Virus record (IMG/VR): IMGVR_UViG_3300050336_000030
Reading direction: 5' to 3' (one strand)
Length of the DNA stretch: 64,000 bases
Source: a virus
Taxonomy: Duplodnaviria > Caudoviricetes
The position numbers were made by a program, and so were the translations under genes. A model generated the notes under the pieces. It saw nothing but the letters and a program-made list of their open reading frames with translations, did no database searches and was not told the origin of the DNA. How positions within the stretch are numbered: position 1 is the first letter of the stretch; each line of letters begins with the position of its first letter. This document shows positions 1 to 64,000 of this stretch, piece by piece.

Positions 1-282
1 AAATGCGAATAACTTAGATAAACAAAAAAGAATTAAATTCTAAGATTCGTAAAGCAGAAAAAGATAGAGATGAATATTATAAGAGGGCTATTAGTGCTGA
101 GAATATTATTAGCGAATACGAAACATACAAGTCTTATAATGACGGATTAGATGATTTTGATTTAAAAGTTGCAGCAAAAGAAGAATATGAAAAATATAAA
201 GTGAAACGCAATAATTCAAGATAGAATTGCCGTTTCATTTACAAAGAATAAATAAAACAAATATAAAAGGAGATTAAAAAGT

Positions 283-933
283 ATGAAAGGTTTAAATGAT
301 TATACAAATGAAGAATTATCAATGTTAACAGATTCTGAGATTGAAAATTTAATTGACGTAGAGTGTATGAAAGCCGGAGTTCCTTTATCTATTACACCAA
401 AGCCTACACTAAAAGAAGTACCTGAAATTAAAGATCCTACAACTGAAATTTTTCAGGTAGATAATTATTATTTTACTGATAGCAAAGAAGCTAATCAATT
501 AGCTACAATGTTATCTTCGATTACATCAAGAGTAACACTTGATTATAATTATAATTCTGGTAGTAGTAATTACAAGTACTATAAGAAATACGAAACTCCT
601 ACAGACATTAAAAAGACTAAATGCTATTCAAGAGAAGAATATAATGATTTAACAGATATTTTAAAGGCAAGAAAAGACATTGAAGATTATAATAGAAATA
701 TTACAAAAGAATATGAAGATGCTGTGTCGGAAAGAAGATATATTGTTGATTCTGTATGGGATGCTATTAGTGAAGCTCAGTATGAAATGAGAAAAATCAA
801 TGAAGCTCTTGATATTTTTAAGAAATATGTTGAATTGTCAGATGGAGACGAAGAAATCGCGAAGAAGTTCTTTAGTCAAAATGAAAAGGTTTCAGAATAT
901 ATGGATGATATATTAAAGAGGTATAGTAAATAA
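283..933 (+). CDS. hypothetical phage protein (216 aa)
   Basis: ORF with AAGGAG RBS; no recognised motif. Confidence 0.8.
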   Translation: MKGLNDYTNEELSMLTDSEIENLIDVECMKAGVPLSITPKPTLKEVPEIKDPTTEIFQVDNYYFTDSKEANQLATMLSSITSRVTLDYNYNSGSSNYKYYKKYETPTDIKKTKCYSREEYNDLTDILKARKDIEDYNRNITKEYEDAVSERRYIVDSVWDAISEAQYEMRKINEALDIFKKYVELSDGDEEIAKKFFSQNEKVSEYMDDILKRYSK

Positions 934-966
934 AATCGTCGAATTTATGAAGAAAGGAGAAATATT

Positions 967-1332
967 ATGAATGAGCAAGAATTAGAAGATGAAGTATTTA
1001 AATATTATGATACTCCGTTTATAAATAAGTGTAAAGATTTGTTACGGGAAATATCGGTTACTTTAAAGAATTTTGGATTTGTTGATAAATATTTTGAATA
1101 TAAAGAAGATAAGATTACTAAAGAAGAGTTAGAAAATTACTTTTATGATACACTAATTAAATTAGATGAATATAGAAGACATGATTTAAATGAATTGTCT
1201 AAAATGTTATCATCTTCAAATTGTGGATGGTATGAATATAAGATTGGTGAAATAATACATAATCAGTTAATAAAAATTTGGTTTTTAGATGAATTTAAAG
1301 ATAGTAATATGAAACAAATGCTTGACAAGTAA
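967..1332 (+). CDS. hypothetical protein
   Basis: ORF with GAAAGGAG RBS. Confidence 0.75.
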   Translation: MNEQELEDEVFKYYDTPFINKCKDLLREISVTLKNFGFVDKYFEYKEDKITKEELENYFYDTLIKLDEYRRHDLNELSKMLSSSNCGWYEYKIGEIIHNQLIKIWFLDEFKDSNMKQMLDK

Positions 1333-1378
1333 ATTCAAATGATGTATTATAATATTGTAAGTAATAGTTATATGAAAC
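1301..1378 (+). promoter_or_regulatory. sigma-A promoter flanked by two ATAGnnATATGAAAC boxes
   Basis: TTGACA 1322-1327, 17 bp, TATTAT 1345-1350; boxes at 1301-1315 and 1364-1378. Confidence 0.75.
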
Positions 1379-1403
1379 AGTAAAATGAAAGGTGGTGAGT
1401 ACA

Positions 1404-1562
1404 ATGAGTATGGAGCAACTTGACTGGCTGGATAGAAGAGGAGTCAACAATCCTGGCGAATATAAGTTAGTACGCCAAACAAAAACGCATGTTTATTTAA
1501 GACATCGACAATATGGATATGTAATTGAAAGAAAAAAAGATATGCCAAATTGGGTATTTTAA
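1404..1562 (+). CDS. small hypothetical protein (52 aa, not in ORF track)
   Basis: manual translation MSMEQLDWLDRRG...PNWVF*, RBS AAAGGTGGTGA. Confidence 0.65.
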   Translation: MSMEQLDWLDRRGVNNPGEYKLVRQTKTHVYLRHRQYGYVIERKKDMPNWVF

Positions 1563-1582
1563 GTAGAAAGGAGAAAATTACA

Positions 1583-1936
1583 ATGAAGATTTATTCATCA
1601 GATGGAAAAGAATTTGGAAAAGATAATATGACTATGGAAGAATTGGCGGATGCTTTTAAAAAATGTAGTACATATGAGGAAGAATTAAATAGTAAAAAAG
1701 CTAAAGCTGAAGCTGAAAAGAAAGAGAGGGAACAAAAGAAAAAGATTTTATATGAGCAGATTAAATCAGAGATGGATAAAATTAATAAATTGCTAGATGA
1801 ATATAAAAAATCTGATGGCAGACCTCTTTGGGTTGGATGTGATAATGGAAAAATTTATGTAGATGAATATATTTCTTGTTCAAGTCTAAATTATGATTGG
1901 GTGAAAAATTTTAGAGAAGCATTAGAAAGTTTATAA
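1583..1936 (+). CDS. hypothetical coiled-coil protein
   Basis: ATG at 1583 behind GAAAGGAG. Confidence 0.75.
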   Translation: MKIYSSDGKEFGKDNMTMEELADAFKKCSTYEEELNSKKAKAEAEKKEREQKKKILYEQIKSEMDKINKLLDEYKKSDGRPLWVGCDNGKIYVDEYISCSSLNYDWVKNFREALESL

Positions 1937-2015
1937 ATCAAGTTTTTTATTTAGAAATTATAGTAATAGTAATGTGAAACATAAAAATAATACATATTAA
2001 AGGAGAATAAAGAAT

Positions 2016-3263
2016 ATGGGTTTAACATTTGAAATGGTAGGAAAAATAAGTTTAGGAAAGGATACAGAAAAATTCCATCCTTATGAAGAAAAAACTTATG
2101 AAAAGTCTGGATGGTCAAACAAAACTATAAGATTCAATGTGACTAGTGGAGACAATAGACATCTTTTGCAAGTTAAAGCTGGTGCATTTGCTGATGGTCA
2201 TGGGGATGTTTATTCTTATACAAAAGGATATACTAACGAAAGTGGAACAAAGGTTAAAGGTGAATCCATTAAAATACCCTTTAAAGATAGATTGACATCA
2301 AAAAGATTGCCTGAGATTGCAGAATTTAAAAAGTTTGTATTTGATTTGGAGAAACCTAATAGAAGATACAAACTTGAAAAAGCTGCGGAAAAAGTTAAAG
2401 AAGGAACTAGTTTAACAGATGAAGAATTGAAAGATTTGGAAATTGAATCAGAAGATAATTTAATTACTGCTATTGAAAAAAGCAAAAAGAAACGTCATGA
2501 ATTTATTTCCGAATGGGATTTTGTTGAATTTATAAAAAAAGTAATTGATAGTGGAAAGTATTCTAATAATAAGTTTTTTATTAAAGGAAACGGAGATTAT
2601 TCTTATTCTGAAGATAAACAAAAGATTTATGAAAATTATATTCCAAATAGAATTTATCTTGCTTCCGATGATGCCGAAGAATATTCTCATGCAACTTTTA
2701 CCATTTTATTCAATCAAGATTCTTTTGATGAAATGTCTTTGGAAGAAAAAAATAAATATTATGTCAATGGTTGGATGATGGAATATGATCAAAATAGAAA
2801 ATCAAATATTCCAGTTCCCGTAACCGTCGTTATTAATAATGTTGATGAAACAGATAAAGATGCTGTAAAGAAATTAAATGCAACAAAGAGAAAATTTGTA
2901 GTTGAAGATGAAAAACTTTATGAGTATGGATGTGTAGTTAATATGCTCAATGGAGCACAAAAAACAGAAATTACAGATGATATGCTGACAGACGAACAAA
3001 GGGAAGATTTGGAATGTGGTCTTATTACAATGGATGATATTAGAGCAGAATTAGGAGGTTCTGTTTATGGTGATAGAATACAAGAATATCAGTTTTTAAA
3101 AGTTGCAAAAGGATGGAGTAAAGGAAGAAATGCAACAGTGTTTACTACTGACGATATGAGAATTAAGCCAATTGAAAGTAATGTGGATTCTGGCGAAGAA
3201 ATTGAAAATCTATTTGAAGAAGATAGTATTGATGAAGACGCGTCCGATGATGATGATTTATAA
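2016..3263 (+). CDS. putative ssDNA-binding replication protein (SPbeta YorF-like position)
   Basis: very acidic C-terminal tail; first gene of the replication module; function inferred. Confidence 0.55.
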   Translation: MGLTFEMVGKISLGKDTEKFHPYEEKTYEKSGWSNKTIRFNVTSGDNRHLLQVKAGAFADGHGDVYSYTKGYTNESGTKVKGESIKIPFKDRLTSKRLPEIAEFKKFVFDLEKPNRRYKLEKAAEKVKEGTSLTDEELKDLEIESEDNLITAIEKSKKKRHEFISEWDFVEFIKKVIDSGKYSNNKFFIKGNGDYSYSEDKQKIYENYIPNRIYLASDDAEEYSHATFTILFNQDSFDEMSLEEKNKYYVNGWMMEYDQNRKSNIPVPVTVVINNVDETDKDAVKKLNATKRKFVVEDEKLYEYGCVVNMLNGAQKTEITDDMLTDEQREDLECGLITMDDIRAELGGSVYGDRIQEYQFLKVAKGWSKGRNATVFTTDDMRIKPIESNVDSGEEIENLFEEDSIDEDASDDDDL

Positions 3264-3339
3264 AATTTAGTTGAGCGAAAGCTATTTCAAATAGATAATT
3301 AATTTTTAGTTGTTAAACAAAAAGGAGGATTATTGTATT

Positions 3340-4497
3340 ATGGCTAATTATGGTAAGAAAAATAAAGTAAAAGATGGACTTGAAAACTATTCAGTAGCTC
3401 TTTTTGGTGAAAGTGGAATTGGTAAAACTACACTGATGTATGAAGTTTGCGAGAAATTATTCGGTTCAGATGGATATATGATATTCAATGCAGGTAAAGA
3501 ACAGGGTATTGATTGTTTGGAAGATGCATCATATGAAGATATTGAAAATTTCAAAAAATTTGACGCTGTTGTTTCTGATATTATAAAAAATAAAAAATCT
3601 GATTATCCAGATTTAAAAGTAGTTGTATTAGATACTCTAGATCAAATCATTGAAATTGTTGAACCTGAAATAGTAAGACGTTATAATTCTGAAAACCTAG
3701 GAGTAAAAGATTTTAAACCAGCAAAAACAATCAATGGAGCTTATGGCGGTTTTCAAAATGGTCAAGATGAATGTATTAAATTAATCTTGAATAAAATATG
3801 GGATTTACAAAGTGTTGGAGTGCGAGTTTGGTACACTGGACACGTTAAGACAAAAGAGTCAATTGATCCTTATACAAACATGTCGTTTACATCTTTGTCA
3901 ACAAATATTTCTAACAAGTATTTAAATGGATTTAAGACAAAAATTCATGCATTAGGAATTGCTTGTATTGACAGAACAATTGAAACAGAAGATACAGGAA
4001 GAGAAAACATTGTTACCCACAAGAAAATTACAGTAAATAAAGTAAAAGCGGAGAAAAGGAAAATAGTCTTTAGAGACGATAATTATTCAGTCGATAGTAA
4101 GTCAAGACTTGCTGATATTGTAGACGAAATATCTATGGATTCTGATGCATTTATTAAGGCAATTGAAAATGCTATTGAATCAGCAAAAAATAAAAAAGTA
4201 GTAAGTAAATCAAATACGTCTAAAAAGAAGTCAAATAAAACTTATGATGAAGAATTAAGTGATGATAAAGAGAATTTAGATGATATTGAAAATACTAATG
4301 ATATTGATGACGTATTACTTGATTCAGAGAACAGTAATTATCCAGAAGATTTAGTTGAAGAAACAAGAGCACTATTTCAAAAATGCAAAGACAATGTGCT
4401 AAAAACTGAAGTAAGAGAAACAGTTAAATCGTTTGGTAAATTTACCGACGTTCCAGAAAATGAACTAAAATCATTATACGACAAATTGTCTAAGTAA
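3340..4497 (+). CDS. AAA_24 / Sak4-like ATPase (recombination/annealing)
   Basis: Walker A GESGIGKT, Walker B VVLDTLD; start moved to ATG behind AGGAGG. Confidence 0.75.
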   Translation: MANYGKKNKVKDGLENYSVALFGESGIGKTTLMYEVCEKLFGSDGYMIFNAGKEQGIDCLEDASYEDIENFKKFDAVVSDIIKNKKSDYPDLKVVVLDTLDQIIEIVEPEIVRRYNSENLGVKDFKPAKTINGAYGGFQNGQDECIKLILNKIWDLQSVGVRVWYTGHVKTKESIDPYTNMSFTSLSTNISNKYLNGFKTKIHALGIACIDRTIETEDTGRENIVTHKKITVNKVKAEKRKIVFRDDNYSVDSKSRLADIVDEISMDSDAFIKAIENAIESAKNKKVVSKSNTSKKKSNKTYDEELSDDKENLDDIENTNDIDDVLLDSENSNYPEDLVEETRALFQKCKDNVLKTEVRETVKSFGKFTDVPENELKSLYDKLSK

Positions 4498-4506
4498 TAC
4501 ATATTA

Positions 4507-4538
4507 ACTACTAAAGGGTTCAATCCCCTTTAGTAGTA
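4507..4538 (+). terminator. stem-loop after the ATPase gene
   Basis: ACTACTAAAGGG...CCCTTTAGTAGT inverted repeat. Confidence 0.55.
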
Positions 4539-4542
4539 TTAG

Positions 4543-5028
4543 GTGGTGATAATAATATTAGTAAAATGTAAATCATGTGGAAATAAAATAGAAAAAGATA
4601 AAGCATATAAGGTTACTGTGTCAGGCAAAAACTCTTATTATTGTAATAAACAGGAATATGAAACAATAGTTAAAAATAGAGAATTAAAAAATAATACATA
4701 TGAAATAATTTATCAAATATTTCAACGTGAAGTAACAAATACAGCTTTATTTAAAGAAATTAATTCCCTCGTTGAAGTTTATGGATATGAAAAAATTTAT
4801 TTGTATCTGATAGATAATAAGGAATATTTAATAAGTGTTTTACAAAAGTCTTTCCAAAATGAATATTCAAAAATTCGATATTTCTCAGCTATTTTAAGAA
4901 ATTCGTTAAGTGATTATTCGATACCCGAAAAAAAAGAAGAAAAAGTAATTGAAATTGAGTTTGTAAATATGGATAAGCAAACAATCAGGAAAAGAAGAAT
5001 ATTAGCAGATATGGAGGATGATTTATAA
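4543..5028 (+). CDS. Zn-finger replication protein, possible helicase loader (YorH-like position)
   Basis: N-terminal CxxC...YC; directly upstream of the helicase. Confidence 0.55.
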   Translation: MVIIILVKCKSCGNKIEKDKAYKVTVSGKNSYYCNKQEYETIVKNRELKNNTYEIIYQIFQREVTNTALFKEINSLVEVYGYEKIYLYLIDNKEYLISVLQKSFQNEYSKIRYFSAILRNSLSDYSIPEKKEEKVIEIEFVNMDKQTIRKRRILADMEDDL

Positions 5029-6580
5029 TATGAAAGTATTTTTAACAGGTGTTGAAGAAAAATACCATCCTCAACTATTAAAAGGTAGACTTGAAATTGA
5101 AGGTAATGTAATTAGCTGTTTTATGAAAGATATGCTTTTACTTGATGAAACAAAATTAGAAAGCGAAAGTTTTTTAACATTAGATGGTTTATTTTATTTT
5201 TCTCTTTTAAAGAATTTGAGAAAAAAAGGTTTTTATTCTTTAGATGAAATTACAATATTAAGTAATTCACCAGAAGATGTTATCGAACGATTTGAATCGT
5301 GTGGTGGATGGGAAACAATTCAACACCAAATAGATATTATTAATGAAAAGAATTTTGATACATATCTTGATATTTTATATCGTGAAAATATATTGATTCA
5401 CATGCATGATGATGGATTCAACTTATTGAAAGAAATAAAAATCAATAATAAAAAAGTCTCTCCTTTAAAACTTTTGAGAAAATTAACAGCAGAAGAGGTA
5501 GTGGATTGGTACTCTGCTAGAATAGAAACATATGATTGTGGACAGTCCAGTAGTATTTTAGAAGAAGAAGAAATTGATTTTGATGACAAATTCATTGAAT
5601 CATGTTCAGATGGTGAAGAAAATGGTATTGATTTTGGTAAAGCCGGAGATGATATAAATTTAGAAGAAATAAATTGTTTCCCATTCTTGTCGAGTCAAAT
5701 TAATGGCTTATTGCCAGGAACATTTACAATGATGGGTGGATTTTCATCAACAGGTAAGTCTACATGGTGGATAACTGTAATCGCAGCACTATTATATAGA
5801 GAAAGAAAAGTTTTAATAATTACAAATGAAGAAAACGTAAAGAAATTTAAGATGAAAATTCTTGTTTGGATACTTGGAAAATACTGTAGATATTATAAGT
5901 TAACAAAGAAAAAACTCATGAGTGGCAACATTACAGATGAGGATAGAGAATATATAGCAATTGCAAAAAAATATTGGCAAGAAAATTACAAGGGTAATTT
6001 AAAAGTTATTTCAACAAACACATCAAATTTATCAATATACAAGAAAAAGATAAGAGAAAATGTATTAAGATATGGCTATGATACGGTTTTAATCGACACA
6101 TTCAAACTTCAAGAAAATGATTTTAAAGGTCAGAGGCAAGACTTAGCCCTAGTAAGAGATAGTAGAGAACTTGATAAGATTGCAAAAAAATATAATTTAA
6201 TTATGCTTGGTTCTGTTCAATTATTGGAAAGTATGAAAGGCAAATTGTTTCTCGATTCATCAGTATTGGTAAATAGCAAACAAATAAAGGAAGTTCTTGA
6301 AAATTTATTTTTTATGAGGAATGTATATGAAGAAGAATTAGATCCTAAGAGTAAGTATTTTTGTAATCCGTTTCAGTTAAAAAAAGTACAGGATAAATGG
6401 ATTGAAGAAGAATATCATCCAGATAGAAATGCAGTTTGGCGTATGGTGTTTGTTGAAAAATGTAGGTCTGGAGCAAATTCATCTGATACAGGTATATGTT
6501 ATATGCTTAAATTTTCTGGTGATTATGCAATATTTAGAGAAACTTGTCAGTGTAGACCAAAGCATGGAGAAATAAAATAG
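5018..6580 (+). CDS. dnaB: DnaB-like replicative helicase
   Basis: Walker A GGFSSTGKS, Walker B VLIDT, C-terminal VEKCR motif. Confidence 0.85.
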   Translation: MIYNMKVFLTGVEEKYHPQLLKGRLEIEGNVISCFMKDMLLLDETKLESESFLTLDGLFYFSLLKNLRKKGFYSLDEITILSNSPEDVIERFESCGGWETIQHQIDIINEKNFDTYLDILYRENILIHMHDDGFNLLKEIKINNKKVSPLKLLRKLTAEEVVDWYSARIETYDCGQSSSILEEEEIDFDDKFIESCSDGEENGIDFGKAGDDINLEEINCFPFLSSQINGLLPGTFTMMGGFSSTGKSTWWITVIAALLYRERKVLIITNEENVKKFKMKILVWILGKYCRYYKLTKKKLMSGNITDEDREYIAIAKKYWQENYKGNLKVISTNTSNLSIYKKKIRENVLRYGYDTVLIDTFKLQENDFKGQRQDLALVRDSRELDKIAKKYNLIMLGSVQLLESMKGKLFLDSSVLVNSKQIKEVLENLFFMRNVYEEELDPKSKYFCNPFQLKKVQDKWIEEEYHPDRNAVWRMVFVEKCRSGANSSDTGICYMLKFSGDYAIFRETCQCRPKHGEIK

Positions 6581-6592
6581 AGTAGGTGAAAT

Positions 6593-7606
6593 ATGCTCGA
6601 AGATATTAAGAGAGAACTGATTAATAAGCCTGAAAAACTGAAATCTTTATTAGAATATTATTGTTATGAAAATATAAAAATCAGAGATAAATATATTCAA
6701 TTTGGTAGAGATGAGTACTCATCACAAAAATCAATAACTATTAAACTTGATGATAATCCATATCTTTATGTTAAAGATTGGGCAAGAAATATATCGCAAG
6801 ATTTAATAAATTATATTATAGAACAACGAAAAGTTGAATTTATAGATGTTATGAATTCAATTAAAACCATTCTTGGCATAATTGATTATTATAACCACTA
6901 TGAAGAAAGAGGAATATTTGGTGGAATTTATAACAACATAAGAAAAATTAAAGAAAACAAATTGAATACATATAATAATAATTTTTTAAATTCATATAAC
7001 AGAATAGGAAATTTGCGATTTCTTCGGGACAATATTTCACTTGAAACTCAAAAATATTTTGAAATTGGATATGATATTGAAACACAAGGAATTACAATTC
7101 CAATTCGTAGTCAACTTGGAGAATTAATTGGCGTAAAGATAAGAGTTAATTATGATGTAGAAGATGGAGAACAAAAGTATTATTATTTGTTGCCATGCGC
7201 AATGAGTAAAACATTGTTTGGCTATTCACAAAATTATAAGTACTTAGTTGGTAATACAATATACATATTTGAAAGCGAAAAATCGGTAATGCAATGTTAT
7301 TCATATGGAATTAGAAATTGTGTTGCATTGGGGAGTGGAAGTATTAGTAATCAGCAAGTAAAAATGATATTAGAATTAAATCCTAAAAGTGTTATTTTTA
7401 TGCATGATTATGGATATGAGTTTGAGAATATTATTGCAAATATTAATAAACTGAAAAGATATTCAAGGTTTAATGATTTTGACATAGGCTATTGGGATTG
7501 GAAAATAAGGAAATTTGATAAAAAATATTCTCCATCTGATTTAGGAAAAGATATTTTGATAAAAATTATTGAAAATGAAATAAAAATATATAATGGAAAG
7601 GAGTAG
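6593..7606 (+). CDS. DNA primase (TOPRIM)
   Basis: ITIPIR..G, LFG, IFESEKS TOPRIM glutamate; follows the helicase. Confidence 0.8.
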   Translation: MLEDIKRELINKPEKLKSLLEYYCYENIKIRDKYIQFGRDEYSSQKSITIKLDDNPYLYVKDWARNISQDLINYIIEQRKVEFIDVMNSIKTILGIIDYYNHYEERGIFGGIYNNIRKIKENKLNTYNNNFLNSYNRIGNLRFLRDNISLETQKYFEIGYDIETQGITIPIRSQLGELIGVKIRVNYDVEDGEQKYYYLLPCAMSKTLFGYSQNYKYLVGNTIYIFESEKSVMQCYSYGIRNCVALGSGSISNQQVKMILELNPKSVIFMHDYGYEFENIIANINKLKRYSRFNDFDIGYWDWKIRKFDKKYSPSDLGKDILIKIIENEIKIYNGKE

Positions 7607-7646
7607 GAGTAATAAATAGTTAAGTGTTTATTACTCTTATTATAAA

Positions 7647-9260
7647 ATGCATAAACATTTTAAGATTTTAAATGATTGTAGAGGATTTAAATCAGAGGAT
7701 ATTTTTGATATTATCTTAAAGCAAAGGGAAATTGATGATATAAACGAATTTCTATATCCATCAGAAAACAATTTATTACCTTTGGATTCTCTCTTAAATA
7801 TTGATAAAGCATATGAGTTAATAATTAAACATATGAATCATAAAAATATTATTGGTATACTATGGGATACTGATACTGATGGAATTGCATCCGGCACAAT
7901 TATGACGAGATATTTGAAAAATTTTATAGATAACGATAATATAAAGTGTTTCATCAATGAAGGAAAAGCTCACGGATTAATAGATCAAGATATAGATAAA
8001 TTTATTGGATTGGATTTATTAATAATTGTAGATAGCTTAGACAAAGATATTTCTCAATATAAAAAATTAACAGAAAGTGGAATAGAAATAATTGTTTTAG
8101 ACCATCATGTTGTAAATAAGGAAATAACTTATGATGAATATATAACACTTATAACTTCTCAAATAAATTATGAAAATCCTCAATTATCCGGTTCAGGGGT
8201 TGTATGGAAGTTTTGTAAGTATATAGATGAACAAGAATTAACTGAATATGCTGATGATTTAGTTGATTTAGCAGCCTGTGGTTTAATTGGAGATATGATG
8301 GATATGTCTGTTATGGAGAATAGATTTATTGTTAATCAAGGACTAAATAATCTAATTAATCCAGCAATAAAAAAAATATTGAGTGGATATGAGTTTAATT
8401 CAACTGCTATCGCGTTCAGTATAGCTCCTTTAATCAATGCCGCTAATAGAATGTTTGAAAATGAATCCGCTATGAAATTATTTTTAGCAGACGATAATAA
8501 AGATGTTTTAAAGTACAAAAAAGAGTTAATTAGTTGTAAAGAAGCACAAAATGAGGAAGTTGCAAGGATTATGCCTTTAATAATGGAGCAATCTGAAAAT
8601 CAAACAAATAAGACAATGATTGTAACTCAAATCGAAACACCTTATGGAATTAGTGGATTAATTGGAAATAAATTATTGGAAATATATAAAAAGCCAATTT
8701 TAGTATTAAAAGATTGCAAAAATAAATTTTCTGGATCGATGAGAGCAGTTGGTATAGATGATTTTAGAAAAATTTGCAACGAAAGTAAACTGGCAGAAGC
8801 CAATGGACATGAATTAGCAAGTGGTATAGAAATTGTTAAAGATAATTTTAATAAATTTATTGATTATATTGATGCAGAACTATCAGATATAGAATTCACT
8901 GAACAAGATACATTAGTAGATATACAAATTAATATTGAAGATATAACAAGAGAATTGGTAGAAAAAATTAAATTAATTGATAGAATATCTGGAACTTCAT
9001 TTAAACCAATTAGATTCTACATAAGTAATATTAAACAATATGAGATAAGTAATTTTAGTAATTATAAGCATTTAGTTATTAAGCCACAGGATAATATTTA
9101 TGTGATTGAATGGAACACAGATAAAAACTTCGAAGAGATGGAGGATCATTCTCTATGTGAAGATAGAATTTCATGTATTTGTACATTAGATAATGGATTT
9201 TTTGGAAGAAATTTTGTATTAAAAGCAATATGCGACGAAATATGGACGGAGGATGAATAA
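7647..9260 (+). CDS. recJ: RecJ-like ssDNA exonuclease (DHH)
   Basis: DTDTDG, LDHH, INAANR, SGSMR, GHELASG motifs. Confidence 0.9.
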   Translation: MHKHFKILNDCRGFKSEDIFDIILKQREIDDINEFLYPSENNLLPLDSLLNIDKAYELIIKHMNHKNIIGILWDTDTDGIASGTIMTRYLKNFIDNDNIKCFINEGKAHGLIDQDIDKFIGLDLLIIVDSLDKDISQYKKLTESGIEIIVLDHHVVNKEITYDEYITLITSQINYENPQLSGSGVVWKFCKYIDEQELTEYADDLVDLAACGLIGDMMDMSVMENRFIVNQGLNNLINPAIKKILSGYEFNSTAIAFSIAPLINAANRMFENESAMKLFLADDNKDVLKYKKELISCKEAQNEEVARIMPLIMEQSENQTNKTMIVTQIETPYGISGLIGNKLLEIYKKPILVLKDCKNKFSGSMRAVGIDDFRKICNESKLAEANGHELASGIEIVKDNFNKFIDYIDAELSDIEFTEQDTLVDIQINIEDITRELVEKIKLIDRISGTSFKPIRFYISNIKQYEISNFSNYKHLVIKPQDNIYVIEWNTDKNFEEMEDHSLCEDRISCICTLDNGFFGRNFVLKAICDEIWTEDE

Positions 9261-12200
9261 TGTACGAAACTTTGATTAAAATGATAATTCCAAAATTAAA
9301 ATTTAAATTTCCTTATTCATTTGATGATTATTGCAATAACTTATATTTTGAAGATTATCATTGCCATAAGGCATTTTCAAATGTATATACTGCTGATAGT
9401 GGAGAATTAGTAAGTGCTTATGTTGACAGAATAAAAGAGTTAAATGCTAAATGTTTATTCTCAGGGGAGCATGGATCACAAGGCAATCAATTCGAAATTT
9501 ATACTATAGCAGAAAAGGAAAAATTAAAATATAGACATTCAACCGAAGCATATTGGGTAAAAAATAGACATGAAAAAGATAAAACAAATTGTCATATGGT
9601 TATAGTCGCAAAGAATAAACAGGGAAGAGAAGATATTAATTATGTTTTATCAATGGCAAATATTGATGGTTATTATTATAGACCAAGAATTGATTTAAAT
9701 TTATTATTTGATATACCTAAAGACAACGTAATTGTGACATCTGCTTGTATTGCCGGATGGGGTTATAAAGACGCAGACGATATTTGGATTAAAATACATA
9801 ATTATTTTGGAAATAATTTTTTCTTTGAGTTACAAGCAAATAATACGCCAAAGCAGATTGAGCTAAATAAGTATATTCTAGAACTATCTGAAAAATACAA
9901 TATACAAATTATTGCGGGATTGGATAGTCATTATATTAGCGATTCTGGAAATATAAAACGAGAACAAATTTTAAAATATAAAAAAGTTTCATATCCAGAA
10001 GAAGAAGGATGGTATATGGACTATCCAGATGTTCATACTTTGATACATAGATTTAAAGAACAGGGAGTATTAAATGAAGAACAAATTTTAACATCAATTA
10101 TGAATACAAATGTATTTGTGGAAGAATGTGAAGAAATTGTTCTTGATAAATCATTCAAAATTCCAAATATTTATAAAGGAAAATCATATGATGAGAGAGT
10201 AAAAATATACCATAAAATTTTAAATGAAAATTATGCTAAAGAAAGTCTTAAATCAAAAGCAAAGGCTGATGGAATAAGATATGAAGCAAATGAAGTTACT
10301 GAGTCTGGAGTAGTTGATTATTTTTTAGATAATTATAAGCTTGTTGATTTGGCTGTAAATAAATATGGTGGAATACTAACTACTACTTCAAGAGGAAGTG
10401 CTGCATCTTTTGTAACAAATAGATTATTAGGCTTTACAACTGTCGATAGATTTAATTCAGATATACCAATTTATCCTGAAAGATTTTTAACGAAAGAAAG
10501 AGTTATGGCTGGTCAAATGCCAGATATCGATTTAAATGTTGCCACTCAGGAACCGTTTGAAAAAGCAGGAAAGGAGTTATTTGGTGAAAATGGATGTTAT
10601 CCATTAATGGCAGTCGGAGTTCTGAAAGAGAAATCAGCATGGGCATTATATGCCGGAGCAAACGGAGTATCTTCGCAAGATTCTTTAAAGATTTCAAAAT
10701 ATCTTGATGAATACAATAAAGCACTTAAATATGCTGAAGAAGATGAAAAAGAATTTATTCAAGCAGAAGATTTTATTCCTGATGAATATATAGAGCTATA
10801 TAATAAGAGTAAAGAATATCAGAGCATAACTATTAATTTAACAAAACATGCTTGTGGGTATATTCTTTTAGATGGAGATATCAGAAGAGAAATTGGATTA
10901 ATTAGTGCAATTTCTGAAACAACAGGAGAAAGAACTCTCGTAGCTTGTGTTGAGGGTAAATATCTTGATGATTTTGGATATGTAAAAGATGATTTTCTTA
11001 TAGTTGATAGCGTACATTTAACATACAAACTTTTTAAAAGTATTGGAATGGATGTTCCTAGTTTCGAAGAATTAAAAACAATGATTGCGAATGATAAAAA
11101 GACTTGGGAAATTTATGAAAAAGGAATTACTTGTTGTGTTAACCAGTGTGAACAGCCAAAAACAATATATAAAGTTATGAAATATAAGCCTAAATCCTTG
11201 GCTGAGCTATCGGCATTTATAGCTGCTATTCGGCCAGGTTTTGCATCTTCATTAAAAACATTTTTGGGTAGAGAATCATATTCTACAGGAGAAAAATTAA
11301 TAGATGAATTATTAAAAGATACTTCTCATTTTATGTTATATCAAGAATCTATAATGAAAGTATTGTCGTTTCTTGATATGAAAATGAATGATACATATGG
11401 CGTTATCAAAGCAATCTCTAAAAAAAAATATAAAGATCATCCAGAAAAACTTGCAGAGTTAAAAGAAGGATTATTGGAAGCGTGGAAAACAAAGATATCT
11501 AATATTAATAATTTTGAGACAGTATGGAAGATTATTGAAGATTCAGCATTCTATGCTTTTAATTCTCCACATGCGTATAGTATGGGAGGAGATAGTGCTT
11601 ATCAAGCATGGTTTAAAGCTAATTATACTATGATTTTTTATGAAGTAGCAATTAATCATTATCAAGAAAAAGAAAAGAAAAATAAAATTGATGCACTTAT
11701 TAAAGAATGTATAAAATTTTATGGGTTAAAATTAGGTGGATATAAGTTTGGAAAAGATAATAGAAAAGTTACCATAGATAATGAAGAAATGACTATATAT
11801 CCTAATTTATCAAGTGTAAAAAATTTTGGAGAAAAAGTTGTCACTGAACTTTATGAAATAGGTAAAAGAAAATATGATAATTTTATTGAAATATTAAAAG
11901 TAATATCAGAAACATCAATAAATAGTTCAAGAGTTGAAGATTTAATTAAAATAGGATATTTTAGTGAATTTGGAGACGTTAATAAGCTTCTGACTATAAA
12001 GAAATATTATGAATTAATTTATAATGCAAAAGTATTAAAAAAAGACAAAATTAAAGAGAATAGTTTGAACGAATCTATAATTGCTAAATATGGCCATGAA
12101 ACAGCTTCTCAATATAATCAATTAGATAATGTTAAAATATTAAATGAGTTAATATATAATATTGAATATAAACCATTATCTATTAAAGAGAAATTAGATA

Positions 12201-12571
12201 TTGAAAAAGATATTCTAGGAATAATAACAACGAAAGATTCATCTATCAGTAAGAGAATATATTACGTATCAGAATTAGAAGTTTTGAAATCTATTGTTAA
12301 TGTAAAACTATATGAAATATATAGCGGTATAACAAGAGAAGTTAAAATGTGGACTAATGCATATAACAGAAAACCATTCAATGAAAAAGATGTTTTACAT
12401 ATATCAGTATTAGAAAAGAAAAATAAAAAAGAGCCGACGGGAGAAATTGATGATAAGACTGGAAAGAAAATATACATGGATGTTCCAGATAAATTTGAAT
12501 TTTGGCTCTCAAAGTATTTCATAAAACAAAATATAGAGGAGAATAATAATGAAACATTATTATACAGATAA
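9260..12571 (+). CDS. dnaE: DNA polymerase III alpha (DnaE-type, PHP domain)
   Basis: HCH PHP motif, SRGSAAS, PDIDL, HACG, YAFNSPHAYS. Confidence 0.93.
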   Translation: MYETLIKMIIPKLKFKFPYSFDDYCNNLYFEDYHCHKAFSNVYTADSGELVSAYVDRIKELNAKCLFSGEHGSQGNQFEIYTIAEKEKLKYRHSTEAYWVKNRHEKDKTNCHMVIVAKNKQGREDINYVLSMANIDGYYYRPRIDLNLLFDIPKDNVIVTSACIAGWGYKDADDIWIKIHNYFGNNFFFELQANNTPKQIELNKYILELSEKYNIQIIAGLDSHYISDSGNIKREQILKYKKVSYPEEEGWYMDYPDVHTLIHRFKEQGVLNEEQILTSIMNTNVFVEECEEIVLDKSFKIPNIYKGKSYDERVKIYHKILNENYAKESLKSKAKADGIRYEANEVTESGVVDYFLDNYKLVDLAVNKYGGILTTTSRGSAASFVTNRLLGFTTVDRFNSDIPIYPERFLTKERVMAGQMPDIDLNVATQEPFEKAGKELFGENGCYPLMAVGVLKEKSAWALYAGANGVSSQDSLKISKYLDEYNKALKYAEEDEKEFIQAEDFIPDEYIELYNKSKEYQSITINLTKHACGYILLDGDIRREIGLISAISETTGERTLVACVEGKYLDDFGYVKDDFLIVDSVHLTYKLFKSIGMDVPSFEELKTMIANDKKTWEIYEKGITCCVNQCEQPKTIYKVMKYKPKSLAELSAFIAAIRPGFASSLKTFLGRESYSTGEKLIDELLKDTSHFMLYQESIMKVLSFLDMKMNDTYGVIKAISKKKYKDHPEKLAELKEGLLEAWKTKISNINNFETVWKIIEDSAFYAFNSPHAYSMGGDSAYQAWFKANYTMIFYEVAINHYQEKEKKNKIDALIKECIKFYGLKLGGYKFGKDNRKVTIDNEEMTIYPNLSSVKNFGEKVVTELYEIGKRKYDNFIEILKVISETSINSSRVEDLIKIGYFSEFGDVNKLLTIKKYYELIYNAKVLKKDKIKENSLNESIIAKYGHETASQYNQLDNVKILNELIYNIEYKPLSIKEKLDIEKDILGIITTKDSSISKRIYYVSELEVLKSIVNVKLYEIYSGITREVKMWTNAYNRKPFNEKDVLHISVLEKKNKKEPTGEIDDKTGKKIYMDVPDKFEFWLSKYFIKQNIEENNNETLLYR

Positions 12572-13079
12572 AAAATATAAAGATCTTATTTCACATATGG
12601 TTATACTACATGATTCACGTGAACAAACCTCAAATCACATACTAGAATATTTTGACAAACATAATATTAAACATGAAAAAAGAGCATTAAAAACAGGGGA
12701 TTATTCATTTAAAATTGAGGCGTGTCCCGAATTGGGATACCTTATTGATACATATTTTACAGACGAATTGTGCATAGAACGTAAAAATGGAATTAACGAG
12801 ATTGCTGGCAATATATCCGAAAAAGATGATAGGTTTTTAAAAGAAATAAATCGCATGATTAATATTCAAGATTGCTATATACTTATTGAAGATGACCGAA
12901 TAGATGGTATAATAGAACATAATTATGATACAAAACTAAATGAACTATCGTTGTTGCGAACATTATTAACTATCCAGAAGAGAAGTAATTTTTATCCTAA
13001 CTTTGTTAAAAAAGAAAACATGGGAAAAATGATTTATGAAATATGCTTAAGTTCATTAAACAGTAAAATATTAAAATAA
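12549..13079 (+). CDS. ERCC4-domain nuclease
   Basis: DSREQ, LKTGDY, IERK motifs. Confidence 0.85.
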   Translation: MKHYYTDKKYKDLISHMVILHDSREQTSNHILEYFDKHNIKHEKRALKTGDYSFKIEACPELGYLIDTYFTDELCIERKNGINEIAGNISEKDDRFLKEINRMINIQDCYILIEDDRIDGIIEHNYDTKLNELSLLRTLLTIQKRSNFYPNFVKKENMGKMIYEICLSSLNSKILK

Positions 13080-13082
13080 GTG

Positions 13083-13207
13083 ATAGTTTTATGAAACGAT
13101 AGTTGACATCATGAAAAATCTGTGCTATTATTAAATCATACCAAAGAAAAGGGGTTGAAATTAATAATATCACAGATTTTTAGCACATTGTGATAGTTAT
13201 ATGAAAC
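13083..13207 (+). promoter_or_regulatory. sigma-A promoter with flanking 15-bp boxes and a 21-bp inverted repeat
   Basis: TTGACA 13103-13108, TGn-TATTAT 13126-13131; boxes at 13083 and 13193; IR 13114-13134/13161-13181. Confidence 0.8.
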
Positions 13208-13259
13208 TTAATAAAAGTTAAATTCTATCTGCATATTAGTAATAAAAAAGGAGAAGATT

Positions 13260-14279
13260 ATGGATTTTAAGAAATTATTAGATACAAAAGAATATGAATT
13301 TTTGAAAACAGATGAGCATTTAGGAAATAAAATTATCTTATTGGGATTAGGGGGATCACACGCTTATGGAACCAATATTGAAGGTAGTGATGTAGATATT
13401 CGTGGCATAGCTTTAAACAGCAAATCAGATTTAATCGGAATGAGTAATTTTGAACAGAGAGTAAATGAAGCAACCGATACTACTATTTATGCCTTTAATA
13501 AGATTATTGAATTATTACTTAATACTAATCCAAATACAATTGAGATGTTAGGACTTAAACCGGAGCAATACTTATATATCTCACCAATTGGTCAGGAATT
13601 ACTTGACAATAAAAAGCTGTTCTTATCAAAAAGATGTATTTATTCATTTGGAGGATATGCAAATCAGCAGCTTAGAAGATTGCAAAATGCTATCGCTAGA
13701 GATACATTAACACAGACTGAAAGAGAAACACATATTTTAAACACTATAAAAAATATGATGTTTGATATTAAATCAAGATATGAACAGTTTGAAAACGGTT
13801 CAATTAAATTGTATACGGATAAGGCAATTCAAGAAGATATGGATACAGAAATATTTATGGATATCAATTTAACTCACTATCCATTAAGAGATTATAAGAG
13901 TATCTGGTCTGAGATGAATAATGTAGTAAGAGATTATAGTAAAATTGGTAAGCGTAATAATAAGAAAGATGATTTACACCTGAATAAACACTGTATGCAT
14001 TTGATCAGATTATATATGATGTGTTTAGATATTCTTGAAAAAGAAGAAATTAATACTTATAGAGATAAAGAACATGATTTACTTATGAATATTCGCAATG
14101 GTGAATATATGCATGAAAACGGAACTATGAGACAAGAGTTTTGGGATTTATTAAATGAATATGAAAAAAGATTTGAGTACGCAAAAGAAAACACAAATCT
14201 TCCTGCTAATCCAGATTACAAGAAAGTGGAAGAATTTGTGATTAGCGTAAATGAGAGGGTGGTAAGAGGTGAATATTAG
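13260..14279 (+). CDS. Pol-beta superfamily nucleotidyltransferase (RlaP/YcgL-like)
   Basis: GGSHAYGT..SDVDIRG motif, NPN..E motif, C-terminal K..MHLIRL. Confidence 0.85.
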   Translation: MDFKKLLDTKEYEFLKTDEHLGNKIILLGLGGSHAYGTNIEGSDVDIRGIALNSKSDLIGMSNFEQRVNEATDTTIYAFNKIIELLLNTNPNTIEMLGLKPEQYLYISPIGQELLDNKKLFLSKRCIYSFGGYANQQLRRLQNAIARDTLTQTERETHILNTIKNMMFDIKSRYEQFENGSIKLYTDKAIQEDMDTEIFMDINLTHYPLRDYKSIWSEMNNVVRDYSKIGKRNNKKDDLHLNKHCMHLIRLYMMCLDILEKEEINTYRDKEHDLLMNIRNGEYMHENGTMRQEFWDLLNEYEKRFEYAKENTNLPANPDYKKVEEFVISVNERVVRGEY

Positions 14280-15612
14280 ATTTAATTTACCTATAGAGGT
14301 AGAAGAGATATTACGACTACTTAATAAAAACGGATATGAAGCGTATATCGTAGGAGGTTGTGTAAGAGATAAAATATTAGGCAGAACTCCTCATGACTAT
14401 GATATCTGCACATCTGCCAAACCAGAAGAGGTTATTAATGTGTTTGAGTATTTTAAAGTAATTGAAACTGGATTAAAACATGGGACAGTAACAGTAATGA
14501 TTAATAATGAGCCATTTGAAATCACTACATACAGGATTGATGGTAAATATTCAGATAATCGTAGACCAGATAGTGTAGATTTTACATTGAATTTAGAAGA
14601 TGATTTATCACGTAGAGATTTTACGATTAATGCAATGGCTTATAGTAAAGAAAAAGGATTGATTGATCCGTTTCATGGAATGTACGATATTCAAAACAAA
14701 GTAATTAGGTGTGTAGGTACTCCTGAATATAGATTCCAAGAAGATGCATTGAGAATATTAAGAGCAATGAGATTTTCAATTCAGTTAGGATTTAAAATTG
14801 CAAGATCAACATTTGAAGCAATGATTGATAACAAGAATCTAATATCTAATGTTTCTTATGAAAGAATTAATGCGGAGTTAATGAAAATGCTTGAATTCCG
14901 TAAGCCAATATTAGAACATTTCAATGGTTGCAGAGATATTATAGCTGAATTTATTCCTGAATTTGTTCAGTGTTTCGATTTTAAGCAGAATAATCCATAT
15001 CACTTATATGATGTTTATAATCATATTTTACACGCCGTAGATAACTATATTGGCGATGATATGAAAATAAAACTGTCATTGTTGTTACATGATATAGGTA
15101 AACCGGATTGCTATTCAGAAGATGAAAACGGTGGACATTTTATAGGACATGGAATTGTAAGTTCCGATAAAGCAAAAGAAATATTAATAAGATTGAAGTT
15201 TGATAACGATACTATAAAATCTGTTACAGAATTAGTGTTATATCATGACTCTACTATCGAACCAACAAATAAAACAATTAAGAGATGGTTGAATAAAATT
15301 GGTGAAGAACAATTTAGAAGACTAATAGAAATTAAAATGGCAGACATGACAGCACATTCAAATACTGGTTTAGACGTTAGATTAGAAAAACATAAACAAT
15401 TATGTGAAATACTAGAAAGCGTTTTATTAGAAGAACAATGTTTTTCCATGAAGGATTTAAAAGTAAATGGAAAAGATTTATTGAATATAGGATACAAAGA
15501 AGGAAGACAATTGGGTGCTGCGTTACAAGGATTGCTAGATTGTGTGATTGCAAATGAAGTAGAAAACGACAAAGAAAAATTGTTGATATTGGCGAAAGGA
15601 TGGATTAAATAA
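14269..15612 (+). CDS. cca: CCA-adding tRNA nucleotidyltransferase with HD domain
   Basis: VGGCVRD, DYD, RRDFTINAMA, EDALRILRA, ERI; HD domain LLHDIGK. Confidence 0.9.
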   Translation: MNIRFNLPIEVEEILRLLNKNGYEAYIVGGCVRDKILGRTPHDYDICTSAKPEEVINVFEYFKVIETGLKHGTVTVMINNEPFEITTYRIDGKYSDNRRPDSVDFTLNLEDDLSRRDFTINAMAYSKEKGLIDPFHGMYDIQNKVIRCVGTPEYRFQEDALRILRAMRFSIQLGFKIARSTFEAMIDNKNLISNVSYERINAELMKMLEFRKPILEHFNGCRDIIAEFIPEFVQCFDFKQNNPYHLYDVYNHILHAVDNYIGDDMKIKLSLLLHDIGKPDCYSEDENGGHFIGHGIVSSDKAKEILIRLKFDNDTIKSVTELVLYHDSTIEPTNKTIKRWLNKIGEEQFRRLIEIKMADMTAHSNTGLDVRLEKHKQLCEILESVLLEEQCFSMKDLKVNGKDLLNIGYKEGRQLGAALQGLLDCVIANEVENDKEKLLILAKGWIK

Positions 15613-16502
15613 TGAAGTGTTTCTATCATGGAGATAAAGACGGAGAATGTGCTGGATTTTGGGTTTATTTAAGTGCTGGTTTATATGATGGATATGAAAC
15701 TGATAGTAAGTTTATAAGAATAAATTATGGTATGGATTTTCCGTTTGATGATATTAGAGAGAATGAACAGGTTTATATCGTTGATTATTCAATTTCTCCA
15801 GACGAAATGAGAAAGCTGCTTGCAATAACAAAAGATGTAACTTGGATAGATCATCATAAGACAGCAATAGCAAAGTATAAAGATTTTGAATATGATTTGC
15901 GTGGAGTTAGATATGATGGTGTAGCCGGATGTATGCTCACATACTGTTATTTACACCACATGACAGAAAGAGGTCAAGGAGAAATTAAACCTTTTGATTT
16001 ATCAATGACGAAAGATGCACCAATGTTTACAAAATTACTGGCAGATTATGATGTTTGGACTTTTGAATACGGTGATGATACAAGATATTTTCAAACTGGT
16101 GTAAATTCTTATGATTTTGAACCTGAAAATAAAAGATGGTACGATTTGTTAGACGATGGATCGGAACAGACATACATCGAAGAAGGTAAAATCATGATTA
16201 AATTCAGAGATAATTGGGCAAAAGATTATTGCGAATGTAAAGGATTTCAAACAGAATTTGAAGGACATAAATGTTATGCTATGAATTTGGGTTTGTGTAG
16301 TAGCGAATATTTTAAATCTATTGATGATGGTACTTACGAAATATTAATTGCTTTTTCTTATAACGGTAAAAGTTGGTCGGTAAGTTTATATTCAAAAACG
16401 GTTGATGTATCTGATATTGCTAAAAAGTATGGCGGTGGAGGACATAGAGGAGCTGCCGGATTTAATAGTGATGAGTTATTATTTCAAAAAGACGGTCAAT
16501 AA
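15612..16502 (+). CDS. DHH/DHHA1 phosphoesterase (nanoRNase-like)
   Basis: DKDG, WIDHH, GGGGHRGAAG. Confidence 0.85.
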   Translation: MKCFYHGDKDGECAGFWVYLSAGLYDGYETDSKFIRINYGMDFPFDDIRENEQVYIVDYSISPDEMRKLLAITKDVTWIDHHKTAIAKYKDFEYDLRGVRYDGVAGCMLTYCYLHHMTERGQGEIKPFDLSMTKDAPMFTKLLADYDVWTFEYGDDTRYFQTGVNSYDFEPENKRWYDLLDDGSEQTYIEEGKIMIKFRDNWAKDYCECKGFQTEFEGHKCYAMNLGLCSSEYFKSIDDGTYEILIAFSYNGKSWSVSLYSKTVDVSDIAKKYGGGGHRGAAGFNSDELLFQKDGQ

Positions 16503-16504
16503 GT

Positions 16505-16550
16505 ATACAACATATAGTAATTGATATTATAAAGATACTATATATTGATT
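16505..16550. promoter_or_regulatory. tandem NrdR-box-like pair
   Basis: ATACAACATATAGTAA at 16505 and ATACTATATATTGATT at 16535 match acaCwAtATaTwGtg. Confidence 0.55.
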
Positions 16551-16598
16551 GAAAATGCACATAAAACACTGTTTTTATGCGGTTAGAAAGGAGATAAA

Positions 16599-17192
16599 AT
16601 GACTGATAAAGAAAGAATGGAAGAGATTAAATCAGATTGGTTTTCAAAACACAAAGCTACTTATCAAAAGTTAAGTGATGAAACATCGGTACTTACATGG
16701 AAAGAAGACGGGACATCGATGTATCATGTTAGATACGTATTCGACAGAAATAGATTATTTATAACAGGAGATATAGGAGATGCGGTATTTGTACTTACTG
16801 AGAAAGCTAACTTCAAAACCATAGCTTCTGAATATAGTATGCATTATTTATTTGGAAAACTTAGAGCAGATAATGAAGCATATGACTTTGATAGTGAGAA
16901 AGCTATTGAAACACTTAAAGATCATTTTAAAGATTATGAATTTGATAATGACGAAGACAAAAAAGAGTTTAATGAAATGGCAGAAGAAATTTATTCGTGC
17001 ATACGAGAGGAATGTAACACAGAAAATCAATGGGCTACTGCTCTAAATTGTGATTATTACGATAAATTAACTGAATACGACGTGGATTGTTGGGAGTGGA
17101 TTTATGCTATTGGCAAAGAGTTAAGCTGGCAAGCATTAGGTTGGGTAGTTGGATTGCAGATGGCTTATAAACAGTTAAAAGATTCACTATAG
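16599..17192 (+). CDS. hypothetical phage protein
   Basis: 197-aa ORF with RBS. Confidence 0.8.
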   Translation: MTDKERMEEIKSDWFSKHKATYQKLSDETSVLTWKEDGTSMYHVRYVFDRNRLFITGDIGDAVFVLTEKANFKTIASEYSMHYLFGKLRADNEAYDFDSEKAIETLKDHFKDYEFDNDEDKKEFNEMAEEIYSCIREECNTENQWATALNCDYYDKLTEYDVDCWEWIYAIGKELSWQALGWVVGLQMAYKQLKDSL

Positions 17193-17218
17193 AAAGATTT
17201 AAGAAAGAAGGTAATAAT

Positions 17219-17473
17219 ATTTTTACTACATATAATGATGAGTATGTTTTTATAAAAAATGAAGATATTGAAAAATGTACATTTAAAGATAGTAGAGTAT
17301 TAGCAACAAAGGTAACTGTTGGATGTAAAGCAATTTGTGATAAAACTATCTTAGATGAATTACTTATTAACGATTTGATTAAAGATAATTTCTCTCTAAA
17401 CATAGCAAAAGAAGATAATTATTATTCGGTTTATTTTGGAGAGAAAAAGGATTATGATGTGAAATGGTTTTAA
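17219..17473 (+). CDS. 84-aa ORF with probable ATT start
   Basis: open frame filling the gap, SD GAAGGT, no early ATG/GTG/TTG. Confidence 0.5.
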   Translation: MFTTYNDEYVFIKNEDIEKCTFKDSRVLATKVTVGCKAICDKTILDELLINDLIKDNFSLNIAKEDNYYSVYFGEKKDYDVKWF

Positions 17474-17521
17474 AAATGTAAATGGAAAGAATATTTGGAG
17501 TGGTTTTAGAAAGGAGTATAG

Positions 17522-19565
17522 ATGAATGAAACGGGATTATTGGATTGCTATGGTAATATGATACACGTTGGCGACATCTTGCTGAATCCAATGATGTGTG
17601 ACTTATGGAAAGTGGAAGAAGATGAACATGGTGAGTTTACTGCAAATCTAATTCCTAATAGTGGTTATGTTGGTCATCCTGAGAGTGCTAAATATCCATT
17701 GTGTGTCGAGGATTTAGATATGATAAACAACGTATTTGAAATTTATAAAGAAGATAAATAACGTATTATATTATGAGATCTAGGGGGATTGATGCAATGA
17801 AAGAACAAAAATTATATGTATGTGATTATTGTGGAACACAATATAAAGATAAAGATGAATGTAAAAAATGTGAGCAAGGGCACAATACACCAAAAGAAAT
17901 AACTGGTGCGAATTATATATCTTTAAAAAGTAACGGAAGTGGGTATCCTACACAAATTCACATTAAAATGAGCAACGGAGAAACAATCACATATAAGAGA
18001 TAAATTGTTAACAGAATCGGTCTTTTATATAGAAAGGAAAATATGAGAGTAGAACAAAAACCAAATTATGAGTTAATCATTAAAACTAATAAATATACTG
18101 GAAACTTTGAGAGAGAATTAATTAGTTATTCTCTAGGTACTCTGGATAATGTACAAATGGAACTAGGAGATTTCCATGGAGATTATGAAATGGATCTTTT
18201 TTGGGAAGAGGAATTTAACACCACCAGAAAAGATTACTATGATGACTATGAATTAAAAGATGAATATCTTTTTGAAACGTACCAAGATGTAGATGATTGG
18301 GAGCAAATGACTTTTTATCATATAGTTGATGGGAATTCTTTGGCGGTGCAACTTATTAAACCCTTAAATGAATATTGGGAAGAAATAGTGGTTAGAAGAA
18401 TTAAAAAGTTCTTTGATGTTCATCCGTGTAAATATACTTGGACACTTCCAGAAGACGGAATTTTGATAGAATTATATTTAATTGATAAAAATGGAAATGT
18501 AATTAAAAAATATATTTAGCAAACCAAATTGTGAATTCATTTTGAAAGGAGGCAGAAAATGAAAAAATACGAATGTGTTAATGATTTAAATGTAGACTCG
18601 GATAAAGATGGTTTAACTTATGTATGCGGAGCGAAATACACAAGTGATAGTTGCATAATCAGAAAAGAGGGATATTGTGATTTCGGTTATTTTGATAAAA
18701 ATACAAACACAATACGTTGTAGTAGTATAGATTATTTGAAAAAAGTATAAAATCAATCATTTATATTGAAAAGAGGATATATGTTTAAAGCAAAGTTTAA
18801 ATCAGGAGTATCAGAATCAGTATTATATTTTTATGATTGGATGGTCGAAATTGAAATATATGATACAAAGATAATTGACAATAGTACATTTTTCTTAGTA
18901 AAGCCTTTATATGTTATTAAAAATAAAAAGTGGATATGGTTAAACAGTAATTTATTTATTTGATAGGCTGCATTTAGTGCTTAGTGAACTCTAGGTATTA
19001 GGCGTAGATTGAAGATAAATATAACATAAAGAAAAGGAGTCTATAATGAAATTTCTAAATTTATGGAATAGGATAGGAAAACAACCAATAAAAGATACAA
19101 AGAAATTAGATGTGGTGGTAGAAACAGAAGATGGAAGATATATAGTCACAAAAATCAATTACTTAAATGGCAAATTGTATAGCTTACAGGCAGAACGAAT
19201 TACATGTAATAACTGTAAAAATTCACCTCAAAATAACAATGGATATTGTCCTCCACATACCTGTGATATATGCACATCGTTGGATGAGGAAGAGGAGTTT
19301 GGAATGTGGAACTTTAAACAAAATAAATAAAACAGTTGATTTATAAAGAAAGGAGATAATTATGGGATTAGATATAGTTAGTATTTTTAATCCACCCAAA
19401 GTAAAAGGGTTTGATTACGAAAACATTGAAAGGGATATTATGCAGTGGAAAACTGATATTGAAGAAATGTTAAAAGTTAATAAATACGACATGAATAATT
19501 TATGTGTCAACGAGGTATTAGGAACTGTGATTTGTTTAATGCAAGATAATACAATATATGAATAA
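17522..19565 (+). other. array of small hypothetical ORFs (17522-17761, 17773-18003, 18043-18519, 18559-18750, 18766-18963, 19046-19330, 19362-19565)
   Basis: co-oriented ORFs, most with a clear SD; several Cys-rich. Confidence 0.7.
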
Positions 19566-19604
19566 TAAAAGGTCTTATGATTACTTTGAAAGTGAGGAAG
19601 TTAT

Positions 19605-19766
19605 ATGGGAAAGAAAGATATGTCTAAAACCTGCGGATTTAAGGATGCTGAAATGGATTATATGGCAGGAAAAGAAATTACATATGAAGAAACAGAAAAA
19701 TGGTACGACGAAAATTGCAGACAGTGTATATGGGCTAGTGATATTTGTATGTTTGGAGAAGAATAA
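19605..19766 (+). CDS. 53-aa hypothetical protein
   Basis: manual translation MGKKDMSKTCGF..., SD GAGGAAG; preferred over ORF-track 19558-19770. Confidence 0.6.
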   Translation: MGKKDMSKTCGFKDAEMDYMAGKEITYEETEKWYDENCRQCIWASDICMFGEE

Positions 19767-19908
19767 ATGAAAAAATGTAAATATTCAAATAGTAAATGTA
19801 CGGATTGTAAATTATGTGAACCAGAAATCGAATTAAATGAAGAACAAATGATAGTTATATTAAACATTATTGAAAGTGAAGAAAATAAAAAAAGAAAGGA
19901 TAACATAG

Positions 19909-20123
19909 ATGAACCATAAAAGCTTTATTGATAAGAAGAAAGAAACAGAAGAAATAATCGTATGTCTTATTGTAATGGGTTGGGATATGAGGTTGAAGAA
20001 AAGAGAATTAACTGGAATGAAACTGACTACATAAGAAAACAATGTTATTTATGTAAAGGAAAAAGAGTAGTTAATAAAAAGATAACTACTGAATATCTAG
20101 AAGTTACGGATATAGATAATTAA
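19909..20123 (+). pseudogene. frameshifted DnaJ-type Zn-finger small protein
   Basis: one extra base near 19965 joins ...EIIVC to YCNGLG...CYLCKGKR... Confidence 0.55.
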
Positions 20124-20253
20124 CCAAATTCTGAATATTTTAATAGAATGCAAAATTGATAAATAAAAGAATATATGAAACAATAAAAAGCGGTTGCAAA
20201 CGCTTAAAAAATGGAATGCGCATTCCTCTTATATGAAGATAGGAGGAAAAAAA

Positions 20254-20651
20254 TTGAGTAGTACAAATAGAAGCAATGCAAGAGAAGAACATGTGGCTGA
20301 TTATTATGTTACGCCGATAGAAGATATTGAATTATTTTTAAAAGAGTTTCAAAAGGTAGAGTGTATAGATTGGGTAAATAATACAATACTTGATCCGTGT
20401 GCCGGAGGAAATGAAGAGATACCAGAATATGAAACATATCATCCCATGAGTTATCCAACTGCAATACAAAATATTGTTTTGTATACCACAAGAGAATTGG
20501 ATTTACTGATAAGAAAGATAAAGATACAGGAAAATTGATTCTTGATAAAGATGGTAAGCCAAAGAAAGGTTCAACTGACAGCATTGAATACTGTCACATG
20601 ATTTGGAAGAAAGGGGTATATCCTGAGTTTACTCAGTTAAAAGTAATATAA
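20254..20651 (+). pseudogene. DNA methyltransferase remnant (internal deletion plus frameshift)
   Basis: DYYVTP and ILDPCAGG in one frame, CFVYHKRIGFT...DSIEYCHMIW in another; NPPF region absent. Confidence 0.65.
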
Positions 20652-20679
20652 AATATCAATTTTGTTCACATTTTAGGAT

Positions 20680-20922
20680 GTGAAAACAATTAATAAAGAA
20701 CTAATAAAACAACTAAAAGATGAATGCAGCAAGCTTTATCCAAACGGTTGTCCAATACAACCTAGAGGATGCGGAAAGACATATTTGTATTTAAGTCATT
20801 TTCTAAGATATTCTGCCTACCAGTTATACTGTCAAGTGTATGAATGTTGTAATTATGAAATTACTTTAGAATCAGCTCATAAAGACATAGATGAATTTGT
20901 ATTGGCACAAATGCCAATATAG
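20680..20922 (+). CDS. hypothetical protein
   Basis: 80-aa ORF with an isolated PRGCGKT motif. Confidence 0.55.
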   Translation: MKTINKELIKQLKDECSKLYPNGCPIQPRGCGKTYLYLSHFLRYSAYQLYCQVYECCNYEITLESAHKDIDEFVLAQMPI

Positions 20923-20933
20923 GGGGTGGTAAT

Positions 20934-21194
20934 ATTACACGTAAAATTGAATGTCCTGTATGCGGAAATGAAGTTGAAGAAACCATTTATTCAAGTGAAT
21001 GGGGAACAGAGGAAGAATATTATCATTGCAGTAATTGTGACTATGGTTATGAATTTGCTTATGGAAACTATTTAGAATACATAAATGGAAAAGAATTTGG
21101 CTATACATATAGGACTAAAGAAGAAGATTTAGTTGATATGAATAAAGAGTACGACGATATGAGAAATAAATATAACAATAATATAACACAATAA
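20934..21194 (+). CDS. 86-aa Zn-ribbon protein with probable ATT start
   Basis: CPVC...CSNC; SD GGGGGTGG. Confidence 0.55.
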   Translation: MTRKIECPVCGNEVEETIYSSEWGTEEEYYHCSNCDYGYEFAYGNYLEYINGKEFGYTYRTKEEDLVDMNKEYDDMRNKYNNNITQ

Positions 21195-21233
21195 AAATAT
21201 CATTTGCTTTATATTTTATAAGAAAGGAGTATT

Positions 21234-23632
21234 ATGGGAAAATCGGTATATATAGTGTTAGTTATGATAGATAGCACGGTTGAAGTTGACTCAGTATGGT
21301 GGAATAAAGTCAAGGCGAAGAAAAGAAAATCAGATATAGATGAAAATTCAGATGGAGCCGCATTGATTATTGATAAATGGGTAAATCCCAAAATTCTATT
21401 GAATTCTAAAGAATATACACAATCTAGAATTACAAAAGAAAAATTTTTAGATAGTCCGTTAATTTTTGACAATAGAGTTTTAAAGCTATTAAATTAAAAG
21501 GGGAATGTTATGACTGTCAAAGAAGCAAATAATATAATTACTGAAATTGAATACATAAGAAATGAGTTAAGTATATATACGGGAGAACACAAGGCAGAGT
21601 TAGAAAAAAGTTGTGATTTTTATACTGCTTTAAAAGAATCTTTCGACTACTTAAATGATTATAAAAAGATATTAGAAAAGAAGATTTTAGATGCAACATT
21701 AGATATATGAAATTATAGTTTTATACTATTAGAAAGGAAATTGAAAATTGAAATTAGAGTATGTTAATGATAGAAAAGGTAAACTTGAGTCTCATGAAAT
21801 TCGTATGATTGAAGAAGATGTAGATGATATATTAAACATGTTTATTGATGGATATGGAGAAGATTTGTATGAGGCGTTAATTGAATATACTAAAAACATA
21901 TTATTATTAAAAAACAAATTAGATAATCATATTGAAGAACTATTATCTGGTAATATTAAATTTATTGATAGAAGAAAAAATGAGGTTACGGTAGAGATAA
22001 TAGACAATTATTATACCGGAGAATTAACAAAAAACAATATAGATGATGTTTTGAAAAAATATAAAGAACATATACAATCAAGGTAAAATTCCACATTTAT
22101 GCAGATTTTAAGAAAGAAGGTGTAACATGAGATTTTTCTATGAGAACGGGTATGGAGATACAGGATATTTTTCTGAAAAAGATATTATAAAAGCTGTTTA
22201 TACTGCATGGAATATTGATGCTGATTTATGGTTATTAAATGATGGATTAAGAAAACTTGATCCATATAAATTTACATCAGAACAAGCTAAAATTGTATTT
22301 GCTTCACCAGAAGGATATTTATTTAATAGTGATGTATTAAAAGAATTTGGTTATTACATGAATGAAGATAATGAGATAAGAAAAATTAGTACAGATGAAG
22401 TTGTTAAATATGGTTGGTCAGAAGTTAAGCAACTAATATAGATGAAATCAGGGATTTATTATGAATGGAAAAGGAGTGGGTAATATGTATAGTGAACAAT
22501 TAAAAAGAGTAGCAAATGAACTAGAAAAATTACGATTAGGTATTTATCAAGAAACTGAATCAGAAGAATTTCACCAAGAAGTTGACGATGAGTTATTTTC
22601 TTTACAATCGCAAGTAAGGAGTGTTGCAGAAAAAGTAAGTTGGTATGAGTAAAATAACTCTTTTATCAAGAAAGGAAGTGAAAAATTTGATTTATTCAAT
22701 AATTTACATAATTATAGCATTGACTACAACCGGATTATTATATTGGTTTTTATATGATAATAACGATAGCGAGATAATAAGTATATTTGGAGGAATTGTA
22801 TTTCCTTTAACAATTATTATTCTTTTGTTTAGTTTACCAGTGTTATGTGTCAATAAAATAAAACAACGTAAAAGTTGAGTTTCATCGAGAAAGGAGTCAA
22901 GATGAAAATATATCAAATACATAAGTCAGGTGGTTGTTATGAAGATCATTATGATTATATAGAGTTTTCATATTTTGATTACAATAAAGCGGTAGAAAAA
23001 AAGGAAAAATTAGAAGCACAAGAACTAATTGAAAGAAAATGTAACGAGTGTCCATTGGAATATTGTAATGATGAGTATTGTAACGAAGATTGTGCAACTT
23101 GTTTTGAAGAAAAAAGAATGGCTGATGCAATGAAATATTGCGATAAGTGCGATATTAAATTTACTACATATGAAGATGATGAAGAACCGACACTTGGATG
23201 CGTAAATAAGGTATCTCACTGGGATGATAACTATTTTAGAATTGAAGAAGTTGATGTAATAGAATAAACAAATCAATGGTTCTATGATCTTACTTGAAAG
23301 GAGAAAATAAGGTGGAGCGATTAACTCAAAAGCAAAGTAATGGATATGACTTAATTAGAATGAATGGAGATTGGTGTAATAATTATTGTGAAAAACAAGC
23401 TATAGAAACATGTAGAGATTGTACAATATTTGAAGCAATCCAAAAGTTAGCTAAATACGAAGACTTAGAAGAAAAACTATATAGTTTATGTAGAAACGAT
23501 GACGAAAACATTGTAGAAAACATCATTAATATCTTTATTGAAACAATATTCCAGGGACAAAAACATGAAGGATTCGAAATCTTAACTAATGAAGACGCAG
23601 CTCTGTATAATGAATGGTTAAAGACAATATAG
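21234..23632 (+). other. array of small hypothetical ORFs (21234-21497, 21510-21710, 21748-22086, 22127-22441, 22461-22652, 22645-22878 membrane protein, 22875-23267, 23294-23632)
   Basis: co-oriented ORFs with SDs, mostly separated by the 18-bp palindrome. Confidence 0.7.
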
Positions 23633-23727
23633 AATGTGATTTTTATTAAGAGATAGAAATATGAAACGATACTAAAATAATCCTGCCTAAACAGATTTAT
23701 ATAAATATAACACATAAGGAGGTAAAT

Positions 23728-23940
23728 ATGATTAAATTTTATTCGACGGGCTGTCCTCAATGTAATCAAATAAAAGCAATGATGGATAGTAAAGGTATTG
23801 AATATGAATACATAACAGATATTGATGAAATTATGAATGTTGCAGATAAACACAATATTAAATCGGCTCCATTCGCTGAAGTCTTTGATGAAATCATGAC
23901 AGCATCGACATTAATAAAATATATAAACACAAAACAATAA
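23728..23940 (+). CDS. glutaredoxin/NrdH-like redoxin
   Basis: STGCPQC and SAP motifs; upstream of RNR. Confidence 0.85.
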   Translation: MIKFYSTGCPQCNQIKAMMDSKGIEYEYITDIDEIMNVADKHNIKSAPFAEVFDEIMTASTLIKYINTKQ

Positions 23941-23954
23941 TAAGGAGACAATAA

Positions 23955-25724
23955 ATGAATAGTAGTAAAACAATAGTTGAAGGATATTTAAAGAAACAAG
24001 ATTGGAGAGTAAAAGAAAATTCCAATTCTCCATATTCTTACGGTGGGCTTGGAAAACATATGATAGCTGAAGTGTCAAAAGATTATTGGTTAAGAGAAGT
24101 ATATCCTAGTTATATAGCAGAAAGATATGTAAGTGGTGATATGCACATCCATGATCTTGGAGGATTAACGTTATACTGTTGTGGATTTTCTCTAAAAAAT
24201 ATTATAACAATGGGAGTTCAGGGTATTCCTAATATTCCTACATCAAGCCCGGCAAAACATTTTGATTCTATATTAAATCAGATTGCTAACCTGGTAACTA
24301 TCTATCAAAATGAAATTATGGGTGCAGTTGCATTTTCATCATTTGACACATTATTGGCACCATTTGTTAAAAATGATGAATTAAAATATAGTGAAGTAAA
24401 ACAGTCAATGCAAAACTTTATTTTTAGTATTAACTCAAATAGCAGAGGAGGAGCTGAACCAGCGTTTTCAAATATTACATTAGACCTAACTCCTCCAAAT
24501 GATTTATTAAATGAATATGCTGTAATAGGGAGTGGATTGTTAGATTTTACATATAAAGACTGTCAAAGAGAAATGGATATGATTAATAGAGCATTTTGCG
24601 AATTAATGATTAAAGGCGATTCAAAAGGGAAGCCGTTTGCATATCCAATTCCTACTTATAATATTCATGAAAGATTTGATTGGGATAATAAAAATAATGA
24701 TCTGCTATGGGAAATGGCGGGAAAATACGGATATCCTTATTTTGCAAATTTCTTAAATAGTGATATGAAACCAGAAGATGCAAGGAGTATGTGTTGTAGA
24801 CTTAGGCTTGACCTCACTGAATTACAGAAACGTAATGGAGGATTATTTGGTAGCGGCGACAGTACTGGGTCAATTGGTGTTGTAACAATTAATTTACCTA
24901 GATTAGCATATAAAAATAAAGGTAATAAAGATGCATTTTATAAAGCATTAGATGAATTACTAATAATAGCTAAAGATAGCCTTGAAATTAAACGTATTTG
25001 GCTACAAAAGAATGTAATTGAAACAAGATTAATTCCGGCTTTCAATACTTATGTTGGCACAATGAGAAATCATTTTTCTACTATTGGAATTGTTGGAATG
25101 AATGAAATGTGTGAGAATTTCTTTGCAAATAAAAAAGATATATTGTCTGAAGATGGTAAATTGTTTGCTATAGAGGTTGGGAATCACATAAGAAATAAAT
25201 TATTAAAATTTCAAAAAGAAACCGGAAATCTATACAATTTTGAAGCAACTCCCGCCGAGTCAACTGCCTATAGGTTGGCATTAAAGGATGCTAAAGAGTT
25301 TGAAGATATTATTACGAGAGGAACTAAAAAAGCTCCATATTATACAAATAGCTGCCATATACCTGTATCCAAAGTAAAAGGAATTAAAGATACTTTTGAT
25401 CATCAAGAAGATTTACAAATTTTATTTACAGGTGGAACGGTAATACATATATATTGCAATGCAGCAATAAGTGGTGAAACCGCAAAAGAAATTATAGATA
25501 CAGTTTGTAAAAATTATAAAGTTCCTTATGTCAGTATATCTCCATTAAACAGATATTGTCCAGAACATGGATATATAGCTGATGATGTAAATGAGTGCCC
25601 TATATGTCATAGGCCAGTACAAAAGTATCAAAGAATAACTGGATATCTCAGATGTGTGGATAATTTTAATGAAGGGAAGAAAGCTGAATTCAATGAAAGA
25701 AATCAACTTAGACTCGAATATTAG
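23955..25724 (+). CDS. nrdD: anaerobic (class III) ribonucleoside-triphosphate reductase
   Basis: HIHDL, YCC, SMCCRL, EATPAES, YYTNS, RITGY glycyl-radical motif; no ATP cone. Confidence 0.95.
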   Translation: MNSSKTIVEGYLKKQDWRVKENSNSPYSYGGLGKHMIAEVSKDYWLREVYPSYIAERYVSGDMHIHDLGGLTLYCCGFSLKNIITMGVQGIPNIPTSSPAKHFDSILNQIANLVTIYQNEIMGAVAFSSFDTLLAPFVKNDELKYSEVKQSMQNFIFSINSNSRGGAEPAFSNITLDLTPPNDLLNEYAVIGSGLLDFTYKDCQREMDMINRAFCELMIKGDSKGKPFAYPIPTYNIHERFDWDNKNNDLLWEMAGKYGYPYFANFLNSDMKPEDARSMCCRLRLDLTELQKRNGGLFGSGDSTGSIGVVTINLPRLAYKNKGNKDAFYKALDELLIIAKDSLEIKRIWLQKNVIETRLIPAFNTYVGTMRNHFSTIGIVGMNEMCENFFANKKDILSEDGKLFAIEVGNHIRNKLLKFQKETGNLYNFEATPAESTAYRLALKDAKEFEDIITRGTKKAPYYTNSCHIPVSKVKGIKDTFDHQEDLQILFTGGTVIHIYCNAAISGETAKEIIDTVCKNYKVPYVSISPLNRYCPEHGYIADDVNECPICHRPVQKYQRITGYLRCVDNFNEGKKAEFNERNQLRLEY

Positions 25725-26181
25725 ATATAAAGTTATTGAATCAGAAAGGATTGAAGACGCTCCCTTTGTAGGGGCGTTGATATCCGCCATAGATTGTAAT
25801 TTTAATTGTTCTAATTGCTTTAATCAATCAATAAAAAGTTTACCTACACAAGAAAAGTCGGCGATAGAAATAATTAATTGTGTAAAAAGTAATAGTTTTA
25901 ACAAAGGAATTATATTAGCTGGATTAGAATGGACTTATTTGCAGTCATACGAAGCTATTGACTTAGCTTATAATGCAAAAGAGAATGGATTAAAAGTAAT
26001 GCTTTATACTGGAAGAAATTTCGATGACACAAAAATTCAGGCATTATTGTCAACTGGAGTTTTTGATTACATAAAATGCGGAACATATAGAGAAGAATTA
26101 AAAACAATCAATCACATAGAATATGGGGTTACATTAGCAAGCAGTAACCAACACATTTATAAACAAGGAACAGATTTCTAA
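25693..26181 (+). CDS. nrdG: RNR activase (radical SAM)
   Basis: CNFNCSNC, YTG, SSNQ; follows nrdD. Confidence 0.85.
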   Translation: MKEINLDSNIRYKVIESERIEDAPFVGALISAIDCNFNCSNCFNQSIKSLPTQEKSAIEIINCVKSNSFNKGIILAGLEWTYLQSYEAIDLAYNAKENGLKVMLYTGRNFDDTKIQALLSTGVFDYIKCGTYREELKTINHIEYGVTLASSNQHIYKQGTDF

Positions 26182-26290
26182 ACCAAGCTATGATTTGATA
26201 AAGAAATTATAAAAGATATATGAAACAAATACATAAAGAAAGGTAGAATAATCCTAGGTAAATGGTTGCGCAACCGATAAAGGTGGATTA

Positions 26291-27235
26291 TTGGGATTTA
26301 ATGTATTAAGTTTATGTGATGGAATGTCATGTGGACAGATAGCCTTAAAAGAACTTGGAATTGAAATAACTAATTATTTTGCAAGTGAAATAGAACCAAA
26401 TGCAATTAAAACAACATTAGATAATTTTCCTAATACAAAGCAATTGGGAAATGTTATGGAATACATATTAGAAATAAAAGATAATAACAAAATTATTTTA
26501 AACGAAGATAAGTTGCGAATACTTCCTAAAATTGATTTAGTAATTTTCGGTTCGCCTTGCAGGTCACTATCTAAGGCAACAGCCGGAAGAAAAGATTATA
26601 ATAACGGATTAGATGGAGTATCGTGGTTATTTTATCCGTGCAATGCCATTCTTCAATGGATAAAGAAACATAACAATCCAGAAGTTGAATTTATGGTTGA
26701 GAATGTAGATAGTAATAATAAAGAAGATTTAAATGAGATAAGCACATTATTAGGAGTTCAACCTGTATTGATTGATAGTAATTTATTTTCTGCTCAAGAT
26801 AGAAAGAGAAACTATTGGACTAATATTGATATTCCTGAATTACCAAAGGAAAATAAATTGGTTTTACAAGATATACTCGATGAAGAAGTAGATGAAAAAT
26901 ATTATTATTATCAAAGTTTTGATTTTAAAGGAGAAGATCATAAAGTAGCAGCAATATTACATATTAACGGACACGACATATTAAAACGTGTTAATAGCAA
27001 ATACTTCAAAGCTCCAACACTAACTTCGTGCAGAGGAGGTAATACACAAAAGAAAGTTTACGACAATGGAAGATGTAGAAAGCTTACACCTAATGAGTAT
27101 AGAAAACTTCAAACAATTCCTAACTGGTATATTATGAATATTGCAAATAGTAATATTTATAATATTTGTGGTGATGGATGGACGATTGAGGTAATCAAAC
27201 ATATTTTTAAAGGATTAAAAGTATACAATATATAG
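26291..27235 (+). CDS. DNA cytosine-5 methyltransferase
   Basis: SLCDGMSCG, GSPC, ENV, QDRKRNYW motifs. Confidence 0.9.
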   Translation: MGFNVLSLCDGMSCGQIALKELGIEITNYFASEIEPNAIKTTLDNFPNTKQLGNVMEYILEIKDNNKIILNEDKLRILPKIDLVIFGSPCRSLSKATAGRKDYNNGLDGVSWLFYPCNAILQWIKKHNNPEVEFMVENVDSNNKEDLNEISTLLGVQPVLIDSNLFSAQDRKRNYWTNIDIPELPKENKLVLQDILDEEVDEKYYYYQSFDFKGEDHKVAAILHINGHDILKRVNSKYFKAPTLTSCRGGNTQKKVYDNGRCRKLTPNEYRKLQTIPNWYIMNIANSNIYNICGDGWTIEVIKHIFKGLKVYNI

Positions 27236-27269
27236 TATATAAGCATTGTATAAACACAATATATTGATT
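27223..27269. promoter_or_regulatory. tandem NrdR-box-like pair
   Basis: ATACAATATATAGTAT at 27223 and ACACAATATATTGATT at 27254, 31 bp apart. Confidence 0.65.
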
Positions 27270-27317
27270 AAAAATCTTGATGAAACAGCTATTTTATACA
27301 GAGAGGAAGGAGTGTTT

Positions 27318-27614
27318 ATGACAATCGAAGAAAGATATATGAAATCTTCAGATAGAGGCGAATTCAAGTATGAAGTATTAGAAGCAGATGAATGGACTGG
27401 AAGAATCGCATTAGAAGAGTGTATTTATAACGGTAAATCAGTGGGTACAATAAGAAATAATTGTGGTGAATATGAAGTAGAAATAGACAATCTTATAAAT
27501 GATCCTGTTTATATTTTTGAAACTAGATCATCTCGAAAATTAGCTAGACAATTATTAGAGCGAATTATTAATAACGATATTTCTAATAATGGAAAGAACA
27601 ATAAATATAGATAA
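27318..27614 (+). CDS. hypothetical protein
   Basis: ATG behind AAGGAG. Confidence 0.7.
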   Translation: MTIEERYMKSSDRGEFKYEVLEADEWTGRIALEECIYNGKSVGTIRNNCGEYEVEIDNLINDPVYIFETRSSRKLARQLLERIINNDISNNGKNNKYR

Positions 27615-27644
27615 AAGTATATTTCGATAATGAAAGGAGTTTGT

Positions 27645-27959
27645 ATGTCAATTATATTAAAAAGTGATACATATCAAGTAGTTGGAATAAACAAGAAAAC
27701 TAGTGTTAAATTCTTTAAAAATCTAAAACTTGGTAGCTTAATAAAGTTTGAAGTTGAATTAAAACGAGCCGGTAGTGGTAACCATGGAACTTATGCAACA
27801 TACATAAAAGCTACAAATTTAAATACAAAAGAAACCATTGATAAATCATTTAATCAAATGGCAAGAATATTAGATAATTATGAACTTGCAGATGGTAATA
27901 GAATTAGTTTATTACCGTTTCAACCAACAGAAAAAGAAATGTTAGATTGGACAGAATAG
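27645..27959 (+). CDS. hypothetical protein
   Basis: ATG behind GAAAGGAG. Confidence 0.7.
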   Translation: MSIILKSDTYQVVGINKKTSVKFFKNLKLGSLIKFEVELKRAGSGNHGTYATYIKATNLNTKETIDKSFNQMARILDNYELADGNRISLLPFQPTEKEMLDWTE

Positions 27960-27967
27960 GAGGAAAC

Positions 27968-28690
27968 ATGGCTAGATATATGCAACGTTATGTTGGTACA
28001 TATAGGGTATTAGCTGATTATGATAAGACTAAAAATGATTTTCCTAGAGTAATGGGTGGATGTAATGAGGGAAATTTAGATCCGTCATTTGATGATTTAT
28101 ATATAGTCTGTGCATCAGGAGCGAAAATTTATCATTATGGCGGGAATAAGTTGCAAGCTTATATACCGTCAATAGGAAAAGGTCATAATATCATAAAGGC
28201 TATTTATAATGAAGTAATTGGAAATATAGAGCCGCTAGGAAATAATTATAAGTTAATATACAAGCAGCTTATGGACAATGGACTAATATTTGATATTGAA
28301 GAAACTGATATGGAGATTTTATTTAAATTTAAGGCTAATAATATTGAAACAATAGCAAAATATATGAAACCTAAAACAAGCGGTGTATCAATTTCTCCGT
28401 TCAGTAATAAGAATCTTACTCGTCAAAAGTATCATATACCATTAGAAGATTTAGCATTATATAAAGAAATTACGGCTTCAATTCCACAAGACGATTTACA
28501 CATATACATAGATATAAATAATGGTTTTTTAGGTAAATTAGCGACTAAAAAGCATAGAGATATAGACGAAATTAAAAAAGAAATTAAGACTAAAGGATTA
28601 AAGCAAAAAGAGTATTTTCATTCATTAGGGAAAGACATTTGGAATGATTATATTAAATTTATTAAAGAATTTTTAAACAAGGAGATGTAA
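27968..28690 (+). CDS. hypothetical phage protein
   Basis: ATG behind AGGAGG. Confidence 0.75.
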   Translation: MARYMQRYVGTYRVLADYDKTKNDFPRVMGGCNEGNLDPSFDDLYIVCASGAKIYHYGGNKLQAYIPSIGKGHNIIKAIYNEVIGNIEPLGNNYKLIYKQLMDNGLIFDIEETDMEILFKFKANNIETIAKYMKPKTSGVSISPFSNKNLTRQKYHIPLEDLALYKEITASIPQDDLHIYIDINNGFLGKLATKKHRDIDEIKKEIKTKGLKQKEYFHSLGKDIWNDYIKFIKEFLNKEM

Positions 28691-29221
28691 ATGAAAAGAA
28701 TAGCACAATTTTACAAAGTAAGCTTAGAACAATTTAAAAAAGATTGGTTAGATATATTTGGTGCACATGAATTTGAAGAGGGTAATTACGAGAACATATA
28801 TAATTCAATAATACTGCCTAAGAGGGCTACTCAAGGAAGTGCGGGGTATGATTTTGTTATGCCTGTAAGTTGGAAATTATTTCCCAACGAAACGCTTAAA
28901 ATTCCTACTGGAATAAGAGTAAAAATGGATGATGAATGGGTATTGAAATGTTATCCACGTTCTGGGTTAGGTTTTAAATTTAGATTGCAGCTTAATAACA
29001 CTGTTGGTATAATAGACGGGGACTACTATTTCTCTGATAACGAGGGTCATATCTTTGCAAAGATAACCAATGACACAAACGAAGATAAAGTAATAGAACT
29101 AAAACAAGGAGATGGCTTTATGCAAGGAATCTTTGTAGAATACGGAATTACAGTTGATGATGAAACAGAAGAAAAACGCAATGGAGGATTTGGAAGTAGT
29201 TCAGGAATGAATTTATTATAA
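28691..29221 (+). CDS. dut: trimeric dUTPase
   Basis: SAGYD, PRSG, GIIDGDY, RNGGFGSS. Confidence 0.93.
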   Translation: MKRIAQFYKVSLEQFKKDWLDIFGAHEFEEGNYENIYNSIILPKRATQGSAGYDFVMPVSWKLFPNETLKIPTGIRVKMDDEWVLKCYPRSGLGFKFRLQLNNTVGIIDGDYYFSDNEGHIFAKITNDTNEDKVIELKQGDGFMQGIFVEYGITVDDETEEKRNGGFGSSSGMNLL

Positions 29222-29232
29222 AAAATATAGTG

Positions 29233-29358
29233 ATAGAAATATGAAACAGTAGTTGACAAGTACGAAATAGTGTGTTAATATATATTCAACAGCAAAGGAT
29301 AATGCCTGAAGAATACTATAAAACACACTATTTTTACAAAGTAATAGTTATATGAAAC
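29233..29358 (+). promoter_or_regulatory. sigma-A promoter with flanking 15-bp boxes and an inverted repeat
   Basis: TTGACA 29253-29258, TGn-TAATAT 29276-29281; boxes at 29233 and 29344; IR 29265-29276/29322-29333. Confidence 0.8.
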
Positions 29359-29381
29359 AAAATAAATGAAAGGAGAAGAAA

Positions 29382-29744
29382 ATGCATACAAAATCAAATA
29401 ATCAAAGTTATAACGTAATAATAGTTCCAGAGGGAACAGATGAGGTGGTTAGAATTAAAGATATTGAAATACCACCAGGATATTATCAAACTAGAGTAAA
29501 GAAATATAAAATTGATAAAGTTGTAGATTACTATAGGGAGTACGGCACACTAGATAAACCTATTAGTATTGCAACTGAAATTGCACATAACAATACACTA
29601 AGAGGATGTAAAGCAAATAAACTACATCTAATTGACGAATATTCTAGATACATAGCTGCGAAGTATTATTTAAGGTTAAAAGTAGTTCCTGTAAAGTACA
29701 TAGATTTAGATACATTTGAATTTGATAATGGTAAGTATGAGTGA
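29382..29744 (+). CDS. ParB/Srx-like small protein
   Basis: G..KPISI...LIDEYSRYIAA...VPV resembles the ParB N-terminal motif. Confidence 0.55.
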   Translation: MHTKSNNQSYNVIIVPEGTDEVVRIKDIEIPPGYYQTRVKKYKIDKVVDYYREYGTLDKPISIATEIAHNNTLRGCKANKLHLIDEYSRYIAAKYYLRLKVVPVKYIDLDTFEFDNGKYE

Positions 29745-29987
29745 TATGGAACGAAAGGATGAATGTATGAACAAATATTTTATAGCATTTGCATTTACCG
29801 ATAAAAACAACATACCTCGTTTTGGAAATTGTTTTTATACATGTAATAAAAATATAGAAGACGTTGAGTATTTGAATATGGTCACGCAAGATATTTCTAA
29901 GGCTAATAATATTCAAGATGTTGTTATAATGAATTACAATAAAATATAGTTAAAATGAGGTTTTGGTTGTGAGTTAGGAGGTGAAAT

Positions 29988-30551
29988 GTGAAGATAATAT
30001 TTTTAGATATTGATGGTGTTCTAAATGGATACAATAAATGGACATATCGAATAATTAATATTTCTAAGGTATTACATATTCCAACAAAAATAATAAGAAA
30101 TACCTTAAGGATATTCGAAGTAAAAGAAAAGTACGTTAAGAGACTAAGCAAAATTGTTAAAAATACTGGAGCAAAAATAGTAATGTCAAGTTCTTGGAGA
30201 CATGGATATTGGAACACTCCATATGAAGAAAAGTATAGAGATCAAAAAAGACTACATGATTTACTAGATAAATATAGTTTGGAAGTGATAGATATTACCC
30301 CTAGCAGTAAAAATGGAAAACGAGAAGACGAAATAAATCAATGGCTCCGTGAGACGAAATTTGCAATAGACAGCTTTGTAATACTAGATGATGAGTCTTA
30401 TGATTTACAATCGTTTATTGGAAAAGAGTTAGTTAAAACAAGTAAGGTAATAGACGGTGATATGATTAAAGGACTCCCATATGAAGATACTGGATTAAAA
30501 AGAAGTCATGTTAAACAAGCAATAAAAATACTAAATCGTAGGGAGAATTAA
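29988..30551 (+). CDS. HAD phosphatase (Swiss-army-knife RNA-repair HAD-like)
   Basis: IFLDIDGVLN, SSSWR, REDEI..WL, FVILDD. Confidence 0.85.
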   Translation: MKIIFLDIDGVLNGYNKWTYRIINISKVLHIPTKIIRNTLRIFEVKEKYVKRLSKIVKNTGAKIVMSSSWRHGYWNTPYEEKYRDQKRLHDLLDKYSLEVIDITPSSKNGKREDEINQWLRETKFAIDSFVILDDESYDLQSFIGKELVKTSKVIDGDMIKGLPYEDTGLKRSHVKQAIKILNRREN

Positions 30552-30556
30552 TTGAT

Positions 30557-31543
30557 ATGATAGCTAAAGCAACATTAAAACGGGCTTTACCTGAGATAGA
30601 AGAAGAATATGCAACAGCAAGAGATTTGTTTGATGAAGCATGGCATAGAAAATATAATGGAGTCCAAACTGATTTTGATGATAAATATTGTCATTTGGCT
30701 GTGAAATTAATTCAAACATTAGGATATCTTATTGATGCTGCGGATGAAGATTTATAGGAAAGGAGTAGCTAATGTTTAGAGCTAGAAAGTTAAAATTTCA
30801 TCACGGAAGAATGAATAAAGACGGAATACATATAGAAATGCTAAAAGATATATCTATGTTTACGGAGTACATGATGGCATTATGCACAGAATCTAATAAA
30901 ACAGTTAAAACGCAATTTATTAATGTTAAAGTAGATGCATACGACAATTGGATTATTAAAATAAAGACTAAAAATAAAGATTATTTCAATATAATTATTC
31001 AACGGTTTATTAAACATTTTGGAGAAGTAATTACTGAAATTGAGTTCTGAATAAATTTAAGGTATCTATCAAAACTTTAGAAAGGAAAAATTAATAATGA
31101 AAGACGAAAAACAGCGTATGTACGCATATTATGAAAATATGATGAAAAATAAATGTTATACAAGAGGTATAGATGATAGCAAGACTAAAAGCAAAGTATT
31201 AGCTACCAAAAGAGAAAATTATTTTAATCCAGATGATTGTTATTTTGCTTATGTCAGTGAATTACCATTTGGAACTTGCTATGTTGATTCAGAATAATTT
31301 GATCAAAGATACAATTTATTAAGAAAGGAGAATCAGATGAACGAAGATAGATTGATTGGTTCATTCGTTATTAATAACAATTCATATTTTGAGTATCCAG
31401 ACGGGACTAAAATTTATTTAAACGAAATTATTATTGATGCTTATAAGAGTAAATTAAAAGACTATTGTAATAATTGCAGTTATATGATGAATGATTGTGA
31501 TATTAATGGAAAGTGTAAAAAATTCAGCCCACTATATAAATGA
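30557..31543 (+). other. small hypothetical ORFs (30557-30757, 30772-31050, 31097-31297, 31337-31543)
   Basis: co-oriented ORFs with SDs. Confidence 0.65.
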
Positions 31544-31573
31544 TGTATTTGAAATAGAATTGAAAGGAGTAAT

Positions 31574-32785
31574 ATGAAAGCAATTAGAACAGAAATACAT
31601 ATACTTAATCGGGGTCACCCTATGTGGAAATCCTGTGATGAATTATGTTTTCAATCAAAAAATATGTATAACCTGTGTAATTACACGATAAGACAAGAGT
31701 TTATATCTAGTGGTAAAGTGATGAAATATGGTGACCTGAATAAGATTCTTAAAAAAACAGATACGTTTAAAGAACTTGGATCAAATTCCGCACAAATGGT
31801 TACTCAAATATTATGTAAATCGTGGAAATCATTTCTTGTAGCGGTTAAAGATTACGCAAAAAATCCTGATAAATATTTAGGAAAACCAAGAATACCAGGA
31901 TATAAAAAGAAAGATGGTAGATTTATTTGTACACTAACAAATTGTCAAACAAGAATAATTGATGGCTATTTACATTTTGGATTTAAACGATTGCATCCAT
32001 ATAATAAAATGTTTAAAACAAAAGTTGATGGATATCATTTATCAACTAGAATAGTTCCAAGTGGCGGTTGTTACGTACTAGAAATAGTTTATGAAAAAGA
32101 AATAGAACAACTAGACTTAAACAAAAATAATATTGCATCGATAGATTTAGGAGTAAATAACTTTGTAACAATGGTAAATAACATAGGCATAAAACCTATT
32201 GTTATTAATGGCAGAGGTATTAAATCTTATAATCAATACTGGAATAAACAAATTGCAAAATATCGAAGCGTTCTAAAGAAAACAAATAAACTCGATTGGA
32301 GCAAACGACTTCAAAGGATGACGGATAAACGTAATTTCAAGATGGATTACTTCACGCATTGTGCTTCTAAGTATTTAGTTTGGTATTGTATTAACAATGA
32401 TATTGGAACGATTGTTGTTGGTAAGAATAATAGATGGAAACAAGAAAGTAAAATGTCTACTACAAACAATCAGAAGTTCATTCAAATACCATATGATTTG
32501 TTTATTAAAAAGTTGAAATACAAGTGTGAAGAAATAGGTATAAACATCATTGAAAATGAAGAAGGATATACTTCTGGAACATCTTTCTTAGACAATGAAG
32601 AACCTATTAAATCAAATTACAATAAGTCAAGAAGAATACATAGAGGATTATTTGAGAGCAACAATGGTATTAAAATAAACGCAGATTGTAATGGTGCATA
32701 TCAAATAATGCGGAAAGTATTCTCAAATGTAAACGCAAATGAGATAGTGGATGTACATTTACATCCGGTAATTATAAATCTTTAA
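31574..32785 (+). CDS. tnpB: solo TnpB RNA-guided nuclease (rearranged RuvC, no Zn finger)
   Basis: SIDLGVNN (RuvC-I), IVVG without E, EEGYTS, NADCNGAYQI (RuvC-III). Confidence 0.88.
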   Translation: MKAIRTEIHILNRGHPMWKSCDELCFQSKNMYNLCNYTIRQEFISSGKVMKYGDLNKILKKTDTFKELGSNSAQMVTQILCKSWKSFLVAVKDYAKNPDKYLGKPRIPGYKKKDGRFICTLTNCQTRIIDGYLHFGFKRLHPYNKMFKTKVDGYHLSTRIVPSGGCYVLEIVYEKEIEQLDLNKNNIASIDLGVNNFVTMVNNIGIKPIVINGRGIKSYNQYWNKQIAKYRSVLKKTNKLDWSKRLQRMTDKRNFKMDYFTHCASKYLVWYCINNDIGTIVVGKNNRWKQESKMSTTNNQKFIQIPYDLFIKKLKYKCEEIGINIIENEEGYTSGTSFLDNEEPIKSNYNKSRRIHRGLFESNNGIKINADCNGAYQIMRKVFSNVNANEIVDVHLHPVIINL

Positions 32786-32848
32786 TTACAAAGTTTAAAA
32801 AACAACATAAATGAGTCGTTTTATCTTGATTTAAGAAAGGAGCAAAGA

Positions 32849-33064
32849 ATGAGATTAATAGATGCAGATAGATTAAAAGAAGTGTTTGATAGGAATGTTG
32901 TAAGCGCAGGTGTTTGGAATGAAATTATTGATAATCAGCCTACTGCCTATGATGTGGGAAAAGTAGTAGGAAAATTAAAAGAGTCTGATTTTTATATAGA
33001 CCAAGAGCAATGCATAACCGTTGAGGATGCAATAAATATTGTGAAAGGTGGGTTAGAGGTATGA
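32849..33064 (+). CDS. small phage protein with MRLIDAD N-terminus
   Basis: MRLIDAD...IDNQPTAYD. Confidence 0.75.
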   Translation: MRLIDADRLKEVFDRNVVSAGVWNEIIDNQPTAYDVGKVVGKLKESDFYIDQEQCITVEDAINIVKGGLEV

Positions 33065-33522
33065 ATGAGATAAATTTATTGCGTTCTCTCTATAAAATGA
33101 GTTGCAATATGGTAGATGGAAGATTGAAAGGTGGATTTATTAATCACGATGACCCAGTGAATAAAGCTATTGATACTGCCATATCCGCCCTAGAAGCACA
33201 GCAAGCCGATAGGTGGATTTCCGTATCAAGTGGTAGACTTCCTAAGAATGAAGAAAGAGTTATGATATGTGCTAACAGAAAGACATATAAAGGAGATATA
33301 ATAAAAATAAGGACAATTGCAATGTATGAAGATGGTACGTTACATACTGACAATAGCGGTTATAATTGGAATGAATGTGAATTTGAGTACTGTGATGATA
33401 CTGAAGATTACATTATTCCAGAAGGATGGTGGGAACAAAGTATGTATTGTGAACAATTTGCCGCAGTAGATGATTTTGTTACACATTGGAAACCACTTGA
33501 CAAACCATGTAAGGAGGAATAA
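33061..33522 (+). CDS. DUF551-like phage protein
   Basis: WISV..RLP...VTHWKPL. Confidence 0.7.
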   Translation: MNEINLLRSLYKMSCNMVDGRLKGGFINHDDPVNKAIDTAISALEAQQADRWISVSSGRLPKNEERVMICANRKTYKGDIIKIRTIAMYEDGTLHTDNSGYNWNECEFEYCDDTEDYIIPEGWWEQSMYCEQFAAVDDFVTHWKPLDKPCKEE

Positions 33523-33794
33523 TGAACTGCGAATATTGTAAAGATAAATGTAACACTTGTATACATAAAGATGAACAAGTGGATATTTCAGATGAATGGG
33601 AAGATGAAGATCCGATTCTAATAGATGGTTGTGATCATGATTATAAAGACTGCGAAAGATATAAACCAGATGGATATTATTGCAAGATGTGTGGTTATCC
33701 AATTAAAGAAATTATAAACAGGCAACCATTACCGACTCCGCCATCCCCTTTAAAGATGTATGAAACATTAATAGGGAACACATTAAAACATTGA
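33522..33794 (+). CDS. Cys-rich hypothetical protein
   Basis: several CxxC motifs. Confidence 0.65.
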   Translation: MNCEYCKDKCNTCIHKDEQVDISDEWEDEDPILIDGCDHDYKDCERYKPDGYYCKMCGYPIKEIINRQPLPTPPSPLKMYETLIGNTLKH

Positions 33795-33809
33795 TTTGGA
33801 GGTGATCTT

Positions 33810-33995
33810 ACGGAAGATTTATTAAATAATTGCCCTAAATGTAATGGAGAAGCCGAAATAATAGGACATTATATAAAAGGAGTAGCTAATAGGTATCACT
33901 ATTTTGTTAAGTGTAAATCATGTAAGTTCAGAAAAAGTAATGAATATAAGAAAAGAGAAAAAGCAATATTCGCATGGAATAACCAGAGCAAATAA
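33810..33995 (+). CDS. Lar-family restriction-alleviation-like Zn protein with ACG start (or mutated start)
   Basis: CPKCNGEA...VKCKSC...KAIFAWN; GGAGG 7 nt upstream of ACG. Confidence 0.6.
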   Translation, partial: TEDLLNNCPKCNGEAEIIGHYIKGVANRYHYFVKCKSCKFRKSNEYKKREKAIFAWNNQSK

Positions 33996-34128
33996 GATTT
34001 TGATTAACAAGAAATACATAAATAATATTATATTATAATAGTTAATAATTTAGAACCAAAATATTGAATTGACATATAATAATCAAGTAATAGTAATATG
34101 TAACATAAATATAAGTCGGAGGATTATT

Positions 34129-34701
34129 ATGAACGAAAAATTTAATTATAATTTTTGTAAATATTCTTATGGTAAAAAAGAATTTGATTTTGATAGGTGT
34201 TATAAATGTGAAAAAACATGTCCTAGTGTAAGCAATTTACTTTGGACGATTCCAATAATAAATCAAATTAATAGTTTATATCACAAGATTTCTTGGAATT
34301 TTGAAGCAAAGAAATATGAAAAAGATAGTATAAATGAATACGAAACAAAATCAACGAAACATATATGGGGAATTAAATCCTGGGACGATTTAACGGGTAG
34401 CGATTGTAATTTATACACAATGAATGATATAGATTTAATTTATTGTAAAGACACAGACGATTACGTAATTAGTATTGAAACAATTTATGATTTTAGATCA
34501 GAAAATGGAGATAAAAAGTATCTACAAGAAATATTAGGAGCTTTCACACAATGGATGAATAATAATGGATATCAAACCAATCATAATCTTTTATTACATG
34601 AGATATTTACAAAAGGATATAATATTAATACTCATTTTAAAACAATAGAAGAATGTTATGCTAATTTTAAATTATTAGTAAATGGATATTGTAATGCATA
34701 G
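34129..34701 (+). CDS. hypothetical protein
   Basis: ATG behind GGAGG; TTGACA at 34069. Confidence 0.7.
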   Translation: MNEKFNYNFCKYSYGKKEFDFDRCYKCEKTCPSVSNLLWTIPIINQINSLYHKISWNFEAKKYEKDSINEYETKSTKHIWGIKSWDDLTGSDCNLYTMNDIDLIYCKDTDDYVISIETIYDFRSENGDKKYLQEILGAFTQWMNNNGYQTNHNLLLHEIFTKGYNINTHFKTIEECYANFKLLVNGYCNA

Positions 34702-34727
34702 AGATAGCGATATGAAACGATAAGGAT

Positions 34728-35483
34728 GTGATGATTATAAAATTTATGGGTTCTAAAAGCAGAATTGCAAAGTACATCGTTCCAATTATTCAACAATACA
34801 TAGATGAAAACAATATAGAGTACTATTATGATTCGATGTGCGGCGGATGTAATGTAATTGATAAAATTAAATGTAAACACAAGTATGCTTCGGATATCCA
34901 GGAATATTTAATTGAATTATATAAGAATCTCGACAAAATAGATGAGTTACCTGAGATGGTTACGAGAGAACATTATTCTGATGTACGAGATTGCTATAAT
35001 AAAGGATTAGATAAATACCCAAAGTGGTATGTTGGAATGGTTGGATTTTTAGCAAGTTATAATGGACGTTTCATGTCAGGAGGATATTCAGGCATAGTTA
35101 CCACTAAAACTGGAAAAGTAAGAAATTATTATGATGAAGCAAAAAGAAATCTTGAAACACAAATACCAAATTTACAAGATATAGAATTTTCATGTATGGA
35201 TTACAGGAATTTAAAACCCAAAGCGCGATCAGTTATTTATTTAGACCCGCAATATAAAGACACAAAACAATATGAAATGAGTAAAAACTTTAATCACAAA
35301 GAACTGTGGCAATGGGTTAGAAATATGAGTAAAGAACATACAGTAATAGTAAGCGAATGTCAAGCACCAGAAGATATGACTTGTATATGGCAGCAAGAAG
35401 TATTAAGGACAGTAGATAATACCAAAAGAGTTAAAAGTACAGAGAAGTTATTCATATATGATAGTAATATGAAACGAAAATAA
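34728..35483 (+). CDS. Dam-like DNA adenine methyltransferase
   Basis: FMGSK, CGG, YLDPQY (DPPY variant), SE, EKLF. Confidence 0.8.
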   Translation: MMIIKFMGSKSRIAKYIVPIIQQYIDENNIEYYYDSMCGGCNVIDKIKCKHKYASDIQEYLIELYKNLDKIDELPEMVTREHYSDVRDCYNKGLDKYPKWYVGMVGFLASYNGRFMSGGYSGIVTTKTGKVRNYYDEAKRNLETQIPNLQDIEFSCMDYRNLKPKARSVIYLDPQYKDTKQYEMSKNFNHKELWQWVRNMSKEHTVIVSECQAPEDMTCIWQQEVLRTVDNTKRVKSTEKLFIYDSNMKRK

Positions 35484-35500
35484 AAACTAAGGAGCCAACG

Positions 35501-36205
35501 ATGAGAAGAAAAAGTTTACTAAGTGGCAGCATTATTGTTATTGCCACGACAACACTTCTAATCTCTGAGTGGAGGGCACAATCACAACCGTCTTCCGTTC
35601 AATATGAGAGCAGAAGACTAATATCAATACAGAAAGAGGTTTATTATACCAATCCGGTGATTAGTAAACCGGAGCAAACGTCAGAAGACGATGATTATAA
35701 ATCTATTACTGTAACACCCACCCCTATAATAGTCGGAGAACGTGAGCTTGTTGGAATTGGTAGCACATTAGTATCCGACTTAAAGATAGAAAAGAAAGTT
35801 GAAAAACCTGTAATAAAAAACAGATGGAACATAGAGTTAACGGATGATGAAATAGATTTACTTGCAAGAATAGTATGGATAGAAAGTCGTGGAGAAAGCG
35901 ACGAAGGAGAATGTGGAGTAATTGAAGTTATATTAAATAGAATGATACATTGGGATTTTAAAGGTAGCTTATATGATGTGCTAAGTAAAGATGGAGAATT
36001 TTGTTCATGGAGTTTAAGAGACAAAGCAGAACCGACAGAGAAAGAATACAAAAATATCAAAAAAGTACTCAATGGAAAAACAGATATTTTAGGGTCTAAT
36101 AAAGTTTATTTTTCTACCAGTCCAAGAAATGATATAAATCCAAAACAAATAGGAAATCATTGGTTTTGTGACTACGAATATACAAACAAAGAAGATAAGA
36201 GGTGA
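35501..36205 (+). CDS. SleB/Hydrolase_2 cell-wall hydrolase with N-terminal anchor
   Basis: LLARIVWIESRGE, VILNR, IGNHWF. Confidence 0.85.
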   Translation: MRRKSLLSGSIIVIATTTLLISEWRAQSQPSSVQYESRRLISIQKEVYYTNPVISKPEQTSEDDDYKSITVTPTPIIVGERELVGIGSTLVSDLKIEKKVEKPVIKNRWNIELTDDEIDLLARIVWIESRGESDEGECGVIEVILNRMIHWDFKGSLYDVLSKDGEFCSWSLRDKAEPTEKEYKNIKKVLNGKTDILGSNKVYFSTSPRNDINPKQIGNHWFCDYEYTNKEDKR

Positions 36206-36931
36206 TACATATTAGAGATTTTTATGATACAGATAATGAGGAAAAATATTTATATGAAGAAAGACATTCATTAATTGAAGTAAATAGATGCAAGCACTGT
36301 GGCTGTCCGTTGATAAAAATGAATGAGTGTGGTGAAGCCTGGGGTAGCGATTACATAGAAGAACTTTGGATTTGTCCGGTCTGTGATTAAAGGAGGTATT
36401 ACATATGGGAGTATTGGTTATTTTAAGTGCCATTGCTTTAGTTGTTATAGTATGTGCTATAGCTGCAAGCATTGGAGATGATGAACTAGAAAGAGTTAAT
36501 CAAATCAATAAAGCTACATTGGAAGATTGTTTATTCAATAATATATTAGGATATAGTGCAGTTATTGAAAATGGTAAAGTAGTGGATTTTATTAACGAAA
36601 GAGATGAATTTATCAAATAACTATACACAATATATAGTGGTTAAAGAAATAATAAACACAATATATAGATATAAAATATGCATGAAACTAACGTTTTATC
36701 AAGATAAGAAAGGATATTATTAATATGAACAATAATTATTGGTGTACACATAAAGAATTACAGTCAATAGATGATATAAATAGATGCACATTAGGAAATA
36801 ATGGGTTTTACGATGTAACATCTTATTATAGATGCATGTGTTGTGGAAGAAAAATTAAAAAGCACGAACATCAAGAAGGTGATGAAAATGGAATTACAAA
36901 ATCAATAATAACAATTGAAGTAATAAGTTAA
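36202..36931 (+). other. small ORFs (36202-36390, 36405-36620 membrane protein, 36725-36931)
   Basis: ORFs with SDs. Confidence 0.6.
36625..36671. promoter_or_regulatory. tandem NrdR-box-like pair
   Basis: ACACAATATATAGTGG at 36625 and ACACAATATATAGATA at 36656, 31 bp apart. Confidence 0.7.
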
Positions 36932-36963
36932 CCAATGGAGTATTTGGTTTAGAAAGGAGAAAA

Positions 36964-37500
36964 ATGAATAATACAATAGTAGTGAATTTAATAGCAGCAC
37001 CCTCATCCGGTAAATCAACACTTATGGCTGACATATTTGCAAAATTAAAGTGGGAGAATATTGATTGCGAAATGGTTTCTGAATTTGCAAAAGAATTAGT
37101 TTGGGAAGAACGCCAGGAAACATTTAAAGATGAACTTTACATATTTGCAAAACAGAATCACAGATTATTTAGGGTTAATGGAAAAGTAGATGTAATCATT
37201 ACTGATAGACCTTTAATACTTACTATCTTTTATAATAATAAATATGGAAAATGTTCTAGAGCGCTGGATGATTTAGTTTATAGCGAATTTATGCAATATA
37301 ATAATTTAAACTATTTTATAAAACGTAAGAAACCATATAACCCTAATGGAAGAAATCAAACAGAAAAAGAATCGGATGAAATTGCCAATGAATTAATAAA
37401 TATACTTTATGATTATTCAATATATTTTAAAGTAGTAGATGGAGTACACGAAACAGCAGATTTGATTATAGAAGATATAAAAAAATATATAAATAAATAG
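36964..37500 (+). CDS. NadR/AAA_28-like P-loop kinase
   Basis: APSSGKST, EFAKE, ITDRP, GRNQ. Confidence 0.75.
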   Translation: MNNTIVVNLIAAPSSGKSTLMADIFAKLKWENIDCEMVSEFAKELVWEERQETFKDELYIFAKQNHRLFRVNGKVDVIITDRPLILTIFYNNKYGKCSRALDDLVYSEFMQYNNLNYFIKRKKPYNPNGRNQTEKESDEIANELINILYDYSIYFKVVDGVHETADLIIEDIKKYINK

Positions 37501-37525
37501 CAATATGAAACATAAGGAGAATTGA

Positions 37526-38173
37526 ATGAAAGTAATAGAATCAAATGTAGAAATATTAACTCCTATCAATGGAGAAGAAATATTAAAGTTAATTGAAATA
37601 ATAGCAAGAACTTGTTATAAAAGCGAAGATAAAATAACTAATGACTCAGCTAAGAAAATGATAGCAATGCTAATTAGAAATGGTCACGAGGCTATGCTAG
37701 AGCATTTTAATATTACGGTCAAATTCATCGTGGATAGGGGAATTTCACATGAAATAGTTAGACATAGAATGGCAAGCTATGCTCAAGAAAGTACAAGATA
37801 TTGTTCTTATGATAAAGATAAGTTTGGAAATGAAATTACAGTGATTAAGCCTATTGAGATTGAAAAATATAGTATACATGATATTTACACAAAAGAATAT
37901 ATTGAATGGCATAATTCTTGTAAAGCCGCTGAAGATTCATATTTCTATTTACTCAATCACGGGGTTAAACCACAATCAGCACGTTCAGTATTACCTACAT
38001 GTTTAAAAACTGAAATTGTTATGACCGCGAATTTAAGAGAACTAAGACATTTTCTTAAATTAAGGACAGATAAGGCGGCTCATCCAGATATACAACATGT
38101 ATCAAAAATGTTATTGAATAAATTAAGAAAATTAATTCCAGTAGTTTTTGATGATATTACAACGGAGGAATAA
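37526..38173 (+). CDS. thyX: FAD-dependent thymidylate synthase
   Basis: RHRMASYAQESTR signature. Confidence 0.95.
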   Translation: MKVIESNVEILTPINGEEILKLIEIIARTCYKSEDKITNDSAKKMIAMLIRNGHEAMLEHFNITVKFIVDRGISHEIVRHRMASYAQESTRYCSYDKDKFGNEITVIKPIEIEKYSIHDIYTKEYIEWHNSCKAAEDSYFYLLNHGVKPQSARSVLPTCLKTEIVMTANLRELRHFLKLRTDKAAHPDIQHVSKMLLNKLRKLIPVVFDDITTEE

Positions 38174-38175
38174 CT

Positions 38176-38706
38176 ATGAAGATAGTATTGATATCAGGGA
38201 AAGCTCAAAACGGGAAAGATCAATCCGCTATATTTTTAAAGGAATTGATGGAATTAGATGGGAAAAAAGTATTGTTAACACATTATGCAGATTTACTAAA
38301 ATACATATGCAAGACATTTTTTAACTGGAATGGTGAAAAGGATGTTTTAGGAAGACAAATTCTTCAAAGAGTTGGGACAGATGTCATAAGAAATCAAAAT
38401 CCTGATTACTGGGTAAACTTTATAAATGATTTCTTGTTTATGTTTCAAGACGAATGGGATTATGTTTTAATACCTGATTGTCGGTTTCCTAATGAAATTA
38501 ATAAAATGTTGGAATATGGATGGGATGTTTTTTCACTTAGAATCAATCGTATAGATTTTGAAAGTAATTTAACTGAAGAACAAAAAGAACATATATCGGA
38601 AACAGCATTAGACAATTATCAATTTGATTACATAATAAATACTATTAGCGATTTGGATTATCTTAGAAGCTATTTGACAACGATGTATAAGGAGGAATTA
38701 AACTAA
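38176..38706 (+). CDS. deoxynucleoside monophosphate kinase
   Basis: SGKAQNGKD, LQRVGT, DCRFPNE, HISE. Confidence 0.85.
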   Translation: MKIVLISGKAQNGKDQSAIFLKELMELDGKKVLLTHYADLLKYICKTFFNWNGEKDVLGRQILQRVGTDVIRNQNPDYWVNFINDFLFMFQDEWDYVLIPDCRFPNEINKMLEYGWDVFSLRINRIDFESNLTEEQKEHISETALDNYQFDYIINTISDLDYLRSYLTTMYKEELN

Positions 38707-38877
38707 ATGTCAACACAAGATGAAATTCTAAAATCTTTTGAGAAACAATGTAATATGATGAGAGATCAACTTATACATGGTTGCTATGAAAATGCTGTGA
38801 AATCAGCAGAAATTATGGCTACATGGTTAAAAGTTAAAGTAAACGAACTCGGAGAAAGGGATGGTGATTTACATTAA
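38707..38877 (+). CDS. 56-aa hypothetical protein
   Basis: manual translation MSTQDEILKS...; SD AAGGAGG. Confidence 0.6.
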   Translation: MSTQDEILKSFEKQCNMMRDQLIHGCYENAVKSAEIMATWLKVKVNELGERDGDLH

Positions 38878-39451
38878 AGATAAAATTAGTTTATTTGTTG
38901 ATTTCGATGGTACCCTTGTTAATAGTATAAAAAAAGTAGTAGAACTCTACGACCAAGATTATTCATCGCATGACAATTATAAAAATGTTCATTGGACTTC
39001 TATTGATTCATGGGATTTCAAAGAATTAAAATTGTTAAATAAAGAAGATGTTGATAACTACTTTTGTGATATTCGTTTCTTTCAAAATCTTGAATATATG
39101 GATTCCGCATATGAAGTAATTAATCGATTAAAAGATTGTTTTGATATATACATAGTAAGCATGGGGCTGACAGTTAATCTCGCATTAAAAAATACCTGGC
39201 TAAAAAAGAATTTACCCTTTGTCAAATTTATTGGGTGTAATTTTAACGACGTAAAAGATAAGTCTCATATTGATATGATTAACGGAATTTTGATAGATGA
39301 TGTTGCAGAAAATTTAGATTCGAGTAATTGTTTTGAGAAGATTGTCTTCGGGGATACTTATCCGTGGAATGCTGACAGCAAATATACGAGAATGTACAAT
39401 TGGACAGATTTAGAAAAGTATTTGATGAAGAAATATAAGTATAATGAATAG
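38861..39451 (+). CDS. 5'(3')-deoxyribonucleotidase (NT5C-like HAD)
   Basis: DFDGTL, K..WL, LIDD, YPWN. Confidence 0.85.
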   Translation: MVIYIKDKISLFVDFDGTLVNSIKKVVELYDQDYSSHDNYKNVHWTSIDSWDFKELKLLNKEDVDNYFCDIRFFQNLEYMDSAYEVINRLKDCFDIYIVSMGLTVNLALKNTWLKKNLPFVKFIGCNFNDVKDKSHIDMINGILIDDVAENLDSSNCFEKIVFGDTYPWNADSKYTRMYNWTDLEKYLMKKYKYNE

Positions 39452-39497
39452 CAAATAATCATAATTATGAGTAAGTAACTCAAAGGAGGAGTTTTTA

Positions 39498-39695
39498 TTG
39501 GCAATAAATGATTTAGATAAAATGTTAAAAGTGTCTGACATTCAAAAACATCTTGGAATCAGTAGAAAGAAAGCTTATTCATTAGTTTCTTTAAAAGGAT
39601 TTCCTAAAATACAAATAGGAAGAAATTTTTACATACCAGAAGAACAATACAAAAAATGGATAGATGAAAATTTAAAACATACTATTATTTTATAA
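39498..39695 (+). CDS. xis: excisionase-like HTH protein
   Basis: MLKVSDIQKHLGISRKKAYSL...FPKIQIG; next to attP. Confidence 0.75.
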   Translation: MAINDLDKMLKVSDIQKHLGISRKKAYSLVSLKGFPKIQIGRNFYIPEEQYKKWIDENLKHTIIL

Positions 39696-39703
39696 TAAAT
39701 TAG

Positions 39704-39735
39704 GGGTAGCATTTAGCTACCCTTTTCTTTTTTTA
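39704..39735. terminator. intrinsic terminator between xis and the tRNA
   Basis: GGGTAGC-ATTTA-GCTACCC followed by a T-tract. Confidence 0.75.
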
Positions 39736-39738
39736 TTA

Positions 39739-39811
39739 AGCTGAAAAAGGGACTTGAACCCTCGACCTACGCATTACGAGTGCGTCGCTCTACCATCTGA
39801 GCTATTTCAGC
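39739..39811 (-). tRNA. tRNA-Thr(CGT), CCA not encoded
   Basis: reverse complement GCTGAAATAGCTCAGATGGTAGAGCGACGCACTCGTAATGCGTAGGTCGAGGGTTCAAGTCCCTTTTTCAGCT folds as a cloverleaf. Confidence 0.93.
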
Positions 39812-39833
39812 ATATTCAATTATAAATCTAATT

Positions 39834-40118
39834 AGGGTAGAAAATAAGGTAGACAAACTTATAAGAAAGCCTAAACCTATTGATTTTACTACGAATGTTA
39901 AGAAGATAATACTTTCATTACGAGTGAATAGTTTATGGAATTTATTTTATATATACAATGTACTATTTACATTGAAAACACAGTGATTATGCATAATATA
40001 ACAGTTCTACATTCAAAAACATATACTATTAAGTGATACTTAATTATATCGAATTATATTACATATAGGGTAGAAACAGGGTAGAAAAATAGTAGATAAT
40101 ATAAAACTAGGGTAGAAA
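39834..40118. other. attP: core CATTACGAGTG (39916-39926) with arm-type repeats AGGGTAGAAA
   Basis: core identical to tRNA 39772-39782; arms at 39834, 40067, 40078, 40109; lies between xis and int. Confidence 0.75.
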
Positions 40119-40188
40119 AATATTTTTGCTTATGGTATAATATAATTATAGCTTGTCCACTGTATTTTGTAAATAGGGAGATGAAAGT

Positions 40189-41406
40189 ATGCCAGCAAAA
40201 AGAAGAAAAAATGGTGAAGGTTCATGGGGAGAAAAAAAGATTAAAGGAGTGGTTTATAAATATTTTAGAAAACAATATAACGATGTCGATAAATACTTTT
40301 ATGGAAAAACTGAAAAAGAAATCAAAGAAAAAATTAAAGCATATGAAAACGATAACTCAATTGTAATTGACAAAGATATTAAGAAACAAATATTTGGAGA
40401 CTACTTATTAAATTGGTTAAAGACTATTAAACAACCTGCTATTAAACGTAGAACATATGATAGTTACGAAGATATAATTAACGTACAAATCATAAACTAT
40501 AAAGGATTTGATATATCTGGTAAACAAATAGCAACATTAAGCGATGACATGTTTCAAAAATATTATAATGATTTAGCTTCTAAATATTCAAGGGCAACTA
40601 TAAGAAAAAATTACGTAATAGTCAAACAATGTCTAGACTATGCCCTTGATAAGAAACATATACTAGAAAACTATTTAGAAAAAGTAACTATACCATCTGA
40701 GGATCTTGTAAAAGTTAAGAAGAAAGAAATCCAATTTCTAACTGAATCAGATATGAATAAATTGTACGAAGAATCTAAACGAGTTAACACAGAGGGATTT
40801 AATTTTGGTGGTAAGATAGGAGAGCCCGTATATGGAATTAATGCATATGCAGTAGTTCTTATAATGTACACTGGAATGAGAATTGGCGAAGCAACAGCAT
40901 TAAAATGGGCAGATATAGATTTAGAAAATAAGTTTTTATACGTTAAAAAAAGTATTTCTTCTATAAAAAATCGAGACAAAAAAACCGAAGATGATCCTAA
41001 GTATATTAAAGAGGAAACAAGTGTTAAAACTAAATCTGGATATAGAGCCATACCATTGTCAGAACGTGCTATTGAAATGATTAATATATTAAGTGAGAAA
41101 AATCCAAACCATAAACCAAATGATAATGTATTCATTAATAAAAATGGGAATATGGTTAATCGTGCCAATGTTACAAGAACATTAAAAGCTATGCTTACCA
41201 GAGCTGAATGTGAAGTATCGGAATGTGGATTACATGCACTTCGTCATACTTTTGGTAGTTATTTAATATTACACAAAATTGATATTAAAGTGGTGTCTCA
41301 AATATTAGGACATAAAGATGTTACCGTCACATACAATATTTATGTTCATTTAATTGAACAGCAAATGATTGAAGCTGCTAATGTATTTGATAAAATCAAA
41401 ATATAA
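40189..41406 (+). CDS. int: tyrosine integrase
   Basis: RKNGEGS N-terminus, TGMRIGE, HALRHT, LGH, YNIY. Confidence 0.95.
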   Translation: MPAKRRKNGEGSWGEKKIKGVVYKYFRKQYNDVDKYFYGKTEKEIKEKIKAYENDNSIVIDKDIKKQIFGDYLLNWLKTIKQPAIKRRTYDSYEDIINVQIINYKGFDISGKQIATLSDDMFQKYYNDLASKYSRATIRKNYVIVKQCLDYALDKKHILENYLEKVTIPSEDLVKVKKKEIQFLTESDMNKLYEESKRVNTEGFNFGGKIGEPVYGINAYAVVLIMYTGMRIGEATALKWADIDLENKFLYVKKSISSIKNRDKKTEDDPKYIKEETSVKTKSGYRAIPLSERAIEMINILSEKNPNHKPNDNVFINKNGNMVNRANVTRTLKAMLTRAECEVSECGLHALRHTFGSYLILHKIDIKVVSQILGHKDVTVTYNIYVHLIEQQMIEAANVFDKIKI

Positions 41407-41462
41407 GTCGTAAAAAAATAAGGAGTAGAATTATTTCATCTACTCCTTAAATATTTTACGAC
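41407..41462. terminator. bidirectional terminator at the convergence of the two gene blocks
   Basis: TAAGGAGTAGA...TCTACTCCTTA inside GTCGTAAAA...TTTTACGAC. Confidence 0.7.
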
Positions 41463-41616
41463 TGTGACACATACGGTCATAAAGCAAAATACGCTTTATT
41501 CCCTTATTCTCCGGCTAAAAAACATAGCCGTCGAAAATAAAATTTGTCTAATTAAACGTGCTAATATAAATAATATAATGTATAAATATAATATTAACAT
41601 GTATAAATAGACAAAT

Positions 41617-42663
41617 TTATAATTTAACCAACTTTTCAGCTATTTTTCTTTGAATCGAAATATACGAGCTGTTTGGAACATAAACATTAACACAATCCAA
41701 TGGAAGTATGCCTATTTCTACACCATTATTAATGCATAATTTATCATATTCTTCTTGGAATTTATTTAACAGATTAGCATGATGAGTTTCTGCATTCTGG
41801 TTTATTGCATCGACAACTTTATTATTTAGTTCAATCTTTTGTTGCATTTGCAACAGTTGTTTTTCTGTTCTAGGAATTGCATCTATTATATTTTCTTTTT
41901 TGTATATCAATCGATAATATATACAAGTTTCATCCCATTGAAATTCATCGTATAATTTATCTCTCAGTATTTCATAAAACTTTTCAGTTTGATGATAGAA
42001 ATAAATATCTCTCAATGAATCATATTTTTCAGGTTTGTCTTCGTCAAATCCCATTTGTTTCATAACTTCATATTTTATAGCAGTAAAATTTCTTATTTCA
42101 TCTTCATCAGCTACCCATTTTTCAGACTTACCTGTTTCTTTATTAATAGCTTTGATATGTAATTCTTGATGCCAATTTAATAAACACCTTCTCTGCAAAT
42201 TATTTAATGCACTAAAAAGTATTCTATCTAAAATACGGTATGCCCTACCATCAAATTCATCGATGTCACGTTGTTTAAATTCTTTGTTTTTGACAAGCAG
42301 AGTCCTATAATATTTATCAATATAATTTTTAGAAACTATTCCAAGTTTTAACATTAGATAATTCTTTGTACAAACAAGAGTTTGATTTACTTCTTGTGAT
42401 AATAGGTAAAGCAAAATTGTTTCAATATATTTTATATAAATGGCATTATTACCTTTGTTTCTTTTATCTAATTTTTCCATAGGAACTTCATACACATCCT
42501 CAATTATATATTTATGACCTTGTTTTCTATATTTAAAATATCTTTCCCAATCTTTAATTTGAGATTTTTTAGATTCACCAGTCTTTTCTTTTTCATTTAA
42601 CAACAAACATAATTCTTTATAGTTTTTTACGATTAAACCATTACATATACTGTCTAATAACAT
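41617..42663 (-). CDS. hypothetical DNA-binding-like protein
   Basis: ATG behind AAGGAGGA; basic, no confident family. Confidence 0.7.
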   Translation of the reverse strand: MLLDSICNGLIVKNYKELCLLLNEKEKTGESKKSQIKDWERYFKYRKQGHKYIIEDVYEVPMEKLDKRNKGNNAIYIKYIETILLYLLSQEVNQTLVCTKNYLMLKLGIVSKNYIDKYYRTLLVKNKEFKQRDIDEFDGRAYRILDRILFSALNNLQRRCLLNWHQELHIKAINKETGKSEKWVADEDEIRNFTAIKYEVMKQMGFDEDKPEKYDSLRDIYFYHQTEKFYEILRDKLYDEFQWDETCIYYRLIYKKENIIDAIPRTEKQLLQMQQKIELNNKVVDAINQNAETHHANLLNKFQEEYDKLCINNGVEIGILPLDCVNVYVPNSSYISIQRKIAEKLVKL

Positions 42664-42695
42664 GTATTCCTCCTTAAAGTTTTCCAATAAAAAAC

Positions 42696-42923
42696 CTAGG
42701 ATTTTCTCCTAGGACTATTCGCTTCCCATATTTTAAGGGAATTTAAAAAATTAACATTCTTATGAAATAACCAAAATTTTTTATTTGTGTTTGGATCAAT
42801 AGCTATCAATAAATATTTGCATCCTTGGTTTAATGCAAACTTCATTAAATTTGCAGAATAACACCTATAAAGCATATCGTTAGTTATAATAACGTCTTCG
42901 CTAATATTAATCATTCCTTTCAA
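42696..42923 (-). CDS. small hypothetical protein (DUF5659-like)
   Basis: CYS..LMKF...G.KY...FWLF pattern. Confidence 0.55.
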   Translation of the reverse strand: MKGMINISEDVIITNDMLYRCYSANLMKFALNQGCKYLLIAIDPNTNKKFWLFHKNVNFLNSLKIWEANSPRRKS

Positions 42924-42924
42924 T

Positions 42925-43095
42925 TTAAATTAAATTTTCATAAAATGCCCAATGAGTTCCATAGGTTGACGATTTAAGTCCTTTACAACATTTCAGAATA
43001 TCTTCTATATAAAGGCTTTCGCTATGGCTTGCGTCGCTCACATCATTAAATATTTCTCCCGTATCCAAACATACAACTTTAACGTTTTCTCGCAT
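42925..43095 (-). CDS. stand-alone NUMOD1/IENR1-like domain protein (56 aa, not in ORF track)
   Basis: KVVCLDTGEIF....AS......I.KCCKG.....G.HW.FY; SD GAAAGG. Confidence 0.65.
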   Translation of the reverse strand: MRENVKVVCLDTGEIFNDVSDASHSESLYIEDILKCCKGLKSSTYGTHWAFYENLI

Positions 43096-43170
43096 TAAAT
43101 TTCCTTTCTAAATTAAAAAAGAGTAGCCAACAATAAAGTAAGCTACTCTCCATAAAATATCTTTTCTATA

Positions 43171-43800
43171 TTAATAATTCTTAAGTAACTCTTTCAAAGC
43201 AATGGATCCTAATTTACCATTAGAACTCCATCCATTTTTATTTCTAAACAAATTAACTGCATCAGTAGTTCTCTGTCCCCAATCACCATCAACAACTAAC
43301 TTAACTTTTAAATCATTACCAAGATATTTATTCAATGCATTTTGAATCATCTTAGTAACAAAGGCATTATTATTTGCTTTTGAGTATTCATCTTCGGTAG
43401 TACTAACACCTTTAATCTGAAAATGAGGCGAGTCAGGAGAGGAAGACCAATTTGCACCTGCTTCAAAGCCGTATTTAGTCATAATAGATATAATCTTTAA
43501 AGTTTCTTTATCTTTAGAATTCCATATGGCTGTCATCTTACCATTTACACTTCTTTGTGGTATAACATCAACCGCATTTCTTAAGGTATGTATAGAATTT
43601 AAAGTCCATGTTATTTTATTACCAGGAGCTGTTCTGCCTTGGGCATATAAATAATTTTGTCTAGTTTGAGGTCTATAGGTTTCAACTAATAATGGATTAA
43701 CCCCTTTTTCTTTTATCTCTGCAAAAGCCAAGTCTAATAAAGTAGCACATAACGAATTAAGTTCTTTTTTATCTTTACAAGCTTCAGTTATATTTGACAT
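43171..43800 (-). CDS. endolysin, M15 peptidase plus peptidoglycan-binding domain
   Basis: ETYR...Q..LYAQGRT, SIH...AVD, DSPHFQ, VDGDWG. Confidence 0.9.
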   Translation of the reverse strand: MSNITEACKDKKELNSLCATLLDLAFAEIKEKGVNPLLVETYRPQTRQNYLYAQGRTAPGNKITWTLNSIHTLRNAVDVIPQRSVNGKMTAIWNSKDKETLKIISIMTKYGFEAGANWSSSPDSPHFQIKGVSTTEDEYSKANNNAFVTKMIQNALNKYLGNDLKVKLVVDGDWGQRTTDAVNLFRNKNGWSSNGKLGSIALKELLKNY

Positions 43801-43865
43801 ATTAATTACTTCCTTTCATAAAAATAGGGCAGTAGTGAACTGCCCATAGATTGTTATAACTTAAT

Positions 43866-44231
43866 TTATTTCACTGTAGTTCCAGAAACTCCGTTAACCA
43901 ACTCATTAACTTTTTCATTTTCTGCTAATAGCTCTTTCATCTTATCTAATGCTTCGTCAACCCATAGACTAAAAGTTTCAAATGAAACAATCTTAGCAGC
44001 AACAGGAAACTTAGTCATAAATAAATCATAAACAATTCTTAATTTCAAAGTTCCAGTTCCACTTCCGAGTTCTTTTTCTGCTCGTGTTACTGCAAGTAAT
44101 AACCATTCTTTGATTTTCGATACCTGTTCCGATGTCGGAAGTCCTGCAAATTTATAAACTACAAAACCAGCTACGACTAAGATTGCAACAATAGCTACTA
44201 AAACTGACCAATTATTAATAAACCATTCCAT
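43866..44231 (-). CDS. holin (LL-H-like)
   Basis: N-terminal TM, AEKELGSGTG.LK motif. Confidence 0.75.
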   Translation of the reverse strand: MEWFINNWSVLVAIVAILVVAGFVVYKFAGLPTSEQVSKIKEWLLLAVTRAEKELGSGTGTLKLRIVYDLFMTKFPVAAKIVSFETFSLWVDEALDKMKELLAENEKVNELVNGVSGTTVK

Positions 44232-44289
44232 AATAAAATCCTCCTTAAATTAAAAAAGAACCTATAAACTAGGCTCAACAATAGTAAAA

Positions 44290-44610
44290 TCATTCACTTT
44301 GAATATCTTCATATATACTTTCTGTTAAATCTGATTTCAAGTTTTCGGTTATGTTTTCTTTAATAACTTCATTAGCATTTTCTTTATCGATTTCTTTTAA
44401 AAGCTGAATCTGGTGATCTGATTTGCTCATATTATAATAAAAGGCTCTAGCAATTCCGTATGCCGTCCAACTTGCCAAACAAACCATACTTATGTCTTTA
44501 TCAAATATAATTAAAATTAAAATATAAATAATCGTAAGTATCCAACATTCAATACGAGCATAATCACATAGTTTCTTACTATATGCGGTAAAAGTCTTTT
44601 CTTTTTTCAC
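44290..44610 (-). CDS. two-TM lysis-cassette membrane protein
   Basis: hydrophobic segments and position. Confidence 0.6.
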   Translation of the reverse strand: MKKEKTFTAYSKKLCDYARIECWILTIIYILILIIFDKDISMVCLASWTAYGIARAFYYNMSKSDHQIQLLKEIDKENANEVIKENITENLKSDLTESIYEDIQSE

Positions 44611-44618
44611 AAAATCAC

Positions 44619-45005
44619 CTACTTTATAAATTGTTTAACTATTTCTATAATTGCATATATGAAGCCACCACTAAAAATAACAGGTAAAATTTTTGGTTTG
44701 ATAATTTCATTCCATATGTCAATTTTGCCTTTAGAGTCAATATCATCAACTTTCTTTTTTACATCTGCAATTTGTTCATCCATTTTGGTAGTTAAATCTT
44801 TTTGCCCCTGTTTTACTTCAATAAGTGATTCTTTCATAGCACCCATATCTTGTGCAATTAATTTAACAGAGGTAGCAATATCATAAATAGCCTTTTGTTC
44901 ATATCTAATTTCTTTTACCTCATCCTTTAATTCTTCAATTTGGTGAGTATTACTTTTTGACCGCTCAACCACCTCTGTTAGTGTTATTAAATCTTTATCA
45001 TCCAT
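44619..45005 (-). CDS. XhlA-like holin/coiled-coil protein with C-terminal TM
   Basis: ERSKSNTHQI motif, coiled coil, C-terminal TM. Confidence 0.65.
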   Translation of the reverse strand: MDDKDLITLTEVVERSKSNTHQIEELKDEVKEIRYEQKAIYDIATSVKLIAQDMGAMKESLIEVKQGQKDLTTKMDEQIADVKKKVDDIDSKGKIDIWNEIIKPKILPVIFSGGFIYAIIEIVKQFIK

Positions 45006-45028
45006 GTTACATTCCACCTCATCCTTTC

Positions 45029-45130
45029 TTGTAATATAGATCGGAGTGTGCTATAATATAGTTACACAAGCTCCATTTGTGTATGGGGACTAATTTGGTA
45101 TTTAGGGTATTTGATTAGTCCCCAACCCTC
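45029..45130 (+). ncRNA. putative antisense sRNA upstream of the lysis cassette
   Basis: TTGTAA-17-TGnTATAAT (45029/45052), then hairpins TACACAA/TTGTGTA and GGGGACTAAT/ATTAGTCCCC; no ORF. Confidence 0.45.
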
Positions 45131-45319
45131 ATAAAAATGCATTAAAAAAGAGCCATTTAAGGCTCTATTATTTTTCATTTGTATTAACTACCTAATTAAT
45201 ATTAAACTGTCTTTAAACCTTGATTACACATCTAAAATCATTGATTATATGACTAAAACCATTATGCATAAAACATCTCTTTTATCTTGAGCTGCGTCGC
45301 ATTTTTTACCAATTGTGTA

Positions 45320-46906
45320 TTACCAGTATCCTAATTCATGGCCACGTTTATAAACAAGTTTTCCAATTGCATCATATCCATAGTTATTATAATGAATATT
45401 ACCAGAATCAATTCTAAGACTTGTTGGGACATATCCCGTTGCAATATCTGCTAAGTCTTGTGCTGTAGCAGTCAATCCCTCATCATTTAATCCATAACTT
45501 GACACGATTGTTTCTCCGTCATAAATTGGTGATGATAAATATTGTCTTAGGTTAATATAATGTCTACCAAACTCTTTATACATCAAGGTTTCGCGAGAGG
45601 ATCCCTGTGATTCTGTTACGTTTGTTGTTCCTAAAATAAGGTATTTTTTTACATTTGCGATATCTAGCATCTTTTTATGCTGATATATCAATTCTGCACT
45701 GTCTGCGAATCCTCCGTTTGTACCCATCCATATAATAGGAATATATGTACCTGTTAGTATCTGTGACGCGGGAATAAGCGATGAAGGACGATTTATAACC
45801 TTAGATGTTCCTGCTACTGACCTTGTAAAGTAATAAACTCCACTGCTATATGATAAAACTCCTTGAATGTCTTCTATAAAGCATGGATTTATACCTTTTA
45901 CACCGGATGAATCTTGTAATAATGGGGCTACCGTCCCACCGTCATCAGACAATAATGTTACTGCTACTGATGTAGTCCCTGCAGGAATTGTTATTCCGGG
46001 CTGTACAATATATAGCATTCCACCTTGTCTGCCAGAAATGGTTTTTGTTGTTTCTCCCCCAACTCCGTAATTTAAAACTTCGTAATTACTTCCTAATAAG
46101 TTTTGCAAAACTGTAGGATATGGAGTATATCCGTCTCCCATAGTTAAACTATCGCCCCAACAGATAACTTTCTTTATTGTATCATCTAATGATTCTATGG
46201 GTATGCACTTTAAAGTTGTAAGAGTTTGTTTTCCATATGGTGCATATGGAAGTAATATATCGCCTTTATTAAACATAATATTTATTCCGATGTTAACCGT
46301 TGCAATTTTTAATCTTATTTTCCTAACCGTACTATTGCTTGACAGTGTTAATATCCCGTTAGTATTTGTAGTATAGGAAATATAATTACCTGTTTCACCA
46401 TAATATAATATTGCAGTTATTGGATTTGCAACACCTAAATAGGTGTATTTATACGTTATTCCTGCTTCAACTGGTATAAAATCAGATGCATACCATGAAG
46501 AACTTATGCTTAATTCTCCTGTGGTTGTACTTAACGATCCCGACACAGTAGTTGATTTATCGTATAAATTTTTTGATTTTTCAAAAAATGTAGTTTTTTC
46601 TTCTGTAATGCTATTGTCGGTTATCCCAGTTCCGTTGGCTTGTATATTTGTACTTATCCATCCGTTATTGTAAGTGTAAATCATTCCATCTTCCAATACG
46701 GAATGATTATATATGTCTCCAGTAGGATAAGCTGTTTGTAACAATGCTAAAGTATTATAACTTTCTTTATAAGACAAACTAACCTGTTGTAGCTCGTCTT
46801 TTGTCGCCTTAGAAGCCAATTCCGACGAAACTTTTTGTAAATTTTCTGGTACTAATCGTTCTAAATTTTTATTTATATTTCTAACTAAAATATCTGATAA
46901 ACCCAT
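45320..46906 (-). CDS. tail-associated protein with SGNH/GDSL hydrolase domain
   Basis: CWGDSLT, NYGVGGE, WMGTN, D...IHYN. Confidence 0.8.
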   Translation of the reverse strand: MGLSDILVRNINKNLERLVPENLQKVSSELASKATKDELQQVSLSYKESYNTLALLQTAYPTGDIYNHSVLEDGMIYTYNNGWISTNIQANGTGITDNSITEEKTTFFEKSKNLYDKSTTVSGSLSTTTGELSISSSWYASDFIPVEAGITYKYTYLGVANPITAILYYGETGNYISYTTNTNGILTLSSNSTVRKIRLKIATVNIGINIMFNKGDILLPYAPYGKQTLTTLKCIPIESLDDTIKKVICWGDSLTMGDGYTPYPTVLQNLLGSNYEVLNYGVGGETTKTISGRQGGMLYIVQPGITIPAGTTSVAVTLLSDDGGTVAPLLQDSSGVKGINPCFIEDIQGVLSYSSGVYYFTRSVAGTSKVINRPSSLIPASQILTGTYIPIIWMGTNGGFADSAELIYQHKKMLDIANVKKYLILGTTNVTESQGSSRETLMYKEFGRHYINLRQYLSSPIYDGETIVSSYGLNDEGLTATAQDLADIATGYVPTSLRIDSGNIHYNNYGYDAIGKLVYKRGHELGYW

Positions 46907-46918
46907 GATTCACCTCCT

Positions 46919-47251
46919 TTATCCAACTAATCTACCAATAACTGTAACTGTTCCAGAAACGCTTACTAATTTTACCCTTATGTAACTCCAACCAATTAAA
47001 TCGGTTTGCCAAGTATTAAATGTATTTAGTTGTGTAGACACTTCAAGTGTTTTTAAATCACCTGCACAAATTTCATCCCAATCGCTTTTATATGATGTTT
47101 TACCCTCTATAGTAGCCAAAAATGCACCAGTACCTATAAAATCTATATTTATGGTTGATGCATCAGATGTAATCATATATTCCAATCCTACAGATGGAGA
47201 AGTTGCATTTGTGTGAAATTCAACTTCAGCTATCGAACGATTTCCTGCCAT
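46919..47251 (-). CDS. hypothetical tail-region protein
   Basis: beta-rich ORF with SD. Confidence 0.7.
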   Translation of the reverse strand: MAGNRSIAEVEFHTNATSPSVGLEYMITSDASTINIDFIGTGAFLATIEGKTSYKSDWDEICAGDLKTLEVSTQLNTFNTWQTDLIGWSYIRVKLVSVSGTVTVIGRLVG

Positions 47252-47263
47252 AATATCCCTCCT

Positions 47264-48490
47264 TTATGATATTGTTGTTTCATAAGTTGATAGGTTATAC
47301 GTAAACGTAACTGACTCACCTGTGTTCATGGTTCTTACCTCAGTTACAATATCTCCGTTATATGTATAAACGTCTTCTCTGATAATTACATTGTTTAAAT
47401 CTACATGTTGTATTTTTTGTATGGTATCATCGGTATTTAAAATTGTAGTTTGTGTTGTATTCCTTAAATAATCTTGAGTAAGAGAGAAGTCTAAGTCTTT
47501 TAATGTTTGTGTTGCTTCGAGCTGAAAAGTTTGATACCATGATGGTACTGGATTTTCAGGTGTTCCGTCTACTTTTAGATTTTCGATTACATCAAATTGA
47601 GCAGCTTTAGATTGCAGAATATAAAATTCACCTAATTCGTTATACCCAATAACTTCTAAAGCAAACGATACTTTTCCATCTTTTGAAGCAACATGATCTG
47701 TCATAAGCCAATTGAAAGATAGAGTAGTATCATCAATGGTTAAATTACAAATTCGTGATCTATCACCTTCACCATATTCATTTATAAACTTTATACATAT
47801 CGTTTTAGTTGAAATATCAATACCATCTATGAATCTAGGGGTCTGAAATGGTACAATTCTCGACCTTGTATCTTGTTGAACCAAATCGGTTTTTATAGTT
47901 ATTGGAAATATTAAATCTCTATCTACAAGAGTAATTGGTGCATCTAATGAATACATTTCGCTGTATACTGTAGAATTATCATTGTTATTATAAAACGCTA
48001 TATCATATGTATAATCACTTCCCGTGGCATTTGAACCGACTGAAAATGTAGGCAACACAGCAAATGTAGTTTCTCTCGTTTGCCACCTATAAATCGTTGA
48101 ATATGAATTAACGGTATAGAAATCAACCTTTATTTTTACATTTCCACTATATACTGATACTTCGCTTGGAATAGTCCAAAGAAATGAGAGAGTAGTTTCA
48201 TCTGTTGTAAATTGAGATATATTGGTATAACCTTTCATATTAATTGAATTTACATAACATACCCTGATTGTTTTTTGTGATAAATCAACTCCATCATAAT
48301 ACCTACTAAAACTAAATTTTATAATTCGGCTATTTGTATCGCCCTGTACGGTTACAATGGTATTAAGTGGTATGTTAATAGTTCTATTTATTACAGTAAA
48401 TGTGGTATAATCTGTTGAAACTGAAGTCAAGGAAGTACTTTCAGTTGTAGAAAGAATATTTAATGCTTCTTCATAATTAGTTGCGCTCAT
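47264..48490 (-). CDS. BppU-like baseplate protein (two repeated domains)
   Basis: duplicated D..SR...F...R..DG.D.S.KTI motif. Confidence 0.7.
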   Translation of the reverse strand: MSATNYEEALNILSTTESTSLTSVSTDYTTFTVINRTINIPLNTIVTVQGDTNSRIIKFSFSRYYDGVDLSQKTIRVCYVNSINMKGYTNISQFTTDETTLSFLWTIPSEVSVYSGNVKIKVDFYTVNSYSTIYRWQTRETTFAVLPTFSVGSNATGSDYTYDIAFYNNNDNSTVYSEMYSLDAPITLVDRDLIFPITIKTDLVQQDTRSRIVPFQTPRFIDGIDISTKTICIKFINEYGEGDRSRICNLTIDDTTLSFNWLMTDHVASKDGKVSFALEVIGYNELGEFYILQSKAAQFDVIENLKVDGTPENPVPSWYQTFQLEATQTLKDLDFSLTQDYLRNTTQTTILNTDDTIQKIQHVDLNNVIIREDVYTYNGDIVTEVRTMNTGESVTFTYNLSTYETTIS

Positions 48491-49034
48491 TTATTCTCAC
48501 CTCGATTTCTTCCATATCCTTTAACATTTGTGTCACTAATTTAGCCACTTCTAATGTCTTATTATACTTATCTGTAATTTGAGCCAATTTTTGAGTAAAT
48601 TCAAAATTATATTGTTCCATTTTTACTTCATGCAATTCTATTAAAGATAATTGAGAATCAGTTAAATAATCCGAAATCTTTAAATGTGATGAAATAAGAA
48701 TAGTAGTAGTACCAGACTTAATTAAAATTCCGTTTGTATCAACGATTTCAATCCAAACAGTTATATCCCCGACACTTTCAGTCATCTTTATTGGAATAGG
48801 AATATTATATTGAAGATAACCTGACCGACACTCATTAAGTTTTGTTGCCAATATAATATCGCCCTGGTTTATACTATTAATCCAATTAAAATTAATTGAA
48901 TAATTTTCAAGCGAATAATTGTTATAAACTTGCGGTAATAATAATGTGAGAGATTCACCTGATTCACCAACATAAATCTCATTTGTTATAGTCTTTCGCA
49001 ATGATTTATCATCATTCATTATTATGGTAATCAT
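48477..49034 (-). CDS. BppU-like baseplate/adaptor protein
   Basis: ATG behind GAAAGGAGG; tail context. Confidence 0.6.
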   Translation of the reverse strand: MITIIMNDDKSLRKTITNEIYVGESGESLTLLLPQVYNNYSLENYSINFNWINSINQGDIILATKLNECRSGYLQYNIPIPIKMTESVGDITVWIEIVDTNGILIKSGTTTILISSHLKISDYLTDSQLSLIELHEVKMEQYNFEFTQKLAQITDKYNKTLEVAKLVTQMLKDMEEIEVRINERN

Positions 49035-49184
49035 GAATACCTCCTTTCTAAAAATAAGCATAAAAATAACACGAATTATTAGCATAAAAGTACAATCAAT
49101 ACTAGTAATTCGTGTTATAAAACTCTGTAAATACAATATTAAGTTGTTAAATTTCTTGATAAAACACCGAATTTATGCTATATA

Positions 49185-51512
49185 TCAAACTTTATACCAA
49201 TTAGTTCCATCGCTCACCAATGTTAATGTTGAATTTGGAGTAGCAGAAAAATTAGATGCTAATTTAATATTTCCGGTATTATTAACTGTCAATGTTCCAT
49301 CAAAAATCATAGTGATTTTATATCCACTTGGTTTAATACTTATATTAGTAATTGCTGTTGTTCCTGTGATGTGAAAAACTTCTCCAGTACTAGGCGTAAT
49401 TGTAGCCGCAGAAGCAATAGCCGTAGCAATATTACCCAAATTATTCAAGTAAACAATATCACCCGTTGATCCATGATTTAAAATAAATTTATCACTACTC
49501 TGGAATCCTAACATATTGTTATTAAGGATGCTTATATTATCAAATGATCCTGAATAAATTTCTATAACTCCTCCATTTCTTAATGTTCCACTAGTAAATA
49601 TATTCTCGTCAAATTGCAAATTAGTCGCTCCTGCTGAAATTGAACCTATTACAATATCATAAACACCAGTAGAATTTAAAGTATTATTATTCTTGAATTT
49701 ATTCCCAATAAAACTAATGTTACTAAAATTTGAATTTAATGAAACTGCTTGTGCTTGAGTTAGTTCTATAGTGCATGAATTAAAAGACACTTCACTAACA
49801 TTTGCGCTTATGTCTATTCCAATAACTCCGGTTCTTATTTCACAATTGTTAAATTTAAATCCACCGAAAGTGGTACCTGTTCCAAGGATAGTTACTGCTC
49901 TTAATTTATTATCATCAAAATAACAATTATTAAAATAGTTTCCAATATTTTTGTTTGCACCATCTAATACTAATGCATAATTAGTTCCTTGTACATGGCA
50001 GTCGCTAAACCATAATCCATCACTACATAAAATATGATATCCAACATTTACAGGGTAACCTTCTCTGAGTGGTAAAGCATCACATTGAGAAAATTTACAA
50101 CTTACAACCATTTTTACGGAAGTATTCTCGTTATATTTTACCGTATAGTAAGAATTTCCATTTAGCCCAACCGTATGGCTACACCAGATATTCCTAAAAT
50201 CTATTCTTGCACTTGCTTCAAGAGTTAAACAATCATACCCTGCATCAATATGTAAATCCTCAAACAATCCATCTTGACAGTCTAATACTCTTAAGTGAGA
50301 TCCAGACGTCATTTCATTTATTTTTTGACCTATGAACATATGAAACATGCCACAACCATGAGCGCCACTAAGATTAAATAAAACTGTATCGTAGTCAGTA
50401 GTAAATGCAGCTAAACTTCTTACTATCATCGAAACCCATCTACCTGCACCATATAAATAAACATTAGGATTCAACACTTTTATAGTTGATGAAACTAAAT
50501 ATTTACCAGCAGGGAACCAAACAATTCCTCCTCCATGTGTTCCTACATAATTAACTGCATTCTGAATTGCCATAGTATCATCAATTATACCATCCCCTAT
50601 TGCACCAAAATCTTTAACACTAATAACTAAATTATTAACTCTTTTTGCAATTTCTTGTAATGCTGAATTTGCATCATCAGTCGTGTAATAATTTCCTGTG
50701 TCTATGATAGGTAATTGAGCGGCATTAGCGATATTTCCACCTGAACTAGAAATACATATCCAGTTAGCATTATCGGTGTTATATGATGGTGAAACCCCTT
50801 GACATGGAACGATATTCTTATATGAGCTATAAGTTCCGTTGTATTGTAATGTAACTTTATTGTTTACCACGTATGGTTTACTTGGATTATATACTTCATA
50901 TAAATTTCTTGCATTTTCATTATTAATCCTCGTATTCTCTTTTGAAACACGATCCGATTCAGCGTTACTAACTGAAGTTTCAAGATTAACCATGTTAGTA
51001 ATTTCAGTTCTTGCGTCTTGCGTTGCCGAATTGGTATTATCTGTAGCAACTATCGCATTTGCTGTAGCTGTATTAACTTCTTCTGTCAAATCACCTAGAG
51101 TATTGAGCGCATTTTGAAATGCTATAAAATCATTTGAAGATTCAATTGCGTTTGCTATATTATTATCATCAACATTAATGTTAAAAGTTTTTGATGTCCT
51201 CCATTTTGTTCCATTAGTAATTTGAAAATTACATTCGACTTCTCCTTTTACCGCATATACTTGATTGGTCAAATCAAAAACAAAATAATTATCAGAAATC
51301 GTAGAATGAATATATCCATCAGTATTGTCTTTTTTTTTAAAATAAAAATAAGCCATTTCTGAACTAGGCGTTAATATTTCTGAATCTTGAACGATTTGTA
51401 ATTTGAATCCATTTCCAGAATCATCTACAGAACCATGATAATGTTTAAATAACGTGTTGTTATTTAAATTCCATTGTATCACTGGATAACTTTTACTAAA
51501 ATCCAATGCCAT
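49185..51512 (-). CDS. tailspike/depolymerase: BppU N-terminus plus pectate-lyase-like beta-helix
   Basis: SVKDFGAIGDG..DDT.AIQ.A, FPAGKY, Asn-rich repeats. Confidence 0.85.
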   Translation of the reverse strand: MALDFSKSYPVIQWNLNNNTLFKHYHGSVDDSGNGFKLQIVQDSEILTPSSEMAYFYFKKKDNTDGYIHSTISDNYFVFDLTNQVYAVKGEVECNFQITNGTKWRTSKTFNINVDDNNIANAIESSNDFIAFQNALNTLGDLTEEVNTATANAIVATDNTNSATQDARTEITNMVNLETSVSNAESDRVSKENTRINNENARNLYEVYNPSKPYVVNNKVTLQYNGTYSSYKNIVPCQGVSPSYNTDNANWICISSSGGNIANAAQLPIIDTGNYYTTDDANSALQEIAKRVNNLVISVKDFGAIGDGIIDDTMAIQNAVNYVGTHGGGIVWFPAGKYLVSSTIKVLNPNVYLYGAGRWVSMIVRSLAAFTTDYDTVLFNLSGAHGCGMFHMFIGQKINEMTSGSHLRVLDCQDGLFEDLHIDAGYDCLTLEASARIDFRNIWCSHTVGLNGNSYYTVKYNENTSVKMVVSCKFSQCDALPLREGYPVNVGYHILCSDGLWFSDCHVQGTNYALVLDGANKNIGNYFNNCYFDDNKLRAVTILGTGTTFGGFKFNNCEIRTGVIGIDISANVSEVSFNSCTIELTQAQAVSLNSNFSNISFIGNKFKNNNTLNSTGVYDIVIGSISAGATNLQFDENIFTSGTLRNGGVIEIYSGSFDNISILNNNMLGFQSSDKFILNHGSTGDIVYLNNLGNIATAIASAATITPSTGEVFHITGTTAITNISIKPSGYKITMIFDGTLTVNNTGNIKLASNFSATPNSTLTLVSDGTNWYKV

Positions 51513-51567
51513 TACTTTACCTCCTTTATGTAAAAATATATAAGCGTAATATCATAAAAGTGTTAAT

Positions 51568-51975
51568 TTATTTAGACTGTATAGTTACTTCAGTATCATC
51601 TTCAATCATTGCCTCTAAGATGAATAGGAGATTAGGTTCTATATCTCTACCATCTAAATCAGAAAGCTTAACCTTTAAGATATCAATCGTATTTTCACAA
51701 TTTAGCAAGTCGTTTCTTTCTTGATTAAATGTTTTAATATGAGCTGGAGCAATTCTATATTGATTATTATCAAATATTTTTACCTTTCCAGATTCATCTT
51801 TAATTGCATATTGTTCAACTAATTTGTTTTCACACTCGTAATATAGCTTTAAAAGTGGTTCAATCTTTTTCATGTTCTTAGAAAGGTTCCAGCCCGCCTT
51901 AACCGGAAGTTTAACTTTCATTATTTCTCCGAGTGCCTGAGCTGTATTTAATACTTCACTGTTTTTCATTTCCAT
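51568..51975 (-). CDS. DUF1617-like tail-associated protein
   Basis: LPVK..W.L.KN, LVEQYA.KDE.G pattern. Confidence 0.6.
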   Translation of the reverse strand: MEMKNSEVLNTAQALGEIMKVKLPVKAGWNLSKNMKKIEPLLKLYYECENKLVEQYAIKDESGKVKIFDNNQYRIAPAHIKTFNQERNDLLNCENTIDILKVKLSDLDGRDIEPNLLFILEAMIEDDTEVTIQSK

Positions 51976-52155
51976 CTATAAAATCTTCCTTTCATTTAAT
52001 GTAAAACACTACATATTGAGCTCTATATATTAATAATAATTAAATATAACTATATATAGTGTTTTTTATTTTTTTATTATTGACAAACTTATTAATAAGT
52101 GCTACCATAAAATGGTAACTATAGTAAATATTCACCATATAAGGAGGGCATAATT

Positions 52156-52803
52156 ATGCCAAATATTACACTTCAAGATTTAACAGCAATGCTTCACAAC
52201 ACATCTCAATCTAACGGTGGCCAATATGATTTAGTTCATGTTGAAACCATCATCAAAACAGACTCCCCAATTCCTCAAGACAAATACTGGTATGTTCCTA
52301 GTGGAGTTACTTCTAATCCAATTGCTGACACGGTATTTAAATCATTAAATATGTCAATGTATCCAACATCCGAAGAAGAACTTCTATCTGGAACACAAGA
52401 CATTTTCGACCAAGCTAAATCTGGTAACTTTGAAGGAACACTAGAAGATTCATCAAAATTGATGATGCTTTCATTGATGAAAAAACAATCCATTGAACCA
52501 TTAGTTGGTACAACAAATTGTTACAGATTGGCATATGATTATAAAATATTTCCAGTAAATAATAACTTCGATTTTAAAGTTCAATTACCTTTTAGTGGAC
52601 TTGGTATAGTTACTGGAGGTATTGTACAAATGACAATTATAATGCCTCTCAATTCTGTTCTTGATTCTCAAGCGACAGAAGGTGTTGCTGTAAATGGACA
52701 GAAAATAGAAGAATTAATTACACCTATTCAAAATATAGGTAGAAACATAATAAGTTTCAAATATCAAAACGATCCAATGTTTACGATTAGATATCATTAT
52801 TAA
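52156..52803 (+). CDS. moron: 215-aa unknown protein with its own promoter and terminator
   Basis: TTGACA 52080, 17 bp, TGnTACCAT 52103; GGGAGTG/CACTCCC terminator after the stop. Confidence 0.8.
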   Translation: MPNITLQDLTAMLHNTSQSNGGQYDLVHVETIIKTDSPIPQDKYWYVPSGVTSNPIADTVFKSLNMSMYPTSEEELLSGTQDIFDQAKSGNFEGTLEDSSKLMMLSLMKKQSIEPLVGTTNCYRLAYDYKIFPVNNNFDFKVQLPFSGLGIVTGGIVQMTIIMPLNSVLDSQATEGVAVNGQKIEELITPIQNIGRNIISFKYQNDPMFTIRYHY

Positions 52804-52843
52804 TTGCAGTAGAGTAGGGGAGTGTTAGTCACACTCCCTTTTA

Positions 52844-53017
52844 TTACTCATTTTCAAAATTAGCTTCCTGCATTATTTTCCCTGCTTCAGCAATTAAGTT
52901 AATATGATTTGTACTAACTATAATTGAGTACAATCCAGCAATAATATTATTTTTTCTTTCAATATTCTTGTTAAGAGTTTCAATTTCATTTTCTAGAGCC
53001 TTTAATTCATCAATCAT
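52844..53017 (-). CDS. small coiled-coil protein
   Basis: ATG behind GAAGGAG. Confidence 0.6.
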   Translation of the reverse strand: MIDELKALENEIETLNKNIERKNNIIAGLYSIIVSTNHINLIAEAGKIMQEANFENE

Positions 53018-53103
53018 TTTTATTTCTCCTTTCATTTTTTGCATTAAAAAAGCACCCTCTATCGGTGAGATAGAAGAGTGCCTGTATGTAGTTAGTATTA
53101 AGT

Positions 53104-53448
53104 TTAATAATAAATTCTTATGTATCCCATTTCGAAACTAATCGTAATCATATCTTGCGAAGACTGAAACGCTATGTAAATAACACTGTCAGCAAGAAAT
53201 TGATTTAATACACAATAAGGTTCTTCATGCAGTCTATTATATCCATCTAATCCATTTATAATATCGCCGTCACGCTCTAATGTAAGATTATATAATATGT
53301 ATTCACGTGGTTCTTTATCTCCAAAATATTCACAGATTCCGTATGGTCTTGGATTTTGCCAACTCTCATGTTCGTCTAAAAAAGAGATTAAGTCGTCTAA
53401 CATTTCATCTGTATCAATGTTGAAGAAAGGATCTACTGGTTTAGACAT
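53104..53448 (-). CDS. hypothetical acidic protein
   Basis: ATG behind GAGGAGGT, coupled to the upstream gene. Confidence 0.65.
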   Translation of the reverse strand: MSKPVDPFFNIDTDEMLDDLISFLDEHESWQNPRPYGICEYFGDKEPREYILYNLTLERDGDIINGLDGYNRLHEEPYCVLNQFLADSVIYIAFQSSQDMITISFEMGYIRIYY

Positions 53449-54352
53449 TGGCGGATACCTCCTCGACTGATAAATCACAAAACATCTCAGACGGCTCTTT
53501 CTTATAATACTCACATAGTGCAGAAAAGCTCTTAATAACATTTTCCCACTCATATTCTTCAACATACTGAATCCATGGTTGTTTTCCTCTTGCTTTTAAA
53601 TCCATATGGTATTTATTCTTTAGTTGTTTATATAATTCGTTCCACAATGTTCCGTAATTAGTATGTATTGTTTTTGATAGTTTCCTTACTGCAAAGTTTA
53701 TCCTACTTCGATCTTGCCATTCTAGAATTCCATTGGCTAATGCTTTATTTGACTGTTCAAGTTGAGTAATATGTCTGTTTTTAAAAGCAATTAAATTCGA
53801 TGAAGCGATAGCAACAGCAGTAGCATTACCACTTGCGACAGCCATGCCAATTTCAAGCATAAGCTTTTGTTCATCATCAATATCTTTAACTTTAGTTTCT
53901 CCATCAACCTTTTCTTCGATATTTAAAAGCTGCGTACGAATTTCTTTTGCAATTGAAGAATCTCTAAGCAACATTCCTATACGAAGAATTGCTCTGCGCG
54001 GAATTAGTATATTTAATTTGTTGGCAAATTTAATTCCATCTATTTCAAAATAACCTTTGAAATTAGTAGGTTGCAAGTCGCAACTTACTAAATATTCTTT
54101 TGTATCTTTGCCAGATAGTCTTTTAATTCCATCTTCAATTAATTCTTCATTATGGCGAAAAACAATTATCTTAATAGCTTCTTCGTCTACTTCATAATAA
54201 TTTGCTACCTGTTTAATCGTAGATAACTCAGTATTGGAAATAAGAAGTAAAGCCTTTACTTTTTCTAATACATTTGTTCTTTTAATTAATTTGTCTCTTA
54301 ATTCTTTACTTTCTAATAATTCTGTTTCATTTGATAATAATAATTCTTTCAT
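53441..54352 (-). CDS. antirepressor-like DNA-binding protein
   Basis: VANYYEV..EAI, RAILRIGMLLRDS.IAK.IR motif typical of phage antirepressor-like proteins. Confidence 0.65.
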   Translation of the reverse strand: MKELLLSNETELLESKELRDKLIKRTNVLEKVKALLLISNTELSTIKQVANYYEVDEEAIKIIVFRHNEELIEDGIKRLSGKDTKEYLVSCDLQPTNFKGYFEIDGIKFANKLNILIPRRAILRIGMLLRDSSIAKEIRTQLLNIEEKVDGETKVKDIDDEQKLMLEIGMAVASGNATAVAIASSNLIAFKNRHITQLEQSNKALANGILEWQDRSRINFAVRKLSKTIHTNYGTLWNELYKQLKNKYHMDLKARGKQPWIQYVEEYEWENVIKSFSALCEYYKKEPSEMFCDLSVEEVSANV

Positions 54353-54465
54353 ATAAATTCCTCCTAAAATTATTGATAAATTCATAGAAGTATAATATAA
54401 TGAAAGAGTAAGAGATTTTTATGTATGGCAGTCACATGTTCTTTGGTCGGAGCGGTGACTGTCTT

Positions 54466-54660
54466 TTATTTTCCACGTTTTAAGTTTGATTTGATTATGT
54501 CAATTGCAACAGTATTAAATAAATAACTACCTTTTGCCGTTTCTCTAAAATCAGTTTCTTTTAAATCCAATGACTTTGCTAATTTTACTAAATAAGCGGG
54601 TGTTATATCTAATAATCTTGCAACTTCTGCGGTAATAAAAACATCCCTTACGTCAGACAT
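54466..54660 (-). CDS. small MerR-like HTH protein
   Basis: TAEVARLLDITPAYL; own TTGACA-17-TATATT promoter (54714 to 54686). Confidence 0.7.
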   Translation of the reverse strand: MSDVRDVFITAEVARLLDITPAYLVKLAKSLDLKETDFRETAKGSYLFNTVAIDIIKSNLKRGK

Positions 54661-54733
54661 TTTACACCTCCTTGATTACATGATTAATATAACACATTAA
54701 ATATTAGATGTCAATCATTTATTTTGAATATTT

Positions 54734-54940
54734 TTATCCTATTTTTATTTCAATTGTATCAATTTTGGATATTTCTCTTTTAATAGCTTTAAACGTTCCT
54801 ATATAAAATAATAAATATAAAAATAAACTTATATAAGCTTGTTCTTTAAATATCAAAAACAGTCCTAATGGAAAAAACATTATTGATACTAACATTAATA
54901 CAATCGAGCTTATAAATCTAATTTTTAATAATTTATCCAT
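54734..54940 (-). CDS. small two-TM membrane protein
   Basis: hydrophobic 68 aa; SD AAGGAG. Confidence 0.6.
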   Translation of the reverse strand: MDKLLKIRFISSIVLMLVSIMFFPLGLFLIFKEQAYISLFLYLLFYIGTFKAIKREISKIDTIEIKIG

Positions 54941-55151
54941 TCAAATTCTCCTTTTTATATTGTAATAATTGGTAAAATAATGTAATATTATCTTTAGCCA
55001 AGGCTAAGGCTGTAACTCGTCAACATTTTTAAAAGCTCTTCGAGCAGTAAAGGTGGGTAGAGGAAAATCAGAAATTTATATTATTCTGAGTCAGTTCTGA
55101 CTCAAATCTCCAAAATGATTGTAGTAAATCCAATCAGAAAGGGGGTGAAAG

Positions 55152-55319
55152 TTGGAACTATTTACTTACTCTAGTTTTGCATCAGCAATTTTGTGGACTA
55201 TTAATTTAGCAGTACCCCAAATTCTTGATATTATTACTATTTACGTAGCAAGCATTTGTAAAGTAAAAGAACTTGAGATACATCACGGGAAACATAGTGT
55301 AAAAGCTAAATATAAATAG
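55152..55319 (+). CDS. putative type I toxin-like peptide (55 aa)
   Basis: MELFTYSSFASAILWTINLAVPQILDIITIYVASICKVKELEIHHGKHSVKAKYK; SD GAAAGGGGGTG; long structured UTRs. Confidence 0.55.
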   Translation: MELFTYSSFASAILWTINLAVPQILDIITIYVASICKVKELEIHHGKHSVKAKYK

Positions 55320-55551
55320 TACACGGTTACTCATTGTCCTCATAAAACAGTAAAGAGAACACCTACTGTAAATTTAGATATTTGCGTAATATCTGTCCAA
55401 GAGAGAAGCACATTCCTTTGAGGGAGGTTTGTGTTTCTTTTGTTTTCTAAATTATTTAAAAAACTAATGTTCTGTATTCCAATATTATCCATAATGTGCT
55501 ATTTTATTAGTTGTGTACCAGTTCTTTTGTTGTAGAAAGGATGGTGATAGC

Positions 55552-55656
55552 ATGGTGAATTTACATAAACCTGTTTTTGTTCATGAATACATACGCTTTA
55601 GACTTGGACGGTTTGAGACAGTATGTAAGCATTGGAGAAGCCTACCTGTAAGGTAG
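55552..55656 (+). CDS. 34-aa basic peptide
   Basis: MVNLHKPVFVHEYIRFRLGRFETVCKHWRSLPVR; SD GAAAGGATGGTG. Confidence 0.6.
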   Translation: MVNLHKPVFVHEYIRFRLGRFETVCKHWRSLPVR

Positions 55657-55941
55657 GGCGTAAAACCGTTCATCCTGGGCTAGGGTCAAACTCTCAAATT
55701 TGATTTGAACTTTTGGGTGACTGGTACACAATAAAAAATATTAAAAGGAATATTCAAATGGATAATAATAATATTAATGTACGTTTAGTAAATCAAGAAA
55801 AAGTATTAAATATAAGCGAAGATCAGATTAATATCATGAAAGATGTAATGAACCAAAATCCAATACATCCTATTGGTGAACTACCCCGAAGCTAAAGACT
55901 TCGTGGCTTCTTAGTCAATATCTCTAACGAGACAAGTTTAC

Positions 55942-57045
55942 CTAAGCTATCTTCGTAGTTCCTACGATTCTATTTCTCAAACCCTCGTTGAGTATATTTA
56001 TTGCTGCGTTTATATCTCTTTCATGATGAGTTCCACATTCTGGACAAGTCCATTCTCTAACTGACAACGGTTTCTTTCCATCAATATGCCCACAATTTGA
56101 ACAAGTTTGACTTGATGGATACCATGTGTCAATTCTTACGATTTCTCGTCCATACCAATTAGCTTTATATTCTAGCTGTCTTACAAACTCAGACCACGAT
56201 GCATCAGCCACTGACTTTGATAATTTGTGATTCTTCATCATGTTCTTTACTTTCAATGTCTCTAAAGCGATTACTTGATTTTCGTCAATCAACCTTTTTG
56301 ACAACTTATTTAAGAAATCTTTTCTTTGATTAGCAATTTTCTCATGTTGTTTGGCAACTTTGATTCTTGCTTTTTCTCTGTTCTTACTTCCTTTTTTAGT
56401 TCTTGATAAATCCTTTTGCAATTTTTTAAGTTTATTTTCTGACTTTCTTATAAATTTTGGATTCTCAATCATTTCTCCATCAGACGTTATTGCAAATTCT
56501 TTGATACCTAAATCAATTCCTATCATGTTGTTTGATTGTTTTATTTCTTTTTCATTATCGCAATCAACCAAAACAGAAACATAGTACTTACCACTTGGAA
56601 CTTTTAATACTGTAACAGATTTAATCAATCCTTCAAACTCTCTATGTTTCTTTACTTTAACCAATCCGATTTTAGGTAGCTTTATATACCTTTTTGAAAT
56701 ATAGATATTGCCACCTTGGTTATTCGTAGTATAAGAGTAGTAGTTATTTTTCTTACTCTTGAATTTTGGAAATCCTGTATCTGGTCTTTTGAAAAAGTTA
56801 TTATATGCTGTCTGCAAATTCATTTGAGCATTTGCCAAAGCAAGAGAATCTACTTCTTTTAACCACTCAAACTCTTTTTTATATTGAGCTGGAGTATTAT
56901 TGAGTTTCTGTTTCGTTTCATTATAATAATTGATTTTATCTGAAAGCATACGATTATAAATGAATCGTACACATCCGAATGTTTTTGCAAAATATTCTTG
57001 TTGTTCTTTATTTGGATAAAGTCTATATTTGTATGCTACTAACAT
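55942..57045 (-). CDS. tnpB: TnpB RNA-guided nuclease
   Basis: [21 protein letters not shown]...CPEC, RDINAA. Confidence 0.95.
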
Positions 57046-57140
57046 TTATAATCATCTCCTTTCTAAAATAATTATATCATAGTGATATCACCTTGTCAAC
57101 TAAAATATTATATGTTATAATACTTTTTGGAGGTGATTTT

Positions 57141-57287
57141 ATGATATCTGAAAACAATATCAGAGTACTTGTTACTATGCCAAAAGAAACAAAAGAAAAA
57201 CTTGAAAAGTTAGCTAAGGAAGATAATAGAAGTGTAAATAATTTAATTTTAACTGTTATCAACAAATACATTAATAATCAACCTTGA
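57141..57287 (+). CDS. Arc/CopG-like ribbon-helix-helix regulator inside the IS
   Basis: RVLVTMPKETKEKLEKLAKEDNRSVNNLI; SD GGAGGTG. Confidence 0.75.
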   Translation: MISENNIRVLVTMPKETKEKLEKLAKEDNRSVNNLILTVINKYINNQP

Positions 57288-57676
57288 TTTTCTATGTATC
57301 GTTTTAACGTTTCACTACTAACTTCTCCAATGCTTGAACAGAAATATCCATCAGTCCAAAATGTGTTTTCTTTCCAAAATTGTTTCTTTAATTCGTTTCG
57401 ATGACGACCATATATAATTTGTGTTGATTGTTGTTTTAAGGCTCTAACTATCATCAATGGAGATAGTTTTGGTTCACTTTCAATCATCATGTGTATATGG
57501 TCTTTATCTACTTCAATTTCTAAAATATCAAAGTCATATCTGTATGATATATCTTTCATTATTTGTTTTATTTCTTCTCCATATTTTATAAGAAGTTTCT
57601 TACGATATTTACATACAAAGATTATATGATATTTTATGTTATATTTACTATGATTTTTACTTTTGTAGTTGCTCAT
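57278..57676 (-). CDS. tnpA: IS200-type Y1 (HUH) transposase
   Basis: YHIIFVCKYR, DHIH, FWTDGYF, YIENQ. Confidence 0.95.
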   Translation of the reverse strand: MSNYKSKNHSKYNIKYHIIFVCKYRKKLLIKYGEEIKQIMKDISYRYDFDILEIEVDKDHIHMMIESEPKLSPLMIVRALKQQSTQIIYGRHRNELKKQFWKENTFWTDGYFCSSIGEVSSETLKRYIENQG

Positions 57677-58018
57677 ATTTTACGTATTCATCCACTAAGC
57701 TGAAGACTTAGCGGATTTCTACTCCTTTATTTAAAACACCTAAACTTGATTTTAATGTTATAAAAAATACTACAGTTGAAGAGTTACAAAAATTAAATGA
57801 CACTAATAATTATCTACTTCAAATAAATAAGCAATATCTAGACGAACTAAAACTTAGCAATCAAAATAATAAAGAATTACAAAATATTGTTGAATCGTTA
57901 AACAAAGATTTGCAAACTGAGCGTATTGCTAAAATCAGTGCTGATAAGAAAGCAAATAAGTTTATGTGGATATCATTAATACTCACAATTGCCGGAGTTA
58001 TTATTGCATTGTTGCAAA

Positions 58019-58129
58019 TTATTTGATTAAATATTTAATTAAAATTCCCGCCCACAATATAACATTTACAATAAGTAACGAATAATTAGCTCCTTCAAGA
58101 AAATCTGAATTATTATACCATTTATCCAT
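58019..58129 (-). CDS. 36-aa membrane micropeptide
   Basis: MDKWYNNSDFLEGANYSLLIVNVILWAGILIKYLIK; SD GGAGGA. Confidence 0.5.
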   Translation of the reverse strand: MDKWYNNSDFLEGANYSLLIVNVILWAGILIKYLIK

Positions 58130-58189
58130 AATATTCCTCCTAATTTTAAGCATAATAAAAGACGCTCATATTTCAGAGCGTCTAATAAT

Positions 58190-58459
58190 TTAACTTCCAG
58201 CTTTCCATCTATGTCCACATTGCAAACATGTAATATAAACATTTTGACTTCCTATTAATCCAGTAGTTAGAGTTATTCCTTTTTTATTAGCGGATACTTG
58301 GGTAGATAAACATTTAGGACACTTAACTACTCCTTCTAGATGAGCATTTTTAATGTTTTGCTCTCTTAATCTTTTTTGGTTAGATTCTTTTGCTTTTGAA
58401 CTAGAACTCATTAAATAAATAACTGCAATAATAATTAAAATTAAAACTAATCCATCCAT
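58190..58459 (-). CDS. TM-anchored Zn-ribbon protein
   Basis: N-terminal TM, CPKC...CLQCGHRW. Confidence 0.75.
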   Translation of the reverse strand: MDGLVLILIIIAVIYLMSSSSKAKESNQKRLREQNIKNAHLEGVVKCPKCLSTQVSANKKGITLTTGLIGSQNVYITCLQCGHRWKAGS

Positions 58460-58540
58460 AATAATATCACCCTTCGTTTTTTCTTATTATATAACAAATT
58501 CCATTATATAACAATAATAAATAAAAGAGTAGTACTAATT

Positions 58541-58660
58541 TCAAATAATATGAATCAACTTTTCAATTAAATCGGTAATTTTAAATATTATAACTATTAA
58601 TGTAGCTAATGTTATTCCGCATGTTGCACCTTTCCAAAAATCATCTGAAAAATTATGCAC
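58541..58660 (-). CDS. 39-aa membrane micropeptide
   Basis: GTG start, MHNFSDDFWKGATCGITLATLIVIIFKITDLIEKLIHII; SD AAGGAGG. Confidence 0.5.
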   Translation of the reverse strand: MHNFSDDFWKGATCGITLATLIVIIFKITDLIEKLIHII

Positions 58661-58753
58661 TAAATTCCTCCTTACACAAACAAATGTTTAGTATTGTATT
58701 AAATTTACATTAATGTTAATATATTCCTATACAAAAGATAGGAGATAAGCAGT

Positions 58754-59284
58754 ATGCAAGTAATAAATAAATTAATAGAGGAATTTGAAAATATATTTAC
58801 TATTATAGAAGAATCAAATAGTTATAAAATAATACAATATTTAAAACAAATCCCTCTATTATGCGCTCTTAATACTCAGTCCGCCAAAAACAGAGAATTA
58901 AGAACACTTGATCAACGCCATTTTCATCCAATAAATGTTTTTCGTGGAGATATTCACAATGCAACTATAACCGAAGGAGTTGGCAGCGAATTAAGTGGAG
59001 ATCACCTTGTTATAATAATACAGAATAAGACTAGTAATATATTTGGCGAAAAAGTAACCGTATTAGCAATCGAAGGTGATGGAAACTCAATTGATCTAAA
59101 ATATCAAATGAAATTGAGCAATGATGACCTAAGTTATGGACATCTTGATAAAAACCCTTCAAGAATTATTATCTCTGATATTATCACGATTGATAAATCA
59201 AGGTTGCAAAGAAAAATAGCAACAATAAATTCTACAAAAATGACAGAAATTAATCAAAGACTAAGAAAACAATTACAGTTATAA
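58754..59284 (+). CDS. orphan PemK/MazF-like endoribonuclease
   Basis: RGDI, GSELSG.H.VIIIQN...N, I.TIDKSRL. Confidence 0.8.
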   Translation: MQVINKLIEEFENIFTIIEESNSYKIIQYLKQIPLLCALNTQSAKNRELRTLDQRHFHPINVFRGDIHNATITEGVGSELSGDHLVIIIQNKTSNIFGEKVTVLAIEGDGNSIDLKYQMKLSNDDLSYGHLDKNPSRIIISDIITIDKSRLQRKIATINSTKMTEINQRLRKQLQL

Positions 59285-59346
59285 TTTTTTTTGAAAATAA
59301 TGAAAATAGTTGTTGCATTTTATATAAATTGTGTTATACTTAATAT

Positions 59347-59560
59347 ATAAATAAGTTATCAAGTCTGGCAACAGACATTGGCTATGAATTAATAGCTTTC
59401 CAGTGGAGGATATATAAATTAATTTTATAATATTCTCCACATATTTTTTTAGTAAATGAATATAATTATATAGAAGTAATATCAAGCCGAAAGGCATTGG
59501 TGAAAACTTCGTCAAGAAGAGTCATTAGAATAAAATCTTTTGGCTCTTCATTTTTTATTT
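59347..59560 (+). ncRNA. candidate ncRNA with two TATCAA-[GNRA hairpin]-ATTGG units
   Basis: promoter TTGCAT 59313 / TGnTATACT 59335; units at 59357-59381 and 59480-59500; terminator-like hairpins. Confidence 0.55.
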
Positions 59561-59610
59561 TTAAGTACAATAAAAGAGCCTATGTTTCAAGACTCTTAAT
59601 TAATATTGAT

Positions 59611-60576
59611 TTATTTAGTTATTGTGACATTACAATTCAAAACAATTATCTTTTTACTTTGAGTGGTTATGATACATCTAACAATTGCATTTCCTTCACC
59701 TTTTGCTGTTATAAGTCCGTTCGTCGTATTAACAGTTGCTATAGTTTTATTTGATGATACATATTTATATCTACTTCCGACAAGTTGGTTCTCAACGTTA
59801 ACGTCGTATTTGTCACCAACAGATAAATCAATATCTGTATCTGAAAGTACAGGTGATTCATCATCCAATCCAACCACAACATCTGAAGTTAAGGTATAAA
59901 TATCACCATCTTGACTTTTAACCTTACAAGTAATTTTCGTTTTACCATCTTTAATTCCTTTAACAACTCCAGTTTTAGAATTTACCGTTGCAACTTTTGT
60001 ATTACTTGAAGTCCAAGAATAAGTGCTGTTTTCAAGCTTATTATCTACATTGATATCATAAGTCGATGAAGTATCTAATAGAAGAGAAGTGGCAGTAAGA
60101 GATGGCGAATTTGTATCTGGGTTAATTGTATTGTCTATTCCCCTAACCCATTCAACTTCTTGATCTTCTATATTGACATCAGGTTCTTTCGTTTTTGGAT
60201 CTTTTATTCCATATAAGTAAATTTCAGCACTAAATGTTTTATTATTAAAATTAGTGAATTTTAAGGTTACAGTTTGTTCTCCCTCTTTAATAATATAAGC
60301 AGGATTTTCCCATTCGTAATTACCAAATATGACACCGTCATTATAGTACATTAATCCATCAACTTTATATTTACTAAGTCTTTCTCCGATATACGCATTT
60401 GGTTCATCCTCAGTATAATTTTTAGAATTATATGCAATGGTATACGCATATTTAATATTATCATCACTATAAGATTCTACAACGAAACTATCATTTTCAT
60501 TAGCAAAAATTGTTTTTGGTATGAATAAAAACGATAAACAAAAATAAAAGATAAAAATCTTTTTAAATGTCTTCAT
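59611..60576 (-). CDS. secreted protein with two Ig-like (Big_2) domains
   Basis: signal peptide; WTSSNTKVATV...G.VKG..G.T.I repeated twice. Confidence 0.8.
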   Translation of the reverse strand: MKTFKKIFIFYFCLSFLFIPKTIFANENDSFVVESYSDDNIKYAYTIAYNSKNYTEDEPNAYIGERLSKYKVDGLMYYNDGVIFGNYEWENPAYIIKEGEQTVTLKFTNFNNKTFSAEIYLYGIKDPKTKEPDVNIEDQEVEWVRGIDNTINPDTNSPSLTATSLLLDTSSTYDINVDNKLENSTYSWTSSNTKVATVNSKTGVVKGIKDGKTKITCKVKSQDGDIYTLTSDVVVGLDDESPVLSDTDIDLSVGDKYDVNVENQLVGSRYKYVSSNKTIATVNTTNGLITAKGEGNAIVRCIITTQSKKIIVLNCNVTITK

Positions 60577-60636
60577 AAGCAACAACACCTCCTAAATATA
60601 GTATACCACTTTTTGCATATAATATAAAGAAAAATT

Positions 60637-63600
60637 TTACATATTATTAATTTTTTGTTCTAACTCTTGTACCCTTGCATATAATTTTTGAATCATTAGA
60701 ACTTCAACAGCATGAAAATTTTCATAATTTATTCTATGAATATAATCGTCAACATATAGTCCTTCATCTGTATATGTTCTAACGTTCATTTTATCAATCA
60801 AATTATATTCATATGGATTAATATTAAATGACTGAAATGCCGATTCTACTTCTTGGGCTAAAAATCCAAAGACTTTAGTTTCAGGATAATTACTACATTT
60901 AAATTCGTACTGTTTTGGTTTAAATAACATAAATAATTCTTCTGGAAAATCCAAGGCCAATATATTTTTTTTAAGTCTCATATCAGAAGATGAAATACGT
61001 TGAAAATTATCATCAACCCACGTTACACTAGCTGCATTTTTTCCTTTAAATCCTATATTTTCGCTCGACGTCAAGTCTGGCTCTATTTGATTTGTGTGAT
61101 AATCTGTTAATGCTACTGCATAATTATCAAAATTATCGTCAGTTAATGGTATATCTCCATTAATTGTCGAAAGTCTTACATCTCCACTCGAAGAAGCAAG
61201 AAATGATGAAGTACTTTCATTTCTACCTATTATACCAATTTGTGTAGCATTCATAAATACATATCCGGCAGAATCATCAGAAAAATCTTCGGTTATTCCG
61301 TTTATTGGCCTGACATAAATAACATTTGTTGTAGTTACTCCATTTTCTATGTGAGTTTTCATTGGAGTTCCTAAATTATCATATCCAAATGAAGTAAAAG
61401 CAGAACCAGAAATAATTGAGCCATCAATGGTGCTACCACTTATATTTCCTTTTATTGTTGCATTTTTAGCAGTTAATGCACCACTCGATGTTACTGTAAA
61501 GTCACCTCCTCCAATGTCTATAGATGAAGCGGTAATTTTACCAGAAAAGTTAGATTGTGTCATTGTAACTTCCCCTGTACTGGTTACTTTAAAATTTTTG
61601 CTGTCTATTGTTCCATATGTAAGATTAATGTACATTCCAGTATTTCCAGAAACATAATTTGAAGAAGATATACTTCCACCAATAAAATTTGCTGCACTTA
61701 TAAGCCCTGAAAACACTAAATTATTAGTAGTTGTGTCTACATATAAAACTTTTGATCCGTTAACTTTTACATTTATAATTTCAGATGGTAGACTAGGATT
61801 AATACCGACGCTATAGATTCCGTTAACCGCCTGAAGTCCATTATCATCTGTGATTGAATATGTACCGCTTTTATTATATATCTTTAAAGCTGAAGATAAA
61901 ATTAAGTTTGCAACAACAGTTTCTCCGTTAACACCGTAATAATAATGACCATCATCTGCTAAATATTTTCCTATACACATTCTAGCACTTTCAAAATTAT
62001 CATCTGAAAGAACTATCTTATTTTTCACTAACCACATTTCTTCTGGTAAATATGTTCCTGTAGTAATATCTTTTTCTCTTAACCTTAACCCATAACTTCC
62101 ATATGTAACTTCTTGATTATCGCTATTTACAATTTCTTGTGTAGCTGCATTTAAAGCATTATTCATGTATTGCTGAATAACATTGGTTTGATCCGCAGCT
62201 TTATCCCAGCTAATACCACTTACTTTTACAGTATTACTGGTTTGATTTGCCTGAGCTTGAGTCTTTGCAAAGTCAATACTGTTGCTATCTAATTTATTTC
62301 TATTAGAAAATACTACCGTTAAATCATCAATCTTTTCAAAATCAATCTTAATCGACAAAAGTCTTGCAATTGCAATATTATCTTTTGTGACTTTTACTTT
62401 TATAATATTTCCTAATTCAAAATCATCTTGATAACCTTTAAACTCAGGTAACATAAATAAATTTGCAAGAGTTGTTTCCAATGAAAATTGAGGTTGACTT
62501 GCTATTGTTAACGCTTCATCCGCAACATTATATAACTGTTGTTTAATTTCTAAAGCCGTTTCTTCTGAATCCTCTTCACCAACCACATATGTTTCATCAA
62601 CATATTCATCTTCAAATGTAAAATTACGTAATTCTTTTATTTGTTCAGCAGTAAAATTATTTGGAGTAGCTAATTGATCCGCTATACTTGATATAGTATT
62701 ATTTAAGGCTGTTATTTGAGCTTCTTTAGCTGATATTTGATTTTCTCTAACTGTAATTTCAGATTGAACAGCAAGTAATGTATTTCTTGTAGATGTGTAT
62801 TCCGCATATTGTGGACTATTTTTTGAACCAGCTCCATTACTTAATAAAACTGACTGCAAATCTGTATAGGTCTTTTCTTGTGATTCAAGTTCAGTTAATC
62901 CATATTGAGTCCAATCAGTAGTGGGAGATGACGGAACTTTATTTTTTAACTCTAGTAATTGCGTATTATAAGTTTTTAATAATGAAACATTGTTAGTTTG
63001 TGTAGCAGATAAACTTGCATATTTTACTTTATAAGTATTCCAAGCAGTAACTAATCCGTCAGTAGCTTTACCTCCTTGTGATTTTGGAACCATAAACCAA
63101 TCAAAATTATATATCTTATCATCTAAAGTGGGACTTACCGCACGAATATCTAAATTATCTCCACCTCTGACCCTATAGCAAGTCGTTATATTCTCAAGGC
63201 TTGATGTGATAACATTCTCTTGTACTAAGTTTCGATAAGATAAAAATATATTTGTATTCTTTCCAAAATTATCAATTGTATAGGCGTTGATAACACGATT
63301 GTGAGTATCAAAATTAAAAATACATTTGAACGAAGTTGAAATTGAATCAGTCAATAAACTATAGACATCTGAGGATTCGATATCAAATGTGCGATAAAGT
63401 GTTTTAAGTGAATCATCAATATGACCTATAGACCAATTTCCAAGATAGCTACATATAATATGCATTAGACTCTTATCAGTTTCCGCAACATTATAAAGTG
63501 ATAGTACACCTGAAATATCAAATATTTTACGTCTTTTAAGTTCATATTCTAATGATTTAGCCGTTATTTCCTTATATGCATTAACCCCCGTTCCATGTTC

Positions 63601-63858
63601 TTCAACATCTATAATCCAATAAACTCCCAATAATTGTGCTTCTACTAAGTTACCCTCGGTAACTAAATCATAGTATTCAACATCTTTTCCGTCCAATTTT
63701 TTATAGATATTAAAATTCATTACTGAAATATCGTTTGCATTTAATTCAAAATTTAATTTATTCCCAGTTTTAAGCTCTCCATGACCATCTTCATTAGGGA
63801 TTCTTAAAAACAATTTAGGTCGATTAATTTTGTCATTGTAATTTAATTTAAAATACAT
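60637..63858 (-). CDS. tail spike/Tal-like protein with C-terminal intramolecular chaperone (Peptidase S74-like)
   Basis: prophage-tail N-terminus; C-terminal SSDMRLKKNI, GFLAQEVE, INYE. Confidence 0.85.
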   Translation of the reverse strand: MYFKLNYNDKINRPKLFLRIPNEDGHGELKTGNKLNFELNANDISVMNFNIYKKLDGKDVEYYDLVTEGNLVEAQLLGVYWIIDVEEHGTGVNAYKEITAKSLEYELKRRKIFDISGVLSLYNVAETDKSLMHIICSYLGNWSIGHIDDSLKTLYRTFDIESSDVYSLLTDSISTSFKCIFNFDTHNRVINAYTIDNFGKNTNIFLSYRNLVQENVITSSLENITTCYRVRGGDNLDIRAVSPTLDDKIYNFDWFMVPKSQGGKATDGLVTAWNTYKVKYASLSATQTNNVSLLKTYNTQLLELKNKVPSSPTTDWTQYGLTELESQEKTYTDLQSVLLSNGAGSKNSPQYAEYTSTRNTLLAVQSEITVRENQISAKEAQITALNNTISSIADQLATPNNFTAEQIKELRNFTFEDEYVDETYVVGEEDSEETALEIKQQLYNVADEALTIASQPQFSLETTLANLFMLPEFKGYQDDFELGNIIKVKVTKDNIAIARLLSIKIDFEKIDDLTVVFSNRNKLDSNSIDFAKTQAQANQTSNTVKVSGISWDKAADQTNVIQQYMNNALNAATQEIVNSDNQEVTYGSYGLRLREKDITTGTYLPEEMWLVKNKIVLSDDNFESARMCIGKYLADDGHYYYGVNGETVVANLILSSALKIYNKSGTYSITDDNGLQAVNGIYSVGINPSLPSEIINVKVNGSKVLYVDTTTNNLVFSGLISAANFIGGSISSSNYVSGNTGMYINLTYGTIDSKNFKVTSTGEVTMTQSNFSGKITASSIDIGGGDFTVTSSGALTAKNATIKGNISGSTIDGSIISGSAFTSFGYDNLGTPMKTHIENGVTTTNVIYVRPINGITEDFSDDSAGYVFMNATQIGIIGRNESTSSFLASSSGDVRLSTINGDIPLTDDNFDNYAVALTDYHTNQIEPDLTSSENIGFKGKNAASVTWVDDNFQRISSSDMRLKKNILALDFPEELFMLFKPKQYEFKCSNYPETKVFGFLAQEVESAFQSFNINPYEYNLIDKMNVRTYTDEGLYVDDYIHRINYENFHAVEVLMIQKLYARVQELEQKINNM

Positions 63859-63862
63859 ATAA

Positions 63863-64000
63863 TCAACCTCCTACTCGTTTAGGAGAAGAGTATGTAAGTT
63901 TTACAGTACAGTTTCCCGAAATCGTTACGTTGTTTAAACCATCCACAAAATATATAGAGTTATAATTCCAATAATCAATAATTGTTCTATTTGCAGTAGT
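63863..64000 (-). CDS. 3' end of probable distal tail protein (partial)
   Basis: ...FVDGLNNVTISGNCTVKLTYSSPKRVGG*, directly upstream of Tal. Confidence 0.6.
   Translation of the reverse strand, partial: TTANRTIIDYWNYNSIYFVDGLNNVTISGNCTVKLTYSSPKRVGG

Follow-up and report, generated by a model that had tools for sequence, protein, structure and literature searches.

The gene boundaries of this phage are marked by a 28-bp dyad, TCnnnATAAAA-N6-TTTTATnnnGA (layout 11-6-11), whose arms are common to all sites and whose 6-bp centre is individual to each site. At a probability of about 0.5, we regard the site as an address-coded joint at which modules are exchanged slot by slot, in which the arms would bind a putative protein and the spacer would limit exchange to the matching site. 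If true, this would provide a built-in joint for gene exchange between related phages. About 50 sites were counted in the phage genome and 21-25 in the window, the 64,000-nucleotide stretch of DNA that was analysed (Table 1). Judging from sequence comparison, the dyad is shared across the SPbeta-like phage family, by Bacillus phages as well as by this distant member with 29% GC; no description of it was found in the literature searched.

The core of the site is the 18-bp palindrome ATAAAA-N6-TTTTAT, which the initial annotation had proposed as a marker of gene boundaries. All 24 positions listed there carry the letters given, and the palindrome was confirmed as real by an intergenic enrichment of about 10-fold, seen at the 6-base spacer only. 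The window scan for arms with at most one mismatch in total gave 22 matches at N6, compared with 2-10 across spacers of 0-12. In the whole 139,975-bp genome, window included, intergenic DNA contained 33 matches at N6 versus 1-8 at each other spacer from 0 to 14 (at most one mismatch), and 66 versus 9-22 with at most two mismatches; in coding DNA the excess at N6 was absent (8 matches versus 3-15 at other spacers). The window was then scored with a symmetrised weight matrix of 28 bp, for which the training set was 341 sites, all of them from other phages. The N6-specific boundary enrichment for which such a test had been suggested was evident, with 21 sites of at least 10 bits in the window at N6 versus 1-4 at spacers of 3-9; the counts at N6 and at other spacers were 16 versus 0-3 at a threshold of 12 bits and 29 versus 5-8 at a threshold of 8 bits. 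Among the 24 listed sites, 17 reached at least 10 bits and four were weak but plausible (7.3-9.9 bits), but those at 18523, 33987 and 36931 were unsupported (-0.2, 1.9, and -7.4 bits, respectively, with the 28-bp matrix). In the pooled set of about 360 sites (366), comprising this genome, IMG/VR loci, and Spbetavirus genomes, T and C were enriched at -5/-4 and mirrored by G and A at +21/+22, and the upstream outer signal remained where the DNA upstream was non-coding. The conserved positions extend to -5 and +22, with about 8 of 11 conserved per arm, and the two inverted arms of about 11 bp with a strict spacing of 6 bp match the core sites of the Xer/dif type.

Table 1. Dyad sites in the window, with 28-bp matrix scores; sites absent from the initial annotation are marked as additional.
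Feature	Position	Score (bits)	Context
Dyad core	221..238	11.6	upstream of gene 283-933
Dyad core	1933..1950	12.9	left arm holds stop codon of gene ending 1936
Dyad core	13211..13228	13.8	operator-like repeat just before, gene 13260-14279 after; additional
Dyad core, perfect arms	16561..16578	18.2	precedes gene 16599-17192
Weak dyad site	18011..18028	8.8	
Dyad core	18747..18764	10.9	left arm holds stop codon
Dyad core	19327..19344	12.3	left arm holds stop codon
Dyad core	20648..20665	10.5	
Dyad core, borderline/weaker but plausible	21707..21724	9.9	left arm holds stop codon
Dyad core	22083..22100	11.5	left arm holds stop codon
Dyad core	22442..22459	10.4	stop codon directly before
Dyad core	22649..22666	15.3	stop of ORF 22461-22652 in left arm; additional
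Dyad core	22868..22885	13.2	precedes gene starting 22902
Dyad core	23629..23646	14.3	stop codon in left arm; operator-like repeat next
Dyad core	27280..27297	19.0	duplicated 9-mer repeat before
Weak dyad site	27611..27628	7.3	
Weak dyad site	31302..31319	8.3	
Dyad core	32807..32824	14.3	just past TnpB gene 31574-32785
Dyad core	36682..36699	16.0	same duplicated 9-mer repeat before as at 27280
Dyad core	43152..43169	14.3	after M15-peptidase endolysin gene 43171-43800 (minus strand; Pfam)
Dyad core, perfect arms	45268..45285	19.1	after 528-aa gene, weak GDSL match (minus strand)
Dyad core	49159..49176	13.0	after pectate-lyase-type tailspike gene 49185-51512 (minus strand)
Dyad core	51554..51571	12.5	between 51568-51975 and 49185-51512 (minus strand); additional
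Dyad core	51978..51995	12.6	divergent junction 51975/52156
Motif match, probably by chance	13609..13626	13.0	coding, within gene 13260-14279

The site was typically located after a stop codon and before the next ribosome-binding site. Of the same-strand junctions with gaps of 25-80 nt, about 45% carried the motif, and practically no tight or overlapping junction did, which agrees with the earlier observation that it is dense in the small-ORF arrays and absent between the coupled replication genes. Left-arm positions 2-4 contained the upstream gene's stop codon at 21 of the 62 genome sites and at 105 of the 366 pooled sites; a stop codon is thus often found in the left arm, as had been noted, but at about the frequency of one third that is expected if genes merely extend as far as a TAA-containing site. 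Sites occurred throughout the early arm and in parts of the late arm, spanning about 80 kb and both strands; most were in the early arm, and they were concentrated in accessory regions.

In two related clades, homology blocks began and ended at the site, and the spacers were kept in order with the intervening genes replaced. Among four Spbetavirus genomes, 59 of the 182 homology breakpoints fell within -10 to +28 of a site, compared with 3.5 expected, and the blocks started at -7 to +1 and ended at +17 to +30 relative to the site. In related phages, genes had been gained, lost, or replaced with their breaks at these sites, and the outcome that the initial annotation would have taken as a refutation, indel breakpoints unrelated to the sites, was not seen. 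At equal gap size, breakpoints were detected at 66-70% of the junctions with a site versus 19-32% of those without one, although part of this association could be regional, because the accessory regions in which the sites are concentrated are more variable anyway. Identical spacers were collinear in 43 of 43 steps in the Bacillus quartet and in 554 of 569 steps in the gut-metagenome clade. The DNA lying between one shared site and the next was often unrelated: 10 of 43 intervals in the former and 18 of 310 in the latter had less than 10% common 11-mers, and most of the remaining intervals were replaced in part. Where only one distal flank was homologous, the arms and spacer were still identical in 57-97% of pairs, and on the side that had been replaced the proximal flank was unrelated (0.31-0.53 identity). 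The collinear shared spacers and the surviving core would be predicted by spacer matching and equally by short-homology exchange. One deletion junction joined sites with unlike spacers by a crossover in the right arm, which classical spacer-dependent recombination would not predict. The exchange pattern comes from relatives, and the window's own sites presumably behave in the same way; none of the spacers of this phage was common with relatives of 50-72% identity.

Each site has its own centre, and under the proposed reading, in which exchange would join matching centres, the centre may serve as an address and keep the different sites within a genome from recombining with one another. In the proposed mechanism, two inverted protomers of a putative family-conserved protein would probably sit on the common arms. 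When related phages meet, exchange would occur within the core, which is identical in two sites of the same centre, and the module on one side would be replaced with the joint unchanged and the gene order kept. Both the protein binding and the recombination mechanism are suggested by the comparative patterns. A putative site-specific recombinase of the tyrosine type is favoured over short-homology recombination. A design argument in its favour is that common arms with unique centres are the layout of a recombinase target, whereas a mechanism driven by homology alone would be put at risk by identical arms at every site. The arms of tyrosine-recombinase sites, however, are usually conserved at more than 8 positions, which counts against the proposal, and the fixed place just before the ribosome-binding site would equally suit a regulatory role. 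In the engineered exchange of cassettes by heterospecific lox/FRT sites, which have common arms and different spacers, only sites with the same spacer recombine and the segment between two sites can be swapped without scrambling the order. That system is man-made and its recombinase is known, whereas a natural counterpart here is indicated by comparative patterns.

A PF00589 search of the genome revealed three tyrosine-recombinase genes (Xer-like, Int-like, and YomM-like). Their best solved relatives were XerH, XerC-like, XerA, and XerD; IntI4 gave a 45-residue tail match only (E 4e-5). The candidate enzymes are the YomM-like protein, which keeps the HxxR, H, and Y signature, the Xer-like protein, and host Xer proteins. 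The YomM-like protein was common to BUCT082 and a site-rich provirus and was not found in the incomplete records of four site-poor large phages; the correlation with the site (three versus four genomes) is confounded by phylogeny. Besides the Xer-like recombinase, the genome encodes an AAA_24 protein, which we take to be of the Sak4 type, adjoining a RecJ-like exonuclease.

The site appears to act as double-stranded DNA and not as an RNA hairpin, because the arms show no covariation, the substitutions mirror the dyad, and the folds are marginal. Compensatory double changes in the arms showed no excess at N6 over other spacers. In transcription orientation, single substitutions yielded 19 G and 5 C in the left arm and 7 G and 23 C in the right arm, which are mirror images, and the predicted RNA folds (0 to -4.2 kcal/mol) were mostly no better than those of shuffles. 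The pairing on the transcribed strand was not kept by compensatory or wobble changes, as it would be in a structured intercistronic RNA, and pair-breaking substitutions (C in the right arm) were commoner than wobble-compatible ones. The RNA-hairpin alternative of the initial annotation was accordingly disfavoured. A hairpin between cistrons that acts in processing, stability, or translational coupling would suit the position between the stop codon and the following ribosome-binding site, and the twister and pistol self-cleaving ribozymes in the same early arm indicate that RNA processing does occur there, but this explanation is highly improbable, since the dyad also has outer positions at either side, the upstream ones extending into coding DNA, and some sites lie where a co-oriented transcript is not expected.

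The other alternative raised at the outset, a dimeric DNA-binding protein, fits the data and forms part of the proposed reading, with binding presumed at the arms. That the site is solely the repeated operator of a dimeric regulator (a silencer or roadblock, cf. L5 stoperators), with a passive link to mosaicism and identical cores as microhomology, is possible but doubtful. The DNA-level dyad symmetry, the half-site centres about one helical turn apart, the position before the ribosome-binding site, the location of some sites just downstream of promoter/operator modules, and the bias to the early arm are consistent with it. However, the promoter-flanking operators are an asymmetric repeat that differs from the dyad in both this phage and BUCT082 and has diverged between the two, whereas the dyad has not. 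A promoter or master-repressor operator at the site was rejected, as both are separate elements here. No conserved -35 or -10 was found around the site, the promoters being separate TTGACA-17-TATAAT elements (sigma-A-type). L5 stoperators, attributed to Brown et al. in 1997, reportedly number in the dozens and are described as short protein-binding sites lying in narrow gaps between genes, often over stop codons; they are said to be asymmetric, oriented with transcription, and the same in sequence as the promoter operator. In contrast, the dyad is symmetric and unlike the promoter-associated repeat. Neither in this phage nor in BUCT082 was the dyad the operator sequence at repressor-controlled promoters, as a stoperator or SPBRE would be. 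SPBRE, the MrpR (YopR) operator of SPbeta, is bound by a protein of the tyrosine-recombinase fold, and ChAP-seq of the SPbeta master repressor gave only ten peaks, every one at an SPBRE promoter (PMC10516654). SPBRE is likewise a repeated element of SPbeta-like phages, and that of BUCT082 contains the arm hexamer twice in tandem, but it is a 15-bp asymmetric element of about 10-20 promoters and has diverged between this phage and the Bacillus phages, unlike the dyad. The MrpR family was present in a site-poor genome too. Dyad sites also follow the last gene of operons, adjoin reverse-oriented genes, and occur in the late arm, which argues against an operator, and a pure operator fails to explain why, after replacement of either neighbour, spacers remain identical and no less conserved than the flanks.

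Alternatively, the sites could be linkers of other or no present function, exchanged by short-homology recombination through phage or host proteins with selection for intact genes, which we consider unlikely. The AAA_24 protein and RecJ-like exonuclease and the unlike-spacer deletion through the shared right arm are in its favour, but a shared core of only 18 bp, or at most 28 bp if the outer positions are included, would be a short stretch for exchange driven by homology. The arm conservation from Bacillus phages to the 29% GC phage would be left unexplained, as would arms common to all sites of a genome, which would invite ectopic deletions. The PeSL repeats of T4-type phages work by such recombination (PMC2839356) and are likewise short conserved repeats at gene junctions of variable regions with breakpoints there (PMC2839356, PMC4122927); indel and replacement breakpoints at the repeats were also found in relatives of this phage. 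PeSLs, however, are promoter-plus-terminator composites of some tens of bases at which exchange is by homologous recombination, whereas the 28-bp dyad carried neither an early promoter nor a stem-loop terminator of the PeSL type, its hairpin being marginal, and, unlike PeSLs, each site has a unique 6-bp centre kept in order. Hijacked host recombinases of the XerC/XerD type, with sites like the pdif sites that delimit mobile modules on Acinetobacter plasmids (PMC5357621), are very unlikely. The two 11-bp inverted arms, 6-bp centre, and A-rich inner arms resemble dif, difH, and difSL (PMC5357621), and the conservation of these proteins across Firmicutes could explain that of the arms. Nevertheless, the dyad arms are identical, unlike the XerC and XerD arms of dif, which are distinct; no sequence match to a Firmicute dif site was confirmed; the recombinases here are candidates; and about 50 targets per genome would risk rearrangement. 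The initial annotation had proposed crossover sites of an integron-like capture system, of which the tyrosine-recombinase-type layout and the breaks at sites held but the integron-like nature did not. A strict integron, with attC-like sites, an IntI-type integrase, and an attI platform, is scarcely credible and was rejected, as the defining features tested here all failed. Single genes are indeed bracketed by inverted-repeat sites, as attC imperfect inverted repeats bound single-gene cassettes, but attC sites are 57-141 bp, act as folded single strands with IntI at one platform, and are conserved in structure and not in sequence. Such features were not found here, where the sites are 18-28 bp with conserved arm sequence and without attC-type structure or covariation. 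No IntI-type integrase gene adjoining the array was found among the three PF00589 genes, and no attI or Pc platform was found. Instead of a single co-oriented cassette array behind a platform promoter, the dispersed sites lie on both strands among many sigma-A-type promoters. Their own conserved spacers in fixed order point to exchange between matching sites of related phages and not to capture into an array.

The specificity for N6 was also observed in other SPbeta-like phages, with 18 matches versus 0-3 at other spacers in the SPbetaL6 early region and 38 versus 1-7 in BUCT082; a 140-kb provirus gave 53 matches versus 6 for a control pattern. The site was not enriched in one relative region (L119). 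The sole other contig carrying the same 158-aa protein belonged to the same genome as the window's phage. Like Spbetavirus, this genome encodes an RNA polymerase of the YonO type and a repressor of the MrpR type, and its replication module has the same gene order.

The dyad motif ATAAAA-N6-TTTTAT, which the initial annotation had interpreted as the crossover site of gene cassettes, was present with the letters as stated at all 24 positions listed there, and its preference for a 6-bp spacer was confirmed. The window contained 22 matches at N6 versus 2-10 at other spacers, and the intergenic DNA of the genome contained 33 versus 1-8; no N6 excess was found in the coding DNA of the genome. Scoring with a weight matrix that was trained on the sites of other phages only gave 21 window sites with at least 10 bits, versus 1-4 with displaced half-sites. 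Seventeen of the 24 listed sites were strong and four were weak, while those at 18523, 33987, and 36931 were non-members; the sites at 13211, 22649, and 51554 were absent from that list. The proposed location at gene boundaries also held, as approximately 45% of the junctions with a gap of 25-80 nt bear a site and tight junctions bear none.

Approximately 360 oriented sites from the genome and other phages were pooled for analysis of the anatomy. Next to the arms, T and C at -5/-4 mirror G and A at +21/+22, and the upstream T/C half is present also where the upstream DNA is non-coding. The complete site is thus a 28-bp dyad of 11-6-11 architecture (TCnnnATAAAA-N6-TTTTATnnnGA). The stop codon lies inside the left arm at about one-third of the sites, which is the chance level for an arm containing TAA, and some sites are far from any stop; a reading of the motif as stop-codon context was rejected on these grounds. 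The intercistronic RNA hairpin, an alternative raised in the initial annotation, was not supported. The frequency of compensatory double changes in the arms did not exceed that at wrong spacers, and the predicted RNA hairpins (0 to -4.2 kcal/mol) were mostly no better than those of shuffled sequences. Single substitutions counted in the orientation of transcription were mirrored (left arm, G 19 and C 5; right arm, G 7 and C 23), which indicates that the dyad acts as DNA rather than RNA, since an RNA stem would accept G and refuse C in both arms.

The window (29% GC; + strand genes to approximately 41.5 kb, - strand genes from there on) is contained in a complete virus record of 139,975 bp with direct terminal repeats. 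Outside the window, the genome and the Spbetavirus BUCT082 have in common a YonO-type RNA polymerase, an MrpR-type repressor, a YomM-like recombinase, and structural genes, and their replication genes stand in one order, indicating that the phage is a distant SPbeta-like phage. A megablast search of a phage database for its close relatives gave one short match, and an exact-protein look-up returned the same genome only, from one sample. The motif itself was detected more widely. An exact-pattern scan of IMG/VR found 93 loci, many of them on contigs of 120-230 kb with strong N6-specific enrichment. There were 18 matches at N6 in the early region of the Spbetavirus SPbetaL6 (0-3 at other spacers), 38 in BUCT082 (1-7 at other spacers), and 53 in a 140-kb provirus (control pattern 6). 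In four large phages that encode DnaE and are more distant, the counts were 3-8 (control pattern 1-7), and no motif enrichment was found in L119, a fetched region from a relative.

The early regions of four Spbetavirus genomes (SPbetaL6, L2, L1, and BUCT082) were compared for homology breakpoints. In this comparison of relatives, which the initial annotation had proposed, breakpoints were concentrated at the sites: 59 of 182 were located within -10 to +28 of a site versus 3.5 expected, an association that may be inflated because accessory regions vary more anyway. Homology blocks start at the left edge of a site and end at the right edge. At equal gap size, a breakpoint was present at 66-70% of the site-bearing junctions versus 19-32% of the site-less ones. 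Identical 18-mers including the spacer recur beside differing neighbours, and one junction joins sites with unlike spacers; when simple indels were sought under strict criteria, the four genomes yielded two events only. Identical spacers were collinear in 43 of 43 steps, and the DNA between consecutive shared sites was often unrelated. One such slot holds Gad1 in some SPbeta-like phages and Gad2 in another. Both genes are annotated as anti-Gabija, and no similarity between them was detectable.

A second clade, consisting of gut-metagenome phages, was found via the DHHA1 gene of the window, and its same-spacer collinearity was 554 of 569 steps. Where only one distal flank was homologous, the arms and spacer were identical in 57-97% of the pairs, although on the side that had been replaced the flank next to the site was unrelated. 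The core is accordingly an invariant joint, and crossovers must fall within it. Where both flanks were homologous in the gut clade, spacer identity was 0.99 versus 0.92-0.95 for the adjacent DNA; the difference hints at constraint on the spacer, but the pairs are non-independent. This exchange pattern is that of the relatives and not of the window's own phage, whose spacers had none in common with any fetched locus.

From these sequence comparisons, the dyad is best interpreted as a putative recombination joint occupied by a protein: the arms would be its binding sites, and the centre would be an address. Common arms combined with unique, ordered centres correspond to the design of a recombinase target; engineered heterospecific lox and FRT sites likewise have common arms and differing centres, and the Xer-type sites difH and difSL have an 11-6-11 structure with A-rich inner arms, as in the dyad (PMC5357621). 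We assign a probability of roughly 30% to natural recombinase-mediated cassette exchange in SPbeta-like phages, with a conserved tyrosine recombinase, about 50 dyads, joining of identical centres only, and slot-by-slot swaps. A phage tyrosine recombinase, with the YomM-like protein as the foremost candidate, would bind the common arms of the approximately 50 sites, and only sites that agree in their 6-bp centre would recombine. This would let relatives, whether co-infecting or resident, trade accessory genes, anti-defence genes among them, one slot at a time with the gene order undisturbed. Exchange through short homology alone, with the dyads as passive linkers, appears improbable: if homology were the only driver, having the arms in common at all sites would be a liability.

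The symmetry of a DNA-level site would also suit the operator of a dimeric regulator, a possibility that we regard as less probable than the joint. No conserved -35 or -10 was found near the dyad, and a promoter reading was rejected; YonO in SPbeta transcribes late genes only (PMC5467207). The early-arm promoters are ordinary TTGACA-17-TATAAT promoters bracketed by an asymmetric repeat, RATAGTTATATGAAAC, which is distinct from the dyad and often has one copy 5' of the -35 and another after the -10. Its 8-mer core TATGAAAC occurs in approximately 45 copies in the genome, of which about two dozen lie between genes of the early arm. The MrpR-type master repressor of the phage probably has this repeat as its operator, the counterpart of SPBRE, the 15-bp operator in SPbeta of MrpR, a repressor with a tyrosine-recombinase fold (PMC10516654). 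The operator of BUCT082 reads AATAAAAATAAAATT and abuts the -35. The dyad was therefore rejected as the master-repressor operator, which is another repeat in both phages. The two have diverged in the operator and not in the dyad, an argument for a different and more conserved protein as the reader of the dyad.

Among the candidates for the recombinase of the putative joint, the YomM-like protein is conserved in BUCT082 and another site-rich provirus. It was present in all three site-dense genomes and in none of four others, which we consider only a lead. The MrpR family did not track site density, and a YonO-like query across the loci was uninformative, having no match even in an SPbeta-like provirus. 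The Xer-like recombinase of the phage was rejected as the dyad binder, as it had no homologue in Spbetavirus (E 1e-8) or BUCT082 (1e-4). An HNH endonuclease gene lies approximately 750 bp 5' of its gene, with a 75-aa ORF between them.

No description of the dyad was found in the SPbeta reviews and papers searched, in which SPBRE, att sites, and SOS boxes are named. The clean swapping of unrelated genes at gene boundaries in mosaic phages is mostly unexplained; the dyad is a defined DNA site in the model phage SPbeta that coincides to the base pair with the boundaries between modules and has what looks like an address. Since SPbeta is well studied, the question can be tested by Bacillus subtilis genetics. 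The presence of Gad1 or Gad2 in the same slot suggests that the sites may be a route for trading counter-defence genes, and the system could become a multi-site cassette-exchange tool if a recombinase is involved.

Locations of features in the window and in genome stretches outside it (L009, L010, L011, L109, and L111)
Feature	Location	Strand	Remarks
TnpB (OrfB_IS605 / Cas12f-like TNB) gene	window 31574-32785	+	
TnpB (OrfB_IS605 / Cas12f-like TNB) gene	window 55942-57045	-	
tRNA gene	window 39739-39811	-	just upstream of tyrosine integrase gene
Tyrosine integrase gene	window 40189-41406	+	end of early arm
PemK/MazF-type toxin gene	window 58754-59284	+	
8-mer core TATGAAAC, starts	window 1308, 1371, 13090, 13200, 20174, 23660, 26219, 29240, 29351, 34711, 35468, 37504		
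YonO homologue	L009:12642-15398	-	single-chain RNA polymerase of SPbeta type, 918 aa; tblastn E 2e-103 to BUCT082
Type-P5 twister ribozyme	L010:5217-5276 (genome 45217-45276)	+	Rfam gathering-level, 51.8 bits
MrpR paralogue	L010:12448-12789	+	113 aa; N-terminal core-binding domain only
Pistol ribozyme	L010:13442-13515 (genome 53442-53515)	+	Rfam gathering-level, 59.6 bits
MrpR-family protein	L011:7720-8730	+	336 aa; Pfam MrpR_N_CB
Xer-like tyrosine recombinase	L109:1060-2046 (genome 59248-60234)	+	catalytic signature intact; best solved relative XerH, E 7.5e-16
YomM-like tyrosine recombinase	L111:1291-2337 (genome 10835-11881)	-	structural module; HxxR, H, Y kept

Other gene products of the window are a DnaE-type polymerase, a DnaB-like helicase, an AAA_24 protein, a RecJ-like exonuclease, NrdD, and ThyX, together with two DNA methylases, an M15 endolysin, and a pectate-lyase-type tailspike. 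The tyrosine integrase gene and the tRNA gene are probably the integration module, so that the phage would use a tyrosine integrase where SPbeta has the serine recombinase SprA. No TnpA was seen beside the two TnpB genes, and the + strand copy has a dyad site directly 3'. No obvious antitoxin gene adjoins the toxin gene. The final 1,008 bases (window 62993-64000) are absent from the genome contig and do not match its start either. Both ribozymes lie outside the window, in the early arm and in sense orientation. The 9-mer ACAATATAT is duplicated 31 bp apart at window positions 27225-27264 and 36627-36666, immediately 5' of the sites at 27280 and 36682, and a related stretch near 16535 precedes the site at 16561.

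What the first reader, a model, noticed from the sequence alone, without database searches (positions are those of the whole stretch)
58754..59560. Orphan PemK/MazF-fold protein followed by a repeated structured RNA: candidate RNA-antitoxin (type III-like) system
Seen: no co-oriented protein antitoxin gene. Just after the stop lie a promoter (TTGCAT, TGnTATACT 59335) and about 210 nt without a credible ORF, containing two units with identical flanks but different, fully paired stems: AAGT-TATCAA-GTCTG-GCAA-CAGAC-ATTGG (59353-59381) and AAGTAA-TATCAA-GCC-GAAA-GGC-ATTGG (59474-59500). Both have GNRA loops, and TCAA can pair with TTGG leaving a bulged A. Each unit is followed by a terminator-like hairpin (GTGGAG/CTCCAC; GAAGAGTCA/TGGCTCTTC). 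The protein has H in place of the usual MazF RP arginine and an N-terminal extension of about 60 aa. Known: type III toxins (ToxN, AbiQ) share the PemK fold and are neutralised by repeated RNAs, but those RNAs are upstream pseudoknots. Inference: a distinct PemK-ncRNA module, probably abortive-infection defence.
Basis: partly seen in the sequence, partly recalled or inferred. Interest (0 to 1): 0.75.

Follow-up and report, generated by a model that had tools for sequence, protein, structure and literature searches.

The report
MazF-type toxin with partner small RNAs
A phage gene for an enlarged MazF-type RNA-cutting toxin has no protein antidote, but in every intact relative I could read it is followed by two small folded RNA genes found in no RNA database, which are most likely its antidote.

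Summary
Window 58754-59284 encodes a 176-aa PemK/MazF-family protein with a conserved 60-aa N-terminal helical hairpin. His84 and Glu107 replace the MazF catalytic Arg and Thr. A promoter lies just after the stop, followed by two small RNA units (59353-59450 and 59476-59556). Each unit reads UAUCNAG box, hairpin P2, CAUUGG linker, hairpin P3, UUUUCNAG box, terminator.

A covariance model built from these units found 66 copies in 261 kb of related loci. All lie on the gene's strand just downstream of a homologue. It found no other copy in five whole genomes or in 150 further Bacilli genomes. Of 40 intact homologues, 38 have a model hit; one contig ends too early and one has diverged units. No protein partner is conserved.

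P2 covaries strongly. The variable base N is the same in both boxes in 46 of 49 distinct units. Rfam 15, including its unrelated pemK motif, has no match.

My best reading is a type III-like toxin-antitoxin cassette built on a true MazF toxin, with the boxes as toxin recognition or cleavage sites. This is inferred, not shown. It meets no layout criterion of ToxIN, CptIN or TenpIN. This scan has noted the same kind of layout before on other DNA, but not this sequence family. I found no published description.

The parts
58704..58733 (+). Possible promoter of the toxin gene (TTTACA, 18 nt, TATACA). An RBS GGAG lies at 58741-58744.
   Evidence: Read from the sequence. Not tested and low confidence.
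58754..59284 (+). Long MazF/PemK-family gene, 176 aa. It has an N-terminal helical hairpin (residues 2-52) and a MazF domain (64-174). His84 and Glu107 are invariant and sit where MazF has its catalytic Arg and Thr.
   Evidence: Pfam PF02452, 58.5 bits. Family alignment A1. PDB profile alignment to 4mzm. AF2 model with pLDDT 92.5. Foldseek target-normalised TM 0.89 to B. subtilis YdcE 1ne8.
59313..59340 (+). Promoter of small RNA 1: TTGCAT, 16 nt, TGtTATACT.
   Evidence: The equivalent site is near-consensus (TTGACA/TTGACT, 16-17 nt, TATAAT, often with TG) in most related loci.
59353..59406 (+). RNA unit 1 core. 5' box TATCAAG 59357-59363; P2 59363-59376 with loop GCAA; linker ATTGG 59377-59381; P3 GCTAT/ATAGC 59381-59396; 3' box TTTCCAG 59397-59403.
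   Evidence: CM R1 45.0 bits and R2 43.3 bits. Fold.
59403..59450 (+). Terminator of unit 1: GTGGAG...CTCCAC stem extended by A-U pairs, then a U run.
   Evidence: Equivalent hairpin plus U run detected after 52 of 66 units by a crude script.
59461..59466 (+). TATAAT -10 element ahead of unit 2, with no good -35.
   Evidence: A -10-like element lies ahead of unit 2 in many loci. Unit 2 may also be reached by read-through.
59476..59519 (+). RNA unit 2 core. 5' box TATCAAG 59480-59486; P2 GCC/GGC 59486-59495 with loop GAAA; linker ATTGG 59496-59500; short P3 59500-59507; 3' box TCAAG 59512-59516.
   Evidence: CM R1 34.1 bits and R2 32.0 bits. Fold.
59516..59556 (+). Terminator of unit 2: GAAGAGTCA...TGGCTCTTC, then A and six T.
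   Evidence: (-16.1 kcal/mol).

Best explanation
This is a self-contained cassette of about 0.85 kb that works like a type III toxin-antitoxin system but is built on a genuine MazF/PemK toxin.

The parts:
- The 176-aa protein is a MazF-fold endoribonuclease. It has an extra N-terminal helical hairpin and a changed active site (His84 and Glu107 instead of Arg and Thr).
- It has no protein antitoxin.
- Directly after its stop codon, a strong promoter drives a small RNA that ends at its own terminator. A second, similar small RNA follows.
- Because no terminator separates the gene from unit 1, the toxin mRNA itself probably carries unit 1 in its 3' end.

Proposed mechanism:
- Each RNA presents two single-stranded copies of one short box (U-C-N-A-G) on either side of a two-hairpin scaffold.
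- I propose that these boxes are the toxin's recognition or cleavage sites.
- The RNA would bind the toxin dimer through them, possibly after being trimmed at both boxes, as ToxN trims ToxI. Excess RNA would keep the nuclease inactive.
- Loss of the cassette, or a shut-off of transcription, would free the toxin.

What is shown: the family, the fold, the strict gene-RNA linkage, the RNA structure, the box co-variation, and the absence of a conserved protein partner.

What is inferred: toxicity, direct RNA-protein binding, cleavage at the boxes, and the biological role (addiction, exclusion or defence).
For: Protein:
- PemK_toxin at 58.5 bits.
- The closest solved relatives are S. aureus and B. 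subtilis MazF, at E 1e-17 and target-normalised TM 0.89.
- The family aligns over its full length, and H84, E107 and the KxPSR motif are invariant.

No protein partner:
- No ORF is conserved across clades within 1.2 kb upstream or 1.5 kb downstream.
- Flanking genes differ in every clade.

Gene-RNA linkage:
- CM R1 gave 55 hits and R2 gave 66. All are on the gene's strand, just after the homologue's stop, in 261 kb searched on both strands.
- All 7 full-length IMG/VR relatives also carry the units.
- In five whole genomes or records (about 21 Mb) the only hits are the copies at the locus.
- None was found in 150 further Bacilli genomes.
- Of 40 intact genes, 38 have a CM hit. One contig ends 99 nt after the stop. 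One has diverged units visible by eye.

RNA structure:
- P2 is 96% paired, with compensatory changes at 4 of 5 pairs. Covariation score is 0.48 against 0.27 in shuffles and 0.14 or less when slid.
- Many G-U pairs in P3 fit the + strand transcript.
- Near-consensus promoters and terminators flank the units.

Boxes: the variable base is identical in the 5' and 3' box in 46 of 49 distinct units (A/A 23, T/T 21, G/G 2; 0 of 10000 permutations reach this). It switches several times on the protein tree.

Toxin-antitoxin-like contexts:
- A 29%-identical relative with two diverged units sits next to RepB on a 6.5-kb plasmid.
- Other copies lie next to ParA, a resolvase, a terminase or endolysins.
- Proteins are identical in MAGs labelled as different genera.
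Against: - No experiment exists. Toxicity, RNA binding and cleavage are all inferred.
- Both canonical MazF catalytic residues are replaced, so the protein could be a non-toxic RNA binder.
- The conserved N-terminal domain has no assigned role and could itself regulate the nuclease.
- I found no protein residue that cleanly tracks the box type.
- The permutation test for box identity does not correct for shared ancestry.
- P3 is only about 80% paired, and its alignment is imperfect.
- Unit 2 has a weak promoter in many loci.
- The layout (RNA downstream, not a tandem array) differs from every validated type III system.
Confidence: 0.6

Rival explanations
1. The protein is not a toxin. It is a dedicated RNA-binding or RNA-processing protein, a MazF fold with a rebuilt or dead active site. 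It matures or stabilises the two small RNAs, which themselves carry the function, for example regulating host or phage transcripts.
For: - The catalytic Arg and Thr of MazF are both replaced.
- The gene-RNA linkage is strict, as expected of any obligate RNP.
- The extra N-terminal domain has no known role.
Against: - His84 and Glu107 are invariant. A His/Glu pair is a classical RNase acid-base pair (general knowledge of RNase T1 and barnase), so the site looks remodelled rather than decayed.
- The conserved parts of the RNA are only the short boxes and the linker. Hairpin sequences and loops vary freely, leaving little room for a base-pairing effector function.
- The cassette sits in places typical of addiction modules, such as next to RepB on a 6.5-kb plasmid.
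Confidence: 0.17
2. The N-terminal helical hairpin is a built-in (cis) inhibitor or regulator of the nuclease. The downstream RNAs only tune expression, through 3'-end stability of the toxin mRNA, transcriptional insulation, or titration.
For: - The N-terminal domain is conserved over the whole family and packs confidently on the MazF domain (pTM 0.85).
- Unit 1 is probably also the 3' end of the toxin mRNA, because no terminator lies between the stop and unit 1.
Against: - A dedicated near-consensus promoter sits between the stop codon and unit 1 in most loci. That argues for separate, abundant RNAs rather than a 3' UTR element.
- The two matching boxes per unit and their concerted change are not explained by a stability element.
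Confidence: 0.12
3. The small RNAs act by base-pairing with the toxin mRNA (type I-like or sRNA-like repression of translation), not by binding the protein.
For: In the window, the 5' box with its flank is complementary to the codons of the conserved LDK motif (CTTGATAAA).
Against: - That complementarity does not follow the box type in other loci. Loci with TCTAG boxes have CTG GAT, and the TCGAG locus has TTG GAT.
- The RNAs are on the same strand and downstream, so they are not antisense.
- The conserved single-stranded segments are only 5-7 nt long.
Confidence: 0.05
4. The hairpins are only terminators and chance repeats in AT-rich spacer DNA.
For: AT-rich sequence gives many inverted repeats. 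The simple scanner did not call the two + strand terminators.
Against: - There are 66 copies with compensatory changes, strictly tied to one gene family across Clostridia, Bacilli, plasmids and phages.
- Fold z-scores are -5.6 and -6.3.
Confidence: 0.01

Closest known systems
Type III toxin-antitoxin systems ToxIN/AbiQ, CptIN and TenpIN (Blower et al. 2012, PMC3401426)
   Same: - An endoribonuclease toxin of the wider Kid/MazF/CcdB fold with no protein antitoxin.
- A repeated structured RNA encoded beside it.
- The RNA has its own promoter and terminators that would give it in excess.
- Single-stranded tails flank a structured core, as in processed ToxI.
- Found on plasmids, phages and chromosomes of Firmicutes.
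   Different: - The toxin is a true PF02452 MazF, which Blower et al. place in a clade apart from the three type III families.
- The RNA lies downstream, not upstream.
- It is two separate terminated genes of about 50% identity, not a tandem array (TRF finds none).
- The core is two hairpins, not a pseudoknot.
- Each unit carries two copies of the box instead of one per repeat.
- Binding and processing are untested.
Type II MazEF/PemIK, closest to B. subtilis EndoA (YdcE) and S. aureus MazF (PDB 1ne8, 4mdx, 4mzm)
   Same: - Same Pfam family and fold: about 32% identity and target-normalised TM 0.89.
- The same conserved core motifs align, such as IIQN and TxDKxRL.
   Different: - No MazE/PemI gene.
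- A 60-aa N-terminal helical hairpin is added.
- The catalytic Arg is replaced by His84 and the Thr by Glu107, both invariant.
- An RNA partner is conserved instead of a protein one.
Rfam pemK RNA motif (RF02913)
   Same: The name only. It was named for an association with pemK genes (my recollection of Weinberg et al. 2017; the supplement was not available).
   Different: - No match in the phage genome at E <= 10, in the window region, or in 24 related loci.
- Its one hit, in Paenibacillus chartarius, is an unrelated GC-rich element upstream of a small ORF and a serine recombinase.
Earlier notes of this scan on other genomes: 'MazF-type toxin with partner small RNA'
   Same: An enlarged MazF-type toxin with no protein antidote, followed by its own promoted structured small RNA.
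   Different: - No sequence look-alike of this protein or RNA was found among those notes, so they are probably sister families.
- Those notes are unchecked by me.

Membership tests
PemK/MazF toxin family (PF02452) | Sequence match to the family profile above the curated cut-off | tested here: met
   58.5 bits against a cut-off of 23.1, over residues 64-174 and the whole profile.
PemK/MazF toxin family (PF02452) | MazF/Kid SH3-like barrel fold | tested here: met
   AF2 model at pLDDT 92.5. Foldseek E 3e-10 and target-normalised TM 0.89 to 1ne8, 4mzm and 4mdx.
PemK/MazF toxin family (PF02452) | Catalytic Arg in the beta1-beta2 loop and Thr/Ser in the 'xITS' loop (roles from established knowledge of B. 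subtilis and E. coli MazF) | tested here: not met
   His84 aligns with the Arg of 'GGVRPV' and Glu107 with the Thr of 'AITG' in S. aureus MazF. Both are invariant in 29 family members.
Type II MazEF/PemIK system | Adjacent co-transcribed protein antitoxin gene | tested here: not met
   No co-oriented ORF in the window. No ORF is conserved across clades up- or downstream in 42 loci.
Type III TA (ToxIN/CptIN/TenpIN) | Toxin gene preceded by a terminator that is preceded by a tandem array of repeats (criteria of Blower 2012) | tested here: not met
   The RNA units lie downstream of the gene. TRF finds no tandem repeat. The two units share architecture, not sequence.
Type III TA (ToxIN/CptIN/TenpIN) | Toxin belongs to the ToxN/AbiQ, CptN or TenpN sequence family | tested here: not met
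   The only Pfam hit at E <= 1 is PemK_toxin. No PADLOC model matches. The top 50 structural matches are MazF proteins.
Type III TA (ToxIN/CptIN/TenpIN) | The RNA binds and inhibits the toxin protein, and the toxin processes the RNA into units | not testable with these tools
   Only indirect evidence: strict co-occurrence and matched boxes flanking each unit.
Rfam pemK motif (RF02913) | Match to the covariance model at or above 34.8 bits | tested here: not met
   No match at E <= 10 in the phage genome or the region. None in 24 related loci.
Type I TA / antisense RNA antitoxin | RNA complementary to the toxin mRNA | tested here: not met
   Same strand and non-overlapping. The single candidate complementarity does not covary.

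The most novel reading that the evidence does not exclude
This is a fourth, MazF-derived lineage of RNA-antidote (type III) toxin-antitoxin systems.

- The antidote is not a tandem array. It is two independent small-RNA genes placed after the toxin gene.
- Each RNA is bracketed by two copies of the toxin's own cleavage site, so the processed RNA keeps both product ends docked in the nuclease.
- The toxin has swapped the MazF Arg/Thr catalytic pair for His/Glu and gained an N-terminal RNA-holding domain.
- It would show a type II toxin family converting to an RNA antidote. That would link the two TA types by descent rather than by fold alone.
Probability: 0.45. Interest if true: 0.8.

Novelty: new variant of a known kind. 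Interest (0 to 1): 0.72.

Why it matters
MazF/PemK is a textbook type II toxin, always described with a protein antitoxin. Type III systems use three other toxin families. A conserved MazF subfamily whose only constant partner is a pair of small RNAs would have three consequences.

- It would extend RNA-antidote control to the MazF family itself.
- It would give a new, compact RNA-protein recognition pair. The co-varying 5-nt box suggests a programmable specificity.
- It would add an unannotated RNA family to phage, plasmid and gut-Firmicute genomes, where these genes are now annotated as orphan 'type II toxins'.

Its presence in a complete 140-kb phage also raises the question of what a phage does with it: host shut-off with self-protection, exclusion of rivals, or maintenance.

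Tried and rejected
- **Rfam.** No family matches the RNA. The Rfam pemK motif is a different element.
- **Antisense idea.** The box is complementary to the LDK codons in the window but does not covary elsewhere, so I rejected it.
The outer U-G and C-G are invariant and so uninformative. The inner pairs fail in 41 of 63 and 17 of 47 rows, so it is not supported.
- **Outer helix joining the unit's ends.** It is predicted for unit 2 in the window only and is not seen in the alignment by eye. I did not pursue it.
- **Protein residues tracking box type.** Only weak candidates emerged (positions 94 and 165), which is not decisive.
- **Named phages and plasmids.**
  - No INPHARED phage carries the family.
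  - A sister-family query hit only canonical MazF domains. The S. aureus 'phage' hit is the ordinary alr-mazE-mazF locus.
  - PLSDB gave one true distant relative (P. sordellii) and one ordinary type II pair (Brevibacillus).
- **Contexts of the sister subfamily** (His at the Arg position, Thr retained).
- **N-terminal domain.** Its only look-alike is another long-MazF cluster.
- **Weinberg 2017 supplement** on the pemK motif is not held.
- **Typed-sequence script.** I replaced it with short-motif searches.

Full report
**What is in the window.**
- The ORF at 58754-59284 (+) encodes 176 aa. It matches Pfam PemK_toxin at 58.5 bits over residues 64-174.
- It has no hit in PADLOC and only sub-threshold hits in NCBIfam.
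- No co-oriented ORF precedes it. The neighbours are a (-) strand 89-aa membrane/zinc-ribbon gene, an IS200/IS605 element, and (-) strand Big_2 and tail genes.
- The window belongs to a complete 139,975-bp virus record with direct terminal repeats. The gene lies about 3.4 kb from its right end.
- The phage's tail protein is distantly related to those of large Bacillus siphoviruses such as Tsamsa.

**The protein family.**
- A search of 5.8 billion proteins gave 88 clusters. Nearly all are 176-220 aa and align over the whole length, so the N-terminal extension is part of the family.
- In an alignment of 29 members, H58, P59, H84, E107, G108, G110 and the K133-x-P-S-R137 motif are invariant.
- A profile search of solved structures puts S. 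aureus MazF (4mzm, E 1e-17) and B. subtilis EndoA/YdcE first. In that alignment His84 stands where MazF has the Arg of 'GGVRPV', and Glu107 where it has the Thr of 'AITG'.
- The AlphaFold model is confident (pLDDT 92.5, pTM 0.85). It shows two long N-terminal helices (2-17, 20-52) followed by the MazF barrel.
- Foldseek gives a target-normalised TM of 0.89 to YdcE, and every listed match among the top 50 ranks is a MazF protein.
- So this is a true MazF-family member with a remodelled active site, not a ToxN-like protein.
- An exhaustive profile search found only 18 clusters (at 50% identity) at E <= 1e-30, so the family is small.
- A sister group of similar length keeps the His but has Thr at the second site.

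**The RNA.**
- I fetched 41 loci from species genomes and 8 from IMG/VR.
- The sequence after the stop codon shows the same plan in almost all of them:
  - a near-consensus promoter (TTGACA or TTGACT, 16-17 nt, TATAAT, often with TG);
  - then two units, each built as UAUC-N-AG, hairpin P2, C-A-Y-Y-G-G linker, hairpin P3 starting at the last G, UUUUC-N-AG, terminator hairpin, U run.
- A covariance model built from 25 units found 55 matches. A second model built from those found 66. All lie on the gene's strand within about 300 nt after the homologue's stop, in 261 kb searched on both strands.
- All seven full-length viral relatives have the units too.
- In the window the only two matches are 59353-59406 and 59476-59519.
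- P2 is 96% paired, with compensatory changes at four of five pairs. The covariation score is 0.48, against 0.27 for shuffles and 0.14 or less for slid partners.
- P3 is about 80% paired, with many G-U pairs. That fits an RNA read from the + strand.
- The two window transcripts fold with z-scores of -5.6 and -6.3.
- A crude script found a hairpin plus U run after 52 of 66 units.
- The two units of a locus are not sequence repeats, and TRF finds nothing.

**Linkage.**
- Searching whole genomes with the model gave only the copies at the locus in the phage and in four bacterial genomes, about 21 Mb in all. It gave nothing in 150 other Bacilli genomes.
- Of 40 loci with an apparently intact gene, 38 have a model hit. 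L021's contig ends 99 nt after the stop. L024 has diverged units visible by eye.
- Of 10 broken genes, five keep RNA units and five have none.
- So an intact gene without the RNA was not seen.
- No ORF up- or downstream is conserved across clades.
- The flanking genes are unrelated from locus to locus: ParA, a resolvase, the terminase large subunit, amidase and CHAP lysins, a Glu/Gln-tRNA synthetase, and NUDIX.
- The cassette is therefore self-contained and mobile. Proteins are identical in MAGs assigned to different genera.
- A 29%-identical long MazF on a 6.5-kb Paraclostridium sordellii plasmid lies directly after repB. It is followed by two diverged units of the same plan, with UAUUUAG boxes.

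**The boxes.**
- The variable base in the 5' box equals that in the 3' box in 46 of 49 distinct units (A/A 23, T/T 21, G/G 2). None of 10,000 permutations reaches this.
- All four boxes of a locus usually agree.
- The box type changes several times on the protein tree: A in several clades, T in Lachnospiraceae, L025 and L033, G in L011, and a shortened form in two clades.
- This is co-variation by identity, not by complementarity. It points to one reader for both boxes.
- The simplest candidate is the adjacent nuclease. Its relatives bind short single-stranded motifs (established knowledge of MazF).
- In ToxIN, the toxin cuts a tandem precursor once per repeat, so each processed unit carries the two halves of the site as its tails. 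Here the units are separate genes, and a site on each side would give the same result. This is my inference.
- I could not find a protein residue that cleanly tracks the box type. The permutation test also ignores shared ancestry.

**Alternatives tested.**
- The antisense idea fails.
- Rfam 15 has no match in the region at E <= 10, none at gathering score in 20 loci, and none at E <= 1 in four more.
- The Rfam pemK motif (RF02913) does not match the phage. Where it does match (Paenibacillus chartarius), it is an unrelated GC-rich element next to a recombinase.

**Comparison with what is known.**
- Blower et al. 2012 define a type III locus as a toxin gene preceded by a terminator and a tandem repeat array. 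They find three toxin families and place Kid, MazF and YdcE in a separate clade. They note one toxIN locus with the repeats downstream.
- The present system fails the layout and toxin-family criteria, so I do not file it as a member. It plausibly works in the same way.
- Full-text searches found no description of a MazF/PemK toxin with an RNA partner. The library lacks most subscription journals, so this is not proof of absence.
- Earlier notes of this scan describe the same kind of layout on other genomes, but no sequence look-alike of this family. I did not check those notes.

**Verdict.**
- The module is real, conserved, and absent from Rfam 15, Pfam, NCBIfam and PADLOC as a system.
- That the RNA is the antidote is the best-supported reading (about 0.6) but remains an inference.
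- A role in abortive infection is untested.

Noticed in passing
window 55942-57676: An IS200/IS605-type element inside the phage genome. tnpB (367 aa; OrfB_IS605 and Cas12f1-like TNB domains) and tnpA (132 aa; Y1_Tnp) are both on the - strand. A small + strand ORF lies between them at 57093-57287.
   Followed up: no
window 58190-58459 (-): An 89-aa protein with an N-terminal hydrophobic segment and a C-terminal CxxC...CxxC zinc ribbon, with weak hits to zinc-ribbon families. It lies directly upstream of the cassette on the other strand.
   Followed up: no
window 59611-63858 (-): A 325-aa secreted-looking protein with two Big_2 domains, and a 1073-aa tail protein. The tail protein is 23-25% identical to tail proteins or endopeptidases of large Bacillus siphoviruses such as Tsamsa, FADO and PK-3.
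   Followed up: partly
L042 1501-1581 (Paenibacillus chartarius, G004:C107:27501-27581): The Rfam pemK motif (RF02913, 58.5 bits) lies upstream of a 71-aa ORF and a serine recombinase, not next to a pemK gene.
   Followed up: partly
L051 1387-2200 (Paraclostridium sordellii plasmid NZ_CP124284.1): A 6.5-kb plasmid carries repB, then a 187-aa (564-bp CDS) long MazF 29% identical to the window's protein, then two diverged RNA units with UAUUUAG boxes and terminators. The record annotates only 'type II PemK/MazF toxin'.
   Followed up: partly
L001 3043-3513: In a Clostridium MAG the cassette's RNA units end about 150 nt before an S10 ribosomal-protein leader (RF03136). The cassette is therefore inserted just upstream of a core operon.
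   Followed up: no
A5 (P0101, P0107, P0111, P0122, P0162): A sister subfamily of 171-190-aa MazF proteins shares the N-terminal extension and the His at the catalytic Arg position but keeps Thr in the 'PIT' loop.
   Followed up: partly
L005, L006, L007: The toxin proteins are identical in MAGs or isolates labelled Roseburia, Clostridiaceae and Eubacterium. This suggests recent horizontal spread, or mis-binning.
   Followed up: no
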